Under the pieces are notes generated by a model, which ran no database searches, was not told the DNA's origin, and saw nothing but the letters and a program-made list of their open reading frames with translations. From the NCBI GenBank assembly GCA_963666055.2, contig CAXWPH010000013.1, forward strand, positions 15,406 through 79,405: DNA of 64,000 nucleotides, in the 5' to 3' direction. This DNA is from Acidobacteriota bacterium. Its GTDB lineage: Bacteria; Acidobacteriota; UBA890; WLXD01. This document shows, in pieces, positions 1 to 64,000 of this stretch (positions are counted from its first letter, which is position 1; every line of letters begins with the position of its first letter). Made by a program: the position numbers and the translations under genes.

Positions 1-212
1 TGCGACGACCGCAACCACGCGGATCGCTGTCGCGCGGCTACGACGTTGAACAGTCATCGGCGGCTCCCAGGTAGAGAAGTAGATCGCAACATAGTGCCGT
101 GAGCTCGCGCTCGCAATGGCCCGCGGCGGTGCGGGGCCAGCACCCCGAGAACATGTGACAGACTGCCGCGAGCTATCTCGATAACGAAGCGACGATCAGA
201 TCGAGGAACGCC

Positions 213-998
213 ATGGCCGATGAGCCGATTCGCACCCGCCGCGAAGGCGGTGTGCTTGAAGTCACCCTGGACCGCCCCAAGGCAAATGCGATCGACCAAG
301 CCACTAGCCAGGCGATGGGTGAGGTCTTCGCCGGTTTCCGCGACGACCCTGACCTGCGAGTCGCCATCGTTACGGGCGGAGGCGAGAAGTTCTTCTGCGC
401 CGGCTGGGATCTGAAAGCCGCGGCGGCCGGCGACCCGGTCGACTGCAACTACGGTGTCGGTGGTTTCGGCGGCATCCAGGAACTGCGAGATCTCAACAAG
501 CCGATCATCAGCGCCATCAACGGCATCTGCTGCGGTGGTGGCTTGGAGCTGGCGATCTCCGGCGACATTCTCATCGCCGCCGATCACGCTACCTTTGCGC
601 TGCCAGAGATTCGCTCGGGTACGGTGGCCGATGCCGCCTCGGTGAAGCTCCCAAAGCGCATCCCCTACCACATCGCCATGGAGATGCTTTTCACCGGCCG
701 GTGGCTGGACGCGGAGGAAGCCCACCGCTGGGGCCTCATCAACGAGATCGTCGCGGCAGACCAGCTGATGCCCCGCGCCTGGGAGGTTGCCCGGCTGCTC
801 GAGTCCGGTCCTCCCCTGGTCTATGCCGCCATCAAAGAGATCGTACGCGAGTCTGAGGACATGCGCTTCCAAGACGCCATGAACCGCCTCAACGGACGCC
901 AGCTCCGCACCATCGACGCGCTCTATGCGAGCGAAGACCAGCTCGAGGGCGCGCGGGCGTTCGCCGAAAAACGCGATCCGGTGTGGAAGGGGCGCTGA
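213..998 (+). CDS. caiD: Crotonase family enoyl-CoA hydratase, carnitinyl-CoA dehydratase-like
   Basis: 261 aa; TLDRPKANAID, FFCAGWDLK, GGGLELA, FALPEI, AFAEKRDPVW motifs typical of CaiD. Confidence 0.8.
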   Translation: MADEPIRTRREGGVLEVTLDRPKANAIDQATSQAMGEVFAGFRDDPDLRVAIVTGGGEKFFCAGWDLKAAAAGDPVDCNYGVGGFGGIQELRDLNKPIISAINGICCGGGLELAISGDILIAADHATFALPEIRSGTVADAASVKLPKRIPYHIAMEMLFTGRWLDAEEAHRWGLINEIVAADQLMPRAWEVARLLESGPPLVYAAIKEIVRESEDMRFQDAMNRLNGRQLRTIDALYASEDQLEGARAFAEKRDPVWKGR

Positions 999-1063
999 CT
1001 CGACGCCGGACTGCTAGCGGGCCCCTTGTTGAGGGCGGAGCCGTAGCGGTAGCCTCTGCAGAC

Positions 1064-1594
1064 ATGAAGAGCAGGCTTGACGGCGGGACCGGCGAAGCAG
1101 AGCCGACGACATCGGTTCGACGGGTCGCGGCGATCAACGTCAACGGCGCCGACTTTCCGCTGGATGTCGATCCGCGCCAGCCGCTGCTGTGGGTGCTGCG
1201 CGACAACCTCGGCCTCACTGGCAGCCACTACGGCTGTGGCGAGGGTCAGTGCGGTGCGTGCACCGTGCTGGTTGACGGCACACCGCGCCGGTCGTGCATC
1301 ATCGCCGTTGGCGATGTTGCCGGCCGGGCGATCACGACGATCGAGGGTCTCGCCCAAAACGGCCGGCTGCACCCGTTGCAGCAGGCGTTCCTCCAACAGG
1401 ACGCGCTGGAGTGCGGCTACTGCACCTCGGGAATGATCATGTCGGGAGCCGCCCTGCTACAACGTGACCCGAACCCGTCACGTCGCGAGATCGTCCGCCG
1501 CATGGTGGGTCACATCTGCCGCTGCGGCGTCTATCAACGCATCGTCGCGGCGATCCAATCGGTGGCTGAAACGGTACCCGAGAAGGAGCGATGA
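1064..1594 (+). CDS. (2Fe-2S)-binding small subunit of a molybdenum hydroxylase (IorA/CoxS family)
   Basis: GCGEGQCGACTV, TTIEGL, ECGYCTSG and CRCG motifs; ATG at 1064 is the likely start; stop overlaps the next gene (ATGA). Confidence 0.9.
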   Translation: MKSRLDGGTGEAEPTTSVRRVAAINVNGADFPLDVDPRQPLLWVLRDNLGLTGSHYGCGEGQCGACTVLVDGTPRRSCIIAVGDVAGRAITTIEGLAQNGRLHPLQQAFLQQDALECGYCTSGMIMSGAALLQRDPNPSRREIVRRMVGHICRCGVYQRIVAAIQSVAETVPEKER

Positions 1595-3782
1595 GCGGCC
1601 CGACACAGCGACCGGCCGAGGTCGAGCCGATCGCCACTCCCCCAGTAGAGCCCGAACGCTACGAGCTCGAGGAGCGCCCCACCCATACCTTCGCTCTTGA
1701 CCGGCGTGAGGTCTTCCGCGTGCTCGGCGGCGGCATCGCGGTGGCGCTCTTGCTAGGAGGCGATTCGCACGCCCAGGAATCTGGCCGCGCCGGCCGGCGC
1801 GGGGAGCTGCCACGTGACGTTGCCGTTTGGCTGCACATCGACGAGGCAGGCGCTGTCACCGTCTATACCGGCAAGGTCGAGGTAGGTCAAAACATCCGCA
1901 CTTCGCTGACCCAGGCAGTATGTGAGGAGCTGCGCGTACCCGCCGACGCGGTCCGACTCGTGATGGGCGATACCGATCGGGTGCCCTACGACCGGGGCAC
2001 GTTCGGCAGCCTCACCACGCCGATCATGTCGTCTCACCTTCGCCGGGTGGCGGCGGCGGCGCGGGCGACGCTACTCGGTTTGGCGGCCGAGCAGCTAAAG
2101 ATCGACGCCACGAATCTGGAGGTGAGCGCCGGCCACGTGGCGCACAACGCTTCCGGCCGCAGCTTGGACTTCGGAGAGCTAACCGGCGGACGGGAGATCC
2201 TTCGCACGGTGCGCGACGACGAGGCTGTGACCGAACCGACTCGCTGGACAATCTCCGGCACTCGGGTACCCAAGGTGGGCGGCAGAGCGTTTGTCACCGG
2301 ACAGCACCTGTACCCGTCCGACGTGACGCTCCCGGACATGCTTCACGGCAAGGTGCTGCGACCGACGGCCCTCAACTCCACATTGAAGCGCATCGACGTT
2401 TCCGCCGCCGAGGCCATGACGGACGTAACCGTCGTCCACGACGGCGACTTCGTCGGAGTTGCGGCCCCAACGCTGAGTGGCGCGGAGGCCGCCCTTGCAT
2501 CGATCGATGCGGAGTGGTCGTCGTTACCTCAACAGGGTGATCGGGAGTTGTTCGACTACTTGCGCACCCAGGCCACCGAGGAGTCGCAGGGAGGCGGCGG
2601 GCGCTCGCGCAGCGATGTGGCGGGCTCGCTCGAGCAGGGGTTCGAGAACGCCGAGGTAACGGTGGAGGCCACGTACGAGGTGGCCTACATCCAGCATGTG
2701 CCGCTGGAGCCGCGCGCCGCGATAGCCTCATGGGATGAACACGGCTTGACGGTTCAAACGGGTACCCAGCGACCGTTCGGCGTTCGTACCGAGCTCGCGG
2801 AGGCCTTCCGGCTGCCGGAAGTGCGGGTGCGCGTAATCATGCCTGACACCGGATCAGGATATAGCGGCAAGCACACCGGCGAGACTGCTGTCGAAGCGGC
2901 GCGCCTGGCACGGGCGGCAGGCCGGCCCGTTCGTGTGGTCTGGACTCGCGAGGAGGAGTTCACCTGGGCCTACTTCCGCCCGGCCGGCGTCATCGACGTC
3001 AGGGCCGCCGCCGCGGCCGATGGGGCGCTGAGACCGCCTGGGAGTTTCACAACTACAACTCCGGCGCCTCCGCCATCGCGACTCCGTATCAGGTCGCCAA
3101 CCGCAGCATCCACTTCCACCGTACCCACTACCCGCTTCGGCAGGGCTCCTACCGCGGGCTGGCCGCGACTGCCAACGTCTTCGCGCGCGAAACCGCCATC
3201 GACGAGCTTGCCGCCGCACTCGGTATCGACCCGTTGCAGATGCGGCTCCGCAACCTCGATGCCGGCCGGCTTCGCGACGTTCTAGTCGCCGCGACTGACG
3301 CCTTCGGGTGGGCCGGTCGCTCGACAGCACCGGGGCGCGGCGCCGGCATCGGCATCGGCACCGAGAAGGGCGGCTACGTCGCCTGCTGCGCCGAGGTCGA
3401 GGTGGGGTCGATGGGCGACGTTCGCATTCTACGGGCGGCGCAAGCGTTCGAGTGCGGTGCGATCGTCAATCCGTCGCACCTTCGCGGTCAGGTCGAGGGC
3501 GGCCTTGTGCAGGGCATCGGCGGGGCGCTCTTCGAGGCGGTGCGCTTCGACAACGGCCGCATCCTGAACCCGCGCCTTTCCGACTACCGAGTACCGCGCT
3601 TCAGCGATATACCCGAAATCGAGACGATTCTTGTCGATCGCCCGGATCTGCCCTCTGCAGGTGCCGGAGAGACGCCGATCGTGGGTATCGCTCCGGCCGT
3701 GGGCAACGCGATCTTCGACGCCACCGGCGTCCGTCTGCGTGCTTTGCCGCTGGTGCCCAATGGTTTGCCGGGGCTTGCGTAG
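1591..3782 (+). pseudogene. Molybdopterin-binding large subunit (IorB/xanthine dehydrogenase family), frameshifted near 3030
   Basis: GKVEVGQNIRT, HVPLEP; the frame shifts at ctgAGaccgcctgg and continues as AWEFHNYNSG...QGSYRGLAATAN...GAGETP; may be a sequencing indel. Confidence 0.85.
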
Positions 3783-3974
3783 TAAGCCCGAGCTTGTTTG
3801 GATCTTTGCAAAACCCGACATTTCTTTACGCTGTTGGCGCCGCAAAAGATGCCCCGAGCGCCTTTCTACCAAGGGTGCCGAGCTGCCTATGATCGATGGT
3901 CAACGGTCGACCCTCCCGTGACGCGCCGACGAAACCCCGTGCCACCCCACCACGGAAAGACAGCCGCTCGCGAC

Positions 3975-4706
3975 ATGGGCGCGTTCGTGTGCCTGCTGCT
4001 GACGGTGATCACGTCGGTGGCGGCCGGGTGCCGAGCCGATGCCGATGCACGGCGTGCCGCAGATCAACAGGAGGCGGAGCCTCTCGCGGTCGAGCGAGCT
4101 GCCCTGCTGCGGGAGCTACGGGATCAGGGCATCGAGAGCAATACCGTGCTCGAGGCGCTCGATCGCGTACCACGGGAGCGCTTCGTCCCGCGCAGCGTCC
4201 GCCACCTCGCCTACGCCAACCACCCGCTACCGATCGGCTACGACCAGACCATCTCGCAGCCCTACATCGTGGCGTTGATGACGGAGCTGATCGATCCGCA
4301 ACCCACCGACCGCGTGCTGGAGATCGGCACCGGCTCCGGCTACCAGGCCGCCGTGCTCGGCGAGCTGGGCGCGGAGGTATTCACCATCGAGATCGTTCCG
4401 GAGCTGGCAGCCTCGGCGGCCACGCTGCTCGGTGAGCTCGGCTACGACCGCGTCCACGTTCGTCATGGCGACGGGTACCTGGGTTGGCCCGACGAGGCGC
4501 CGTTCGACAAGGTGATCGTGACGGCGGCTCCGGAAGAGATCCCCGCGGCGCTGGTTGAGCAGCTCCGCACCGGGGGGAGGATGGTGCTGCCGGTCGGTCC
4601 CCAAGGCGGAGTGCAGCAACTGGTGTTGTTGCGCAAGACCAGTGAGGGAGAGGTGCGTCAGGAGCGCGTCATCCCGGTGCGGTTCGTCCCCATGGTGCGG
4701 CAGTAG
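3975..4706 (+). CDS. pcm: Protein-L-isoaspartate O-methyltransferase with N-terminal signal/lipoprotein-like segment
   Basis: QTISQPYIVA, VLEIGTGSGYQAA, APFDKVIVTAA, VRFVPM. Confidence 0.92.
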   Translation: MGAFVCLLLTVITSVAAGCRADADARRAADQQEAEPLAVERAALLRELRDQGIESNTVLEALDRVPRERFVPRSVRHLAYANHPLPIGYDQTISQPYIVALMTELIDPQPTDRVLEIGTGSGYQAAVLGELGAEVFTIEIVPELAASAATLLGELGYDRVHVRHGDGYLGWPDEAPFDKVIVTAAPEEIPAALVEQLRTGGRMVLPVGPQGGVQQLVLLRKTSEGEVRQERVIPVRFVPMVRQ

Positions 4707-4861
4707 AGGCGACATAAGGCGCCCCTGGTTACGGAATTGAACCACCGACGCAGGGCTTCTCAGGCCCTCGCTCCAGGCCGGCGGAGCCGAATCCTGGGTA
4801 CTGTCGAGTTGAGGACGCGACGCTCGGATTCGGGCAAGCTGCGGCCTGGAGCCGGGTTACC

Positions 4862-5417
4862 TCAGGCGGTGACGACCTCCCCCCAGGTCACAAAGGCGCG
4901 AGTCCGAAGCACCCGGTAGTTCGCAGATCGTAATCGGTGCCGGCTAAGGTTGAAGAGACTCCGGACTGCACCGTGCACGGACAGAGACCGCTGAGCTTGA
5001 GCCGCGGACTTGAACTTGCGCATCTGCCTCTCTCTTTGCCGGGTCGGCTGATGCGAGACCTCTGCTCGGTTGTTCGCGTAGCGCGCGGTGACATGCTCCA
5101 TCGAGGGCATCACACTCCTGTGCGCGGCCCCATAGCTTCTGAGCTTGTCGGTCACCAACCATCGACCCTGCCGCCGCCGTAGCTTAGCCGCATACTTGGG
5201 TCCGAACTTGCCGCACCAGCACCGGATTGCTTCGTGCGAGACCGTCACACCTCGCTTCGCCAGGAGATCCTCGACGTCTCGGAGGCTCAAGCCAAAGCGA
5301 TGATAGAGCCAGACGGCGTGACTGATGATCTAAGGAGGAAACCGATGCCTGTAGTAGCGACGCGTGCAGTTGACCATCGGCGCAATCTGCCAGACGCGTC
5401 GTTAACTTGACAATGCC
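4862..5417 (-). mobile_element. IS6 family transposase remnant (in-frame stop, internal deletion) with one terminal inverted repeat
   Basis: YRHRFPP*IISHAVWLYHRFGLSLRDVEDLLA...VTDKLRSY...NNRAEVSHQPTR; the WHLDE segment is missing; IR-like GGCATTGTCAAGTTAAC at 5417-5401. Confidence 0.85.
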
Positions 5418-5431
5418 GGCTTGGGGCGTCC

Positions 5432-6017
5432 TTACTTCCACGCTCCTTCGAACGGCGTCTGGGCAAACATGAGGTGCGCAGACTTCATGCCCGACAGCAT
5501 GAGTGAGGGAACGTCATGGTTCATCTCGCTGTATAACCCCAGGCCAGTTGTTTCAGGCGTGGCGTTGGGCAAGAACATGTAATTAGCCACAACCGCGTTC
5601 TCACCGTCCATGCTCATCACCCTGTACCCGATGGCTCCGTAGCCCCAGAGTGGAAGTTGACCTGTCTCCACTGCTTCGACCAGTAGGGTATCGGCCTCCA
5701 TGAAGGATTTCCCTTCCATCCGCCACTTGCGCACGGCATCTTCGTGTACCAACTCCGCTTCACGGCTGCAAAGCACCATAAACGCTGGCGGGGGGCTCTG
5801 AGTTCGGGACGCAGTAGATGCCGTTGTCGCCTTCCCGCAGCACCTTCCGATTGCCGTCCTCGTCATAGGTGACGACCATGGCCCCGTCCTTGAGCGCATC
5901 GGGCAGCGGCAGCAACGCCTCGGTGATTTGTTCCTCGATAGATCCAGCGGTGGATTGCGAGGCACCTACAGTGGGCGACGCCAGCAACAGGCATGAGGCG
6001 AGGGCGAGGTACTTCAT
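5432..6017 (-). pseudogene. Secreted hypothetical protein split by a homopolymer frameshift (~5790)
   Basis: Signal peptide MKYLALASCLLL in ORF 5760..6086 continues in ORF 5432..5965 across a G/C run. Confidence 0.6.
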
Positions 6018-6196
6018 GGCGGGACTCCTTGGGTCGGCTGCGCGATAGAGCGTAGAGCTTCCTAGCAGGCCACGAGCAACGGCCATGGAGTACCGCGTGC
6101 CAGCCGGCCAGTCAACGGAAGGCTGCTAGATCCGGCTCAGTCCAACCCCGGAAGATATTGCGCGATTCTTGACCAACATGTGTGGACGGTAGAGGC

Positions 6197-6268
6197 AGGT
6201 GCTGCCTGCCGAGTTCGCATCTGACCCCGAGCGCCTCGCCCGCTTCGAGCAGGAGGCCCCGTGCCGCC
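6197..6268 (+). repeat. Internal fragment of the Ser/Thr kinase gene family ([20 protein letters not shown])
   Basis: Near-identical to the corresponding segment of the kinases at 9930-12557 and 33155-35854. Confidence 0.85.
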
Positions 6269-6422
6269 GGGATCGAGTTCAAAACAGCGCTCGACGGTTG
6301 TAATAGCCCTGCGTTTCGGTTTCAGTGCGCCTGTGTCACCGGCTCCCCTTGGCTCGCTGGTGGCGTTTCGAAGTCCGCGCCTTCGCGTTGGTCGCGGAAG
6401 CGCAGGTAAAAGGAGCGTCAGA

Positions 6423-6758
6423 ATGTCCGAACGTATCCTCTTAGCCCTGATCGTAGTCGTCGCGATCCTGGGAACCGTCCCGGCCATTGCCGAAGCGGCC
6501 CCGTATGCGGGACTCGCCCTCGTCGTCCTCGGTTTGGTTGCGGGTTTCATAGGCAGCGACAGCGCTGATGTCAACCAACGGACGGCGTTCTACGTCGTCG
6601 CCGTGGCACTCCCCGTGTTTTCCGACAGTCTGGACGCCATCGCTGTCGTCGGTCCCTGGGTCAATTCAGTTCTCGACGGCGTTGCGACCGGCATCCAGGG
6701 CATGGCCGTCGCGTTCGTGCTAATGCAGCTCAAGGTCAGGATCATGCCCGCCGCCTGA
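6423..6758 (+). CDS. Small multi-pass membrane protein (copy 1)
   Basis: AGGAG RBS; 111 aa hydrophobic; close paralog at 29915-30250. Confidence 0.75.
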   Translation: MSERILLALIVVVAILGTVPAIAEAAPYAGLALVVLGLVAGFIGSDSADVNQRTAFYVVAVALPVFSDSLDAIAVVGPWVNSVLDGVATGIQGMAVAFVLMQLKVRIMPAA

Positions 6759-7037
6759 TGGCGTAGCTCGGCGAACCCATGCCCCTCGGGAGGGCCTAGA
6801 TGGCGGCGCATCGGCACCCCGTTGGAGTTGAGCGTCCGGTGCATCTCCACGGCCCTAGCCCACCCTCGCCAGCCGAGCCACGTACCCCGCGTGGTGTTCG
6901 AAATCGTGACCGTGGGGCTACTACCTCCATTTCGCCACTGTTCGAGGTGCCTCCCCCGCCTCCGCCCCCGCCCCGTTGGTTCTCATCCGCTCTGGCGATA
7001 GGCTTCAGGCGCTCACCCACCCTGCTTCGAAAGCGCC

Positions 7038-7427
7038 ATGGACCCCGGCACCAAACTCGGCCACTACGAGATCCTGTCCCCGCTCGGTGAAGGCGGAATG
7101 GGGCAGGTGTATCGAGCACGCGACACGACGCTGGATCGTGATGTCGCCATCAAGGTGCTGCCGGAGGATTTCGCCAGCGACGCGAACCGGCTGGCTCGCT
7201 TCGAGCGCGAAGCCAAGCTGCTCGCCTCCCTGAACCATCCCAACATCGCCACGATCTTCGGCTTCGAGGAATCCGACGGCGTGCGCTTCATCGCCATGGA
7301 GCTGGTGGAGGGGCAAAGCCTCGCCGAGCGCATTGAAGCGTCTGGTCGCATCGAGGTCGATGAGGCGCTAGAGATCGCTCGCCGGATCGCACTGGCGCTC
7401 GAAGCCGCTCACGAAGCCGGCGTCATC
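7038..7427 (+). pseudogene. 5' fragment of a Ser/Thr protein kinase, truncated just before HRD
   Basis: [16 protein letters not shown]...AHEAGVI, then an abrupt junction with the 3' end of an opposite-strand gene. Confidence 0.9.
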
Positions 7428-8621
7428 GAAAGTCGCCTGGCGCGCTCGCGCTCCTCCATTTCGCTCCAGCTCACCTGGGCGGGCGGATGGAATGGGTTGG
7501 GCACATAACACGAGTCCTCAGGGACTGTTCTGCGGGCGATGCTGTCGAAGCCGGGGTTCGTATTGAACGAGTAGACCAGACCGTCGCTGTTGGCGCGTTC
7601 GGAGTGCCCTTGCCAGGTCGACGGGTCGAGGAAGTTGTCGTACACGGCGATGCCATCGAAGCCGGACTTGCGGGTGCGGTTCATGTTCAAGGAATCGGCC
7701 AGCATCGTCACCTGGTCGAATTCCCCTGCGAAACGCTCGCGGACGCCGTCGGTCTGCTGCTTCCAGATCTCGTCGGGGGTGTAGTCCGGTACGTCATGGA
7801 CGATGTCGTGGCAATCGGTGACCTGCGCTGCAACGATCGTGCGGAAAGACTTGAACACTGGCCCGACCTTGCCGTTGGCGTCGCGCAGTAGCAGAAATGC
7901 GTCCCAGCCCCGCCGTTCGCCGTACTCTTGGATCAGGTAGGTGATGTCGTCGAGATAACGGTGGGCACGATCGTGCCGATACGGTTCGATGTGGAACATC
8001 ACCTTGATGTCGTGATCGGCCATCACGTCCATCACGGCATGGGCGGACCCTCCGGAGAAGCTGTCGGCGCCCCACCAGCTCAAGTTCACGGCGCCCGCCC
8101 CGACTTCTTTGATCCAGCGTGCGTGCCGCTCGATCACCTTCCTGTTGCGGGAGCTGTAGGCTCCCAACTTTGGAACGCTGGTGGCGGCGAGGTCGTGCGG
8201 TGGGACGCGATCCCACTGCTGCCAGTGACGGAAAGGATCGTTGTTGTACCAGGGGTAGTACTCGAAGATGAAGTGGCGGTTCAGATCACCGCACCGTAGC
8301 TTCAGCAGCCGGCCGAACTCAGCCCACGGGAAGGCGACGCCGGCGCGCTTCGAGGGATCGGCAGCGAGGATGAGCCGCTGGAGGTCGGCGCCGCCATAGC
8401 GCAGCTCCATCTCCAACGAGGAAAAACCATGCCGCTCAAGCGCGGGGTCCGGAAGCCCCGTCAAACCGGCTGGCGTGTACGGTCCAGGCGTCGGTCCACT
8501 CCCCCCCCCCCCCAGCCGCCGGTAGAGACCGCGCCACCAGGCCACCGCCGAAGCCGAACGCGGCTGGTGCCGCGATCGCTCCGAGGCTGCCGAGCACGCG
8601 TCGTCGTGACCAGTCAATCAT
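7428..8621 (-). pseudogene. GH99-like (endo-alpha-mannosidase-like) glycoside hydrolase with Tat signal; frameshift at the homopolymer ~8500-8512; 3' truncated
   Basis: MIDWSRRRVLG Tat leader; FEYYPWY, PKLGAYSS, LSWWG, FHIEPY motifs. Confidence 0.65.
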
Positions 8622-9930
8622 GGGACAATTGAACCCTCTGACACGACCAAACGGCAAGTCTGTCCGGGGTCGCGCTGATTTCGCATCGGCGGCCTGGGAG
8701 GTCCCACTGGCCGTCCGGTGAGAAAAACGGGGAGCGTGGGAACTCAGAAAACAGGAGAGTGCTCTCTTGCTTGTCAAGCGAGCGGACGTATAGCTCGGGC
8801 TGGGCGCCGGCACTGCCCGTGACGTAGGCGATGTGTGTGCCATCCGGCGATAGGACAGCTCCCCCCCGATAACTTTGGTTGATGCCCTCTTCGGTGAGCC
8901 GCACCTTCAGGTGCATGGGGGGCGCAGGCGGCTGAGGATCTTGGCGCATCAAGGACCACATCGCCAGCGCCGTGACCGCGACCGCGCCAATTCCGATAGG
9001 TGTCGGGATGTAGCGTCGCCAGGAGGGCCGCACAGCCTCACCAGAGCCAGCATTCAGGCCGAGGCCCCCATCTGGATCGTTGATGGTATTAACGATGCCG
9101 ATACGGGCATCGGCGATGTCGTGGAGCCGCCGTTCAGGGTCCTTCTCTAGGCACTGTCGCAGAAGAAGCTGGATGAGCGGGGAGGTCGTCTCCGGCACCG
9201 CGATCCAGTCTGGCTCCTCTTTGAGGATCGCCGCCATCGTGTCGCTGACGGTCTTGCCGTCGAAGGCGCGCTTGCCGGCGAGCATCTCGTACAGCACACA
9301 GCCGAAGGCCCAGATGTCCGTGCGCTTATCGACGGGCTGACCCCGTGCCTGCTCCGGGCTCATGTAGGGAGCCGTACCCATGATCACGCCGGTGCCAGTG
9401 GCGGCCATCATCGTGGGTGAGTGGCTCAGATCCGACGACGGATCGCTGCCGTCCACTTCGTAGGCTTTAGCCAGCCCGAAGTCGAGCACCTTGACCGTGC
9501 CATCGGGTGACACCTGCACGTTGGCGGGTTTCAGATCGCGATGGATGACACCAGCCTCGTGAGCGGCTTCGAGCGCCAGGGCGATCCGGCGGCCGATCTC
9601 TAGCGCCTCATCGATCTCGATGCGTCCGGTGGCTTCAATGCGCTCGGCGAGGCTCTGCCCCTCGACCAACTCCATGGCGATGAAGCGCACTCCGTCGGAC
9701 TCATCGAACCCATGGATGGTGGCGATGTTGGGGTGATTCAGCGAGGCGAGCAGCTTGGCTTCACGCTCGAAGCGAGCCAGTCGGTTGGCATCGCTGGCGA
9801 AGTCCTCCGGCAGCACCTTGATGGCGACATCACGATCCAGCGTCGTGTCGCGTGCTCGGTACACCTGACCCATGCCGCCTTCACCCAGCGGGGACAGGAT
9901 CTCGTAGTGGCCGAGCGCCTTGCCGATCAT
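8614..9930 (-). pseudogene. Ser/Thr kinase-TM-PD40 protein, truncated after the second PD40 repeat
   Basis: Complete kinase domain (HRDLKPAN, DFGLAK, YMSPEQ), TM, then homology stops after PFFSPDGQW. Confidence 0.88.
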
Positions 9931-12557
9931 CAGGAGCCGCCTGTCGGCACCAGCCGCTTCAATTCCTCGAACCAGTTGACCAGAACCTGCAGCTTCGGCA
10001 CCGGGCCGTCCTTCACCATCAGGAACCTCTGTCCATCCGGGTAGACGTCGTAGTTGAAGGCCCAGTCGATGTATCCATAGCTATAGTCACCGCGAAAAAG
10101 CAGCTCGGGGTCGCCTGGGTTGAAGGTCGCGCCAGCCTCATAGGGGACGACCCACATTTCGTCATTGTTCCGGTAGAACAACTCCGCGCCGGCGCGCGAC
10201 CAGGCGGGCTCCTTGCCACCACCGATTGAAACCAGCACGGGCGCGCCGCCCTGCGGGTAAGGGACGACCCAAATCTGATCGAGCCCTGAGCGGTCGGAAG
10301 TGTAGGCAAGCCATCGGCCATCCGGGGAGAACTTCGCCCCGCGCTCGTTGTACTCGCCGACGAGGAATTCCTGCAGATCGTGTTCCTGGCCATCGCCCAT
10401 CGGCAGCAGGAGAACGTCCCGCTGATTGTTGGGACCTTGCTCGATAGCAAGAGTGCCGTCGGCGGACCAGGAACTCGGAATGGTGCGAACATTGCTCTCG
10501 AATGTCAGTTGTTCCACGCCCCCGCTTCCGTCGGCACGGACGCGAAACGTATTAATACCTGTGGGGGAGAAGGAAACAAAGGCGACCCATTCTCCATCCG
10601 GACTCCACACTGGCCAGGTTGCGAGCCCTGTGCCGGGGCGGTAGAGCGGTATACGGCGTCCACCAGCATCGAGATCAAGGCTGTAGATACCTGAGCCACC
10701 ACCCCGCGGAATGCGAGCGTACGCAACCCTGGAGCCGCTCGGCGAAAACTGTGGCTGCACCCATCCCGCGTCCTGCGCAGCATAAGCGGGCGTCGGGTTG
10801 CCATCGCGGTCCAACGTAACCAGCGATGATTCGACCAGTTGGGTCGCAGCCTCCAGATAGACGAGATGGCCACTGTCGGCCACCCCGTAATGCGCGCCGC
10901 CATAGAACACCCACTGCACTTCGGCCACTACCTCAACAGCATCGCCCAGCACATCTCCCGAGGCGATGTCGAAGGCCACCGCCGACAAGGCTCCGCCTCG
11001 CCGAAAGAGGAGATGCCCCGTTGACGTGTAGGCCGCCGCGGATCCGTCGAGCAAGATCGTCGTGATGCCATCGGCCAGTGAAAGGTGCGCCACCTGTGAG
11101 CGATCATCGCTGCCCCCCGAGATAGTGAACAAGATCGATTCTCCCCCGGGCAGGAAGTGAGGCCAGACATGGACCGTCCCCTCGTCTCCCGGGGGCACGG
11201 CGTAGATGATTTCGCCCTTCGGTCCCCAGGTCGCGCCCACCGCTTCAGGCGTTTCACAAATAGCCTCGCGCCTACCTCCCTGTATGGGGACTTTCCACAG
11301 CACACCTTGGGCATGGAAGCCGAGCCACTCGGAGTTGGGTGAGAAAAACTGATATTCGCCTCCCGTCGTCCCCTCGACTTCGTACACGTTCGGATGGTCC
11401 AGCGCGCGCGCGTAGATGACTTGGTTTCCCTCTCCGTTAACGCCCGTGTACGCGATGAACCGACCGTCAGACGACAGCGCCGAGGAGGCACCGACCGACA
11501 GGATGCCCGGCATCTCGACTTCGTAGTGTTCCGTGGGTAGGGGTGGCGGGGGTAGCGATTGCGCAAAGAACACGCCAGCGAGAGCGGCGAAGACACCGGC
11601 AACGGCCCATGGGAGCACACGCGCCCCTGAGACCACCCACGCAGGATCCGTTACCTCTGCCGTAGCGTCGTGCGCAGAACGTGCGGTGCCCGACTCCACC
11701 TCAAGGGCGATTGCCTTCAGGTCCACTGCGAGATCGCCGGCACCCTGGTAGCGACCACCGGGCTCCTTCGCCACGCTCTTTCGGATGATGCGTTGTAGCT
11801 CGTCGGGCAGTGACGGATCAGACTCCTGAATCGGCGTTGGGTCATCGTGTTGGATGTGTGCCAGCGTTTCGGCGATACTGCGACCGGCGAACGCCCGTAC
11901 ACCGCTCACCATCTCGTAGAGCACGCAGCCGAAGGCGAACAGATCGGCCCGATGGTCGATCTTGTCGGAGCCCTCCACCTGCTCCGGTGCCATGTAGCCG
12001 GCTGTACCCATCACCTGCCCGGCGACCGTCCCCATCATCGTGGGTGACTGCGTCGCACCGCCCGGTGAGCCTGCCCCCGCCACCTCGGTGAGCTTTGCCA
12101 GGCCGAAGTCCAGCACCTTGGCGTGCCCTTCCTTGGTGACGAAGATGTTCTCCGGCTTCAGATCCCGGTGGATGATCCCGGCAGCGTGAGCTGCCGCCAG
12201 TGCCTCGGCGATCTCGGTGGCCAACCCGAGCGCCTTCTTGAGCGGCAGCGCACCCTTCTGTAGCGGCTCCCGCAGCGTGTCTCCTTCCAGGTACTCCTGC
12301 ACCATGAAGTGGGTGTCGCCTTCGGTGCCGATATCGTGAACGACCGCGATGTGCGGATGGTTCAGGGCGGCGGCAGCACGGGCTTCCTGCTCGAAGCGGG
12401 CGAGGCGCTCGGGGTCAGAGGCGAACTCAGCAGGCAGCACCTTGATGGCCACCTTGCGGCCCAGGCGCGTGTCCTGCGCCAGGTACACCTCGCCCATGCC
12501 GCCAGCACCGAGCTGCTCGGTGATCTCGTAGGGGCCTAGTTTGGTGCCGGGTTCCAT
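9930..12557 (-). CDS. Ser/Thr kinase-TM-PD40/TolB beta-propeller protein
   Basis: [10 protein letters not shown] start, [20 protein letters not shown] repeats, [12 protein letters not shown] tail; apparent short internal deletion near 11190 relative to its paralog. Confidence 0.92.
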
Positions 12558-12887
12558 GGCGCTCCCGAAGCAGGGAGGGGGTGAGCGCCTGAAGCGTATC
12601 GCTGGAGGGGGCGAGATCCAACGAAGGCCGCGGATAGGGAGCGTTGCGCGCTCTACCGCCCGTATCCGTATCGAGCCGTCGTTGCCCTCACCCACTCTCG
12701 AGCGCCGGGAATCACAGCGCCCGCTGATCTCCGACCTGCCCGGCGGAGACACGCTCCCCGGCCGATCTCGCGCTCCATGTCCCCGCATTCAACGCTTCCG
12801 AGTGGTCACGGAGTCCCGGTGACTGAGTTCAACTCGGTGATGGCACTGCGTAAGAAGCTGCGGAAGCGGATATCGGTGCCGGCCTAG

Positions 12888-13790
12888 CTAGGTCGCTTGA
12901 GGCCGATGAGGCGCTTGTATTCGGCAGTGCGCGTTGCCTTTGATAATGCCTTCGTAGGCCCGGTGATTCTTGTAATGGACCTTCTCGCCGGGCAGTTTGG
13001 GCTTGCGATCACACGCGAACCGCGCCGACTCGCACTCAAGCTCAGAAACGGAAGCTCGCTTACCGTCCGGGCTTCTTCGCAGCTTTGCCACGACTCGAGC
13101 CCATCCGTTCCGCGAAAACGTTCCCACGTACCGGCCTTTTTTCTGTGGCACCGAATCGGGAACGTGTCCGAAACAGTAGCGGATCTTGGGGCCTTGGATC
13201 GAGGCTCTGGCAGCCCTAAGCATCCGGGGCGAGAAGACCCTCTTCGCACATCTCTGTCACCACGTCGTCCACGAAGGCGAACGGGATGCCAAGCATGCGG
13301 GCGATGATCTCGGAGTCGAGATCACCTGGATTGATCGTCACCATCTCCAAGATCGCAAGCCGGAGCTGGCGTGTACGACAAACTGCAGTAGCGCTCCCAG
13401 GGATGGGCCGTGTGACTACACTAGTTGCGTCGGAGGTCGCCTCCTGTTCGGCGTCTCCCGTCCAGGCCGCCCAGGAATTGCCAACCGGATGAAACTGCGA
13501 GGTATCGTCTTCTTGGTAGAGCATGATCAGTGACTCGTGTCGTCTTCGGTAAGACGGAGATTCTCTGGCGACTCGACTGCCAGCACGTTCTGTGACCGAA
13601 CGTTGTAGATCGGGTTGCCAGTGTCGTCGTACATCCCGTCAATTCGAGCAACCTGTACCACGACGGTGCGCATCGTCAAAGTGGTGCCGTCTTCGAGTTT
13701 ATAGACGTTGGCATGCTCATCGAATTCCGTAACGGCGACGGTTTCGGCGTCGACGGTCTGACCCTGGAAAACGACCTTGGACGATGGCAT
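12888..13790 (-). CDS. Three closely coupled small hypothetical genes (13527-13790, 13216-13524 with wHTH-like C-terminus, 12888-13223)
   Basis: Stop/start adjacency or overlap; lower GC; third ORF uncertain. Confidence 0.5.
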
Positions 13791-14119
13791 GCGGGGCGGG
13801 TTGTAGTCACACGGCGTGCGGGGTGTATCTCCGATACGCAACAATTCTTGCCTACAAATGTTGCGTACGCCTATACATTATTGCCGGAAGCTACCCGAAA
13901 CTGCTAGCAGATACCAGCGAGTCACGCGGGTCACGGCCGGACTCCCCCCCCCCCCCCCCAAAGATGCCTCCGTGCTGCCTGTCGCTGGGAGGCGAGACGA
14001 AGCAACACGCGCAGCACAAACCGCACAAGAGCCGAAGCGAATCGTGCGTGCGATGATTCAGTGCATCCCAACGTCCCCGACGTGGCAGCCGAGTATCCTG
14101 TAGGGGATTCGGTGGGGGC

Positions 14120-14698
14120 GTGTTTCCTCTGTCAATGGGATTCTCTGGATTGCCCAAGTTCGACCCGACGCGAGCTCCATCTCCAAAGACCGAGGCTCTC
14201 GCCCTGGAAGGCTACGGGGCCGATCCCACCTCGCCGGCCATTCGCACGTTCGCCTACCTCGTCGCACAGGGCGAATCACTAGCCCGTGCGTATTCCCGCC
14301 TGTTTCCGAGTGCGAGCCCGAGCACGGCCTCTAGCCAAGGGTCAGTCTTGGCGGCCCATCCGAAGGTGAGGGAGATGATCGTCGCAGCCGGACTCCCGGC
14401 CCCGGAACATGTCCGCGCCCTGGTGCCGGCGGCCATCGAGACGCTAGCGGCCGGCCTCGACAGTCCGAGCGCCTCAGCCAGGCAGAGAGCCGCCGACTCC
14501 ATCTTGGACCGTGGCGGCGTACCTCGAGCCTCACAGACCCATGTGGACGTGCGGCAAGAGATCGCGCTGTCGGGCCGGGCGCTGCTGGAGGTGGCGGCCT
14601 CGGTCGCACCGCCGCCGTTGCCTCGGGCGGCCCGTCGTCGCGAGATGTCGCCGGCGTTCGACCTCGAGGACCAGGCGGACTCAGAGACGGAGCTCTAG
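14120..14698 (+). CDS. Terminase small subunit-like protein
   Basis: LARAYSRLF..SQGSVLAAHPKVREMI HTH-like segment and AIETL...ARQRAADSILDRGG resemble TerS-like proteins; mobile-element context. Confidence 0.5.
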   Translation: MFPLSMGFSGLPKFDPTRAPSPKTEALALEGYGADPTSPAIRTFAYLVAQGESLARAYSRLFPSASPSTASSQGSVLAAHPKVREMIVAAGLPAPEHVRALVPAAIETLAAGLDSPSASARQRAADSILDRGGVPRASQTHVDVRQEIALSGRALLEVAASVAPPPLPRAARRREMSPAFDLEDQADSETEL

Positions 14699-15234
14699 GG
14701 GCGCCCCGACCGCAGCTTCCATAAGACTCGTTATCCAAGCCCAAGAGTCGGATAACCTTGGCTACCAAGATTCCAATTCGCCACGAACGAGCACATGGGG
14801 GCTGACTACTGATGCTCCAAGAAGTCCCGGTAGCGCCGCCGCCGCTGCTCGTGGCCGCGGCGACGTTCCGGCCGGTCTGGCGTGTCTGGTGGCGCGGCGC
14901 GGGGATTATCGCCTACCTGCCGTTTGCTTCCGACAGAGTGCCCGAGCGGCTAGAGGAACTCGCCGAGCTGTGCAGATTGCTCGAAGCGGAGATCGATAGA
15001 CGGTGCAACGCGGACGCTAGGTAACGACGCCGACCGATTCGGGAGGGGGGGGGGGGGGGGGGGGGGGTACCGGGCCGGCCGGGGCCCCTGGGCCTCAGGG
15101 TATCCGTGCCCCCGCCATTACATTTGCGAAACCGTCGTAAGCGGACACGCGGGCATGTGAGCATGTGGTCCGCGTCAGTCACTGTTGATTCCCCTCTACG
15201 GTATCTGGATACCTGGCGCGGACGAAGTAGCGCG

Positions 15235-15879
15235 TTAACTTTGCCGCTTCGCCCGTTCTCGAGATCGGCGCTTTGCACGACGGAAGTAATCCGGGTCCTC
15301 TGCACGCCGCCGTTCATTGTTCGCGCGTTGTCGGCAGGAGGACCGGCAAAATTGCTGACGCTGCGATGGCCTCGCGATCTGTCGGTCTTCGATGAAGAAG
15401 TTATTGCACTCGTTGCGCGCACATACGTGAATCTCGAGGATTCGGTTAGTCGCGCCGTCGACGATCAGGGCGAGCCCCATATGGAACGCCTCGATGGACA
15501 TACCGTTCCTGAGGACCTCGTCCGTGAGCAGGTCGGTCGCTGCGTCGAACTTAGCCTCCAGACCACGGAGTTCCTTGATAGCCGTAAGCGTCGCGGTCGC
15601 GTGCCCCTCGCTGATCGTAAGACGATCATCTAGGCTCCCCGTCCTGTGGGGCAACCACGGCTTGGGGAGTCCCAGCGACCACTGGGTGAAGCTTTGAAGG
15701 AATTCCAGTAGCTCAGCTACTCGGGAGTGGATCTCCGCGACGTCTGATCGCTCGAATCTAAGGTCCACCCCCGCAGCACGACAGCGCGTTTGGTAGCTGT
15801 TCCAAACGTGCTCCGGCTCCGTGTTGGCGAAGGCAAGCACGCGCCGAATCGGCGCATAGTCCCGAGGCCGGTTCTTCAA
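15235..15879 (-). CDS. CGNR-type zinc finger protein
   Basis: C-terminal CARNECNNFF...QFCRSSCRQRANNERRR; divergent from the replication operon. Confidence 0.6.
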   Translation of the reverse strand: MKNRPRDYAPIRRVLAFANTEPEHVWNSYQTRCRAAGVDLRFERSDVAEIHSRVAELLEFLQSFTQWSLGLPKPWLPHRTGSLDDRLTISEGHATATLTAIKELRGLEAKFDAATDLLTDEVLRNGMSIEAFHMGLALIVDGATNRILEIHVCARNECNNFFIEDRQIARPSQRQQFCRSSCRQRANNERRRAEDPDYFRRAKRRSRERAKRQS

Positions 15880-16054
15880 GGGGTTCTCCCTATCGATGTC
15901 AAATCGGATAAGTTATTATGGCACTTGACCTTTTTTGGCACAAGGATTTGAAGCGTCGACTCTAGCCAGACCCGTTCAAGATGTTCCATACGACTCCATC
16001 TACAAAGGACCGGCGCGGGTGGGGAGAAGCAACCTGAGCGCCAGCAAACGCTCC

Positions 16055-17548
16055 ATGCCGCACGACCCGCAGGCCGAGGAGGCAATCCTCGGCAGCATCC
16101 TGCTCGAAAACGGCGCGTTCGTCGCCGCCGTTGGTGCGGGTCTGACCGGCGACGACTTCTTCGGCGACGGTAGCCTCTCGATCTGGGAGGCGATGCTGGC
16201 GCTCTACCAGCGCGATGAGCCCATCGACAACATCACGCTACGTGCCGAGCTGGATCGACGGGGTGATCTTGAACGAGTCGGTGGCCAGGCGCGCATCTCG
16301 TCCCTGATCGATGGCTTGCCGGCAGTAGCGAACGTGGCCGACTACGTCCGCATCGTAAAAAACCATGCGGTGTGCCGGCATCTGGCACGAGTGTGTTTCG
16401 AGACGGGGACGAAGGCGCTCGAAGGCGGGCAAGACCCTGCTGGCCTCGGCGCGCGGCTTCGTGGTCATTTAGACGCCATCGCCGTTGTGGGTGATTGGCG
16501 GTCAGATCTGGAGATTTGCTCGCTCGCGTCGATCCTCGAAGACCCCGAGGCGCTGTGCGGCCCGAGCGTGGTCGTTCCTCGGCTCGCGTGGGCGGGTCGC
16601 GTGACGCTGCTGGCAGCACGGGAGAAGGAAGGCAAATCCACGTTGGTGTCGGGAGCGGCCTCCGCTGTCACGAATGGCGCGTTCTGGCTCGATGCCGTGG
16701 CACCGAGAGGGAAGGTGATGTGGATCTGCGTGGAGGAGCACAAGAACGACCTGGGCAAACGTCTCGAAGAGTTCGGCGCGGATCCTCAGATCGACGTGGT
16801 CAGCGTGAAACATGGGGCGCGAGATCCTCTCGCCGCCATCCACTCGGCAGTCGCGGAGCGTCGGCCAGCGCTGGTAATCATCGACACGCTCTCGACTTTG
16901 GTGGCGCATTGCGCCGACAGCCCTGACCCCGGTAACTCGGCCGCGTGGGTAGCGATCATGTCGGCGCTCACCCGGATCGCCAGGGACACGAACGCTGCGC
17001 TTATCCTGATCCATCACGCTCGAAAGTCCGACGGCAAGTACCGCGATAGCAGCGCCATTGGCGCTGGTGTAGACGCGATCATCGAGATGTCTGTGAAAAG
17101 CGGCGACGGTAACGCTCGGAACCTCCAAGTCAGAGCACGGTGGCGCGTCGACGACTACTCCATACGCCTCGTCGACCATCGGTACGAACTCATTTCCGGC
17201 CCGCTTGAGGCGAGAGTTCTCCAACACGTCTCCCGGCACCCCGGCTGCTCAATGCGTGCGCTGCGGGAAGCTGTGGGTGGACGCACTGCCGCTATCGGTG
17301 AGGCAGTAGAGCAGTTGATCGACAACGAGGATCTTGAGAACCGAGGCGACAAGAAGTCCATGCGGCTGCATGCCGTAGGTGGTTCCCAGCCCCGGAACCA
17401 CCCCCATGAGGAGGTGGTTCCCGATAGTGGTTCCGCCCTGGTTCCACGGGCAAGTCAGCCGGAACCGGGCGTGGTTCCCCCCCGCCAACCCCTATGGGTT
17501 GGCAGGGGAACCGCCCCGGCCCCTGACTCCGACGTGATTGAACTATGA
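16055..17548 (+). CDS. Replication protein: DnaB N-terminal domain fused to AAA_25/RepA-type helicase and C-terminal wHTH
   Basis: PHDPQAEEAILGSILL (DnaB_N); Walker A AREKEGKS; Walker B LVIIDTL; LIHHARK; RDSSAI. Confidence 0.85.
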   Translation: MPHDPQAEEAILGSILLENGAFVAAVGAGLTGDDFFGDGSLSIWEAMLALYQRDEPIDNITLRAELDRRGDLERVGGQARISSLIDGLPAVANVADYVRIVKNHAVCRHLARVCFETGTKALEGGQDPAGLGARLRGHLDAIAVVGDWRSDLEICSLASILEDPEALCGPSVVVPRLAWAGRVTLLAAREKEGKSTLVSGAASAVTNGAFWLDAVAPRGKVMWICVEEHKNDLGKRLEEFGADPQIDVVSVKHGARDPLAAIHSAVAERRPALVIIDTLSTLVAHCADSPDPGNSAAWVAIMSALTRIARDTNAALILIHHARKSDGKYRDSSAIGAGVDAIIEMSVKSGDGNARNLQVRARWRVDDYSIRLVDHRYELISGPLEARVLQHVSRHPGCSMRALREAVGGRTAAIGEAVEQLIDNEDLENRGDKKSMRLHAVGGSQPRNHPHEEVVPDSGSALVPRASQPEPGVVPPRQPLWVGRGTAPAPDSDVIEL

Positions 17549-17859
17549 GCCCCACCGAGCTTCTGGAGCAGGTCCGACTCAGTGGGGTTGAGATTTGGGC
17601 GGTGGATGATCGGTTACTGCTCAAGCCTGCCTCGCGGCTCACTCCAGAACTCGTCGACTGTCTTCGCTCCCACAAGCCCGAGCTGCTCGTGGAGATCCGC
17701 TCGCGTGAGCGTGAACAGGCTGGAGACGTAGGGCCGTGGGCGCTCCGCGGTGTTACCCGTCACTGCTTCTCCTGCGGTGGCGGATTGCAGCCGGATGACC
17801 TCGATGACGAGGCTTGCTTTAGCTGCCGCTGGCCCGGCGCTTCGCTGAGGGTCCAGTGA
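17545..17859 (+). CDS. Small satellite/phage protein with TubC-N-like domain and Cys pairs
   Basis: LLEQVRLSGVEIWAVDDRLLLKP...LRSHKPELL; CFSC/CFSC; coupled to the rep gene. Confidence 0.6.
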   Translation: MSPTELLEQVRLSGVEIWAVDDRLLLKPASRLTPELVDCLRSHKPELLVEIRSREREQAGDVGPWALRGVTRHCFSCGGGLQPDDLDDEACFSCRWPGASLRVQ

Positions 17860-17956
17860 ATATGTCGGCGGTGTGCAGCCTGCTGCTCGTGGTCGGCGAC
17901 GACATCGGGCACGAGATCGATTTCGAGGAGATGGCGCCGGCGCGGGGCAGGGTAGC

Positions 17957-18190
17957 GTGACCGAGCCGGCAAAGGTCCTCCGTCACCCTAACTCGCCGGT
18001 GGAGCATCTCGTCGACGCGCAGGCGGTCGCCAACTGGCTCGGTGTGGAAGCGAACACGGTCCAGAAGTGGGCCTCGAAGCGGAAGATTCCACATCGGAAG
18101 ATCAACGGCGTGGTCCGATACATGATGTCTGAGGTAGTCTCCTGGGCACTTGAGGATTGCGACAGGCCGGTCAGGGGGGCAGGTCGATGA
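17957..18190 (+). CDS. Excisionase-like HTH protein
   Basis: VANWLGVEANTVQKWASKRKIPHRKING; paralog of 49254-49502; overlaps the integrase start. Confidence 0.8.
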   Translation: MTEPAKVLRHPNSPVEHLVDAQAVANWLGVEANTVQKWASKRKIPHRKINGVVRYMMSEVVSWALEDCDRPVRGAGR

Positions 18191-19626
18191 CGATCGAACG
18201 CTGGCGCACAAAGAAGGACGCCAAGCGTTTCCGTGCACGCCTCGTCCATCAAGGTGCCGTGATCCACGGTCGGGTTCGCAACGCGGAATGGCAGGCGCTA
18301 GAGGACGAGGCAGCGCTGAAGAAGGCCCGCGATCAGGGTACGCTCGGCGACGACTACGGACAGAATCGCATTCCCACGTTTGCTGAGGCGGCCAAGGAGT
18401 ATCTCGCGCACTGTGCCGCCCGCGTCGAGCAGGGCGACGAGGCGCCAAGGACGTACGATGCCAAGGCGACCCACCTTGAGCTGGTGTTGCTGCCCCGGTT
18501 CGGACCGCAGCGGCTAGATGAGATCACCGTCGACCAGGTCGAGGTTGTAAAGCGGTGGCTGTACCGCAACAAGTCGGGGCCGACGGCGAACCGCTATCTC
18601 GCGACCCTCTCGGGCCTGTTCAAGTTCTACCGCAGGCGAGTGACCAGCCCGGTCGCCGGCGTCACGCGGTACGAGGAGAACACGGACGCCTGGCAGGCTC
18701 CGTCGCGGCCGACGGTGGAGCACATCATCGGTGTGGCGAGGCAGAGCGGGTCACGGCATCTGGCGCCCATTGTCCTGCTCTGCTTCGAGATCGCAGCCCG
18801 CATCGATGAGATCCGGCCGCTGCGGTGGGAAGCGATTGACTTCGATTGGTGCGATCGCAGCGGAACCCGTCGGGGGATCATCACCTGGGAGCGCACCAAG
18901 GCCGGGAAGCGGCAGACGGGGCCGCTGAGTTTACGGGCTCGCGAGGAACTGCTTGAGCAGCGGATGCGGGTCGGTAACAGCGACTGGTGCTTCCCGAGCC
19001 CCGTGCAGGATGCACCGATCTCCTACTTCGCGATCAACGAAGCCTGGCACCGGGTTCTCGTGAAGGCCAGGGTGCCGCCCATGCGTATTCACACGATCGT
19101 GCCCGAGATCCTCGCAGCGTATCCGGCTTTCTCGCCCGACGGCACACGGGTGGCCTTCCAAGGATGGACCTCTGATGCCGGTTATCGTCTGTATTCGGCG
19201 GCAATCGACGGCGCAGGGACCACGATCATACCGACCCCAGAGGGAAGTCCCGGCAACGCGTCGTGGGCACCCGACGGCAATGCTATCTATTATCAGCTGG
19301 ACGATTCGCTCAGCCGCCGGAACATCTGGATGGTCGATCTGGAGAGCGGCGAGTCGCATCAAGTCACGAGCGGAAACGTCGACGATGCCCATCCCGCCGT
19401 GACTCGCGATGGCGAGCTGTTGCTTTTCCTCCGCAACCACCAAGAGATCTACGTCATGCCAACGGCCGGCGGTACGGAGCGGCTCGTTCACTCTTACAGC
19501 GGATACAACCAACTGATTGAGTTGCCTTCATGGTCGCATGATGACACGTCGATTCTTTTCAGCCTTGCCCGACGGACTGGAGACATATTTGCCATCGTCG
19601 GGGCCGATACACGCGATCCACCCTGA
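18187..19626 (+). pseudogene. Tyrosine integrase truncated at the HxxR box and fused in frame to a PD40-repeat C-terminal fragment
   Basis: Homologous to 49504-50637 up to MRIH (~19093), then YPAFSPDG/SWAPDG/PSWS repeats; catalytic Tyr region absent. Confidence 0.85.
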
Positions 19627-19716
19627 GACTCGAACGGCTAATGTCCCGTCGAAGCCTTAACGACTATGGCCAACACCGAAGCTAACCCTTTTGGAACAAA
19701 CATAAGGAGGACTGCC

Positions 19717-20223
19717 GTGCGCAGCGCCGCAGTGTTACTTCTGATCGCGATTGTTGCGGGCTGCTCGCCTGCTGCAGAGGAGCCGGCCGCCGAGGAGGCA
19801 GCCTCGCCCAAAGCCGAGGCCGGCGCCGTCACTGCGCCAGAAGCATCCCTTTATGAGCGGCTCGGCGGTGAAGGTGCGATCGCGGCCGTCGTCGACGAGT
19901 TCATCGACGTGCTCAGTAGCGATGACGTTCTCAACGCGAATCCCGCGATTAAGGAAGCCCGCGACCGGGCCGACCCAGACGAACTGAAGGCCAGCGTCAC
20001 GGCATTGGTGTGCCAGGCGACCGGGGGGCCTCAGGAATACACCGGTCGGTCCATGAAGGAGTCCCATGCAGACATGAACATCAGCGGGACGGAATGGGAT
20101 CAGATGGTCGAGGATTTCATCATGGTCCTCGACGGATTCAACGTGCCGGAGAAAGAACAGAGCGAACTGTTGGAGATCATCGGAAGCACGAAAGCCGACA
20201 TCGTCACGCGACCGAATGACTGA
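19717..20223 (+). CDS. Group I truncated hemoglobin with lipoprotein signal
   Basis: AAGGAGG RBS; IVAGC lipobox; SLYERLGG, YTGRSMKESH. Confidence 0.85.
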   Translation: MRSAAVLLLIAIVAGCSPAAEEPAAEEAASPKAEAGAVTAPEASLYERLGGEGAIAAVVDEFIDVLSSDDVLNANPAIKEARDRADPDELKASVTALVCQATGGPQEYTGRSMKESHADMNISGTEWDQMVEDFIMVLDGFNVPEKEQSELLEIIGSTKADIVTRPND

Positions 20224-20259
20224 TGTCGCGTCATACAGCGGGCCAGTAGCTAGAGCAAC

Positions 20260-20328
20260 AGCGGCTATGTGACGCTCGTCCTCAACTGGTTCGACGAGCT
20301 GAAGCGGCTCGTGCCGACGGACCACTAG
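20260..20328 (+). repeat. Kinase-family 3' end fragment ([22 protein letters not shown])
   Basis: Matches the C-terminal tail of 30432-33155. Confidence 0.88.
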
Positions 20329-20454
20329 CGCCTGTCAAACGGACGAACAGGATCTGCCCCTCGGAGCCCGGGGGTTGGCCAGTTTGGTCGGCGGATGGGA
20401 CAGCGATCTACTATGTAGCCATTCTCCTGGAAAGCTCGGTATGGAGGTCGTCTC

Positions 20455-22104
20455 ATGAAGTTCCACCGTCGCCACTCCCGTGACTTGACCCTGATGGGTC
20501 TGTCCTTCGTGGCTGCTGTTCTCGGCGCGTCTTCTGCCCTGGCCCAAGAGGGGCAACAGCATGCGACCGACGGCGCTCTCGGGGTGGTCGTGTTTCCGAT
20601 CTCATGTGCTCCTGCCGTGCAGGCCGAGTTCAAGCGTGGGGTCGCCCTGCTCCATCACATGATGTACGTCGAGGCTCGGAGTACCTTTCAGGACATTGCG
20701 AGAACGGATCCCGGGTGCAGCATGGCGCATTGGGGTGTCGCCATGACGCTGTTCCAACCGTTGTGGCCGACCCGGCCGGGGCCAGAAGAGCTCACGAGGG
20801 GCTGGGAGGCGATCCAGAGAGCAAAGGAACGGGCTCCTGGGAACGACCGGGAGAAGGGCTACATCGCGGCGGTCGAGGACTTCTATCGCGAACCGGAGAG
20901 CACGGATTACTGGGCCAGAATCCGGCGCTTCGAGCAGGGAATGGAGAAGCTGCACGAGTCCTATGGCGATGATCGGGAGGCCGCGGCGTTCTATGCGCTG
21001 TCACATCTGGCGACGGCGCCGCAATCGAGTGATCGACTGGCCCACCATGCGAAGTCTGCGAAGATTCTGCTAAACAACTACGAGGCGGAGCCGACTCACC
21101 CAGGCGCTCTCCACTACACCATTCACGCGAACGATATCGAGGGTCGACAGCGGGAAACGCTGGACGTGGTCCAGGGCTACGATGACATCGCCCCGAGCGT
21201 TCCTCACGCGCTGCACATGCCGACCCACATCTTCGTAAGGCTCGGCGACTGGGGGGAGGTGATTCGCTGGAACGAGAAGTCGGCGGATGCCGCCTTGAAT
21301 TTCCCCGCCGGCGATGCGACTTCGCATCACTACCCGCATGCCCTCGACTACTTGATCTACGCTCACCTGCAACGCGGTGACGACAATCGGGCAAAGGAGA
21401 TCCTCGAGGCGCTCGATTCGAGAGACAACTACCAGCAAACGTTCATTAGCGCCTACCATCTGGCGGCGATCCCAGCGCGTTACTTGGTCGAGCAACGGCA
21501 ATGGGCCGAAGCCGCGGCGATACCAGAGCGCACCCCGCGTTCGTTTCCCTGGCAGCTGTTCCCCTGGCCTGAGGCGACCAACCAGTTTGCTCGGGGTCTC
21601 GGAGCAGCACGCTCTGGCGATCTCGCCGGTGCCCGAAGGGCGGCGGCCAGGTTGGCCACATTGAGGGAGACGGCGGAGACGGCGGGTGAGGAGTACTTCG
21701 CTCAGCAGATTGAGATCGGGCGAATGGCGGTTGCGGCCTGGCTTGCGCACGCTGAAGGCAAGGACGATGAAGCGCTGCGGTTGATGCGATCGTCAGCCGC
21801 GCTGGAGGAGTCAACCGAGAAACATCCGGTCACGCCTGCGGCCATTCAACCAGCATACGAGCTGCTGGGAGACCTGCTGTTGGAACTGGAACGTCACACA
21901 GACTCACTCGACGCCTACAAGGCTTCCCTCAAAGCGTGGCCGCGCCGCTTCAATAGTTTGTTGGGGGCTGCCCGGGCGGCCGCGGGCGCGGGCGATAGGG
22001 TGCAGGCGGCCTCGTATTACTCGAAACTCCTGCAGCTGGCCAGCGAAGCGAGCAGCGACAGGCCGGCCCTCGGAGAGGCAGCAGCCTATCTAGGCGCAAG
22101 CTGA
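20455..22104 (+). CDS. Secreted TPR-like protein
   Basis: GGAGG RBS, signal peptide, HPGALHYTIH, HALHMPTHIF motifs, helical repeats. Confidence 0.8.
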   Translation: MKFHRRHSRDLTLMGLSFVAAVLGASSALAQEGQQHATDGALGVVVFPISCAPAVQAEFKRGVALLHHMMYVEARSTFQDIARTDPGCSMAHWGVAMTLFQPLWPTRPGPEELTRGWEAIQRAKERAPGNDREKGYIAAVEDFYREPESTDYWARIRRFEQGMEKLHESYGDDREAAAFYALSHLATAPQSSDRLAHHAKSAKILLNNYEAEPTHPGALHYTIHANDIEGRQRETLDVVQGYDDIAPSVPHALHMPTHIFVRLGDWGEVIRWNEKSADAALNFPAGDATSHHYPHALDYLIYAHLQRGDDNRAKEILEALDSRDNYQQTFISAYHLAAIPARYLVEQRQWAEAAAIPERTPRSFPWQLFPWPEATNQFARGLGAARSGDLAGARRAAARLATLRETAETAGEEYFAQQIEIGRMAVAAWLAHAEGKDDEALRLMRSSAALEESTEKHPVTPAAIQPAYELLGDLLLELERHTDSLDAYKASLKAWPRRFNSLLGAARAAAGAGDRVQAASYYSKLLQLASEASSDRPALGEAAAYLGAS

Positions 22105-22262
22105 AGGGGTCATGTAGTAGCAGAGGAAGGGCGCCCATGTCCCCGCATCTGCGTGGTGCGGAAACAACCAGGGTTGTCGGACTCAAAAATCCGGTGAAAG
22201 CTCGGTGGCACTCGGTCGGGTTGGCATGAGGGCATCGTCTGTGGACCCTCGCGTGCCCCAAC

Positions 22263-22364
22263 GATAGGCTTCAGGCGCTCACCCAACCCCCGTCCGGTAG
22301 CGCCATGGAACCCGGCACCAAACTAGGCCACTTCGAGATCACCGAGCAGCTTGGTGCAGGCGGC
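22263..22364 (+). repeat. Kinase-family leader plus 5' fragment ([20 protein letters not shown])
   Basis: gataggcttcaggcgctc...agcgccATG leader shared with the other kinase starts. Confidence 0.88.
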
Positions 22365-22591
22365 TGGAGCGGCACCGCGCGTGCCGTGATATATCCGCCG
22401 AGAGCATCCGGTACTTCGACGACAGCGGCATCGCCCGAGTCATCCTGGTAGGGGGCGGCAAGGGGTACCTCGACAAGAGCAGAAACCTCGGTAACAGCAT
22501 GTGCGGCTAGCACGGCCACCAGGGCCGTAAGTACCAATCTCAACTGCCTGTTCCTGCGCTCTAGCCTGTCGAGCCGCTGCTCCCAATCCAT
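22365..22591 (-). pseudogene. 5' fragment of a coiled-coil/TM hypothetical (MDWEQRLDRLERRNRQLR)
   Basis: Runs into the kinase fragment; a similar N-terminus occurs near 46350. Confidence 0.5.
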
Positions 22592-22959
22592 CGCGCCCCT
22601 CACCGTTCGTAGTGATTTGTTCCACTAGCGTGGGCCGAGCGCGGCGCGCAGACAAGGGCATCCCCGTAAATGTTTGCTCCTGACCAGCTCCAAGGACCAG
22701 GGGTTGTCTGTCGTCATCGACCCCGAAGCCGTCGGCCGTTTGAGTCGATAGAGATCGCCTACAGGGTGACGGAGCGTTTGACCTGCCCCCTCCCGCCTCT
22801 CGAGAGTTAGGTCCGTGACCTCTGAAAACAGGCCGTTATCGGTCGGTTAGCGAGCCGCTATCGCCACGTGAGGCGCACCGACAGCCGCCTGAGTGCTTCG
22901 GGACGGATCAAAGAATGGAGTCGCTCTACGGGCCACAGAGCCTTTCTTCGTGCAGCCGA

Positions 22960-23176
22960 CCGTAGCCTCTTCTGGACCGGCATCACCGGCCAGCGGGCGG
23001 TGCGGCGCGGTCGTTGGAAGTACCTGCGCGACGGAAGCACAGGGCTGCTGTTCGACCTGCAAGCCGACATCGGCGAACGCAACAACGTGTTCCGTGACCG
23101 CCCGGAGCTCGCGCGCGAGTTGCATGCGGAGCTGAATGCGTGGGTCGAGCTGCTGCCGGAGCCCGAGCGGCAATAA
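22960..23176 (+). pseudogene. Sulfatase C-terminal remnant
   Basis: LFW...AVRRGRWKY...LFDLQADIGERNNV. Confidence 0.7.
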
Positions 23177-23538
23177 CTCAGGCCGAACGCTCTACCCTAC
23201 GCGCCTCGGTTAGCGATGGGCGACGCCGCAGAACACAGTGCGCCGCGGCCGTCCCAGGTTCCAGAGAGGAAGGATCCGTGGATGCCGACAGCGTCGGCTA
23301 CCGATGCGACAGTTTCGAGACATACTCCGGCTCAAACACGAGGCGGTTCCATGAGGGAGCGCATTCGCGCTGGGCCTACTGGCCCACATCCCCCACATCC
23401 TGAATCGCGTTCATCAACCCCAACTTCTCCCGGCACTATCACAGTCAGCTACATGGATATTGAGTAGTTGGGATTCCTCGTCGGGCAGGTCGTTCTCCAG
23501 CCAGGCGAGAAGGGTGGGCCAGGTGGGGCAGGTATCGG

Positions 23539-24561
23539 TCATTCGTGCCGGGGACGGCACTCGTTGATGAGAATGTCCAGGATCTTGTCCGCTCCTTGCG
23601 GAGTCCGGGGAACGCGATGAGCCACGTTGGGCAGCACATCCACGCGACCCATCGGGGAGTGATTCTCGATCAGCAGGTCGTGATAGGTCAGTCCGCGCCG
23701 GATGTTGGGCTCATCGTTTTCTCCCTGCACGAACCAAACGAACGTCCCCGGGTAGAAATAGTCGCCGTACCCAGAGGCCACGCTCGCCTCTCGGAGTTGA
23801 TCGCGGAATGCGTTGTCGCCTTGCGCACAAGGACCAGAACCATCCGGTGGATAGCCGAAACCTTCATCTATTAGCCGGTCCGCTGGGAAGCTATCGTTCT
23901 CGAGTCCAAGGCGCATGACTTCATTGTCCGGATCATCTCGAAGGCAACTGAGGTCGAGGCGGCCCATGGGTGGACCACCGGTGGGCACAACGGCATCCAG
24001 TACCTGGTCCAAGCCGTAGTGAGTCAACATATAGCTGATTTGCGCCGCGCCGCCTGATTGCCCGGTCGCGCAGTAGGCCAGCTCCGGAAGCTGCTGGTGG
24101 ATGTTCTCGTAAACCCAACGAGCCACCGTTGCTGGTCGGCAGGCAAGTCGCGCATGGCCTGCTTCCTCGCCTGGCGAAGCCATTAGCCAGCCATCAACCC
24201 ACTGAAGCTGCGCGGTGTGGAACCCCGCTGAACGGAGTCCATCGACGATTCGTTGCCCATGCTGGTAGTTCTCCTCATACAACCTCGTCCCCCCGCCACC
24301 GGACGCGATCAGAACCGTCCCCCTGGCCGGAGGCTCGGTCGGCATCCCGACCTTCACGATGGCCCGTGCGGGTGCGGCGACGTTCGCGCACGTCACCTGA
24401 ATCTCGCAGCCTTCCCCGTCACATGGCACTGACCCGGACATAACCTCGACTTCCCCTGTGGGCCAGGGAACTTGCGGGTTTTGGGTCGGCTCGCTGACCT
24501 GCGCCGAAGCAAGCACGGCAATCAACGCTAGGAAACCCACGGCACTTCGTCGGTAGCTCAC
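23539..24561 (-). CDS. Secreted alpha/beta-hydrolase-fold protein
   Basis: Signal peptide, GQSGG nucleophile elbow, GEND and VAH; GGAGG RBS. Confidence 0.7.
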   Translation of the reverse strand: MSYRRSAVGFLALIAVLASAQVSEPTQNPQVPWPTGEVEVMSGSVPCDGEGCEIQVTCANVAAPARAIVKVGMPTEPPARGTVLIASGGGGTRLYEENYQHGQRIVDGLRSAGFHTAQLQWVDGWLMASPGEEAGHARLACRPATVARWVYENIHQQLPELAYCATGQSGGAAQISYMLTHYGLDQVLDAVVPTGGPPMGRLDLSCLRDDPDNEVMRLGLENDSFPADRLIDEGFGYPPDGSGPCAQGDNAFRDQLREASVASGYGDYFYPGTFVWFVQGENDEPNIRRGLTYHDLLIENHSPMGRVDVLPNVAHRVPRTPQGADKILDILINECRPRHE

Positions 24562-24585
24562 GGGTACCTCCTCACTTGTTGTCGG

Positions 24586-25223
24586 TCACCGTCCCGTCGG
24601 CACCCGCTGCTTCAGCTCCTCGAACCAGTTGAGCACGACGTGGATCTGCGTGATTGGCTCCGGTTTGGCCCATTGGATCATCACAAAGTCGCCGTCGGGG
24701 GTGATGTCGAAGCTATGCGATCTCAATGGACCATGCGCCGTTGCGAATCGGCCTTGCATCTCGAATAGCCGGCGGGGCTTCCCGGGAGCGAAACCCGAGT
24801 CGTAGTTCACATCAACGACCATCATCGCGCCTCCCCCACTGGTCATGTAGTAGATCGCACGCCCGTCCCTGGACCAGACTGGCCAACCCCCGGAATCGGT
24901 CGAGATCTGCGTCCTTTCGCCCGGCCCTGGATACGGCTGGACATAGGTGTGCCAGTCGCCTGACTCCAGCGAGTGGTAGACGATCCACTTGCCATCCGGT
25001 GAGAACATGGCTCCGCTCTCCCAAGCCGTAGAGGCGGACAGATCCAGCGGCCGTCCTCCGTTCTCCAGCGGCAGGAGCCGGATGTTCTCTCCAGTCTTTG
25101 GATGGATCTGTTGGTAGGCGAGGAACTCACCGTCAGTGGAAAGGATTGCGGGTATATGGGGTATTCGGCCTCCAGGAGTTGTCGCGGCGTGCCGCTGCCA
25201 TCCGCAGGGCGCATGAGGCGCAC
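24586..25223 (-). pseudogene. Kinase-family C-terminal PD40 region, frameshifted
   Basis: [39 protein letters not shown]. Confidence 0.85.
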
Positions 25224-25381
25224 GGCTTTCGCCGTTTCTCGTTGACAGGGACCCGTTTGCGGCGGCTCAAGTAGTCGACTCCAGTCGACTGGCGTCTACT
25301 GGAGTGAACCCCCGTCGTGGAGACGTTTTGGAGACGCCTATGTTCAACCCCTCGTGCGTCGCGAGTCGCCGAACTCGCCTG

Positions 25382-27385
25382 CTAGGTCTTCGCCGACAAA
25401 AGCTCACTCACGGCGCGGTGAGCCTGACCGATGGCGATCTCCGTCATGGCCCGTGCGCCGGTGTCGGAGTTGGCGATGGCGATCCGGCCACGAGGATGCC
25501 GGGCGGTGACCCACGGGGCACGCTCGGGCGGCACCTCATCGGGCCTCCACGCGATCTGACCCGTCTTCGGATCGAGGCCTTTGGCATAGCCGTGCGGCCA
25601 GCGGTTCACCGTGATGGCCTCGATGTCGCGCGCCGGGTCGAAGCCTCCGGCGGACAGTATCCGGCCGAGCTGGTCCCTGATCTTGCGCTCGAAGGTCGCG
25701 AACGTCGTCGCCAACAGACCATGGCGGGCTGCCTTCCACTGCTCAGCCACGGACCGCCCGCGGGCCTCCGGTACGAGGGGAACGCGCCACATGCGCACGA
25801 CGATGGGCTCCTCGGGCGTGCTCGCGTGTCGGTAGTTGCCGATGCTGATGGGTGGCGGCACATTCACGTTCTCGAAATAACTCCCCGGGCAGCGCACCCT
25901 GCTCACACCGAGCCTGGCGAAGGCGGTCCAGTTGCGGATCAGGACGTTGGTGTAGACAAGGGGCGACTTGAGTGCGTTCGATAGCGCCCGTTTTTGAGTA
26001 TCCGGCAGTTCCTCGCAAATCAAAGGGATCACGGCGTTGTAACAGGCGAGCACGCAACGACCGGCGCGAACGCGCCGGGCGTGGCCGTCGCGGACGTAGG
26101 TGACCTCGACCTCCTTGGCGGTTCGTCGATCGCCACGGTGAGCTACCCGCACCGCTGTGCTCTCCAGACGCACGCGGACAGCCGAGCCCTCCCGATCGAG
26201 CTTGCCGTAGTCGAACGGAGCGTCGACGACGTCCTCCATCGTGCTGCCGGGAGCGACCTCTGGGATCAGCGACCGGACGATCAGACGCGCGATTGACGCG
26301 TTGCCATCCGGAAACTGGAAGAAAGCACGCTCCTCGGCGGTATCATCGGCACCATCATCGTCCTCGCCGAGCCCCAGCCCGGTGGTCCCAGGCCAGCTGC
26401 CGGCGCCGAGCCAGGTGGGGACGCCATCGAGGCCGATAGTCCAACCGCCGGAGGTCTCGAGGAAGGAGATTGCCTCGCGACCTACCTTGGCCACCTTCAA
26501 GAGAAAGTCTTCGTAGCTCGTGTTGCGAAGAAACTCGACCTTTTCCTCCAAGCTGAGGTGCGCCAGGTAATCGATGTTCGGCTCGTGGAGTCTTACAAGG
26601 TCATCGCGTGCCGTTTCGGACAGGGGCGCGCGCGCCAGGAACTCGCGCCAAGAGGGCTCGCCTTCGCCTACTAGCAGCCGATCGGTGCCGAACGTTTCGC
26701 GGTCGAAGAAAACCGATCCGCGCATACCGAGCGAGCTGTACAGATCGCTATCGACGAATTCGGAGTAACGGCTTACGTCGATGCCAATCCCGCGGATCAG
26801 GCGCTGGGCTCCTTCACCGTACTCGTTCAGGTTGGAGATAAAGATCGTGCCGCCATGTGACAGGAACATCCGACCGTCGAGCCGGAACTCGTTGCGCTTG
26901 GCATGACCGCCGAAGTCGTCGTGATTATCGAGAATCAAGATGCGGGCGCCGGGAACAGCTTCTTGGTAGAACCACGCCGCCGCGAGGCCGCTGAGGCCAC
27001 CGCCAACCACGACCAGATCATAGAGCTCACCCGTCTCCTCCGCGTTGTCCCAGCGCATGCCTTCGACAAGCTGGTGGGCAACCTCGTAGGAGCCGTCGTG
27101 GCTGCCGCGCATACCAGTGCGGATGGGTGGATACGTGTCGGCGAGGGCCTGTGAGACCCCTCCCGGAGCCTCAGGGCTCGCCAAGGCGTTCGTCTGCGCC
27201 CATGGGAACGTGAGGCTGCCGCTCAGCGCAACGCTGACACCGGCGACGAAGTCGCGACGGGTAATCTCCCGGTGCATCCCGAGATCACGATCATCACTGC
27301 TGGACACAGGTCCTCCGGATTCTTTGACGCCGTAGCTGCGCGGAACGTCGGTTCTCGAGTCCCTACCGATTCCTCTCGTGTCCAA
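25382..27385 (-). CDS. Tat-exported FAD oxidoreductase, spermidine dehydrogenase-like
   Basis: LGMHREITRRDF Tat motif, VVVGGGLSGL, DNHDDFGGHAKRNEF, ITVNRWPHGY; true start probably slightly downstream. Confidence 0.85.
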   Translation of the reverse strand: MDTRGIGRDSRTDVPRSYGVKESGGPVSSSDDRDLGMHREITRRDFVAGVSVALSGSLTFPWAQTNALASPEAPGGVSQALADTYPPIRTGMRGSHDGSYEVAHQLVEGMRWDNAEETGELYDLVVVGGGLSGLAAAWFYQEAVPGARILILDNHDDFGGHAKRNEFRLDGRMFLSHGGTIFISNLNEYGEGAQRLIRGIGIDVSRYSEFVDSDLYSSLGMRGSVFFDRETFGTDRLLVGEGEPSWREFLARAPLSETARDDLVRLHEPNIDYLAHLSLEEKVEFLRNTSYEDFLLKVAKVGREAISFLETSGGWTIGLDGVPTWLGAGSWPGTTGLGLGEDDDGADDTAEERAFFQFPDGNASIARLIVRSLIPEVAPGSTMEDVVDAPFDYGKLDREGSAVRVRLESTAVRVAHRGDRRTAKEVEVTYVRDGHARRVRAGRCVLACYNAVIPLICEELPDTQKRALSNALKSPLVYTNVLIRNWTAFARLGVSRVRCPGSYFENVNVPPPISIGNYRHASTPEEPIVVRMWRVPLVPEARGRSVAEQWKAARHGLLATTFATFERKIRDQLGRILSAGGFDPARDIEAITVNRWPHGYAKGLDPKTGQIAWRPDEVPPERAPWVTARHPRGRIAIANSDTGARAMTEIAIGQAHRAVSELLSAKT

Positions 27386-27456
27386 GCTCTACCGTTCCGG
27401 AGCCTACTGCCCAGCTGGGCTGAGCGCCACGGCACGTCGGAGGGAAATCCGCCGAC

Positions 27457-27500
27457 TGTGTCACGTGTCCGGTGCACCTCGCCCATCCCGCCGGGTCCGA
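27457..27500 (-). repeat. Kinase-family 5' fragment (GPGGMGEVHRTRDT)
   Basis: Glycine-loop coding sequence abutting an IS end. Confidence 0.65.
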
Positions 27501-27568
27501 CAACCTCTTGTCAGCATCGACTCTATGAGTTACGAAGTGGCCCAAACACTCGGCGCAGGGCAAGGTCA
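27501..27568 (+). mobile_element. Solo IS3-family end
   Basis: About 60 bp nearly identical to the reverse complement of 63186-63247 (tctatgagttacgaagtggcccaaacact). Confidence 0.8.
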
Positions 27569-27607
27569 AACTTCATTGCCAGTCCTGCCCCACACGTGGA
27601 GGAAGCC

Positions 27608-28639
27608 ATGAGACGTACCGCTCCTCTGATCCTGACCCTCGCCCTGTTTGGCTGCGGTTCACCCGCTCCCGAGCCTGCGGGTGAGGATCCGGTGACTGCA
27701 CCTGACGCTGAGGTCGAGATCACGGAATGGCTGGTTCCGTGGGAGGGCACGACTCCTCGAGATCCGTACGTGGGCCCGCAGAACCATGTTTGGTTCGTTG
27801 GGCAGGGAGGAGACTACATCGCATCTTTCGACCCAACGACTGGCGAGTTCACCCGCTTCGACCTGGATCCTGGAACCGGCCCGCACAACCTGATCGTGGA
27901 TGATGACGGCAGCGTCTGGTACGCGGGAAATGCAGCCGCCCATATCGGCAAGCTAAATCCGGAGAGCGGAGAGATCACCAAGCTCCCCATGCCAGATCCG
28001 GCAGCGGGGGATCCGCACACGCTCGTGTTCGACCAGAATGGCGACATATGGTTTACGGTGCAGGCGGGGAACTTCGTCGGCAAGCTGTCGCCTCGGTCTG
28101 GCGAGATTCAGTTGATCTCTGTGCCGACAGAAGGTGCGCGTCCGTACGGCATTGTCATCGACTCCAACAACCGGCCGTGGATCGTCGAATTCGGCGTCAA
28201 CAAGATTGCGACTGTTGATCCCGACACGATGGCACTTGAGGAGATAACGCTGCCCCGCCCGGAGACCCGGCCTCGCCGACTCGCAGTAACCTCAGACGAC
28301 AAGATCTGGTACGTCGACTACGGTCAAGGATTCCTTGGTCGGCTCGATGGTGTCACCCACGAAATCGAAGAATGGCCAGTGCCTGCCGGGAGCGGCGCCC
28401 TGGCGTATGGCATGGCGGTAGATGATCGCGACCGCCTTTGGTTCGTGGAGAGCGGTCCGCAGCCAAATCGATTGGTTGGATTCGACCCGGCTACGTCGGA
28501 GTTCTTCAGCATCACCGAGATTGAAAGCGGTGGTGGGACGGTGCGTCACATGTACTTCGATGAACGAAGTCGAGAGATCTGGTTTGGGACCGACACCAAC
28601 TACATCGGCAGAGCCCGGCTTAAGGCACTGTCAACTTAA
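27608..28639 (+). CDS. Vgb (virginiamycin B lyase)-like beta-propeller lipoprotein
   Basis: LFGC lipobox; repeated PH/PY-G-I...WF motifs (PRDPY, PHNL, PHTL, PYGI). Confidence 0.8.
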   Translation: MRRTAPLILTLALFGCGSPAPEPAGEDPVTAPDAEVEITEWLVPWEGTTPRDPYVGPQNHVWFVGQGGDYIASFDPTTGEFTRFDLDPGTGPHNLIVDDDGSVWYAGNAAAHIGKLNPESGEITKLPMPDPAAGDPHTLVFDQNGDIWFTVQAGNFVGKLSPRSGEIQLISVPTEGARPYGIVIDSNNRPWIVEFGVNKIATVDPDTMALEEITLPRPETRPRRLAVTSDDKIWYVDYGQGFLGRLDGVTHEIEEWPVPAGSGALAYGMAVDDRDRLWFVESGPQPNRLVGFDPATSEFFSITEIESGGGTVRHMYFDERSREIWFGTDTNYIGRARLKALST

Positions 28640-28928
28640 CCGCCCGAGCCTGTGGAGCTCTCACCGACGAGCGACACGTATCCCCGAGGCCCGGGACTGG
28701 GTCTCCCTGGTACACGAACAGCTCGATCCGGCCCGGTACCGCCCCCGGGATCTCGTGTACGAGGGAGAAGCTCGGGGACAACTGGAGGCCGGGGGCCTAG
28801 GCGGATAGCCGCTCCCGGAGTTGCCGGATCATCGTCATCGTCGTCACAGCGTCACTGCCCTAGACGCGTCCGGGTACCCCGGGTCCCGTGCAGCGGCGGT
28901 CGCGCGCTCGGGAATCAGGCTGGGGCCG

Positions 28929-28987
28929 CTACGGGTCCGTCGGCACGAGCCGCTTTAGCTCGTCGAACCAGTTGGTGATCAGCGTCA
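28929..28987 (-). repeat. Kinase-family 3' end fragment ([18 protein letters not shown])
   Basis: Direct sequence match to the other tail copies. Confidence 0.88.
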
Positions 28988-29154
28988 GGGGCAGAAGGGC
29001 CCATTCGCTGTACGTGACGGAGCAGACTCTCGACTGCCGGTTGTACCTGATGCTGCGCCCCTTCCTCGTGTCGATCCCCGGTTTGGCCTACGATCAGCGG
29101 CATCCCACGGTGACAGACACGGGCCCCGCTGCCCATTGTGTGAGGAGTGCCGCG

Positions 29155-29655
29155 ATGAAACTCATGGGGCGAATTGTATTGACGCTGGTGGTGCTGCTCG
29201 TTGGGCCCATGTCAGCGGTCAGTGATGAGGCGTCCATCCAGGTGGCCGACTCGGTCGAAGCGGTTCGGCAGATGTTCGTGGGCAATTACGAGCTCGTAGA
29301 ATACGAGTCGTTTCCGTCGCCTGGCGAGGTCGTTGCGCGGCACTATGTCGCTCGGATCATGTACGACGCCTACGGCAACATGGCGGCAATCGGCATGCCG
29401 AAAGACCTGCCAGAGCTCGACCGAGCGTCGGACGACGAACGGGCACGACGTGGCTTTGCCTATTTCGGCAAGTTCCAGATCAACATCGAGGAAGGCACCG
29501 TCACCCACCACTTGATCGGCTCGCCAGTAGCGGCGCGATCGGTGGGCGAGGGCTGGGTGCGGTATTACGAGTTCGACGGCGACCTGCTGACGCTGTCCAT
29601 CAAGAACGCTGAGGGTCGCATCACCGGCCAGCTAACATGGAAGAAGTTTGGATAG
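29155..29655 (+). CDS. Lipocalin-like domain protein, secreted
   Basis: FVGNYELV, IMYDAYGNM, FAYFGKF, VTHH, RYYEFDGDLLTL, LTWKK pattern. Confidence 0.75.
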   Translation: MKLMGRIVLTLVVLLVGPMSAVSDEASIQVADSVEAVRQMFVGNYELVEYESFPSPGEVVARHYVARIMYDAYGNMAAIGMPKDLPELDRASDDERARRGFAYFGKFQINIEEGTVTHHLIGSPVAARSVGEGWVRYYEFDGDLLTLSIKNAEGRITGQLTWKKFG

Positions 29656-29739
29656 GGCGGAGCCTAGGTGATCGTTCCTGGCGCTACGGACGAGCGGAAT
29701 CGAAGGTCGCTAGGCGGCTCGCGAGACTCGGCTACGACC

Positions 29740-29799
29740 CTACGGGTCCGTCGGCACGAGCCGCTTCAGCTCGTCGAACCAGTTGGTGATCAGAACCAC
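29740..29799 (-). repeat. Kinase-family 3' end fragment ([19 protein letters not shown])
   Basis: Direct sequence match to the other tail copies. Confidence 0.88.
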
Positions 29800-29914
29800 A
29801 TCGGTCTTCAGTCGAGACAGGTGTGGAGATACACCGGCCCCTCAACTCCAACGGGGTGCCGACGCGCCGCCACCTCGCCCCTCCTGAGGGACACGGGTTC
29901 GCCGAGCTACGCCA

Positions 29915-30250
29915 TCAGGCGGCGGGCATGATCCTGGCCTTGAGCTGCATCAGCACCAACGCGACAGCCATCCCCTGGACGCCGGTCGCAACGCCGTCGA
30001 GAACTGAATTGACCCACGGACCGACAACAGCGATGGCGTCCAGACTGTCGGAAAAGACCGGGAGTGTCACCGCAACGACGTAGATCACCGTCCGTTGGTT
30101 GACATCAGCGTTGTCGCTGCCCATGAAACCCGCAACCAAACCGAGGACGACGAGGGCGAGTCCGGCGTACGGGACCGCTTCGGCAATGGCCGGGACGGTT
30201 CCCAGGATCGCGACGACTACGATTAGGGCGATGAGGACACGTTCGGGCAT
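29915..30250 (-). CDS. Small multi-pass membrane protein (copy 2)
   Basis: Close paralog of 6423-6758, including flanks. Confidence 0.75.
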   Translation of the reverse strand: MPERVLIALIVVVAILGTVPAIAEAVPYAGLALVVLGLVAGFMGSDNADVNQRTVIYVVAVTLPVFSDSLDAIAVVGPWVNSVLDGVATGVQGMAVALVLMQLKARIMPAA

Positions 30251-30431
30251 TCTGACGCTCCTTTCAGCTGCGCTTCCGCGACCAACGCGAAGACGCGGAC
30301 TTCGAAACGCCACCAGCGAGCCAAGGGGAGCCGGCGACACAGGCGCACTGAAGCCGAAACGCAGCGCTTTTACAACCGTCGAGCGCTGTTTTGAACTCGA
30401 TGCCGCGTGGTGGATCGCGAGGCTGACGGCG

Positions 30432-33155
30432 CTACCGGTCCGTCGGCACGAGCCGCTTCAGCTCCTCGAACCAGTTGGTGACCAGCGTCACATGGCCGCT
30501 GCCGGTCTGGCTCTGGCCGGCGTCGGGGAACATCACGAATTGCTGACCGTCGCCCGTCACGTCGTAGTCGGCATAACAACATCCACTGTTGATAGTCATT
30601 CCGTCTGGCCCGCCAAGAAAACTCCCCTCGAAAAGCTGCTCGGCTCTGCTGTAGGTGAAGGAATCACCTTCCGTCTCTACAGCAACCACCATGATCCCTG
30701 TATCGGTGCGGTAGAACAGCTCCCGACCGTCGGCTGACCATCTGGGCTGGCCGCCACCGCTGCTGGAGAGCTGCCACTTGCCCGGTCCAGGAGGATAGGG
30801 CCGGACATAGACTTCATTGCTTCCCGACTCGTAGGAGTCGTAAGCGATCCAGCGACCGTCCGGTGAGAAAGCCGACCACGCGTCGGTAGCATCGGTATTC
30901 ACAAAGACCTCCGGCTCCCGATCCTCCTCAAGCGGCAACACCAAAATGTCCCAGCCGGTCGTCTGTGGGTGATTCTCGCCGTATACGAGAAACCTGCCAT
31001 CCGCAGACCACGAATACAGCCACTGTCCCCTGTCGCTCTCTGTCAGCCGCTCCACAGTTCCCGATCCGTCGGCACGAGTCCGATAGATGTTCGTCGCTCC
31101 GTCGCGGTTCGACATGAATGCGAGAAACTGCCCGTCCGGTGACCAAACAGGTTCGTCGTCGTTCGCTTCATCAAACGTCAGCCTTGTCGGCACACCCCGC
31201 TGGATGTCATAGATCCATACGTCAGCGTTTTCGTTGACCAAGGCGCGCACGGCTAGCCGTGTGCCGCCCGGCGACAACCGAGGAGAACTGTAGGAGCCAG
31301 GCTCATCCCACAGCGGTGTCGCGTTGCCCTGCCGGTCTACCCATGCGACGGGATATGCCTCCTGAAGAACGGCCTCGCTCAGATACGCCAGCATTCCTGT
31401 ACTTGAGAAGCTGAACTGTGCGACAACCCCCCCCCAACCAAAGGTGGCAAGCCCCTGCACGATGGGTACCGGCTAGCCCTTCACCTCCAGCTCTCCCAGA
31501 TCAAACGCGACAGCAAACAGGGTTCCCTGGTTGTGATAGACGAGATGCCCCGTAGGTACGTAACGTCCTTGTCCGCCTTGCTGCACGACCCGTCGTTGTC
31601 TCGTCTCTAGATCCAGCACTTCGATGGCAGACGAATACGCTCCTGGCTCCCCGGCCAAGGAGGAGAACAGCACCGACTTGCCGTCAGGCAGCACCTGCGG
31701 GTCGTTGTGCCAGAGTTCCCCTTGATCGAGTTGAGTCAATGGTTCCGGTTCTCCCCCGCTGGCGGACACGCGGGAGAGGCCGGAGAAGGAGCCGATGATG
31801 ATCGTGTCGTCCGCCCCCCAGCTTCCCGTCAGGGTGCCAGAACCGAAGGAACTGATAGTCAGGGGGGTGCCGCCTATGACGGGGACTATCTTCAGTTCCG
31901 CGCCGCTGAAAAAACCTATCCACTGGCCGTCCGGTGAGAAGAATGGTGCCAATACAGAGCCAGAGACCAAGCGAACGCCCGCTAGCTGATCGAGCGAGCG
32001 AACGTATAGCTCCCTTCGGTCTACTCCGATACCCACGATGTAGACGATCTGTGTGCCATCCGGCGATAGGACAACTCCCTCAGAAGCCAAGCTAAGATCA
32101 TCATCGGCCAGCCTCACCTCCAGGTGCATGGGGGACGCAGGTGGCTGATGATTGTGATCTGTCAGGGTCCACGTCAAAAAGGTTGCCGCTGCGGCGATGG
32201 CGACGCCGAGACCGGCTGCCACAGGCATGGGGACGTAACGCCACCAAGACGGCTTTGCAGCCTCACCCGAGCCAACCGTCAGACCGAGGCCACCATCTAG
32301 GTCGTTGATGACGTAGACGATGCCGATTCGCGCATCAGCGATGTCGTGAAGACGGTCACGCGGTTCCTTCGTAAGACACCGGTCGAGAAGTCGTCGTAAT
32401 GCTCTCGGGGTAGCCGCCGGGAGCACTGCCCAGTCCGGCTCCGCCCTGAGAATCGCCGCCATGGTGTCGCTGACTGTCTTACCGTCGAAGGCGCGCTTGC
32501 CCACCAGCATCTCGTACAGCACGCAGCCGAACGACCAGATATCGCTACGCTTATCGACGGGCTCCCCCCGTGCCTGCTCCGGGCTCATGTAGGGAGCCGT
32601 GCCCATGATCACGCCGGTGCCTGTGGCGGCCATCATCGTGGGCGACTGGCTAAGGCCGGACGACGGCTCACTGCCTGCCGCTTCGTAGGCTTTGGCCAGC
32701 CCGAAGTCGAGCACCTTGACGGTGCCATCGGGTGCAACCTGGACGTTGGCGGGCTTCAAATCACGATGGATGACACCAGCCTCGTGAGCGGCTTCCAGTG
32801 CCAGGGCGATCCGTCGGGCGATCTCCAGTGCCTCATCTACGCCGATGCGGCCACTGGACTTGATGCGATCCGCGAGGTTGTCGCCCTCCACCAACTCCAT
32901 GGCGATGAACCGAACACCGTCCGATTCCTCGAAGCCGAAGATCGTGGCGATGTTGGGGTGGTTCAGTGAGGCGAGCAGCTTGGCTTCGCGCTCGAACCGG
33001 GCTAGTCGGTTGGCGTCGCTAGCAAAGTCCTCCGGCAGCACCTTGATGGCGACATCACGATCCAGCGTCGTATCGCGTGCTCGATACACCTGCCCCATGC
33101 CGCCTTCACCGAGCGGGGCGAGGATCTCGTAGTGCCCGAGCGTCTTGCCGATCAT
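30432..33155 (-). pseudogene. Ser/Thr kinase-TM-PD40 protein with an in-frame TAG at 31475-31473
   Basis: ORFs 31473..33155 and 30432..31460 share a frame (GGC TAG CCG GTA CCC ATC GTG; the paralog reads GSPIPV). Confidence 0.88.
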
Positions 33156-35854
33156 CAGGAGCCGCCCGTGGGCACTAGCCGGTTCAATTCCTCAAACCAG
33201 TTGAGCACAACGTTGAGTCGTGTGCTGGGTGCCGCGCCCCCGGTCTCATCACTACCAGCGGGCACCGTCACGAGGAACCTCTGGCCATCGGCGGTGACAT
33301 CGAAGTTGGACAGGGCCTGCATGACGATGTCCGAGACTTCGACAGGGTCGGATGCGGAAAACGACTCCAAATCCACTTCCGCAACGAGGATGCCTGGGCT
33401 GTTCCAGGATTCGTAGTAAATCTCCCTTCCATCCCGCGACCAGCGAGGCCACCAACCACCACGGGTACTCGTAGAGACCGGAAATGTCCGACCGCTCGAT
33501 ACCTCCCGCACGTACACCTCGAATTGCCCGGTCTCGTCGGAATGAAAGGCGAAGAAGCGACCGTCCGGCGAGAAACTGGCCCAAAACTCACTGGCGGCGG
33601 TATCGACGTGTATTTCCGTATCACCTGTATCGAGAGCCAGTATCCCCAGGTCGATCTGATTTTCGGGCCCGCTGCCAAACAGCAGCATCTCACCGTCGTC
33701 CGAGATCGATATCGGGTACACGTCAGCCTCTGTATCCAACACCAGCTCGGCGTCGAGACTCCGGTCAGCCCGGCGCTTGAAGATGTCGTTGTTGCCGCCC
33801 CGATCCGACCTGAAGAAGACCCACTGTCCATCGGGCGACCAAACGGGCACTTCGTTGTTGCCCTCCGTGTTCAGCAGCACCTGGCTGCCCCCTCGTTCGA
33901 TCTCGTAGATCCAGATGTCCCAGTCCCCATCATTTCCCTGGATTTGGAGCGCGATGCGCTGGTCATCCGGCGAGAGGCCCAAGTACTGAGACCGACGGGG
34001 CTCGAAGGGCAGCGGCTCGACTTGGCCGTCACGATCCACCCAGACGAGTAGGGAACTGCCCGAAGCGCCGCCATTCCTCATGTGATAGACGAGCATCCCG
34101 GTCTCGGAGAAGTCGAACGAGACCCCGCCTTCAACGTCGGCGGCGAGGTTCTCGACCACGGGTATCGGCGAGCCGGTCGTCTCCAGGGTATCGAGGTCGA
34201 AGGGCACCGCGAACAACGCTCCGGCGTTTGAATACACCAGATGGCCCGTTGGCACGTATCGGCCGTAGGTGCCGCCCTGGTGCACGACCTGGCGCTCGCC
34301 GGTCTCGAGATCTACGACCTCGAGGTTGGCCCTGTCGAAACCTCCGGTCTCGGTCGAAGTGAATAGCACTGCCTTTCCGCCGGGTAAGAACTGGGGCCAG
34401 CGGTGGCTGCGCTCGCCCTCTGAAAGCTCGGTGAGCAGTCCCGGCTCACCTTCGACAGCCGACACGAGAAACAGGCCGCTGTTGACGTTGGGTGTGAAGA
34501 CGATCGTATCGTCGGGCCCCCAATCCGCACCTCGGCTCCTGTCCACCGGCGCGATCGACTGCGGGGTGCCTCCAGTTACGGACGCCTTTTTCAGCTCCGA
34601 AATGGTGACGAACCCTACCCACTGCCCGTCGGGCGAGAAGAAGGGATGGTACGGCGCACCCAGGATGGTTGCCGAGGACGCGAGTGTCGTCGAGTCCTGC
34701 TGGTCGAGAGCGCGAAGGTACAGCGTGCTTCCACCGTCCGGGTCACCCTCGACGTAGGCAACGCGCCGTCCATCGGGCGATAGCACGACTGCGGAGCCGG
34801 GCCCACTCAGGATCGTGTCGACGAGGGGGTCGAGCTGCAGGCGGATGGTGTTTCCGGGCTCCGGTTGCATTGCCCACCAGGTGGCAAGAACCGCCAGAAG
34901 GGCGCTGGCCACAGCTATCGGGACGCCCAGCTTCCACGAGATGCCGCGTGTCGTTTCCACGGCGACAGGGGGTGTCGGAAGCGCCGCTCCTGACTCCACG
35001 TCTGTACCGAGCGCCTGTATGTCGACGACCAGATCGCCGGCTGTCTGGTAACGCTTGGCCGGCTCCTTCGCGAGTGCCTTGCGGACGATCCTCTGCAACT
35101 CTATCGGCAACGACCGGTCGATCTCCCCAATCGCTGGCGGCTCATCGGACAGGATGTGCGCCAAGGTCTCGTGGACGTTCTTCCCGCCGAATGCCTGCCT
35201 GCCCGTGACCATCTCATAGAGCAAACAGCCGAAGGCGAACAGGTCGGCTCGATGGTCGATCTTGTCGGAGCCTTCCACCTGCTCTGGGGCCATGTAGCCG
35301 GCGGTGCCCATCACCTGACCGGCCACCGTGCCCATCATCGTGGGTGATTGAGTTGCACCGCCCGGTGAGCCTGCCGCCACCTCGGTCAGCTTCGCCAGGC
35401 CGAAGTCCAGCACCTTGGCGTGGCCCTCCTTGGTGACGAAGATGTTCTCCGGCTTCAGATCCCGGTGGATGATGCCGGCGGCGTGAGCAGCAGCCAGCGC
35501 CTCGGCGATCTCGGTGGCTAATCCGAGCGCCTTCTTGAGCGGCAGCGCACCCTTGCCCAGCGGCTCCCGAAGTGTGTCTCCCTCCAGGTACTCCTGCACC
35601 ATGAAGTGGGTGTCGCCTTCGGTGCCGATATCGTGAACGACCGCGATGTGCGGGTGGTTCAGCGCGGCGGCAGCGCGGGCCTCCTGCTCGAAGCGGGCCA
35701 GGCGCTCGGGGTCAGAGGCGAACTCGGCGGGCAGCACCTTGATGGCTACCTTGCGACCCAGGCGGGTGTCCTGGGCCAGGTACACCTCTCCCATGCCGCC
35801 CGCACCGAGCTGCTCGGTGATCTCGTAGGGGCCTAGTTTGGTGCCGGGTTCCAT
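33155..35854 (-). CDS. Intact Ser/Thr kinase-TM-PD40/TolB beta-propeller protein
   Basis: 899 aa; all kinase motifs, TM, PD40 repeats, [12 protein letters not shown] tail. Confidence 0.93.
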
Positions 35855-36025
35855 GGCGCTTCCGATGCGGGGTAGGGGAGTGCCTGAAGCCTATCTCTGG
35901 GGCAGTCGAGGGTCCACGGGGCAGGCAGGATGGCACCTGCTCTCAGACGACCTCCATGCCCACGCCAGGGGGCGGGGGTATCAGGAATCCCGCCGGTCGG
36001 TAACCCGCTCAGAGACGACCCTGAG

Positions 36026-37231
36026 TCATTGCGGGATCTCGCTCGTCGAACACAATATGCTGGCCGCTCTGGGACCAATGGGAATGGTCGGAGCCGGCGC
36101 ACCGAACTGTGACTCAACCCAGATACACACCAGATCGCGTAACACGTCTCTACCGTTATCGCTGTTCGTCAACATGACGATCGCCCGTCGTCTGTGTGGG
36201 GCGGATACGAATAGCGCTCGCCATCCAAAGTTTGATCCACCGTGGTTTGCGCTCCGCACACCCTCGGCTCCCAGCGGGCCGGTCATGTAGCCGAGGCCAC
36301 TTTGTGCGGTGCCGTCATGGATGGAAACAGGTTGGTACATTGAGGCGATGGTCTCGCGTTCGAGGACGCCGCGCCCCGGGGCGGCCCGGTTCGGACCAAC
36401 CATGCTGGCGGCCACGAATCGGGCCAGATCGGTGACAGTCGTGTAGAGACCGGCACCAGCCGTTCCGGCAAAGCGATAGGTCGGATGTGTCTCGCCCGAC
36501 GACCGGTGCGGGGACGCCATCGGGGCGAGTGACTCGTCCCAACCAAATCGGCTACTGGTCATGCCGAGTCGATCGAGAATTTCGCGTTGCATATATTCAG
36601 CGAACGTGGTGCCCGTTACTTCTTCGACAAGCAGCTGGAGTAGTACGAAACCGCCCCCGGAGTAACGGAATCCCTGTCCCGGCTCTTGAATCTGGACAAC
36701 CGGTGATCCCCCGCTGGCATATACGCTACCCGTGTAGTCGCCCAACAGTTTCTGCTTGAGGGTCGGGAGCGGCGCAGGGACTGCAAATCCCGGAATGCTT
36801 GGCATCGACAGACCGGCCGTGTGACTCAGGAGACGGCGCACCGTCACTTCATCACTGTCGAACGCCGAATCCGGGAGGCGCCAACGACTGAGGAACGCGG
36901 CTACCGGCCGGTCGAGATCGAGTTTCCCTTGCTCCACCAGATTCATGACACCCCACGCCGTGACGGTCTTGGAGATCGACCCGGCGTTGAAGATCGTCTC
37001 CGCAGCGATGACGGGATCTTCTGCATCGGCGACTCCGAAGCCTTTCGCCCAAATCGCCGCGCCCTCCTCGACGATCGCAACGGCCGCTCCCACGACATTG
37101 TGGCGCTCCAGCGCATCCGGTATCGCCGCCACGAGTGTCGCTTGGGTGTCCGGTGGATCCTGCACGAAACCCGAGGCCGTTATCGATTGGGGAGACCACA
37201 CCAACCAGAGACCGATAACGAGCGCACTCAA
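36026..37231 (-). CDS. Serine hydrolase, beta-lactamase class C-like
   Basis: SISK (SxxK), LLSHTAG, YSGGG, HGGSN; start uncertain. Confidence 0.85.
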   Translation of the reverse strand: MSALVIGLWLVWSPQSITASGFVQDPPDTQATLVAAIPDALERHNVVGAAVAIVEEGAAIWAKGFGVADAEDPVIAAETIFNAGSISKTVTAWGVMNLVEQGKLDLDRPVAAFLSRWRLPDSAFDSDEVTVRRLLSHTAGLSMPSIPGFAVPAPLPTLKQKLLGDYTGSVYASGGSPVVQIQEPGQGFRYSGGGFVLLQLLVEEVTGTTFAEYMQREILDRLGMTSSRFGWDESLAPMASPHRSSGETHPTYRFAGTAGAGLYTTVTDLARFVAASMVGPNRAAPGRGVLERETIASMYQPVSIHDGTAQSGLGYMTGPLGAEGVRSANHGGSNFGWRALFVSAPHRRRAIVMLTNSDNGRDVLRDLVCIWVESQFGAPAPTIPIGPRAASILCSTSEIPQ

Positions 37232-37297
37232 TCAAAAGACTCCGTATGAACGAGAAACGGGGTTGAGTTTTCATCGGCCACGATCGGATCGTCGCGC

Positions 37298-37948
37298 CTA
37301 TCCGAGGCCCGCAAGGGTTTGCCCTAAACGGATCACCGGCAAGATGAACACCCGTAAGGCGCCGAGCCATATCAGCGCGATCAGGATGAAGAAGCCGTAT
37401 GGCTGTATGGAGCGGTAGAACCGCGCCACCGAGCCGGACAGCGTCGCCGAGAGGATCCACGAGCCGTCCAGCGGCGGAATCGGGATCATGTTGAAGGCGG
37501 CCAGCAGCAAATTGATCAGCAAGGAAGCCACCAGCAACTGCAGGACTGGCAGAAACACGCTTGCTGAGACAAGGCCGACGAGCACTTCCTGGTTGGCACG
37601 CATCAAACGTATCAAGAACACGCAAATCACCGCTAAGAGCACGTTGCTCAGCGGCCCCGCGGCGGCAATCCAGGCGTGATCTCGCTTCGGACGGAGCAGG
37701 TTGGCCGTATTGACCGGCACCGGCTTCGCAGCACCGAACGGTGGCAGCCCGGCGAAGATCATCATGGCCGGGAACAAGATCGTCATTATCGGATCGATAT
37801 GGGCGAGCGGGTTCATGGTCACTCGGCCAAGCATCCGTGCCGTCGGGTCGCCGAGTCGGTCGGCCGACCAGGCGTGCGCCGACTCGTGAAACGAGATCGC
37901 GAACAGCAGCGCGACGATCTGGGTGACGATGAGGCCGGCTCCCTCCAT
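37298..37948 (-). CDS. Site-2 protease (M50 family)
   Basis: HESAH, AGPLSN, FNMIPIPPLDG. Confidence 0.92.
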   Translation of the reverse strand: MEGAGLIVTQIVALLFAISFHESAHAWSADRLGDPTARMLGRVTMNPLAHIDPIMTILFPAMMIFAGLPPFGAAKPVPVNTANLLRPKRDHAWIAAAGPLSNVLLAVICVFLIRLMRANQEVLVGLVSASVFLPVLQLLVASLLINLLLAAFNMIPIPPLDGSWILSATLSGSVARFYRSIQPYGFFILIALIWLGALRVFILPVIRLGQTLAGLG

Positions 37949-38109
37949 AGTGTGATGCTATCCCGCCGGTCTGGTCGGTGCTAGAACGTCGCGGATCGAC
38001 CCGGCGAGGTTGATGCCGACGACCTCGGCCAATTCCGCCTCTGAGGCCCGGCGCACCCCGGCAAGGGACCCGAACCTACGAAGCAAAGCGCGTTGGCGCT
38101 TCGGTCCGA

Positions 38110-38400
38110 GTCGAACCAGTTGATGACCAGCGTCACCGTGCCACTGCTGATCTGGCGTTGGTTAGTGTCAGGGAACATCACGAAACGCTGACCGTCGGCA
38201 GCAACGTCGGCGTCAGAGGCAAACTCGGCAGGCAGCACCTTGATGGCGACATCACGATCCAGCGTCGTATCGCGTGCTCGGTACACCTGCCCCATGCCGC
38301 CTTCACCGAGCGGGGCGAGGATCTCGTAGTGGCCTAGTTTGGTGCCGGGTTCCATGGCGCTCCCGAAGCATGGTGGCTGAGCGCATGAAGCGTATCGTCA
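38110..38400 (-). pseudogene. Collapsed kinase gene: leader plus first ~48 codons joined in frame to ~35 near-terminal codons
   Basis: [10 protein letters not shown]...[11 protein letters not shown]|[14 protein letters not shown]...VTLVINWFD. Confidence 0.88.
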
Positions 38401-38636
38401 GGCCATGCGAAGGTCCACGGGGCGCGAAGCCACCCGCTATACGTCAGTCCGCACATCAGAGATGCTCCGTCGGATCCACGGCGGAGAGCGTCTGGGAGTT
38501 GTCCCGCAGCGAATCCCTTGAGGAGCCCAACGATCGGTGGTTGTATCCAGGCGTCCCGATACTGACCAAGCCAAGAGCCTGACTCGACCAGGGTTATCTC
38601 GGAAATCCCGGGAGGTAGACCGTGGCTGGAGGATCG

Positions 38637-40436
38637 ATGACGGAAACCAGGCCCGGGCTGTGGATCCTTTTGCTGGCGAGCCTGAGCGTATCGGCTTGTC
38701 AGCCGTCAACGCAGGACGCGTCGCCAGGCGATGCTGCCAGCCCTGCCGATTTGGTGCTGCAGGGCGGTAAGTTCTTTACCGTCGACGAAGCCCAGGTCTG
38801 GGCTGAAGCCGTCGCGATCAAGGACGGCAGGTTCGTCTACGTAGGCGACAACGCTGGTGCACAGAGCTTCGTTGGCCCCGATACCGATCGCCATGACCTC
38901 GGCGGCAAGCTGGCAATTCCCGGTCTAGTGGATTCCCATACACACCCAGGTCTGATGGGGCGGGAGACGGCCGGGTTTACCGCGGTCCCCGTGGGTGGTG
39001 GTCCCAGAGGGACGCTGCCCAGGGACGGGAACAAGGAGGAGATCCTCGCTGCGGTGGAGGCGTATGCCCAAGCCAACCTGGACCTTGCCTGGATCGAGAT
39101 GGGTAGCTGGTCCGGGGATCTGAACGGCGTCGCGGGCCCACATAGGAGAGATTTGGATCGCGTCGTACCGGATCGACCAGTGATGTTAGGAAGCGTCCAT
39201 AGCCTTTGGGTCAATTCCGTGGCGCTTGAGATGATGGGGGTCGACAGCACCACACCCGATCCGGTACCCGGTCTTGCATACTTCGTACGAGATGCCGATG
39301 GTGAGCCTACCGGCTGGATCAAGGAATATGCCATCTGGCCCTATGCGCAGCACCTTACTGACGTTGACCTGGAGTCCAACAAGGAGGGTATTGTCACCTT
39401 CTTGGAGTACCTGTCACGCCACGGCGTTACCTCACTCTTTGACGCTGGCAACTTCAACTACCACGATCTCACGTACTCGTTCCTGGCTGAGCTAGAGGCG
39501 GCCGGTCGTCTGCCGGTTCGCTACGAGGGCAGCTATCACATCTTCTTGCCCGATCATGTGCCCGATGCGATCGATGAGCTACAGCGGCTGCGCCGCACCT
39601 ACGGCAGCGAACGTCTACGGTTCAATACCATCATGATTCACTTGGACGGCACCAATGAGATTCGTACCGGCGCGGTGCTCGAGCCGTACAGCGATGACCC
39701 GGGCAACCGGGGCACGACCCTGCTCGACACCGAGGAACTGCGTGACTTCATCGTGCAGCTTCACGAAGCCAGGATCGATCTGCACATGCACATCGTGGGC
39801 GACCGGGGCGTGCGCATCGCACTGGATGCGGTGGAAGCAGCGCGCAGGTCGGTCGACGGCGAACTGTATCCACGCGTCACCCTGTGTGAGCTGGACATCA
39901 TCGATACGGCTGACTACCCCCGTTTCAAACAGCTGGGTGTCATTGCCAACTACACGCCCCAGTGGCACGGCCTGGGAAACCGACTGCCGTTGACCGCCGG
40001 TACCCTTGGCCCCCGCTTCGAAAGAATGTTGCTGGTGCAACCGTTACTGGATGACGGCGCGGTGGTGGCCTTCTCCAGCGGCGTGACATCGTTCAGGGCA
40101 ATGGAGCGGGCCAACCCTTACCTGGGGATGCAGATCGGCCACAACCGCCAATACCATCAACAAGGTGAGGCTGCGCCGATAAGGCTGCCGATGAGCGAAC
40201 GCCTGGACCTGGAGGATCTGGTCCAGGGATATACCTTGAGCGGCGCCTATCAGTTGCGTATGGAGGAGCAGCTTGGCTCAATCGAGGTAGGCAAGCTCGC
40301 CGACCTGGTCGTGTTGGATCGCAACCTGTTCGAAATCGATCGCTACGAGATCCACGAGGTTCGACCCGAAGCGGTCATCATGGACGGCGAGATCATCAGG
40401 GGAAGCTTAGACGGTGGCGCGGAGATGAGGCCATAG
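38637..40436 (+). CDS. Amidohydrolase 3 (YtcJ-like) lipoprotein
   Basis: VSAC lipobox, PGLVDSHTH, HMHIVGD, GSIEVGKLADLVVLD. Confidence 0.88.
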   Translation: MTETRPGLWILLLASLSVSACQPSTQDASPGDAASPADLVLQGGKFFTVDEAQVWAEAVAIKDGRFVYVGDNAGAQSFVGPDTDRHDLGGKLAIPGLVDSHTHPGLMGRETAGFTAVPVGGGPRGTLPRDGNKEEILAAVEAYAQANLDLAWIEMGSWSGDLNGVAGPHRRDLDRVVPDRPVMLGSVHSLWVNSVALEMMGVDSTTPDPVPGLAYFVRDADGEPTGWIKEYAIWPYAQHLTDVDLESNKEGIVTFLEYLSRHGVTSLFDAGNFNYHDLTYSFLAELEAAGRLPVRYEGSYHIFLPDHVPDAIDELQRLRRTYGSERLRFNTIMIHLDGTNEIRTGAVLEPYSDDPGNRGTTLLDTEELRDFIVQLHEARIDLHMHIVGDRGVRIALDAVEAARRSVDGELYPRVTLCELDIIDTADYPRFKQLGVIANYTPQWHGLGNRLPLTAGTLGPRFERMLLVQPLLDDGAVVAFSSGVTSFRAMERANPYLGMQIGHNRQYHQQGEAAPIRLPMSERLDLEDLVQGYTLSGAYQLRMEEQLGSIEVGKLADLVVLDRNLFEIDRYEIHEVRPEAVIMDGEIIRGSLDGGAEMRP

Positions 40437-40524
40437 CGGCAGCTGCGGCTTCGTGCGCGCGTGGGCACAGTTCGGAACGTCACACTAGTCGGGTGACGCT
40501 CCTGCGCGACGATAGCCAACGGCG

Positions 40525-40662
40525 CTACGGGTCCGTCGGCACGAGCCGCTTCAGCTCGTCGAACCAGTTGGTGACCAGCGTCACCATGCCCGTCTGGGTG
40601 TCCTGGCCGGGGTCGGGGAACATCACGAACCGCTGACCGTCACCCGTCACGTCGTAGTCTGA
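40525..40662 (-). repeat. Kinase-family 3' end fragment ([16 protein letters not shown]...[14 protein letters not shown])
   Basis: Closely matches the 3' end of 30432-33155. Confidence 0.9.
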
Positions 40663-40681
40663 CGCGTTCAGACCGGCGACT

Positions 40682-41822
40682 TCACCTCGGCTCCCCCCCC
40701 CCCGCTTCGGCGGTCTCACGTTCCTGCGCCCGCGCCCCGAGAAGCACATTGGACAGCGCGTAGTTGGCTTCGTGGCAGGCGTATTCGTATACCAGATCAG
40801 GCAGTGCCTTGAACGGCACCTGAGCAGTCCATGGCCTCGAGTAGAAGGCGGGATCGTCGATGGTGAACTCGTAGTTGATGGTGTGCTCATCGACGCGCGT
40901 GAGGCGTTCGGTCACCTTGAAATCTTCCGACCCGCCAGCAAAGTTAGTGTTTCCGTTGAGCTGCTGGCGCGGCAGATTTGTCGTCTCCACCACCAGCGTA
41001 TCTCCTTCCCAACGGCCCCACGAGTCGCCCAACCACGGACGGATGTGCGCTGGCAGCGGCGTAGGCTCGCCCAACTTGATGATGCGAGCGTCGTGCACCA
41101 TTTCGGTCATGACCATCACGTGATCGGCGGTCTGAACGATGGTGTAGTTGTTGTTGTAGAAGTAGTTGGGGATCATCGGCGGGCCGGCGTTGGAGCCGAA
41201 CGAAAGTAAGCAGCGCAAGGCAAGCGAGAGATTCTCCGGATTGTCGTAATTCGCCAAACTGGGCCCGCTGTTGCGCCAGCTCGCTGCGCGCCTTTTCTCC
41301 CTCGGGGCTCAACGGTGGGATACGCCCGTCCGGCGGGTCCACCACCAACGAGCTGCGTGGCTCGCCGTTCCAGATCGCCACCCGATCGCCCGGGTCCAAG
41401 TAGAAGATGTTGTAGGCACCGGCTCCCCCGAAGGGCGGATCATAGAGCGCCGAGATCTTATCGTAGAGCGCCGAGGCCTCATTCTCGAGCGAATCGCCCC
41501 AGGGTACCCCCCCCACCGCCGGTGCCTCACGGTCGGGGTCGCTGTCCGCCAAGTGGGTATCGATGAACGTCGCTCGGTCGCCCTCGAGGGCAGCGACTTG
41601 TTCCGGCGCCATCACACGCTCGTATCCCGGCGGACGCTCGATCCGCGTCATCGTCGCGTTGGTCCAGTTACCCTGCAGATCCGGATGGCCGTCGGGTGTC
41701 CGTGGCAGGACCCAGGCCTCGGTGGCGGCGTCCTGTGTCTGCGTCAGGGCCGGCAACGCCAGGCCAAGCGCCAGCACGGCACAAGCGAGGCCCGCTAGCG
41801 CGCTGCGAGTCGCGATCCTCAT
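40682..41822 (-). pseudogene. Secreted hypothetical protein (PDLQGNW...GDSWGRWEGDTLVVET...EYACHE family), frameshift ~41255
   Basis: Two overlapping ORFs join into one recognisable conserved protein. Confidence 0.75.
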
Positions 41823-41834
41823 CTGTTTCCCCTA

Positions 41835-42050
41835 TTAACCAATCGGGTTCTTGCGCAGATGCCCGTACAGTAGCTCCTCGACGAACTCCACGCACTTGAA
41901 CTGACCGAGGCGGGCGTCCGGGTCGATATTGCGGTACAACGGCAGGCGGATCGTCCACGGACGCGAGAACGTCTCGGGATCTTCGATAGTGGCCTCGTAC
42001 CAGATGTCGTCGGGGCTCGCCATCTCGTACCGCTCGGTTACCGTCATCGC
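41835..42050 (-). pseudogene. 3' fragment of a related secreted protein
   Basis: TERY...YEATIEDPETFSRPW; 5' part replaced by a kinase fragment. Confidence 0.65.
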
Positions 42051-42052
42051 CG

Positions 42053-42220
42053 CACCTTGATGGCTACCTTGCGGCCCAGGCGCGTGTCCTGCGCCAGGTA
42101 CACCTCGCCCATGCCGCCAGCGCCGAGCTGCTCGCTGATCTCGTAGGGGCCTAGTTTGGTGCCGGGGTCCATGGCGCTGCCGATGCGGGGTGGGTGAGCG
42201 CCTGAAGCCTATCGCCAGAG
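42053..42220 (-). repeat. Kinase-family leader plus first 40 codons ([10 protein letters not shown]...VAIKV)
   Basis: Near-identical to the starts at 12557 and 35854. Confidence 0.9.
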
Positions 42221-42495
42221 CTTGCGAGCGTCCAAGGGAGAGGACAGGGGCCGGGCAGATCGGACCGCGCAGAAAGGGCGAGTAGCCCCAACGGTCACGA
42301 TTTCGAACACCACGCGGAGTACGTGGCGCGGTTCGCGCAGGTTGGCTAGGAGCTACGGCTCACTCCAGGTCTCCCGGCCGCGCCTTGAGGCCGAAGTCGG
42401 CTTCAACGCGATCGTACCAGGCGTCGTCATCGAGGGCGCCCCAGTCGGCCCAGGCTGGCTAAGCGCCTGGCCGGCCTGCGGGCGAAGGCTGCCCA

Positions 42496-43081
42496 ATGAG
42501 AAGCCAGCTCATCGCCCTAAAGATGGACCTTCTGTCAGGACAGGTCAGCTATCGGTGCAAGTGCAGGCGTATCGTCCGGGTTCACGCCTCGAACCTATCT
42601 ACCGGAGCGGTCGACTACTGCGGCTGCGGTCATTTGCGGCTCGACCTCAGTCAGGCTCAGGTCAACGGACACCGACAGATGGCCGGTCTCCCGGAGCTCG
42701 AGGAGTAGGCCCATGAATACGCTCGAGATCATCGACGGCGACACCCTCGTCGTTCGAGACGAGGACGGGGCCGAGCTCGGCCGGATTCAACGACACGAAG
42801 CGGTTACGGTGCGCGACGCTGACGGGAACGTGCTCACCAGGGCGGACGTCACTGCGTTCGCGCCCGGCCACCCCGCCCCACGCGGCGAGAATCGCGAGTC
42901 CGTAGCGATCACCCTGTGGCCACGGACCCGGCAAGCCGCCAACCTGATAGACTCGCTGCTCCAGAACAACGCCGTGCTGCTCATCCAGATCGAGACGGCC
43001 GACGGGTTCGTGCTTGACCTGGGGGTACGCGCTGGGGGCCTGAGGGCTACGCGTGGCTGGTTCGCCGCTACCGTCTGGTGA
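42496..43081 (+). CDS. Two small phage-like hypothetical genes (42496-42708 with CKC/CGC motif; 42713-43081)
   Basis: GAGGAG RBS before 42713; Cys motif similar to phage Zn-binding domains. Confidence 0.45.
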
Positions 43082-43227
43082 GGGGCGCATGAGCGACGAG
43101 GAGCGCATCGGCATCCAGTGGGGAAGTTTTTCTCTGCCACCATTAATCGCCCGGCTGCACGCTCTCACGTGGTGAGAGCCGACCTATTCCGCTAGGCTGA
43201 GCGAAGCCCTGGCGGCAGGCGAATCCT

Positions 43228-43878
43228 ATGCAGAACCAGCTGACGGAAGTAGCGACGAGTGAGCTACAACGCCACGTAGAGCGCCTACACGACTGCGCAG
43301 CGACCTGCAGCGCCGCAGTTGAGGTCCATGATCGCTTCGGTAGCGAGACGTTATGGCATGGCGTCGTCCACGTCTTCGACCTCACATACCATCCCACGGC
43401 TGACCTTTGCTACGCCTGGTCGTCACCCGTGGCCGGATCTCGGAAGCGGCGTTTCTACGCGGTTCTACACACCGAGCAGGTGGACTCGCCTGCGAAAGCG
43501 GTTCGGGCTGCGATTGTCAAAGACTTCAAGAGAGAGAGTCAGAACCCTTCCGGAATGGGCTTCGTCGACGGACGGCACTACTCGGCCTACGTGGTGGAGG
43601 TTCGTCGCCTCAAGCGGGTGGGCGACCTCGATGGCGCGAAGGAGCTTCTCCTGCGCCTGGTGGACGCCTCAGAGGCCGAGGCCGAGGGCGGAGGTTGGGG
43701 GGTTGATCCGTGGTACTGCGAGCAGCTGGCCATCATCTACCAGAAGAAGAAGCAGCCAGCCGACGAGCTCGCGATCCTCGAGCGGTACGAACGACAAGCG
43801 AAGGCCCCGGGGATGGTTTCAGAGAGGCTGGCTAGGCGCCTAGCAGAGCTGCGCGCCAAGGCCCGAAAGAGCGAATGA
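43228..43878 (+). CDS. Two-domain hypothetical protein; C-terminal helical domain duplicated in 44362-44748
   Basis: GRHYSAY...LKR.GDLDGAKELLLRLVDA...PWY.EQLA.IY shared. Confidence 0.65.
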   Translation: MQNQLTEVATSELQRHVERLHDCAATCSAAVEVHDRFGSETLWHGVVHVFDLTYHPTADLCYAWSSPVAGSRKRRFYAVLHTEQVDSPAKAVRAAIVKDFKRESQNPSGMGFVDGRHYSAYVVEVRRLKRVGDLDGAKELLLRLVDASEAEAEGGGWGVDPWYCEQLAIIYQKKKQPADELAILERYERQAKAPGMVSERLARRLAELRAKARKSE

Positions 43879-44361
43879 CCCCGACCACTTACCGAATCCT
43901 CTACCCGGGAGCACGAATAGCCACGTGACCGACGACGAAGGGGACCAAAAGCAAGAGCGCCCCCCGAACACGAACGACTCTTCTTGCGGTCGTTCGTCTG
44001 TGTCAGCGCTGACGCCGCGACCCGCCGCTGTGCCTTTGTACTCTTCGGTCGACGCTCCGCGGTGCCTTCGTGTTCTTCGGATCGCGCAAGACCCTGCCGG
44101 CTTTCGGCGCCACCTTCCTCGATGTTCTCTTGTTCTTCGCCAACTTGCCTCCCGTCGTCTTGCATGCGCGGAATGCCCCTCCCGATTCTACCAGTCGGCT
44201 CCGAAACCCTTCGGAAGAGCGGTCGCGACGCCCCCCCCCTCGCAAATCGCCCGGCCGCTCTCCCGTGGTGAGAGCCGATCTATTCCGCTAGGCTGAGCAG
44301 CCTTTACGGAGATCCGCCCCTTCCGGAACCCGCGACCGGCGATCTGTATGGCCAGGACTGA

Positions 44362-44748
44362 TTGACCATGACCCCGACCACCTACCGAGTTCGCCACGGA
44401 TCCACCAACAAGGAACTCGACGTCAAGCCGAGCTTCGTCGCTGGCGGGCACTACTCGGCCTACGCGGAGGTTCGTCACCTCAAGCGGATGGGCGACCTCG
44501 ATGGCGCCAAGGAGCTTCTCCTGCGCCTGGTGGACGCCACAGAGGGCGAGGCCGCCGCCGAGGGCGAAGGCTGCGGGGTTGATCCGTGGTACTACGAGCA
44601 GCTTGCAATGATCTACCGGAAGAAGAAGCAGTCAGCCGATGAGCTCGCGATCCTCGAGCGGTACGAACGACAAGCGAAGGTCCCTGGGGCCGTTCCAGAG
44701 AGGCTGGCTAATCGCCTGGCCGGCCTGCGACCCAAGGCGGACGAGTGA
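44362..44748 (+). CDS. Paralog of the C-terminal domain of 43228-43878
   Basis: High nucleotide similarity over ~310 bp. Confidence 0.6.
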   Translation: MTMTPTTYRVRHGSTNKELDVKPSFVAGGHYSAYAEVRHLKRMGDLDGAKELLLRLVDATEGEAAAEGEGCGVDPWYYEQLAMIYRKKKQSADELAILERYERQAKVPGAVPERLANRLAGLRPKADE

Positions 44749-45098
44749 GAGGCCGCAGCAGCGCCACCCCCCGCCCACTCGCCTACCCCCGCTGCCAGTT
44801 CGGCAACTACCTCGGCGAGTTGATCGACGCGCACCCTACCTCGAGGCCCACGCTAGCCAAGCGAATCGGCGTGTCTCCGGGGAACCTCAGCAACTACCGC
44901 CACGGGCGCTACCTCCCGCCGGACCGCAAGGCTATCGGTGTGATCGCTCGAGTCCTGGCGCCGAGCAGGGCAAAGCAGGTGGAGATCCGAGCCGAGCTCA
45001 CGCGCCGCTGTATCGCCGACCTGCTTGATGCGCACCTGCGCGCGGGCGGTGTGTCGCTGGATGAGGCGCGGTTGGCGATTCACGATCTGGGGGAGTGA
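44745..45098 (+). CDS. XRE-like HTH protein
   Basis: TLAKRIGVSPGNLSNYRHGRYLP. Confidence 0.6.
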   Translation: MRGRSSATPRPLAYPRCQFGNYLGELIDAHPTSRPTLAKRIGVSPGNLSNYRHGRYLPPDRKAIGVIARVLAPSRAKQVEIRAELTRRCIADLLDAHLRAGGVSLDEARLAIHDLGE

Positions 45099-45462
45099 GA
45101 CCGTCATGACGCCACGTGCTGGGCGGGCGGTTCAGGATACGGCGGGGGCACGGAGCCGTAGGTAGAGGAACCCGGAGGCTACCGCCGCTCCTTCTTCCGC
45201 AGCTCCCACCACTCCCGGATGAACTTCACCAGCTTGCCATTGAGAATCGGCTGGTCGCGCGTCGTCCTTGTTTCGACCCGAAGCCCGACTAGCTGTGTTG
45301 TTTGGGCTCGCCGACGCCCGGTACAATAAGAAGCGGCCCGGGAGCTGCGAACTCCACGGGCCGCAAAACGAACTGCAGTAGTGGGACGGTACGTCCTCGC
45401 CGGCCGCCGGTCAATTATGGTCGGCTCCGCGCGTCCACTGGGGTGGGCTGCTGCGGTCCTCA

Positions 45463-45813
45463 ATGCCTGTAAGTCCGAGCGGCCTTCGTGCTGCGGCAGG
45501 GCGAGGAGATGAAGTCATGGGTGCTTTCGTGACCCAACAGCCGAGCGTATTCACACGCGACGGCATCGAAGCGCTGAGTCCAAACCAGCCCGGTGTGTAC
45601 GGGCTATACCGCGGGGACCGATGGGTCTATGTCGGCCAGAGTGAAGACGTTCGGCGACGCTTGCTGGAGCATCTCGGCGGCGACAACTCCTGCATCACAG
45701 GCAGCTGGCCGTCACACTTCGTAGCCGAACTGGTCCACGGTGGCCACGCTGCACGTGAGGCGCGAGAGCGCGTCCTAATCAACGAGTGCCAGCCGCTCTG
45801 CAACGTGGCGTAG
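45463..45813 (+). CDS. Small GIY-YIG nuclease
   Basis: PGVYGLY...VYVGQSEDVRRRL..H...ERVLI...PLCN; true start likely the internal ATG (MGAF). Confidence 0.75.
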   Translation: MPVSPSGLRAAAGRGDEVMGAFVTQQPSVFTRDGIEALSPNQPGVYGLYRGDRWVYVGQSEDVRRRLLEHLGGDNSCITGSWPSHFVAELVHGGHAAREARERVLINECQPLCNVA

Positions 45814-46513
45814 CCCTAGTGGCTGCAGCCTGAACCTGTACCCTCCAGGCAGCCGGTGACTCGATCGAAGTAGTAGTCTCGGCCGCCTACGGTCAACTGT
45901 GTGTAGCGTCGGCCGACGCGCACGTCTAGCTGCTGACCGGTGACCTGGTCGCGGTAACTGATCGGGCGGATGGCCCCCGGCGCACCGAGCCGATGCAGTG
46001 CCGCGCAGAACGCGTCGCGGACGCGGTCCCGAAACCAGTTGGTCCGCCCGCACTTCAGGGCAGCTGGTTGCGGCGGGTGAGGGTGGCTGAACGGTAACAC
46101 CGTGGCGTCAGACATCGCGCCCTCCACGCTAGCGTTCACCCCCAACGCCGAGTCTACAACGAGCGAGCTCCTTGCGGAGCTTGAAGTAGATATTCGGATC
46201 CACGCCCAGCAGCGCCCCGAGCATCGCCAGCTTCAGCGCCCTCGCAAATCGCCCGGCTGCGCTCTCCCGTGGTGAGAGCCGATCTATTCCGCTAGGCTGA
46301 GCGAAGCCCGGGCGGCAGGCTGAAGGGCATCCCAAACGAGCGAGGTGCGCGATGGATCTTGAACAGCAAGTTGAGCGGCTGAAGCGAGACAACCGGAGGC
46401 TAAAGATTGCCCTCGGCGCGGTGGCGGCGTTGCTGGTGGCGGCTGTGCTGGTGGGCGTGTGATGCTGCAGGAGGCTCTGACGCAGACCGTGCTGGAGTAG
46501 GCGGAGATAGTCA

Positions 46514-46815
46514 TCATCGCAGCATCCGCTTGAGATCGATCTGCTTTCCCAGCCGCTGAACCAATCCATGTGAAGCTTCGTTGAGCGACTGCTCCAAGAA
46601 CTTCGGGCCGCTTACTGTTCCGCCTTCCACTTCCCTCAGCTCGTGGACGGCAATCGCGTAGTCGAGTCCTGCGCCTACGCCGATCTCGAGCGATATCTCT
46701 TTGCCGTTCACTTTCGGCGAGCCGATCTGGTGGCTGTCGCGCAGTGCTCCGGTGTCGACTGGTGTTCTCTCCTTGGACGCCTCGACGACTCCCTCTGCCT
46801 CGACGCGTAGAGCGC
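46514..46815 (-). pseudogene. HK97 gp10-like phage morphogenesis protein remnant
   Basis: Manual translation: EASKERTPVDTGALRDS...DYAIAVHE...PKFLEQ; no start, upstream stop. Confidence 0.6.
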
Positions 46816-47539
46816 TCTAGACCTGATCGCACCGCCGACGGCCGGACGAGCCTGGACGTCGTTGACCGGCTACCCGCATCTCGTTCCCGCTCAACCCCTG
46901 GACACCACGGCCGGGAAAGGCCATCGTGTGCCTGCTACGGGAATCCCCACCCCCAAAGCGCTCGGGCCGAAGCCGTTTCTGCTTCGGCCCGAACTGTTTC
47001 TGGTGATCCCACCAACTGCTCTCGAGCTCGGTACGCCTTCCGGTGCTCCTGGTGGTGGCCTCCTAGTGCCCGCCGCTGCCGCCCGGAGATGGCTCGGGAA
47101 AAACCACCCCCAAGGCGGCTGGCGACGTGGTCCCCGCGACCGCCGGCCTGGCCGGATGAACCTAACCGTGGCGCGGAGATGGTCGTTCATGGCCGTAGCT
47201 CCTGCCGCTCGGCGCGCTCGTCGGCCAACGCGGCCTGGAATGCGGCTTGTGAACTCGACTGAAACTCGGCGGGCCGTGGTGGTGTCACACGATGGGACCC
47301 TCGGCGCAGAACGCGAAGCTCGATTACCCCTAGAAACAAGGGCCTCAAGCGGCAAACCCGGCGGCGCCGAGGAGACCGCTGGGTGTGACAGAATCGGACA
47401 CCACGGAGCCGGGCGCCGCTCCTCAGAAATGTGAAGTTTTGTGAGGTCCCTGCGCTGTGGCTACGGCCTCTGAAATGTCTACATTTGTCAACAGGCGGCA
47501 GGTCCCTCGAGAGGGCGCCTTCTTCGGGTCGACGGCTTC

Positions 47540-47688
47540 GAGGAAGATTGGACCCGCTTCCGCGGCTTCGGATTCGACTGGTTCATCGAGAACGACGGCA
47601 ACTACGTGAAGCTCCTCGAGGGCAAGTACCGGCCCGACGTGCGGCCATCCGTTGATGCTTCGAAGAAACTCCGAATCCCGAGGGGCTA
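47540..47688 (+). pseudogene. C-terminal remnant of a phage replication initiator
   Basis: Manual translation GFDWFIENDGNYVKLLEGKY, typical of phage initiator C-termini, directly upstream of a DnaB gene. Confidence 0.55.
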
Positions 47689-47692
47689 GCCG

Positions 47693-48999
47693 GTGGTCGA
47701 GCGCGCGCTCCCGAACGACACTTCCACTGAGCAGGCGATCCTCGCTGCCATCATCTTGAACCGAGAGGCGTGGCACGAGGCACAGGCTAAGCTGGAAGCC
47801 AACGACTTCTTTTCAGAGTCTCACCAGCTCGTATTCAAGGCGATGCAAGAGATCGGCGGCGTTCGTCGGGAGGCCATCGACACGGTGTCGATACTGGCCG
47901 AGCTGAAGCGGGTCGACAGCTTGGAACGCGCTGGCGGCCCAGCCTACATCTCGAACCTGATCGAGGGCTTCCCGATGCGAGCCAACGTGCCGCAGTTGGC
48001 CAGGGTCGTGCGCGAATATTCCCTGAGGCGCCGGCTCATCCGCGTTACCAACACAGCGTTCCACCGGGCGATGGACACGCCGGACTGATGCGGAGGAGGC
48101 CATCGAGGAGGCTATCGAGGATCTGCGGTTGTTGCTGTCGCGAGCTGCCGGTGCCAGGGAACCGGAGCTGCGGGGTTCAGCGCTCCTGCTCGCGAGCCTG
48201 GAGCGCGGCGATCGAGTGCCGCTGGGATGGGGCCGAAACTGGACCGGCGCATGCGTGGGGGCTGCCCAGGGGCACGGTGATAACCGTGGGGGCGAAGGGC
48301 GCGGTGGGCAAGACACCGTTCGCACTACAGACCGCGGAGCGGATCCTCATGAGCCGTCCAGCGGCGCAAGTGGCGTTCTTCAACCTGGAGATGCCCGAAG
48401 AGGAAATCGTCCGTCGGCAGATCATGGCCTTCTGTCGCGTGACCGACTCTGAGGCCGCTGACCTCGTGCGAGGCGGTGCTGACAGACCGGTGGAGATGGG
48501 CCTGTCGCTTGCCGAGTACGACGCCATGATGGAGCGGTTCCATATGTTCCGCTCTCAACGGACGATCAGGCAGATCGAATCGGCTGTGGCGTCGGTACCC
48601 GGCGAGGTGGATCTCGTGATCGTGGACCACTTGGGTAAGCTCAAGGCTCCCGGAACTCGGGGCCCGTACGAACGGACATCGGTAGCGTTCGTCGATCTGC
48701 AAGCCATGGCCGCTGACCTCCGGGTCCCGGTGATGTTGCTTGCACACCTGAATCGCCACGACACGAAGGCGAAGAGTGATGAGGTCTTCGAGCATTCCTT
48801 CCGTGACAGCGGTGTGATCGAGGATCAATCCGACTACATCCTCGGACTGTGGCGGCCGAGATACGAAGAGGAAGTCGCCACGCGACCGCGAATGGCGCTG
48901 CTCCGAGGCAACCTGCTCAAGAACAAAGCCGGGCACTCGGCGCAGTTCGACTGGAATTTTGATCTGCCCTACCAGCGAATTGAGGAGGCGTCGGCATGA
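47693..48999 (+). pseudogene. DnaB-like replicative helicase, frameshifted around 48085-48250
   Basis: DnaB_N (PNDTSTEQAILAAII); GAVGKT, FFNLEM, VIVDHL, LAHLNR, RDSGVIEDQSD, KNK. Confidence 0.85.
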
Positions 49000-49253
49000 G
49001 CAAGCGCCGGCAGCAGGTCATCGCCAAGGTTCGCCAAGAACTCATGCGAGGAGTATCGAATCTCAAGAGACGAATTCCACGGGCAGCGCGGGGTGCAGAT
49101 CCGGCTGTGGAGACGAACCGGGACCGCGTACCCGTTCTTCGCAACGCCGCAACGAATCTCGCTGCCGCCGGCCATGGTGGCTGAGATCGTTGGAGCGCTG
49201 ATGATCGCTGCGGCGTTGGACGGCGAGGGTCTTGAAGATCAAGGGAAGTGTGC

Positions 49254-49502
49254 GTGAGCGATATCTTGCAGCATCCGAGCTCCCGCCTCAGTCTCTGGAA
49301 GCCAGAGGATGCTGCCGAGTTTCTGCAGTGCTCGCCGAAGACTGTTCGGCAATGGTGCGCGAAGCGTAAGATCCCGCATCGGAAAGTTGGCGGTCTCCTG
49401 CGCCTCGTGCCCGACGAAGTGAGAAAGTGGGTCCTAGTGGACTGCGATCGTCCGATCGAGATCGAGCACCGAAGTCGGTTCGGACGGCACACGAGGGTTT
49501 GA
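49254..49502 (+). CDS. Excisionase-like HTH protein
   Basis: EDAAEFLQCSPKTVRQWCAKRKIPHRKVG. Confidence 0.82.
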   Translation: MSDILQHPSSRLSLWKPEDAAEFLQCSPKTVRQWCAKRKIPHRKVGGLLRLVPDEVRKWVLVDCDRPIEIEHRSRFGRHTRV

Positions 49503-49503
49503 G

Positions 49504-50637
49504 TTGACGATCGAGAGCAAGCAGACCAAGTCAGGGGCACGCTACAGAGCCCGTGTCATGGTGGAGGGGCGACTCACGACCGGATCGTGGCACCAAGAGC
49601 AGAAGCTCGCCCGGCGCGACGAAGACGAGATCTACGGTGCGCTTCGCTCCGGTAGCTTCCACCGAACACATGGCCGCGATCGAATTCCCACCTTTGCCGA
49701 GGCGGCCGTCCACTACGTCGATGAGTGCCAACGGAAGGTCGATCAGCGCAAGGAGTCCGCGAGGACTCTCTACGACAAACGCTGCCAGTTGAACAAAGAG
49801 CTCATCCCGCGGTTCGGTGACTTCATGCTCGACGAGATCGACGCCTGGAAGGTGGAGTCGTTCCGACGCGACCTCCACAAGCGCGTCTCTGGTCCACGGG
49901 TGAACCGCTACCTGAGCACGTTGAGCGGCGTCTTCAAGCTCTACTCCAAGCTGCTCGGTACCAACCCCGTTCGAGCGGTGGACCGGTACGAAGAGACCGA
50001 AGATGGCTACTACGCCTTCACCGAGGAAGAGCTGCAGATTCTGCTCGCACACGCAGCGCAGGACTCGAATCCACATATCGAAGTGATCCTGCTGTCAGCC
50101 TTCGACACCCTCCTTCGAATTCGGAATCTCCTGGATCTGCGCCGCGATCAGATCGACTGGCGATGGCGCGACAGCAACGGCACGCTACGAGGCCTTGCCC
50201 ACGTTCCGTGGACGAAGAGCAAGAAGGCACTAGACGTTCCCCTGAGCCTCCGCGTGCGACGTGTCTGGCAGCAACATTTCCGAGCACTGGGTGAGTCCGA
50301 GTGGCTCTTCCCCAACGTGTCCAACACGGGGCCAGCCGACTACGGGTCTATCCGAGACGCCTCCAAACGCGTGCTCAAGGCTGCCGGAATGCCCGAGACC
50401 CTTCGGATCCATGACCTACGCCACGGCGGGGCGACAGAACTCATTCGAAGGGGCGCTCGGCGAGCAACGGTTCAGGCGCTTCTAGGCAACAAGACCCGCG
50501 TCATGACCGACAGGTACATCCATCTGACTGAGGATGACGCCGCCCAAGCACTGACGCATGGGCCTGGCGAGAAGCCCGGATTTGTCATCGATTTTGTCAT
50601 CGACGATGAAGACCGCGCGGCAGGGGAAGGAAAATGA
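49504..50637 (+). CDS. Tyrosine integrase
   Basis: LR (box I), K, HDLRH, LGN, RYIH; adjacent to the tRNA 3' end. Confidence 0.92.
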   Translation: MTIESKQTKSGARYRARVMVEGRLTTGSWHQEQKLARRDEDEIYGALRSGSFHRTHGRDRIPTFAEAAVHYVDECQRKVDQRKESARTLYDKRCQLNKELIPRFGDFMLDEIDAWKVESFRRDLHKRVSGPRVNRYLSTLSGVFKLYSKLLGTNPVRAVDRYEETEDGYYAFTEEELQILLAHAAQDSNPHIEVILLSAFDTLLRIRNLLDLRRDQIDWRWRDSNGTLRGLAHVPWTKSKKALDVPLSLRVRRVWQQHFRALGESEWLFPNVSNTGPADYGSIRDASKRVLKAAGMPETLRIHDLRHGGATELIRRGARRATVQALLGNKTRVMTDRYIHLTEDDAAQALTHGPGEKPGFVIDFVIDDEDRAAGEGK

Positions 50638-50684
50638 TGATCGCCCTCCCCTACCCTAAGTCTTTACAGGTCAGCGAGATAAAA

Positions 50685-50782
50685 TGGCGGAAGCGCCTGG
50701 GAATCGAACCCAGCAAGGACGCCTTCCGACGCCCCCCAACGGATTTGAAGTCCGCGAAGGCCACCAGACCCTATTCGCTTCC
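50685..50782 (-). tRNA. selC: tRNA-Sec (UCA)
   Basis: 98 nt: GGAAGCG...GGACTTCAAATCC anticodon arm, long variable arm, GGTTCGATTCC T-arm, CGCTTCCGCCA end. Confidence 0.93.
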
Positions 50783-50813
50783 GCTCGAATGTAACTCGTT
50801 TACAAGCAGCAAT

Positions 50814-51909
50814 TTAGGGAGACTTAAAGAATTTACGGACGCGGCCTGATCGGACTGATTGTCCCTTTTCTGTCCCTTTTCCGGCGGCCGCCAGCTTCCC
50901 AAGGGCTCCTCGAAGGTCCGCCTCGTTCACGATGTCGTAGCGATCGAACACGTGTCTCGTCTTATGGCCGGTGATCGTCATGGCGATCTTCTCTGGGACG
51001 CCAGCCCGTACCAGGTTCCTCACCGCGGTGCGCCGAAAATCGTGCACGAGTTTGCCGGGTAGCCCGGCCTTGGTGCAAGCAGAGCGCCAGGCGTCGTGGA
51101 AGCTCTTGATGCGCCTCCCCTCCCGGTGAAACAGGTAGGGGCAGAGCACGCCGACCTTCGACAGCTCCCTGTGCTCCTGCCACTGCCGCTCCATCACGTC
51201 GAGGAGTTCCGGCAGTAGGTCATAGGGAAGCGTCCGTCCCTGGCGGTTCTTCGTCATGCCCGGCTGGATCCGGATCGTCTTGGCGCTCCGATCTACCTGC
51301 GACCATCGGAGCGGCAGGACTTCGGAACGCACCCGCCAGCCGGTCAGGTAGCCGAACGTCACCACGGCGCGCAATGGCTCAGGCAGCGCGTCGCGGACGG
51401 CCGCGAATTCGTCTCGCTCGAAGAAGCCCGTTCGGGCGGTGGCCTCGCGCAGCATGGGAATGTGCGGCATGTGGAGCAGCTTGCGCGCCTGGACCGCCAG
51501 CCGGAACGCGCGCTTCACGATCGCGAGCTCACGATTGACTGTGGCGTTGGCCGCGCCCTCACCTTGGCGGTGCGAAGTGTACGCGCGAACGTCGGCCGTC
51601 GTGATCGTTGCCATCCGGCGACCGCTGAAGAACGGTTCGAGGTGTAGCCGGACGCGGTGCTCGACGTCCCTCAGCGATCGCTTGCCGTTGACCCGATAGT
51701 CGGTAACGACGTCGGCCGCGGCCTCATCGAAGCGGAGCCGGCCGACCTTCGAAGTGACCGGAATCCCTCGAGCTACGTCGCCCTCCCGGATTCGTAGTAG
51801 CCGCTCGGCGTCGCCCTTCCGGGTGCTTCCCGAGCTCTCCTCGTATCGCCGCCCGGCGCGGTAGTAGCGCAGCCACCAAATGTTGCCGCGTTTGCGTAGC
51901 TCTCCCCAT
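50814..51909 (-). CDS. Tyrosine integrase (start out of frame by one G)
   Basis: Open frame GELRKRGNIWWLRYY...TGWR...KN...HDFRRT...TGHKT...RY; the ATG at 51909 is followed by GGGAGA. Confidence 0.88.
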
Positions 51910-52688
51910 CAGTCCTCCTCTGCCTCAGCGGCGGCGTCCATGACGGGGCGAATCTCCCTCGCCATCTCGCGATAGATCGCCATGCGCGCAGCATTGTCGG
52001 TCGCGCCTCGGTCACTCGCACGCGCGTCGAGTTCCGCATCCCATGGCCGGCCCCAGAGGTTGGTCGCGTGTTCGTCGATGTTGCCTCGAATCCGATCGAA
52101 CTCCCCGCGCAACTCGTCTAGCAGCTCCCGCGTGACGTGTCCTCGGTGTGCCTGGAGAGCGGGTGCGGAGGTCTGAGAGTGATCGAGCCGTGCTTGAACA
52201 CGGCGCTCTCTCTCGTCGGTCAGCGACCGGCCCCAGAGGTTGAGAGCTTGCCGGGCAACATCGTAGGGGCTCGTGCCGAATCGCCGGGCGGCCTTCCGCT
52301 CGGCCTCGCCTTGAGCATCAATTCTGATGCGGGCGGAGCGATCAAGCGGCTGAGCCGCGGCGACGATGAAATCCTCGGCATCGTCGGGCGGCGGCGTGTC
52401 CATCAGCACAGCCATGCGGTCCAGAAAGTAGGCAAGGTTGTAGTGCTCCGGCGGAAGCCGGAGGGGAAGCGCTTCTCCGACTTTCTTGACCAAGAGTGGT
52501 AGCGCGAGGAATTCCCGCAGGCTCACCTCTCGGCGCCCGCCCTCGATTGCTGCAACCGTGGCTTGTGTCCATCCTAGGCCGCAGTCACGAGCGCCCAAGG
52601 CGATGTCCTCCTGCCGCAGCCTCTCGGCGTTGCGCCAAGCACGCAGCCGCTCGCCGACGATTGAGGAAACTGCTGTTGCCATAGTCAT
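51909..52688 (-). CDS. XRE-family HTH repressor-like protein
   Basis: VGERLRAWR...QEDIA...WTQATVAAIEGGRREVSL. Confidence 0.75.
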   Translation of the reverse strand: MTMATAVSSIVGERLRAWRNAERLRQEDIALGARDCGLGWTQATVAAIEGGRREVSLREFLALPLLVKKVGEALPLRLPPEHYNLAYFLDRMAVLMDTPPPDDAEDFIVAAAQPLDRSARIRIDAQGEAERKAARRFGTSPYDVARQALNLWGRSLTDERERRVQARLDHSQTSAPALQAHRGHVTRELLDELRGEFDRIRGNIDEHATNLWGRPWDAELDARASDRGATDNAARMAIYREMAREIRPVMDAAAEAEED

Positions 52689-52794
52689 TGCCTGACTGTA
52701 GCTGCGCGCGATGGGTGGCGTCAAGAATCTCATAACAGGTTTTTTAACCTTTGACCAACTTCTTGACGGGAGCTGCGGGGCCGGCTTAGAGTCG

Positions 52795-52816
52795 GAGCAT
52801 GCCGCTCGACATGCTC
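52795..52816. promoter_or_regulatory. Inverted repeat GAGCATG-N8-CATGCTC in the divergent control region (putative operator)
   Basis: Lies between divergent XRE genes, near TTGAC boxes. Confidence 0.4.
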
Positions 52817-52833
52817 GATAGGAGACACGCCGA

Positions 52834-53046
52834 ATGAAGCCGCAACCATCTCGCATGCGCGCTTGGCGCCTCAGCCAAGGTCTGACGCTCGAAGAGGTCT
52901 CGGACCTCACAGGAGTATCGATGGCCATGCTGTCTAGGGCGGAGCGAGGTAGGCGCCAGCTCAAGCCGATGCGACAGGTTGAGATCGCTCGCCGGCTAGG
53001 CGCACGGGTGCGCGACCTCTTCCCCGTCCAGGCAATGCGGGTATAG
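52834..53046 (+). CDS. Cro-like XRE HTH protein
   Basis: MRAWRLSQGLTLEEVS...GVSMAMLSRAERG. Confidence 0.85.
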   Translation: MKPQPSRMRAWRLSQGLTLEEVSDLTGVSMAMLSRAERGRRQLKPMRQVEIARRLGARVRDLFPVQAMRV

Positions 53047-53053
53047 CCGTGCC

Positions 53054-53326
53054 ATGAGTCGTCCGGAAATTGACGCGCGGAACTCGAAGCGCATATCGGA
53101 GTTGGCCGCGGGAACTCGGCCAGTGAATCGCAGCACGCCAGCATCGCGCGTGCCGCGGTTGCTGAGTGTGAAGGCCGTGGCCGAAGCGACTACGGTACCC
53201 GCGACGACGATCTACACGATGATCGCGCGCGGTGATATCGAGTGCGTCCGCATCGGCCGCGCTGTGCGTATTCGAGAGGACGATCTCGTTCGCTGGATCG
53301 AGACCCATCGGGAGCGCGCGTCGTGA
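53054..53326 (+). CDS. Excisionase/AlpA-like HTH protein
   Basis: LLSVKAVAE...TIYTMIARGDIECVRIGRAVRI. Confidence 0.82.
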   Translation: MSRPEIDARNSKRISELAAGTRPVNRSTPASRVPRLLSVKAVAEATTVPATTIYTMIARGDIECVRIGRAVRIREDDLVRWIETHRERAS

Positions 53327-55007
53327 CGGAGGCGCCTGCCGCGGTGGAGCGAGCCCTGCCCGCGGACACCCAGACCGAGCGCTCGATCCTCGGCGCGGTG
53401 CTGTTGGACAACCAGGCGCTGACCGCCGCGGCGCAGATCCTGTCGCCGGATGACTTCTTCAAAGATGCCAACCGGCTGATCTACGAAGCCATGGCGTGGT
53501 TGTCGGAGCGCTCCGAGGCCATCGATACGGTGACTCTGCGCGCGGAGCTCGAGCGGCGCGACGTGCTCGAGCTCGCTGGCGGCGCCGCGTACCTCTCGTC
53601 GCTTATCGACGGCCTACCTGTCGCCGCCAACGTCGAGCGGTACGCCCGCATCATCAGGTCTGCAGCCCAGCGTCGAGAACTTGCGCGGCTCGGTGAGCGC
53701 GTCGTCGATACGGCTATGGCGTCCGATTGCGATACTACCGAGCTCATCGAGGAGGCACGGCAGGCCCTCGAAGCCGTTGGTGAGGACTCGGCCGGCTCAG
53801 TGGGCCGTCGGGTCGAGCTGCTATCGGCGGCCGACATCGAACCCGCACGCATCATATGGACCTGGGCCGGCCGGCTACCGGCAGGGGAATTGGCCCTGTT
53901 GGCCGGCGAGCCTGGGGTGGGTAAGGGCACCGTCACCACATGGCTCGCCGCACGCATTACACGGGGTGATCTGCCTGGCGACGTACTCGGGACGCCGCGT
54001 GCTGTGATTCTCGCCAGTGCCGAGGACGACCCTCGCCACACGGTGGTGCCTCGCTTATTGGCAGTGGGGGCCGACCTCGAGCGCGTGCAGATTGTCCGCG
54101 TGACACAGGACGGATTGACCGGTGCGCTCACCTTGCCCGATGACGTGGCAGCGATCCGGGCCGGTGTCGAGGCCGAGGAAGCAGCGCTCCTCGTCGTCGA
54201 TCCGATCGGAGCACACCTCGGTGCGGAAGTTGATAGCCATCGGGACGCGAGCGTGCGGCGAGCGCTTGCGCCTTTATCCGTTCTCGCTCAGGAAACCGGC
54301 GCCGTCGTGCTCGCGGTAGCGCATCTGCGAGGCTCGTCGGCCGCGGTCTGTATCGGCGAAGGTGATGGGGTCCGTTGCGTTCGTGGCCGCGGCACGGAAC
54401 GTACTGCTGGCCCGGCGAAGCACCCGACGGCGAGGATCGCGTGCTCTGCCACGCTAAGAGCAACAGCGGCGCCCTAGCGCCCTCCCTTCGGTATCGCATC
54501 GAAGGGCATGATGTTGCGCACGGCTGCGAGACAATCCCAACGTGTGCCATCGCCTGGCTCGGCAATGCGGAGGGCGTGAGTGCGAGCGACATGCTCGCGG
54601 ACCAAGAGCCAGAGGAGCGAAGCGCGCGCTCCGAGGCCGTCGAGTGGCTCATCGCATACCTGCACGACCAAGGGGGCACAGCTCCGGCAGGAGAGATCCT
54701 TCGATCAGCAGAGCGCGACGGGCTTTCATCGCGCACGCTCCAGCGCTCCCGCAAGCGCGCGGGGGTCAGGACGAGCAGGACCAAGAACGGGTGGATCTGG
54801 ACGCTCGAGGCCACCCCAGAAGCATCGACCGACCAAGGCGCCAACCAAGGCACCACGCCTCCTGACACTTTGAATCTTGGCGCCTTGGCGCCTTGCCCGT
54901 CTGACGGGGCTTTTCAAGGTGCCATACATGTCAAGGCGCCTAATAATTACGTTAGGGACACCTTGGCGCCTTGCCCTGCAGCCGAAGGCCAGGAGGTCGA
55001 GCTGTGA
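53323..55007 (+). pseudogene. DnaB_N-AAA_25 replication protein, frameshifted ~54330-54410
   Basis: DnaB_N; GEPGVGKG; ASAEDD; LLVVDP; VAHL; continues in ORF 54375..55007 (KSN, wHTH-like end). Confidence 0.85.
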
Positions 55008-55414
55008 ACGCCGCTGCACAGTTGATCGAGTCCGCTAGCGACGCCGGCCTCACACTGATCCCGACAGGCGACCGCTTGCGCGTGCGCGGTGCTGAGCCGG
55101 TGCTCGCGGACGACCTACTCGAAGACCTACGCCGGTGGAAGCCGGCCATCCTCGACCACTTGAGAGAGGACGCGGAACGCCGACATCAGGTCGCGGTGTG
55201 GGATGCGTGTGACCGTCTCGATGAACTTTACCGACGAGTTGGCAAACCTAGTGACTGGCTGACACCCGCCGTGAAGACGACCGAGGCAGCGGTCGAGTGG
55301 TTCTGGATCGAGGCCAGGCGCCGACGACGACGAGCCGTTCCACAGGGCCCTCGAAGAATGGGAGGGAACGACGACCGACGCGATCATCCGCGTAGCGTCG
55401 CGAGGAGCGAATAA
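55004..55414 (+). CDS. Small satellite protein, TubC-N-like
   Basis: GLTLIPTGDRLRVRG...LRRWKPAIL; same position and family as 17545-17859. Confidence 0.55.
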   Translation: MNAAAQLIESASDAGLTLIPTGDRLRVRGAEPVLADDLLEDLRRWKPAILDHLREDAERRHQVAVWDACDRLDELYRRVGKPSDWLTPAVKTTEAAVEWFWIEARRRRRRAVPQGPRRMGGNDDRRDHPRSVARSE

Positions 55415-55611
55415 CGAATGCGGAGAAACGAGCTTCGCCAGTGGCGTCGCCTTGAGCTTCAACGCTGCCAGGCAACGCTACGTGAAGGTCGCTGCGGACG
55501 GGATGGGAGCGCATCCGTTGGTGGCGTCACAGTTTGCCGCGATCATGGCGCCGCCCTGACCCGACTCCTTGACGACCGACTGCGACAGCACGCGCAACGG
55601 GAGCCGGACCG

Positions 55612-56889
55612 ATGACGAGGGGAGGGGGTGCTGGGGGCTGTAGGTTTTTCGTGGGACCGACAAGAACGGGTGTGATCGGCGCAAAATACCGTAAAGTTTT
55701 TTGTGCGTCCCTAGGGGGTTATGGGTTGTCGAAAGGTCAAGCGCGCACGGCGTGGGTCGGTCGCAATAGCAAAGGACCGGCGGAGGCGTTCGAAGGGCTC
55801 GCGGATGGTTGCTCGATCCATGGCCTCTCTGACGGGACGTGGTCGTTGATCGACGGGATCGAAGAGTTGCTTGATCGGTGCGGACCGAGCGATGTCACGG
55901 TTTCGACGTGGACCGCGGCGAACGCGGATATCGAGCGGGCGGAGCGGTTGCTCGGAGACGGGCGGATCAAGACGCTGCGCCTACTCGTGGATCGGTCGTT
56001 CGAGTCGAGGCAACCGCGCTATTGCGGGCGGGCGCGGCACCTGTTCGGCGACCAAGCGCTCCGGGTGTGGAATAGCCACGCGAAGTTCGTGCTCGTGCTG
56101 GGCGGGAAGCTGGACGTCCTGTACACGACGTCGGCGAACCTGAACGCGAACAAGCGTCTCGAGAACTTCACGCTCTTTGCCGGTGGTGATCTGCCCGGCC
56201 AGTACCTCGCGGCGGTGGAAGAGCTGTGGGAGCTGCAACGGCCAGGCGAGGCGTTCGAGGGTGGCTCTTTCCTGGGGCGTGCACATATCGACGAGATTCT
56301 CGGCGTCGAGAAGTTGATGCGCCGCGCGGAGCTCGCGGCGGCGATCGGGCGGAGTGCCAAGCAAATCAACAAGCTCGTCGATGCAGGGATGCCAGTGGCG
56401 CGGCGTGGGGCTCGTGGGGCACCACACGGTTATCGGCTCGAGGATGTCGAAGCGTGGCTCGCGGCGCGAGACGAGACGATGCAGCCGGGCGAGTTTTTCG
56501 ACGCGGTGCGTGAGCGGGCGCTCAAGGAGCGGGCGCAGAGGCGTCTTGCCGAGCAGACGCTCAAGGTTCGGGCCGGGGACCTCGTCGCGAAGGACGAAGT
56601 GATAGCGGAGTGGAGCGGACACGCGGCAGCGGTGCGGACGAAGCTGGTGGCGATTCCGTCGATGCTGGACATCGACGCCAAGACGACGGGCGCGCTCGAC
56701 GCGCTGATCCGGCAAGTGCTCGAGGAACTCGCCGACGGCAACGACGATCCGCTGGTGACCGAAAAGACCTCATCGCGTGCACGGTCGAAACGCCGGGTGA
56801 AACGGAACGCGAAGCGGTCGGGTGTTCGGGTCGGGCGTAGTCGTAAACGGGCGGCGAAACGAAAGACGATCCGGAAGGTCAAGGCGTGA
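55612..56889 (+). CDS. PLD-like (HxK) nuclease domain fused to Nu1-like terminase small subunit
   Basis: SHAKFVL...TSANLNAN.R.EN; then RAELAAAIGRSAKQINKLVDAGMP HTH, coiled coil and GDLV; start uncertain. Confidence 0.7.
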   Translation: MTRGGGAGGCRFFVGPTRTGVIGAKYRKVFCASLGGYGLSKGQARTAWVGRNSKGPAEAFEGLADGCSIHGLSDGTWSLIDGIEELLDRCGPSDVTVSTWTAANADIERAERLLGDGRIKTLRLLVDRSFESRQPRYCGRARHLFGDQALRVWNSHAKFVLVLGGKLDVLYTTSANLNANKRLENFTLFAGGDLPGQYLAAVEELWELQRPGEAFEGGSFLGRAHIDEILGVEKLMRRAELAAAIGRSAKQINKLVDAGMPVARRGARGAPHGYRLEDVEAWLAARDETMQPGEFFDAVRERALKERAQRRLAEQTLKVRAGDLVAKDEVIAEWSGHAAAVRTKLVAIPSMLDIDAKTTGALDALIRQVLEELADGNDDPLVTEKTSSRARSKRRVKRNAKRSGVRVGRSRKRAAKRKTIRKVKA

Positions 56890-57250
56890 GCGAGAAACCA
56901 TGCTTCACTCTCCGATCGCGAGCCTTGCGTCGTCCTGGCGCGAGGTCTATCGGCTGCCACCGGACTATCGCGGGTGTCGGATTTCTGCGATTGGCACACG
57001 ATGCGTGCCCGCTCCACGTGGTGAACGCGGCGCGCTGTGGGCGAGCCTGAGGGCGGATCAAGCCCGGGCGTATGTGGGGTGGCTGCCGGTCATCATCCGC
57101 ACCCGGCGGTATCCGAGTACGGATCGCTGCGGACGGGCTCGGCGAGCGGGTATGCTCCCAGACTGGGCGGGCGGGCGTCTGAGAGCAGGGCCCGCAACCA
57201 GACGATGATCGCTTCAATGAGGCTGCCGCGTTACGGAGTTTGACCCGAAG

Positions 57251-57560
57251 GTGTGCGAAACAATCGGTGCCTATTTCTATTCGCTACGGGACCCTGCTAA
57301 CAACGAGTTGTTCTACGTCGGCAAGGGCGTTGGCAACCGCTGCTTTGCCCACGTTGCCGAGGCACGGGCCAACGAGCGTGGCATCGAGAAGCTGGAGACC
57401 ATCCGCGCGATCCTTGCCCGCGGGGACGACGTCGGCATCGATATTGTGCGGCACGGACTAAGCGACGAGGTGGCTTTAGAGGTGGAAGCTGCTCTTATTG
57501 ACACCCTGGGGCTCACAGACTCAGGGAATCTCGTCCGGGGTCACAGAGCGGACCGCCGGA
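57251..57560 (+). pseudogene. LEM-3-like GIY-YIG nuclease remnant
   Basis: YFYSLRDP...FYVGKGVGNRCFAH...ALEVEAALID...NLVRGH, then truncated. Confidence 0.75.
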
Positions 57561-57721
57561 TCGGCTTTTCGATGCCTCTCATTGAACAGGCCGTGAGTCC
57601 CACCAGCCGGCCGCGCCTTCCGCAGCCTGTGCGCGCTACGGTCCCATGAACGGCACGAAGAATCGGCGCAATAAAGCTGTTTGAGGATCCGGCAATCCCA
57701 GATACATTTGTAAACAAAGCA

Positions 57722-58180
57722 GCACTGCCCAGCAACCGGTTGGAAGCGCTGCGGGGCAGCCGCGCCGGTCAACATAGCATTCGGATCAACGCGCAGTGGC
57801 GTATCTGCTTCCGTTGGACCGACGACGGGCCGTACGACGTCGAGATCTTGGATTATCACTAGGAGAGCGTGACATGAACGCGAAGAACGGCATGAGGCCG
57901 GTGCATCCGGGAGAAGTCCTGCGCGAGGAACTCGACGAGCTCGGGCTGTCAGCCAATGCGCTATCGCATGCGCTCGGTGTGCCGGTGCAACCGGGTGACG
58001 ATGATTCTCAACGGCCAGCGGGGCGTGAGCGCCGATACGGCGTTGCGGCTGGCCAGGTATTTCGGGACGACGCCGCAACTCTGGTTGAATCTGCAGAAGA
58101 CCTGGGAGCTTCGCCGAACGGAGATCGAGGCGGGACGTGAGATTGCCGAGCGAGCGACACCCCGGCACTCGGTGGCCTAA
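57722..58180 (+). pseudogene. higA: HigBA toxin-antitoxin remnant (HigB 3' part to 57862; HigA 57874-58180 frameshifted)
   Basis: NRLEALRG...[15 protein letters not shown]...DYH*; PVHPGEVL...TALRLARYFGTTPQLWLNLQ. Confidence 0.85.
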
Positions 58181-58200
58181 AGGAGGCATGACCAACAGAG

Positions 58201-58300
58201 ATGGCGTCTCAGACCCCCATCACGATCACCAAGGCGCTCGAATCCATCGAACGCGGAGAATGCGCCCTGCCCGCGATCCGGCGCGAGTTCGTTTTGGCGA
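58201..58300 (+). pseudogene. DUF262/GmrSD-like N-terminal remnant
   Basis: QTPITITKALESIERG..LPAIRREFV. Confidence 0.55.
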
Positions 58301-58369
58301 CCCCAGCAGATTGCACGTCTCTTCGAGAGTCTCATGCGGGGGTTCCCGAATCGAAGTGGAGCCCGTTGA

Positions 58370-60283
58370 ATGAACTACAAGCCAGTACAACTCTGGTCTG
58401 ACGAGCCAACGTCAGTCGATCTCCTAGCGTTTGGTGCTGTCGCCGAGACGGCGGTCGAGGCGGTGCTAGACGACGCGCTTGACCCAATTGCCCTCGGCAT
58501 TTCTGGGCCTTGGGGAAGCGGGAAGAGCACCGTCCTCAAGCTGATCAAAGCCGAACTGGCATCACGAGACGCTGTCAGTGAGGACGAAGCCAGAGCGGAC
58601 AAGCGGATTCTTGTGGTAGAGACCGACCCCTGGAGGTACGACCCGGATGTCGGAGCGAAGGCCACGCTGATACTCGAGGTTCTCAACGCCCTGGCAGCCG
58701 AGCTTGAGAAACACGGCGGCGTGCCTGAGGAGGTCGAGGGCGCTCTGAAGAAGTTGGCCAAGCGGGTGAACTGGGTGAAGGCGTTCAAGCTTGCTTCTCG
58801 CTCCTCTATCACATTCCAACTCCCTGGAATTGATGATTTGTCCAGCCTTGTCAACGAGGGCGACGTGGAGGGCGACCCTGAGCCGCGGAACCTGGACGAG
58901 TTCCGCCACGACTTCGCGAAGTTGCTAGCAGACGAGCAACTCCGTCACTTACGACGGGTTGTGGTATTGGTCGATGACCTCGACCGATGCCTGCCGGACA
59001 CGGTCGTCGACACTCTCGAAACGATGAGGCTCTTCCTGTCCGTCCCGAAGATGTCCTTCGTCATCGCAGCTGACGAGGACCGCGTGGCGGACGCCCTTCG
59101 GGATCGCTATCCGTTGGACAACGGATTGGCTGGGAACCCGGAAGCTCCAGCCCGTCTTTATCTGCACAAGATCGTCCAGACGACCCTTCGCCTTCCTGCG
59201 CTCAGCCGGTTCGACACGGAGTCGTATCTGCTGCTTCTGCTCCTCCAGCGCAAGGTGGATGCGCAGCTGACCAAGACTCAATTCGGGCAGATCGTAGAGG
59301 GCTGTGCGGAGCTGCGCATCGCTGCAGGGACCATTGATTCGATAGGGATCCCAGAGGGCCTCGACATCGCTGCTGAGATGCAGTTCGCTGCTCGGCTGAC
59401 ACCGATCCTCTATGAGAAGCTGCGGGGTAGTCCGCGACGCGTGAAGCGGTTCTTGAACGATCTCGGTGTTCGTTCGTCCATCGCTCAACGCAGGGGAATC
59501 GAACTCGATGTCTCGGTGGTCGCGAAGCTCATGGTGCTGGAGCTATTGCTGCCTGAAGAGTTCGACATGGTTCTCGGCTGGCTCGCCCGCGGCGAGCTGC
59601 GGCATCAGCTTGCAAGACTGGAGGAGATCGCGGGCCGGTCTTCCCCGACAAAGAAGCCTCACGAGGTCGAAGACCAGGAGTCGGTTGAGGACACATCGAA
59701 GAAGCCTCGCCCCAAGCAGGGCAAATCGACCTCGGACAAGCCCGACGACAAGAACGGAAAGGACGAGAGCTTTACGGACAACCTCGTTCGATGGGCGAAG
59801 CTTCCACCATCACTCGACGACATTGACTTGAGCCCGTATATGCACCTCGCAGCATCCTTTGCTGGGACTCCTCTCATCGACTCGGGGCTGCCCGAACGAC
59901 TCAGGGATGTCGCTGCAAACTTCCTGTCGTCAAGTCGTGCCTCGCAGAAGTCGGTCACTGATGCTGACATCGAGAGCCTCACCCCGGCTGATGTCCAAGC
60001 GCTGATCGAGCACCTCAGCAGAATGGCGAGGGATCGGCCCGGTGATCTAGCCGGCGTCGGTGCGATCCTGCGTGTGGCAAGACTCGCTGATGCCGCATCG
60101 GTTGCTGCAACTGCGCTGATGGCGATCCCAGCAAAGGAGATCAAGGCACCGGTGGTTCTCTTGTTCGCCAACAACGATGCGTTGACGTACCGGACCGTGC
60201 TTGAGCGCTGGAGAGATGGGACCACCGAATCAAGCGTCAAGAACGCCGTCGCTGCTCAGCTCAATCCACGAGCGGCTAGCTGA
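58370..60283 (+). CDS. qatA: KAP-family P-loop NTPase of the Qat anti-phage system
   Basis: WSDEPT..DLL, GPWGSGKS, VLVDDLDRC, YLHKIVQ, PRRVKRFLN; first gene of the operon. Confidence 0.88.
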   Translation: MNYKPVQLWSDEPTSVDLLAFGAVAETAVEAVLDDALDPIALGISGPWGSGKSTVLKLIKAELASRDAVSEDEARADKRILVVETDPWRYDPDVGAKATLILEVLNALAAELEKHGGVPEEVEGALKKLAKRVNWVKAFKLASRSSITFQLPGIDDLSSLVNEGDVEGDPEPRNLDEFRHDFAKLLADEQLRHLRRVVVLVDDLDRCLPDTVVDTLETMRLFLSVPKMSFVIAADEDRVADALRDRYPLDNGLAGNPEAPARLYLHKIVQTTLRLPALSRFDTESYLLLLLLQRKVDAQLTKTQFGQIVEGCAELRIAAGTIDSIGIPEGLDIAAEMQFAARLTPILYEKLRGSPRRVKRFLNDLGVRSSIAQRRGIELDVSVVAKLMVLELLLPEEFDMVLGWLARGELRHQLARLEEIAGRSSPTKKPHEVEDQESVEDTSKKPRPKQGKSTSDKPDDKNGKDESFTDNLVRWAKLPPSLDDIDLSPYMHLAASFAGTPLIDSGLPERLRDVAANFLSSSRASQKSVTDADIESLTPADVQALIEHLSRMARDRPGDLAGVGAILRVARLADAASVAATALMAIPAKEIKAPVVLLFANNDALTYRTVLERWRDGTTESSVKNAVAAQLNPRAAS

Positions 60284-61122
60284 TGGGCACAAGCGGCGCG
60301 TACACGGGAGCGGGCGGCAAGGCCGGCAAGGAGACGGGGGAGGGACTCAGCGACTGGCTCGATTCGTTACCGGGCAGTCCAGACGGCGGTGACACCACAC
60401 CGAACTTGGACGGGACAGGAGCAGGCGAGAAGCCCGTTACCCAGCTTCCGCCGAAGGTCGTGAGCGGGCTCTTGGGTCTGCTCCGGCCTCGATCCACTAG
60501 CGGTGGTTCAAGTGATGGCCCCGGCGCCGGCGGAGGTGGCATTGCGACGGGGGGTGGCTCGGCTCCCGGCGGGAGCGGTCGTGCTCGTGCGGGCTCGGGC
60601 CGATCGTCGCGGCGTCTCGCATCCGTCGGCGGTCGGGCTGCTGCGGGCGCCTACGCGTACGCGCGCGGGGATGCGGCTGGGCTGCGTTCGTTGGGTCTCG
60701 ACTACGGCGAACTCCGTACGTTGAACGATCCCCTCGAGGTGACACGTCGAATTGTTGATGCCGTGTGCGGTCAGCAGGATGATGGCAGGTTGGAAGAGGC
60801 CGAGGAGCGGTACGTAGCGGCTTCGGTTGCCGTCTGGGTGCTGGAACAGAGCGAAGACGGGGAGCTGCCCGATGTGGACGATGTCGCTCGGTATGCGATA
60901 GCCACGATTGTCACTGAGGTCCTCTCATCGGAACTCGGCGCGGCACTGCGCGATCGACCTAATGCGGTTGCCGACGTCGCTGAGGACGAACTCCGTGATG
61001 CTGCCACGGTGCTTGCAGGGCAGACGGAGCTGAGCACCTCAGGTCCAACAGAGGACGAATTGACCAGGGCTATCGAGGACGGGATCGAGAAGCTCCGACA
61101 GATCTACGGAGGCGGATCGTGA
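60283..61122 (+). CDS. qatB: QatB
   Basis: MGTSGAY N-terminus, Gly-rich, position between the KAP NTPase and QueC-like genes. Confidence 0.8.
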   Translation: MGTSGAYTGAGGKAGKETGEGLSDWLDSLPGSPDGGDTTPNLDGTGAGEKPVTQLPPKVVSGLLGLLRPRSTSGGSSDGPGAGGGGIATGGGSAPGGSGRARAGSGRSSRRLASVGGRAAAGAYAYARGDAAGLRSLGLDYGELRTLNDPLEVTRRIVDAVCGQQDDGRLEEAEERYVAASVAVWVLEQSEDGELPDVDDVARYAIATIVTEVLSSELGAALRDRPNAVADVAEDELRDAATVLAGQTELSTSGPTEDELTRAIEDGIEKLRQIYGGGS

Positions 61123-62417
61123 GCTTCCACTACGAGCTGAAGCTCAGGCCTCGCACGCGCGGCAGTCGGGACGATCCGCTGGCAACGTTCTATTGGCCGG
61201 CGGAGGGCCCATCGAGCTTTTCCGCACCATTTGGCCCCCGTCTTGCGGCTATCGGGGCGGTACCACCGCCCAATGTTGACCTGGTGCGGTTAGCACTGCT
61301 CGTGTTTGCAGCGGACCGCTCAACGATTCGAAGGGTCGGCACAACGAACTGGTCGAGCAGGGACTTCTCTCTAACGGTCCCAGTGTCCGACGCGCGGTCA
61401 TGGGACACGGTCTCAGACGAGCTGGGCGGCCTGCTTGCCTTCCTCACCGGGGACACCTGGGCGCTTGACTTCAGGAACGCACGGCCGCCGAAGGAGCAGG
61501 CGCTCAAGAAGTCCGACCTGCAAGGGCCTTCCCGGGTGGTTCTGATGAGCGGCGGTGCCGACTCTGCGCTTGGTGTGCTTGAGTCCCGGCGTCAACTCGA
61601 CCCGGCCGAGTCTCATGTACTCGTGTCGCATGTCGGTCTCACTGCGCTGGCCCCAATCCAGCGCAGGGTTGCAGAAACTGCATCGACGATCGCTCCCGGG
61701 CCGGCCCAGTCGGTTGAGCAGATTCGACTGGTTCGACGACAGCGACAGGCGGACGGCTCGAAGTTCAAGATCGAGCCGTCATCTCGATCGCGTTCCTTTC
61801 TCTTCTTGGCGCTCGGACTTGCGCATGCGTCTCTCCACAGAGTGCCTCTGTGGATTCCTGAGAATGGGTTCGCGTCGCTCAATCCGCCCTTGGCTCCGAA
61901 CCGACGCGGCGCCCTCTCAACGCGGACCACTCATCCGGCTTTTCTTGACGGGCTCTCGCGGATCCTCAACAACGTCGGGGCGCACCCGGCCATCGTGAAT
62001 CCGTTCGCTCGCATGACCAAAGGAGAGATGTTCCGTGCTGCTGCCGACCAGTTTAGTGAGGCCGCGATCAGCGACCTTCTAAGCGCCACACATTCGTGTG
62101 GCCTCACAGGCCAGCGCTCAAAGAAGATCTCCACGACGACACAGTGCGGGGTTTGCTTCGGCTGTGTGGTTCGACGTGCCTCCTTCGCTGCGGCAGGGTT
62201 GACTGACACGACTGTCTACGCCGATCCGAGCAGTTCCGACGATCTCGCCAAGTGGCTTGACCACAATTCAGTCCTTCCGGACATGCGACGGTTCGTCAGG
62301 AGAGGCGTGACCCGGCGGGACCTCCTGTCGATGAGCCTGCCGGATAGCTACTCGCTCAGCGATGCGCGCAGCCTTTGTGGGCGCGGCGTGCAAGAGCTGC
62401 GGGAGTTCGTCTCTTGA
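61119..62417 (+). CDS. qatC: QueC-like protein QatC
   Basis: SGGADS, RSRSFLF, PENG..SLNPPL, STRTTHP, TKGEM, SC..CGVCFGC. Confidence 0.92.
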   Translation: MSFHYELKLRPRTRGSRDDPLATFYWPAEGPSSFSAPFGPRLAAIGAVPPPNVDLVRLALLVFAADRSTIRRVGTTNWSSRDFSLTVPVSDARSWDTVSDELGGLLAFLTGDTWALDFRNARPPKEQALKKSDLQGPSRVVLMSGGADSALGVLESRRQLDPAESHVLVSHVGLTALAPIQRRVAETASTIAPGPAQSVEQIRLVRRQRQADGSKFKIEPSSRSRSFLFLALGLAHASLHRVPLWIPENGFASLNPPLAPNRRGALSTRTTHPAFLDGLSRILNNVGAHPAIVNPFARMTKGEMFRAAADQFSEAAISDLLSATHSCGLTGQRSKKISTTTQCGVCFGCVVRRASFAAAGLTDTTVYADPSSSDDLAKWLDHNSVLPDMRRFVRRGVTRRDLLSMSLPDSYSLSDARSLCGRGVQELREFVS

Positions 62418-63188
62418 AGGCTCTTCCTCCACTCGATCTGCACGCCCATGTCGACACAGGAATCGAAGCCGCCGAGCTGACTGCGCTGCGGGCCATCGTG
62501 TTCGCGGTCACTCGCTCACTGGACGAAGCGGAGCAGGCTCTCAAACGGTCGGACAGGACTACGATCTGGGGGGTCGGATGTCATCCAGGCCTCGTCGGAG
62601 TTCAAAAGGCCTTCGATCCGAAACGTTTTCAGGCGCTTGCCGAGGTGACCTCCCTACGTGGGCGAGATCGGGCTTGATGGTGCGTCAAGAGCTCCGATGG
62701 ATATGCAACGACAGACGCTCGCCAGTGCACTCGGTGTGCTGCAGCAGAGGCCACGGATCACATCCCTTCACAGCTACAAGGCCACGAGTGAGATCCTGAG
62801 CCTGATAGCCGAGTTACCACAGCCCGGCCTGATCCTCCACTGGTGGCTGGGTACCGAGAGCGAGACGTATCGTGCCGTTGAGCTTGGCTGCTACTTCTCA
62901 GTTAATCGTTCATCGGCTCGCAGGAGAGATCTTCTCGCACTAATACCGCTTGATCGTGTGCTACCGGAAACGGATCATCCGTTTGGGAACAAGTGCCGGG
63001 GGCTTCAGCGGCCGGGCGAAGTTGGGCACGTTGAGGCGGCACTTGCAGAAGCCCACGGTCTTAGTCGGGCGGAGATTCGCAGGCGAACTTGGCGGACTCT
63101 TGCATCAATCGCTCGAGAGACCCGAACCGGTCGACTGCTCCCCGGGCGGATCAGGCGTCAGTTTGCGGTGGTGCAGGCGGAGTGTTGA
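62414..63188 (+). CDS. qatD: TatD-family nuclease QatD, frameshift ~62650
   Basis: DLHAH, GCHP, GEIGLD, SLHS, LHWW, ETDHP. Confidence 0.85.
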
Positions 63189-64000
63189 CCTGCCCCAAGT
63201 GTTTGGGCCACTTCGTAACTCATAGAATTGGTGCTGGCAAGAGGTTGCAGGCGGCCGATACCCCAACGAGCTATGTGGCCGCACCTGGTTGTATTCGCGT
63301 CGCCAGCCTTGCACCAAGCTCTGCAGCCTCCTTCAGCGTGTAGAAGATCTCCCCATTCAACAGCTCGTCTCTTAGCTTGCCGTTGAAACTCTCCACATAG
63401 CCGTTTTCCCACGGCGAGCCGGGCTCGATGAACAACGTCTTCACACCGACCCGCTCGAGCCAGCCACGCACTACCCGAGAAGTGAACTCCGGTCCGTTGT
63501 CGGAGCGGATGTGGTCGGGAACACCACGGTTCACGAACAGCTCAGCGAGTCGCTCCAACACGTTCTCGGAGTTGAGCCTGCGCGCCACATCGATCGCCAA
63601 GCACTCCCTGGTGTACTCATCCACGATCGTCAGCAGACGAACCGCTCGCCCGTCGTGAGTTCGTTCGTGCACGAAGTCATAGGCCCACACGTGATCTTTC
63701 CTTTCCGGCCTCAGCCGCACGCCGATCCATCGTTGAGCCACAAGCGTCCGCGCTTGGGCTGCTTTTTCGGTACCTTCAGTCCTTCACGACGCCATAACCG
63801 TTCGATCCTCTTGTGGTTCACCCGCCACCCTTCGCGTTCCATCAGAGCCGTGATCCGACGGTACCCGTAGCGTCCGTACTGCGTCGCCAGTTCGGTCATT
63901 CGCTTCACCAGCGGTGTCTCGTCTCCAGGCGCCTTGGGCCGATATTGCTGCCTCGAGCGCACCTGGCCCAGCACTCGGCAGGCTCGCCTCTCCGACACCC
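63186..64000 (-). mobile_element. IS3-family insertion sequence (orfB, frameshifted; continues beyond the window)
   Basis: YGYRRI, WAYDF, DEYTRE, SDNGPEF, NGYVESFNG, RPHSSLGY; terminal TGACCTGCCCC at 63186. Confidence 0.93.

What the first reader, a model, noticed from the sequence alone, without database searches (positions are those of the whole stretch)
6197..42220. Kinase-gene ends used as cassette borders: hollowed 'kinase shells' carrying unrelated cargo
Seen: at least 12 short pieces of one Ser/Thr kinase-PD40 gene family, almost always from the extreme ends. 5' or kinase-domain pieces lie at 6197, 7038, 22263, 27457, 38355 and 42172. NWF(D/E)[12 protein letters not shown] tails lie at 20260, 24586, 28929, 29740, 38110 and 40525. 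In three cases a 5' and a 3' piece are co-oriented like one gene with its interior swapped: 42220->40525 encloses a secreted protein plus a gene stub, 27500->24586 encloses a spermidine dehydrogenase-like gene, and 38400->38110 is empty. Many other cargo genes in the region (globin, TPR, lipocalin, Vgb, GH99, amidohydrolase) also lie next to such pieces, and most are exported proteins. Inference: conserved ends of a large paralog family serve as recombination anchors (for example homology-facilitated illegitimate recombination) for capturing and shuffling genes. This would be integron-like without attC sites or a dedicated integrase, with the kinase leader possibly supplying the promoter.
Basis: partly seen in the sequence, partly recalled or inferred. 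Interest (0 to 1): 0.85.

Follow-up and report, generated by a model that had tools for sequence, protein, structure and literature searches.

The report
Kinase gene ends as gene-swap anchors
In one genus of Acidobacteria, about two hundred stubs of a repeated kinase gene sit in same-direction arrays between unrelated genes, and the same stub-plus-gene modules recur beside different neighbours and in different species, so the conserved gene ends likely act as shared recombination landing pads that move genes across species without an integrase.

Summary
Observation confirmed and much larger than the window. The genome holds 233 kinase–PD40 loci (29 full-span). 199 lie in 31 arrays covering 498 kb. 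Adjacent pieces are co-oriented in 113 of 132 cases. Three congeners show the same arrays, and short-read contigs bridge window junctions, so misassembly is unlikely. The anchor idea is supported. Base-exact kinase|cargo junctions recur at loci with unrelated outer flanks (25 of 32 pairs). Identity drops inside the stub at varied positions. Synteny with congeners breaks across stubs in 15 of 20 tests, against 6–8% at random array sites and 41% at gene boundaries. Modules are 94–99% identical between species whose one tested core locus is 80% identical. The 'hollowed shell' picture is mostly wrong: 5'→3' pairs are not enriched, and heads and tails behave as independent one-sided anchors. One true two-anchor cassette was found, outside the window. 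New junctions carry about 0–10 nt of microhomology and can capture the genome's own core DNA (M50, GH99). Best reading: repeated homology-facilitated illegitimate recombination on a dispersed paralog family. DNA entry route, first-capture step and promoter function are untested.

The parts
6197..6269 (+). internal kinase piece, gene nt +116..+190, joined to cargo
6272..6850 (+). cargo, small membrane protein; second copy (93%) at 29823-30401 with different junctions
6972..7427 (+). 5' anchor: leader plus nt +1..+387 (B-like head)
7428..8702 (-). captured 1275-nt copy (99.5%) of the genome's own GH99 locus (C2:110917-112190); both ends joined to broken kinase 5' pieces through 2-3 nt microhomology
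8703..9931 (-). long 5' piece of B-type kinase (nt +3..+1237), start overlapping the A-gene stop
9930..12632 (-). full A-type Ser/Thr kinase-TM-PD40 gene with leader
19666..20223 (+). cargo, globin
20238..20328 (+). 3' tail anchor
20455..22104 (+). cargo, TPR-like exported protein
   Evidence: weak TPR_16 hit
22241..22364 (+). 5' anchor: leader plus 20 codons
24586..25161 (-). 3' piece, about 190 aa of propeller plus tail
25382..27455 (-). cargo, FAD oxidoreductase (31-member family); the same head|cargo junction at +91 occurs at G000 C15:1362238 (92%) and G002 C9 ~1412.9 kb (96%)
27457..27500 (-). 44-nt leaderless head remnant
27596..28639 (+). cargo, Vgb-lyase-like beta-propeller (far below the resistance-gene cut-off)
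28929..28987 (-). 3' tail anchor
28988..29734 (+). cargo, lipocalin module; tail plus module shared with G000 C8:38001 (94%), G002 (94%) and G003 (96%), homology ending in the tail
29740..29804 (-). 3' tail anchor
30432..33155 (-). full-span B-type kinase-PD40 gene, one frameshift near 31460
33155..35929 (-). full A-type kinase-PD40 gene (899 aa) with leader; reference for piece coordinates
36026..37231 (-). cargo, serine hydrolase of the beta-lactamase fold (below all beta-lactamase cut-offs)
37232..38109 (-). captured 878-nt copy (99.3%; CDS identical) of the core uvrC-M50-scpA region (C12:45562-46439)
38110..38209 (-). truncated tail piece (+2553..+2664)
38206..38423 (-). 5' anchor: leader plus 50 codons, fused to the tail piece
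38505..40438 (+). cargo, amidohydrolase; 93-96% copies next to tail pieces in G003 and G004
40525..40659 (-). 3' tail anchor with the conserved ~30-nt post-stop motif
40681..42048 (-). cargo, one contiguous foreign fragment (gene stub plus frameshifted exported protein), 83% to the operon at C12:404482-405846
42049..42248 (-). 5' anchor: leader plus about 40 codons

Best explanation
The conserved ends of a young, multi-copy kinase-PD40 gene family form arrays of stubs that likely serve as interchangeable homology anchors, so that incoming DNA carrying a stub plus a cargo gene would cross over into any other stub or full gene and join at its far end through a few bases of microhomology. Each round keeps the anchor, replaces what lies on one side of it and shortens the kinase remainder. 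That would yield short end-biased stubs, co-oriented strings, and modules of one anchor plus 0.5-5 kb of cargo. Two anchors exist: the ~75-nt leader with the first codons, and the last ~20 codons with ~30 nt after the stop. They act independently; double-anchor cassettes form only occasionally. Because the anchors are more alike between species than the core genome is, the arrays would be a channel for gene flow across the genus. SHOWN: anatomy, co-orientation, shared base-exact junctions with unrelated outer flanks, identity switches inside anchors at varied positions, microhomology joints, cross-species near-identity. INFERRED: RecA-type crossover in the anchor, the order of events, erosion by repeated rounds. 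UNTESTED: entry by natural transformation (ComEC and DprA present), first capture of anchor-less DNA by end joining (Ku and LigD present) or template switching, and transcription from the leader.
For: Same junction, different outer flank in 25 of 32 pairs; 3 of the 7 exceptions are one 13-kb inverted duplication on C8. Synteny with congeners breaks across end stubs in 15 of 20 testable cases, against 17/264, 21/256 and 17/311 random array positions and 66/160 gene boundaries (Fisher p=0.007 against gene boundaries). A 3.2-kb module 99.8% identical at C6 and C15 begins inside the leader and ends at an arbitrary point. One junction carries a B-type head in G000 and an A-type head with leader in G002. 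Identity runs end at -42..+140 in 8 head pairs and +2631..+2723 in 10 tail pairs. Junction overlaps are about 0-10 nt by eye in the alignments. One 9.2-kb core locus is 92/80/80% identical to G002/G003/G004, yet modules are shared with G003 at 95-96% and between G003 and G004 at up to 99.2%; the first 60 aa of the A-type kinase are 100% identical in all four genomes. Co-orientation 113/132 in G000 and 52/57, 14/16, 20/22 in congeners.
Against: Only 20 element sides of 133 stubs could be tested, since I held 1.6 Mb of three congeners chosen around kinase hits, and pairs that share a module are not independent. Gene boundaries in the arrays also break often (41%), and 199 of 277 shared-segment ends lie away from any kinase piece, so much array turnover does not use these anchors. 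Anchors of 45-150 nt at 85-95% identity are short for RecA (recalled). HFIR alone does not explain how anchor-less core DNA (M50, GH99) was first captured. ComEC and DprA are common in bacteria (10 of 14 control genomes over cut-off) and do not prove competence. G007 has a similarly large family (66 head matches) but 0 short heads and 0 lone tails in 200 kb examined, so family size alone is not enough.
Confidence: 0.62

Rival explanations
1. Passive decay with promoter capture. Kinase genes in genomic islands are destroyed by deletions and insertions; leaders survive because they drive the next gene and tails are simply the most detectable remnant. The stubs take no part in later movement.
For: Junctions are ordinary microhomology joints. 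The gene after a leader stub is co-oriented in 40 of 58 cases, and four in-frame head-cargo fusions of 450-843 aa clearly use the kinase start codon. Several arrays lie within 2 kb of a tRNA gene. Propeller divergence hides internal pieces.
Against: It does not predict identical junctions at unrelated loci with homology ending in the stub, nor head-type switches at one junction. Tails have no evident promoter role yet behave the same way. Most other large families leave almost no stubs.
Confidence: 0.13
2. Intragenomic ectopic recombination and gene conversion among stubs (with circles or template switching) do the shuffling; transfer between species is by whole islands, phage or conjugation, independent of the anchors.
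For: Several shared modules are within G000 (C6/C14, C6/C15, C8/C13). Captured M50 and GH99 are 99%+ copies of own DNA. Integrase and primase-helicase remnants flank the window array.
Against: Cross-species shared tracts are mostly single modules of 0.5-5 kb that end in a stub, not long island blocks.
Confidence: 0.15
3. A dedicated site-specific system (integron-like or HUH-type) recognises a site in the leader or the post-stop motif.
For: The leader has a near-invariant 21-nt block and the tail a conserved ~30-nt post-stop motif. The genome has many tyrosine recombinases.
Against: Crossover positions are spread over about 180 nt in heads and 90 nt in tails. No hairpin better than shuffles in 6 folds. 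No IntI over cut-off. No Rfam match other than tRNA-Sec. Both motifs are almost confined to kinase context.
Confidence: 0.06
4. Assembly chimerism at repeats produced the patchwork.
For: The assembly has frameshifts in many kinase copies, a 13-kb 99.9% inverted duplication on C8 and an 8-kb overlap between C13 and C6.
Against: The same base-exact junctions occur in separately assembled congeners. Short-read contigs span 27277-28954 in three runs from two studies, 38012-38258 in one run and 40555-40892 in another.
Confidence: 0.02

Closest known systems
Homology-facilitated illegitimate recombination (HFIR), and the Vibrio cholerae T6SS effector-immunity arrays and Rhs orphan strings proposed to grow by it (PMC5361080, passages read; PMC2884548, passages read)
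   Same: One conserved anchor plus an illegitimate far end; successive rounds build arrays of displaced remnants; no integrase.
   Different: There the anchor is at a fixed locus and the cargo is one functional class. Here the anchor is a dispersed family of about 200 stubs in 31 arrays, both gene ends serve, the cargo is unrelated, and modules cross between species about 80% alike at a core locus.
Staphylococcus aureus lpl tandem paralog cluster (PMC2568036, passages read)
   Same: A 132-nt conserved stretch of paralogs (mean 88% identity) is the crossover site at varying positions, and the unit of evolution lies between anchors rather than being an ORF.
   Different: lpl shuffles halves of the same family within one locus, with little exchange between loci or species reported. 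Here the units are foreign genes moving between loci and species, and the paralogs are destroyed.
Integrons / CALIN arrays (defining features recalled)
   Same: Co-oriented strings of repeats separating single accessory genes; possible promoter donation.
   Different: No IntI over cut-off, no attC-like hairpin, no fixed crossover; cargo is often truncated, antisense or multi-gene.
Gene gain by homologous recombination at flanking persistent genes / replacement islands (PMC12359135, passages read; PMC4033161, search listing only)
   Same: Integrase-free gene gain through conserved flanks.
   Different: Flanks there are single-copy core genes that fix the locus; here they are multi-copy accessory stubs that allow any-to-any movement.
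Expanded Ser/Thr kinase paralogs of Acidobacteria (Solibacter; PMC3174227, passages read)
   Same: Large kinase families occur in the phylum; kinase-propeller relatives were found in 80 loci, mostly Acidobacteriota.
   Different: Those paralogs are described as mostly under 50% identical and ancient; the passages read mention no stubs. Here copies are young and the ends are homogenised.

Membership tests
Integron / CALIN | IntI-type integrase | tested here: not met
   TIGR02249: 23 tyrosine-recombinase matches, none over cut-off; best 149 bits against 265, with a stop
Integron / CALIN | attC-like imperfect hairpin at cassette borders | tested here: not met
   6 folds of leader and tail regions, z from -0.57 to +2.0; no Rfam match
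Integron / CALIN | fixed crossover position | tested here: not met
   identity-run ends spread -42..+140 and +2631..+2723 in 18 pairs
HFIR-built arrays | homologous anchor on one side of the moved segment | tested here: met
   25 of 32 shared-junction pairs have unrelated outer flanks; 15 of 20 synteny breaks
HFIR-built arrays | short microhomology at the illegitimate end | tested here: met
   about 0-10 nt overlaps in junction alignments where both parents could be found; read by eye, no shuffle control
HFIR-built arrays | RecA dependence and uptake of external DNA | not testable with these tools
   ComEC and DprA present; competence not shown
Double-crossover cassette ('shell') exchange | 5' and 3' anchors move together with the cargo | tested here: inconclusive
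   met for one cassette (head +99 | 800 nt | tail) at C6, C14 and G002; not met for the window's 27500 and 42220 shells; 5'>3' order not enriched
NHEJ capture of DNA at breaks | Ku and LigD present; inserts with 0-4 nt joints at both ends | tested here: inconclusive
   Ku and LigD lie 2 kb apart on C3; the GH99 insert has 2-3 nt joints at both ends; template switching is not excluded
CRISPR self-targeting as source of breaks | spacers matching kinase genes or arrays | tested here: not met
   24 spacers of the C15 array, no convincing match in G000 or the congener loci held
sigma-70 promoter in the leader | -35/-10 consensus match | tested here: inconclusive
   two conserved blocks 17 nt apart in 46 of 54 short stubs, but not flagged by the E. 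coli-type scan

The most novel reading that the evidence does not exclude
A genus-wide, integrase-free gene-exchange network: homogenised ends of a signalling-gene family are kept as universal landing pads and portable promoters, letting species about 20% apart in core DNA swap single accessory genes and duplicate their own core genes under a shared promoter. It would be the functional equivalent of an integron built entirely from host recombination and the debris of a paralog family.
Probability: 0.35. Interest if true: 0.85.

Novelty: new variant of a known kind. Interest (0 to 1): 0.68.

Why it matters
HFIR is known mainly from laboratory transformation and is invoked for single loci. Here about 9% of a genome looks shaped by it, with countable junctions, crossover points and cross-species modules, which makes its natural role directly testable. 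It offers a route round the sequence-divergence barrier to recombination: a conserved multi-copy anchor lets accessory genes cross between species whose core DNA is too different. It also warns that such arrays are invisible to integron and IS finders and will be annotated as pseudogene debris. No description was found in 8 literature searches of the open library; subscription papers and supplements were not seen.

Tried and rejected
Shell pairing as the general unit: rejected (congeners gave 5'>3' 16, 3'>5' 15, 5'>5' 22, 3'>3' 4). Integron or attC: rejected. CRISPR self-targeting: no spacer match. NucS-driven breaks: only a marginal 42-position hit; MutS homologs present. ComM-like hit lies in a 158-aa frame, not followed up. 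Expression: no RNA holder listed, which is no evidence either way. Joints had 20-26 letters on the short side and come from paralogs or other organisms; ignored. The M50/beta-lactamase-fold junction at 37231 is crossed by only 30 letters, one short of the tool's bridging rule. One search was noisy because reference flanks carried a REP-like repeat and neighbouring tails; it was redone, and 19 of 252 loci under 77% identity were dropped. Spread beyond the genus: short heads or lone tails were 2 and 1 in 1.29 Mb of 80 distant loci, 0 and 0 in G007, 5 and 1 in G012, 2 and 0 in G005, against 17 and 19 in 462 kb of G000 and 37 and 52 in 1.6 Mb of congeners; loci were hand-picked from hit lists and distant heads often missed the identity filter, so this is a sample, not a census. 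Three look-ups of earlier scan findings returned nothing. The original HFIR paper (PMC122324) was not held.
Full report
What is there. The window is G000:C13:15406-79405 of a 5.73-Mb, 15-contig genome. Relatives of its kinase are mostly Acidobacteriota. The family is an N-terminal Ser/Thr kinase, a hydrophobic segment and PD40/TolB-like propellers. Two subtypes often form an overlapping pair: A, preceded by a conserved ~75-nt leader, and B, whose start overlaps A's stop.

Scale. Mapping 24 full-span copies back on the genome gave 252 loci: 29 full-span, 106 5'-anchored, 70 3'-anchored and 47 internal. After dropping 19 loci under 77% identity, 233 remain; 199 fall in 31 arrays spanning 498 kb. 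5' pieces mostly begin at -75..-60 and end at scattered points; 74 of 87 that end within the first 800 nt end at or before +200. Paralog identity is 65-82% across most of the kinase domain but 41-59% in the propeller, so the 5' bias is real while internal propeller pieces are under-counted. Of 18 other large families, 16 leave at most 9 short free pieces against 115 here; two outliers were not resolved. Neighbouring pieces share a strand in 113 of 132 cases, against 57% for genes 2.5 kb apart and 68% for adjacent genes.

Not an artefact. 1.6 Mb fetched from three congeners around kinase hits shows the same co-oriented stub arrays. Short-read contigs span window 27277-28954 in three runs from two studies, 23483/23608-24638 in three runs, 38012-38258 in one and 40555-40892 in another. 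The sister species G002 has 7.8 kb and no kinase piece between the PCMT-like gene and tRNA-Sec, where G000 has 46 kb.

Shells are not the unit. Orders of co-oriented neighbours were 5'>5' 29, 5'>3' 20, 3'>3' 13, 3'>5' 11. The window's 27500 head plus oxidoreductase recurs at G000 C15 and in G002 with other downstream DNA. The 38400 'empty shell' is an internal deletion whose cut tail is joined to a copy of core DNA. The 42220 shell does enclose one contiguous foreign fragment, 83% like an operon on C12, but no near-identical copy was found in the five genomes of the genus. One true two-anchor cassette (head +99, 800 nt, tail) sits at C6, C14 and in G002 with different neighbours.

Anchors are used. 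Comparing all broken ends, 32 pairs share a junction to within one base; in 25 the DNA beyond the stub's outer edge is unrelated, and 3 of the 7 exceptions are one inverted duplication on C8. These pairs are not independent. In a controlled test that left out that duplicate, synteny with congeners broke across the stub in 15 of 20 testable element sides (from 133 stubs), against 17/264, 21/256 and 17/311 random array positions and 66/160 gene boundaries (p=0.007 against gene boundaries). Alignments show identity that is near-perfect on the cargo side and falls to paralog level inside the stub, including a B-head/A-head switch at one junction. The switch points are spread, -42..+140 in heads and +2631..+2723 in tails, which fits homologous and not site-specific exchange. 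Against this, 199 of 277 ends of shared segments lie away from any kinase piece: far ends are expected to, but other turnover clearly also occurs.

Across species. A 9.2-kb core locus is 92% identical to G002, 82% to G001 and 80% to G003 and G004. Stub-plus-cargo modules are 94-96% identical between G000 and G003 and up to 99.2% between G003 and G004. The window's lipocalin module is one of them. The first 60 residues of the A kinase are identical in G000, G002, G003 and G004, and in 7 full congener genes the first 200 nt and the last ~60-90 nt are 82-95% identical to the best G000 copy.

New junctions. Where both parents could be found, overlaps were about 0-10 nt by eye. Cargo includes recent copies of the genome's own DNA: 1275 nt of the GH99 locus (99.5%) and 878 nt of the uvrC-M50-scpA region (99.3%, CDS identical). 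These donors have no anchor, so a separate capture step is needed. Ku and LigD are present, which makes end joining a candidate; template switching is not excluded. ComEC and DprA are present.

Promoter. The leader has two conserved blocks 17 nt apart in 46 of 54 short stubs but is not flagged by the E. coli-type scan; promoter status is inference. The next gene is co-oriented in 40 of 58 leader stubs against 11 of 21 leaderless ones. At least four long in-frame head-cargo fusions exist. Gene calls are my own codon-model calls. No RNA data were available.

Range. In hand-picked loci the pattern is strong in the genus, slight in G012 and G005, not seen in G007 despite a large family, and nearly absent from 80 distant loci.

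Comparison with known systems. The closest mechanism is HFIR as proposed for Vibrio T6SS arrays and Rhs strings (PMC5361080, passages) and described in PMC2884548 (passages). The S. aureus lpl cluster shows crossovers in a 132-nt conserved paralog stretch (PMC2568036, passages). Gene gain through recombining core flanks is covered in PMC12359135 (passages). Kinase expansion in Solibacter is described as ancient and divergent (PMC3174227, passages). It works like an integron in layout but fails the three integron tests made. Eight searches of the open library found no report of this arrangement; supplements were not read.

Verdict. Real, genus-wide, and best explained as repeated one-sided homologous plus illegitimate recombination on the ends of a dispersed kinase family (0.62). 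The chemistry is probably known; the use of a paralog family's two ends as genome-wide, cross-species landing pads for unrelated genes is a new variant. Interest 0.68.

Noticed in passing
window 42751-50783; G000 C6:1-8030: Contig C6 starts with an 8-kb 99.9% copy of this stretch up to tRNA-Sec and then continues into DNA syntenic with G002. Window 50800-64000 is therefore probably an extra element integrated at tRNA-Sec in part of the population, or an assembly branch.
   Followed up: partly
window 58370-63188: Qat anti-phage system: QatA, an unassigned 279-aa gene in the QatB position, QatC and QatD, inside the extra element.
   Followed up: partly
window 13200-19626 and 48088-55007: Remnants of satellite-like elements: DnaB-N/AAA_25 primase-helicase genes and tyrosine integrases; the ORF at 18157-19626 is an integrase N-terminal part fused in frame to PD40 repeats.
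   Followed up: no
window 31426-31473: The frameshift splitting the B-type kinase may be an assembly error or a variant: one run's contig has an extra base near 31426, another run's does not.
   Followed up: partly
G000 C8:29538-42541 and 53958-66961: 13-kb 99.9% inverted duplication at a contig end, possibly an assembly artefact; it double-counts about six kinase loci.
   Followed up: partly
G000 C10:8305-10836, C15:414881-417403, C15:525600-528032; G002 C9 ~1410.4 kb: A sulfatase-like cargo occupies the A-gene position: kinase leader and first ~25 codons in front, and in several copies its stop overlaps a B-type head as the A gene's does.
   Followed up: partly
window 6854-6922 and 42281-42350: A ~65-nt intergenic repeat also seen after some tails and before leaders; it may be a further anchor.
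   Followed up: no
G000 C15:336112-337911: CRISPR array with 25 repeats; no spacer matched the genome or the congener loci held.
   Followed up: yes
G000, many contigs: A ~35-nt REP-like repeat, often as inverted pairs about 250 nt apart, in dozens of copies (seen as noise).
   Followed up: no
G000 C5:65608-65720: ARAGORN calls a tRNA-Pyl-like sequence inside a kinase array, overlapping a free copy of the post-stop motif; probably spurious.
   Followed up: no

Follow-up and report, generated by a model that had tools for sequence, protein, structure and literature searches.

Kinase-gene ends framing cargo genes in the islands of an Acidobacteriota genus

The window analysed here, a 64,000-nucleotide stretch of an Acidobacteriota genome (G000, a metagenome assembly), carries on its minus strand a filled shell, in which the beginning of one kinase gene and the end of another frame cargo genes. 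The shell comprises a putative promoter (P site) with 40 kinase codons, the last 71 codons of a gene X, a gene Y and the last 44 kinase codons, which end in a conserved tail (T site). This layout is real, the shell is one of approximately twelve in the genome, and such kinase-end shells are a variant of known processes. Their formation by stepwise deletions in a kinase-rich island, with mobility through recombination between near-identical kinase ends, is given an even chance of being the correct explanation.

The filled shell and its cargo

The P site of the shell (42192..42237, minus strand; one of 78 in the genome) is a predicted sigma-70-type promoter, with a -35 box at 42234-42229, a 17-nt spacer and a -10 box at 42211-42206. 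It precedes the first 40 codons (MDPGTK...VAIKV; 42053..42172, minus strand, ATG at 42172) of an A-type Ser/Thr kinase-PD40 gene, the frame of which runs on for two further codons to a TGA overlapping an in-frame ATG of the X stub. The 5' joint (42049..42055, minus strand) lies at 42052/42051 and shows 2-4 nt of microhomology, varying with the assumed donor allele. Beyond it lie, on the same strand, the last 71 codons of gene X, a predicted lipoprotein of no family (41835..42051, stop at 41837-41835), and the full length of gene Y, a predicted exported protein of no family (40682..41822, ATG at 41822, TGA at 40684-40682). Between Y and the closing part of a B-type kinase-PD40 gene, 44 codons with their stop (DYDVTGDGQRF...VPTDP and stop; 40525..40659, minus strand), lie 22 nt (40660..40681, minus strand). 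Candidate sources of these 22 nt are the opening codons of the gene that follows in the donor, DUF6152 in orthologs, the variable loop of the kinase tail, or both. The kinase tail includes the T core (40569-40525), one of 65 T sites in the genome. These coordinates bear out the order given in the first-pass annotation, with leader and kinase head joined abruptly to a 3' stub and the kinase tail resuming about 20 bp after the cargo. Upstream of the shell is a decayed T-spacer-P junction (42238..42362, minus strand), consisting of a degenerate kinase-tail end and a spacer of a family that follows T elsewhere (96% identity over 55 nt to the sequence that follows the T site at C15:1030455, and 76.5% over 81 nt to locus L146 of the congener genome G002).

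Read support was drawn from short-read contigs of three public runs in two studies, one run possibly being the source sample. In 3/3 runs, drawn from both studies, a 229-nt contig (40555-40786) runs across the 3' joint, and in all three the bridging contigs have a G-run at 40693 three bases shorter than that of the assembly. None of the contig pieces listed for the three runs bridges 42052/42051, and the 5' joint therefore rests on the assembly. Of the checks and refuting conditions named in the first-pass annotation, the spanning of the junctions was seen, in contigs, for the 3' joint. Alignment with the operon in relatives gave short microhomology at the 5' joint and a stretch of ambiguous source, the 22 nt, at the 3' joint. 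An assembly chimera, with repeats joining unrelated contig pieces, would fit the unbridged 5' joint and the duplicated contig ends of a metagenome assembly, such as window positions 42751-50783, which are 99.9% identical to the start of contig C6 (1-8030) and represent either a real duplicate or an assembly overlap. This is considered highly improbable, since the 3' joint is bridged in every run, the cargo is a distinct 83.5% allele rather than the native copy, and the same shell architecture is found in G002, G003 and G004 among the congener genomes compared (G001-G004). Within the neighbouring amidohydrolase gene (39544-40221), contigs of runs X2 and X3 carry variant letters, pointing to related copies or strains in those samples.

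The cargo (1.37 kb) aligns over its whole length, at 83.5% identity, to an intact operon on another contig (G000:C12:404482-405861). This native operon is ordered PQQ beta-propeller gene, X, Y and DUF6152 gene, with the intact X ortholog (locus L001) lying between the PQQ beta-propeller gene and Y; it faces two DUF6644 genes and has one close match in each of G001-G004. While the native G000 operon and the G002 copy share 92.4% identity, the window cargo reaches 83.5% with either of them and groups outside the clade that they form. It is therefore probably xenologous, with an unsampled sister species as donor, and the earlier reading of a chunk of a foreign operon is supported to that extent. 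The dN/dS values of 0.09-0.12 at dS 0.60-0.70 (0.116 at dS 0.60 against the native copy) indicate that the divergence accumulated under selection. A recent copy of the native operon is ruled out by the identity and dS values, and an old duplicate long kept functional is a less probable alternative. The first-pass annotation also took the donor segment to be cut mid-gene, which holds for the 5' end, where X is truncated, and not for the 3' end, which lies at or just past the Y stop codon.

Gene Y, which had been read as a full secreted-protein gene, contains one extra base (+1 frameshift) at 41251 relative to five congener orthologs and is split into ORFs of 292 aa and 191 aa. Contigs of 3/3 runs (two studies) cover base 41251 and agree with the assembly, so that the frameshift is not an assembly error. 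Neither X nor Y has a Pfam or NCBIfam match, their designation as secreted is a by-eye call from hydrophobic N-termini, the closest named relatives of Y occur in Acidobacteriota and Gemmatimonadota genomes, and the Atlas neighbours of the cargo proteins are unnamed clusters at 0.97-0.98. The cargo does lie behind a promoter-like site with the sigma-70 key bases intact, in line with its earlier placement under the kinase promoter. However, as it consists of a stub and a frameshifted gene, useful expression is unlikely, and this copy of the shell is probably a dead end, a non-functional capture in decay.

The parent genes encode a Hanks-type Ser/Thr kinase domain with PD40 repeats (PF00069, 162 bits; PF07676, 84 bits) and fall below the cut-off of all 25 NCBIfam models listed. 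An anti-phage role was considered and set aside, as the PADLOC hits cover the kinase domain only and were taken as no support. Head and tail of the shell come from different kinase subfamilies, A and B. The head is A-type and resembles the first gene of an intact tandem in the window (33155-35854). The tail motif was found at thirteen places in G000 and 60 fetched regions of relatives, and where a kinase head lies approximately 2.55 kb upstream, this head is B-type (6/6). The reference unit (30432..35919, minus strand) consists of P, kinase A (899 aa), kinase B (split into ORFs of 560 and 342 aa) and T, with 5458 nt from P to T, and intact P-A-B-T units span 5429-5458 nt. Given the A-type head and B-type tail, the shell is not a single gene lacking 2.5 kb. 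The replacement of about 2.5 kb of kinase interior proposed in the first-pass annotation must accordingly be revised: a single parent must have been an A+B tandem of about 5.45 kb, of which about 5.1 kb was lost if in one event, or else the pieces derive from separate units. In the assembly, many near-full-length kinases are split by apparent frameshifts, at 30432-33155 (kinase B of the window) and at other loci.

Kinase ends across the genome

Matrix scans of G000 at a threshold score of 22 (best score in 2 Mb of shuffled DNA, 3) gave 149 hits, from which two A-type tails and four sites in a duplicated part of contig C8 were subtracted to leave 78 P and 65 T sites. The genus thus carries an enlarged Ser/Thr kinase-PD40 family in islands rich in tRNA fragments. 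Most of its copies survive as a short head behind P or a short tail, and P and T are close to identical across kinases and species that have otherwise diverged. The stub counts, which include the C8 duplicates, comprise 57 P stubs (median 136 nt; 46/57 of at most 260 nt) and 56 T stubs (median 69 nt; 53/56 of at most 160 nt). The inner joints range from 39 to 2450 nt for P and from 28 to 1165 nt for T, a spread by which a fixed, site-specific inner joint is ruled out. Stub joints are variable, with short or no microhomology; where a close source copy exists it amounts by eye to approximately 0-8 nt, with many of the 25 joints displayed having a distant or no usable source. Deletions and homology-facilitated illegitimate recombination would leave the same signature.

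Eighty-seven neighbouring pairs of sites lie within 6.5 kb of each other, and 83 of these are on the same strand (PT 27, TP 21, PP 21 and TT 14). By eye, the 27 PT pairs were sorted into eleven intact units, twelve filled shells, one empty shell and three of mixed type. Alternation of P and T does not exceed chance (48/83 against 41.3 expected, p=0.085), and shells as a privileged P-T pairing are thus unsupported. The distance from P to T is at least 1012 nt in all 27 pairs, and the T-to-P gaps are below 700 nt in 14/21 cases, with common spacer families. A conserved T-to-P spacer of about 200 nt, as at C6:265982-266178, C10:13208-13406, C15:790819-791020 and C6:291697-291874, contains a 7-bp inverted repeat around 9 nt; nearly all copies adjoin T or P, and it is possibly a recombination or operator site. 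Another repeat, of 140 nt, occurs genome-wide in more than 100 copies of approximately 85-94% identity (e.g. C15:1120363-1120502); it often starts right after a stop codon, seems in some cases to be paired into 280-nt units and is REP- or MITE-like.

The P motif occurs in 5/5 and the T motif in 4/5 genomes of the genus, and neither was found in six family members outside it (0/6). In G000, P and T sites are concentrated in 12.7% of the sequence, and the genes beside them are mostly catabolic (101/156 called non-kinase genes scanned), including amidohydrolases, sulfatases, peptidases and oxidases. At positions 8305-10836 of locus L117 (contig C10), an 843-aa ORF with a sulfatase domain starts with approximately 26 kinase codons, in frame and behind P, forming a head-cargo fusion.

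The left edge of P is sharp and coincides with the -35-like box. The T, A and T of the -10 box and the T and G of the -35 box are invariant in 78/78 copies, as is one further base beyond these five positions, which are taken to match the key bases of the sigma-70 consensus; most spacer positions vary. Although the matrix was built from these same 78 copies, their typical scores of 50-71 are far above the threshold, so that copies with single changes would have been retained. This base conservation underlies the prediction of P as a sigma-70-type promoter; a strict sigma-70 consensus scan returned no site in 40300-42500. Where a P stub is followed by a gene within 300 nt, the first such gene runs in the same direction in 33/42 cases (p=0.0003 against one half), which is no excess over the genome-wide 68.5% for neighbouring genes (p=0.19).

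T corresponds to the last 15 codons of the kinase gene. Among seven full-length kinases that share 20-50% identity at the protein level, and in which silent changes in the propeller region are close to saturation, 176/188 synonymous codon pairs, which across seven kinases are not independent, are identical in the last 12 codons (94%), against 112/213, 118/189 and 87/188 in three catalytic motifs (46-62%). Identity to the majority T sequence is 96.2% for stubs and 95.6% for intact tails, and variation among the T stubs is biased to third codon positions (41 against 13 and 13). Furthermore, exact T 30-mers occur in G003 and G004, where the native operon is approximately 80% identical. The synonymous identity, the closeness of stubs to the majority sequence and the third-position variation suggest coding tails that have been homogenised or are young, and do not prove T to be a binding site.

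Formation and movement of shells

Relatives were compared over 60 regions picked around known hits rather than over whole genomes. The filled shell at locus L225 of G002 consists of a P stub, two genes and a T stub. In the orthologous region of G000 (C15:1397780-1406189), the same P stub and genes are followed by a further 5.5 kb, within which lies a second kinase unit headed by a P site; the last 383 nt of that kinase match the L225 stub. The direction would be one of loss in G002, with approximately 55 nt of filler at the joint. The first-pass annotation had named an origin of the two kinase pieces in separate events as the case against its reading, and this is what the L225 shell shows; for the shell of the window, one event or two would fit. 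Erosion of T between the same flanks was observed at C15:1042711 (263 nt in G000, 24 nt in G004) and at C2:373655 (1165 nt in G000, approximately 116 nt in G002), and at five loci among ten listed P pairs, the kinase behind a common upstream flank is intact in one genome and represented by a stub in the other. No allele of the window locus was found in G001-G004, its flanks matching only as separate modules, and the route for the window shell is therefore extrapolated from other shells.

Near-identical pieces of other G000 genes are also joined to stubs (C12:45562-46439 and C2:110916-112191), some of the G000 duplications perhaps being assembly effects. The former is represented in the window by an 878-nt copy (37232..38109, minus strand; 99.3% identity) of this segment with its peptidase M50 gene, cut mid-gene at both ends relative to its source and joined to a truncated kinase tail. 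This is a recent capture from the cell's own genes and a cleaner example than the shell. Adjoining it is a second P site with an empty shell (38109..38420, minus strand), in which 48 kinase codons are fused in frame to part of a B tail.

Such pieces are compatible with a one-step replacement, a form of the first-pass idea with a larger size. An A+B tandem would have lost about 5.1 kb in exchange for DNA from a sister species, through a pair of joints that were illegitimate or facilitated by homology. Head and tail, A and B, follow the order of the intact tandem, the xenologous cargo is cut mid-gene with 2-4 nt of microhomology at the 5' joint, a ComEC homologue is encoded in G000, and P and T are never less than 1012 nt apart in the 27 pairs. 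This route is nevertheless unlikely: P and T do not alternate above chance, with PP and TT pairs being common (21 and 14), a two-unit origin fits the L225 shell, and for both joints to lie so near the ends of a 5.4-kb target, at most 190 and 140 nt away, later erosion would be needed in any case.

Modules are also shared between species. In G003 and G004, modules are 93-96% identical across species where the native operon is at approximately 80%, and the amidohydrolase module beside the shell (38471..40467, plus strand) is 93-96% identical to copies in G002, G003 and G004. The same amidohydrolase gene fills a shell at L145 (G004:C2:2464263-2469253), where a P stub is followed by the reversed amidohydrolase gene, a 35-nt T stub, a spacer with direct repeats, a P-like leader and a kinase. 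The ends of shared non-kinase blocks fall within P/T windows in 26/344 cases, a five-fold excess over the 1.4% expected, while the remaining 318/344 breakpoints are away from P and T.

The setting is that of tRNA-integrating islands, with tRNA fragments and tyrosine integrases around the shell; G000 has 29 tyrosine recombinase matches, and tRNA fragments occur around P/T sites. The pieces lie upstream of P (8/77) and never downstream (0/77), and downstream of T (6/68) and never upstream (0/69), at rates above those for random island positions (53/4216) and other gene starts (12/668) and ends (28/684). Three T-att-P junctions (C7:12890-13341, C15:481040-481668 and C15:1314212-1314676) contain a tRNA piece with flanking direct repeats, presumably integrase arm sites. 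In the window, a satellite-like element (44745..50782, plus strand) with regulator, DnaB-like helicase, excisionase and tyrosine integrase genes lies at tRNA-Sec (50689-50782, minus strand), the only Rfam match at gathering scores in the whole window; the integrase, excisionase and DnaB-like genes are 5-8 kb from the shell. No 17-nt tRNA piece occurs within 350 nt outside P or T of the window shell, no 13-nt piece of tRNA-Sec elsewhere in the window, and among the tRNA-derived pieces searched no matching att pair bounds the shell. Elsewhere in the window, an ORF at 18187-19626 has the N-terminal part of a tyrosine integrase fused in frame to PD40 repeats and adjoins a DnaB/AAA gene (16055-17548), together forming a second, decayed satellite-like element.

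The T-att-P junctions would fit a dedicated mobile cassette, in which island integrases acting in trans would mobilise a minimal att-P...T-att element, or P and T would serve as the recognition sites, with the interior as a cargo slot. The sharp left edge of P, a 99.8% duplication starting within 3 nt of P (C6:315243 / C15:796586), the short T-to-P gaps with common spacer families (14/21) and the restriction of the motifs to the genus among the eleven genomes searched are in keeping with this. Against it, only 8/77 P and 6/68 T sites adjoin a tRNA piece, and these derive from several different tRNAs; the inner joints are not fixed; an attC-like fold is lacking in three 63-nt junctions, and the only intI is a broken remnant about 30 kb from the nearest site; and a 1045-nt insertion in G003 has a T stub in its interior instead of at its border. 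A cassette of this type is therefore distinctly improbable. A neutral graveyard, in which kinases arrive on tRNA-integrating islands and decay, leaving stubs that play no part as anchors, accords with the same islands and integrases, the dead cargo of the window, several stubs that end at what are taken to be IS ends, and the location of most shared-block breakpoints away from P/T. It too is quite improbable, as it does not account for invariant promoter bases in a set composed mostly of stubs, 94% synonymous identity limited to the tail of otherwise saturated kinases, the five-fold excess of block ends at P/T, or the exact T 30-mers in G003 and G004. A retro-mechanism, such as a retroelement or diversity-generating retroelement, was rejected on the basis that there is no RVT_1 match (genome 95.7% complete) and that the copies begin at the -35 box, upstream of any transcription start.

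Under the favoured explanation of stepwise deletion and shuffling, we infer that deletions removing kinase interiors would bring neighbouring island genes behind P or before T, and that erosion would stop at the outer ends because the promoter, and possibly also att arms next to T, are under selection. P and T would then act as homology anchors, allowing P-cargo and cargo-T modules to move between islands and species, and recombination at both would keep the ends alike. This is consistent with the variable stubs, stepwise T erosion, intact and stub alleles between the same flanks and the two-unit L225 shell, as well as with the invariant P bases, homogenised T, cross-species modules and excess of breakpoints at P/T. 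The co-orientation behind P (33/42), tRNA-piece placement, ComEC, lack of a reverse transcriptase match and 29 tyrosine recombinase matches likewise agree with it. Points against it are the 318/344 breakpoints off P/T, co-orientation that matches the genomic background (p=0.19), and the filler and presumed direction of change at L225. The third-codon bias in T stubs is as compatible with recently copied coding tails as with ongoing conversion, and the persistence of T without an adjoining P or att is unaccounted for.

Comparison with known systems

Homology-facilitated illegitimate recombination during natural transformation combines a homologous anchor on one side with a short-microhomology joint on the other. 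The shells would resemble this in having an anchor and a short-microhomology joint in a ComEC-encoding genome; experiments have used single anchors, whereas up to approximately 140 natural anchors from one gene family would be available here. Pack-MULE-type internal-deletion derivatives of eukaryotic transposons have conserved ends around captured, often broken gene pieces. Kinase-end shells similarly have conserved ends framing broken gene pieces, but by eye P and T form no terminal inverted repeats, a dedicated transposase was not identified and the ends are often unpaired.

Integrons consist of intI, attI, attC and Pc elements and carry arrays of gene cassettes. Like these, the islands contain cargos of one or two genes arrayed between repeats, for the most part in the same orientation and behind a common promoter, but the kinase-end shells have neither a fixed crossover nor an attC-like fold, and G000 has no intact intI, on which grounds an integron reading was rejected. 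No match in G000 exceeds the TIGR02249 cut-off for integron integrases, the best match being a stop-containing remnant (C10:50422-50736). Three 63-nt T-P junctions gave folding z-scores of -0.04 to +0.83 and the window T region -0.8 to -1.0; a 108-nt junction does fold (z -2.1 to -2.6), but its two ends are unpaired. An intact integron integrase is present in G002 (L164; G002:C8:1214363-1215181), where the closest of the listed T sites mentioned lies approximately 17 kb away, and G004 has a partial match.

Tycheposons and PICI-like tRNA islands share with the present islands partial tRNAs, fragmented integrases, helicase modules and metabolic cargo, but the available text describes no repeated gene-end adapters (bioRxiv 10.1101/2020.12.28.424599), whereas here kinase ends punctuate the islands and mark some module borders; the window shell, unlike tycheposon-like elements, carries no integrase. 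Mobile promoters are similar in that one highly similar promoter stands before unrelated genes, as a promoter-like sequence does approximately 57 times in G000, but P brings with it a kinase stub of variable extent and is matched by a counterpart at the tail, and throughout the genus each genome has tens of copies. As far as the accessible part of the survey indicates, promoters with paralogous flanking coding sequence were excluded from it, and mostly pairs were found (PMC3575422). The genome of Candidatus Solibacter usitatus is likewise rich in both phage integrases and kinase paralogs; these paralogs are described as generally less than 50% identical and ancient, and the portion of the report available describes neither end stubs nor homogenised ends (PMC3174227).

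In a literature search conducted mostly outside subscription papers, no description of kinase-end stubs framing cargo was found. The window shell, a stub and a frameshifted gene, is a poor showcase, and it is the genus-wide pattern that is of interest. The ends of this kinase family may conceivably serve as universal adapters throughout the genus, with a portable promoter end and a tail end, near-identical across species, through which any gene located between or next to them could be expressed and exchanged among islands and species, although this proposition is doubtful. Since each event leaves a stub of known origin, promoter capture becomes countable in wild bacteria. Were the proposition correct, an expanded family of signalling genes would have given rise to tens of common promoter and homology blocks around which the flexible genome is organised, and foreign metabolic genes would find a promoter in place and could pass between species that differ by approximately 20% in DNA sequence. 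The adapters would then amount to an integron-like platform for gene capture without an integrase of its own, in which the divergent kinase bodies are one class of cargo.
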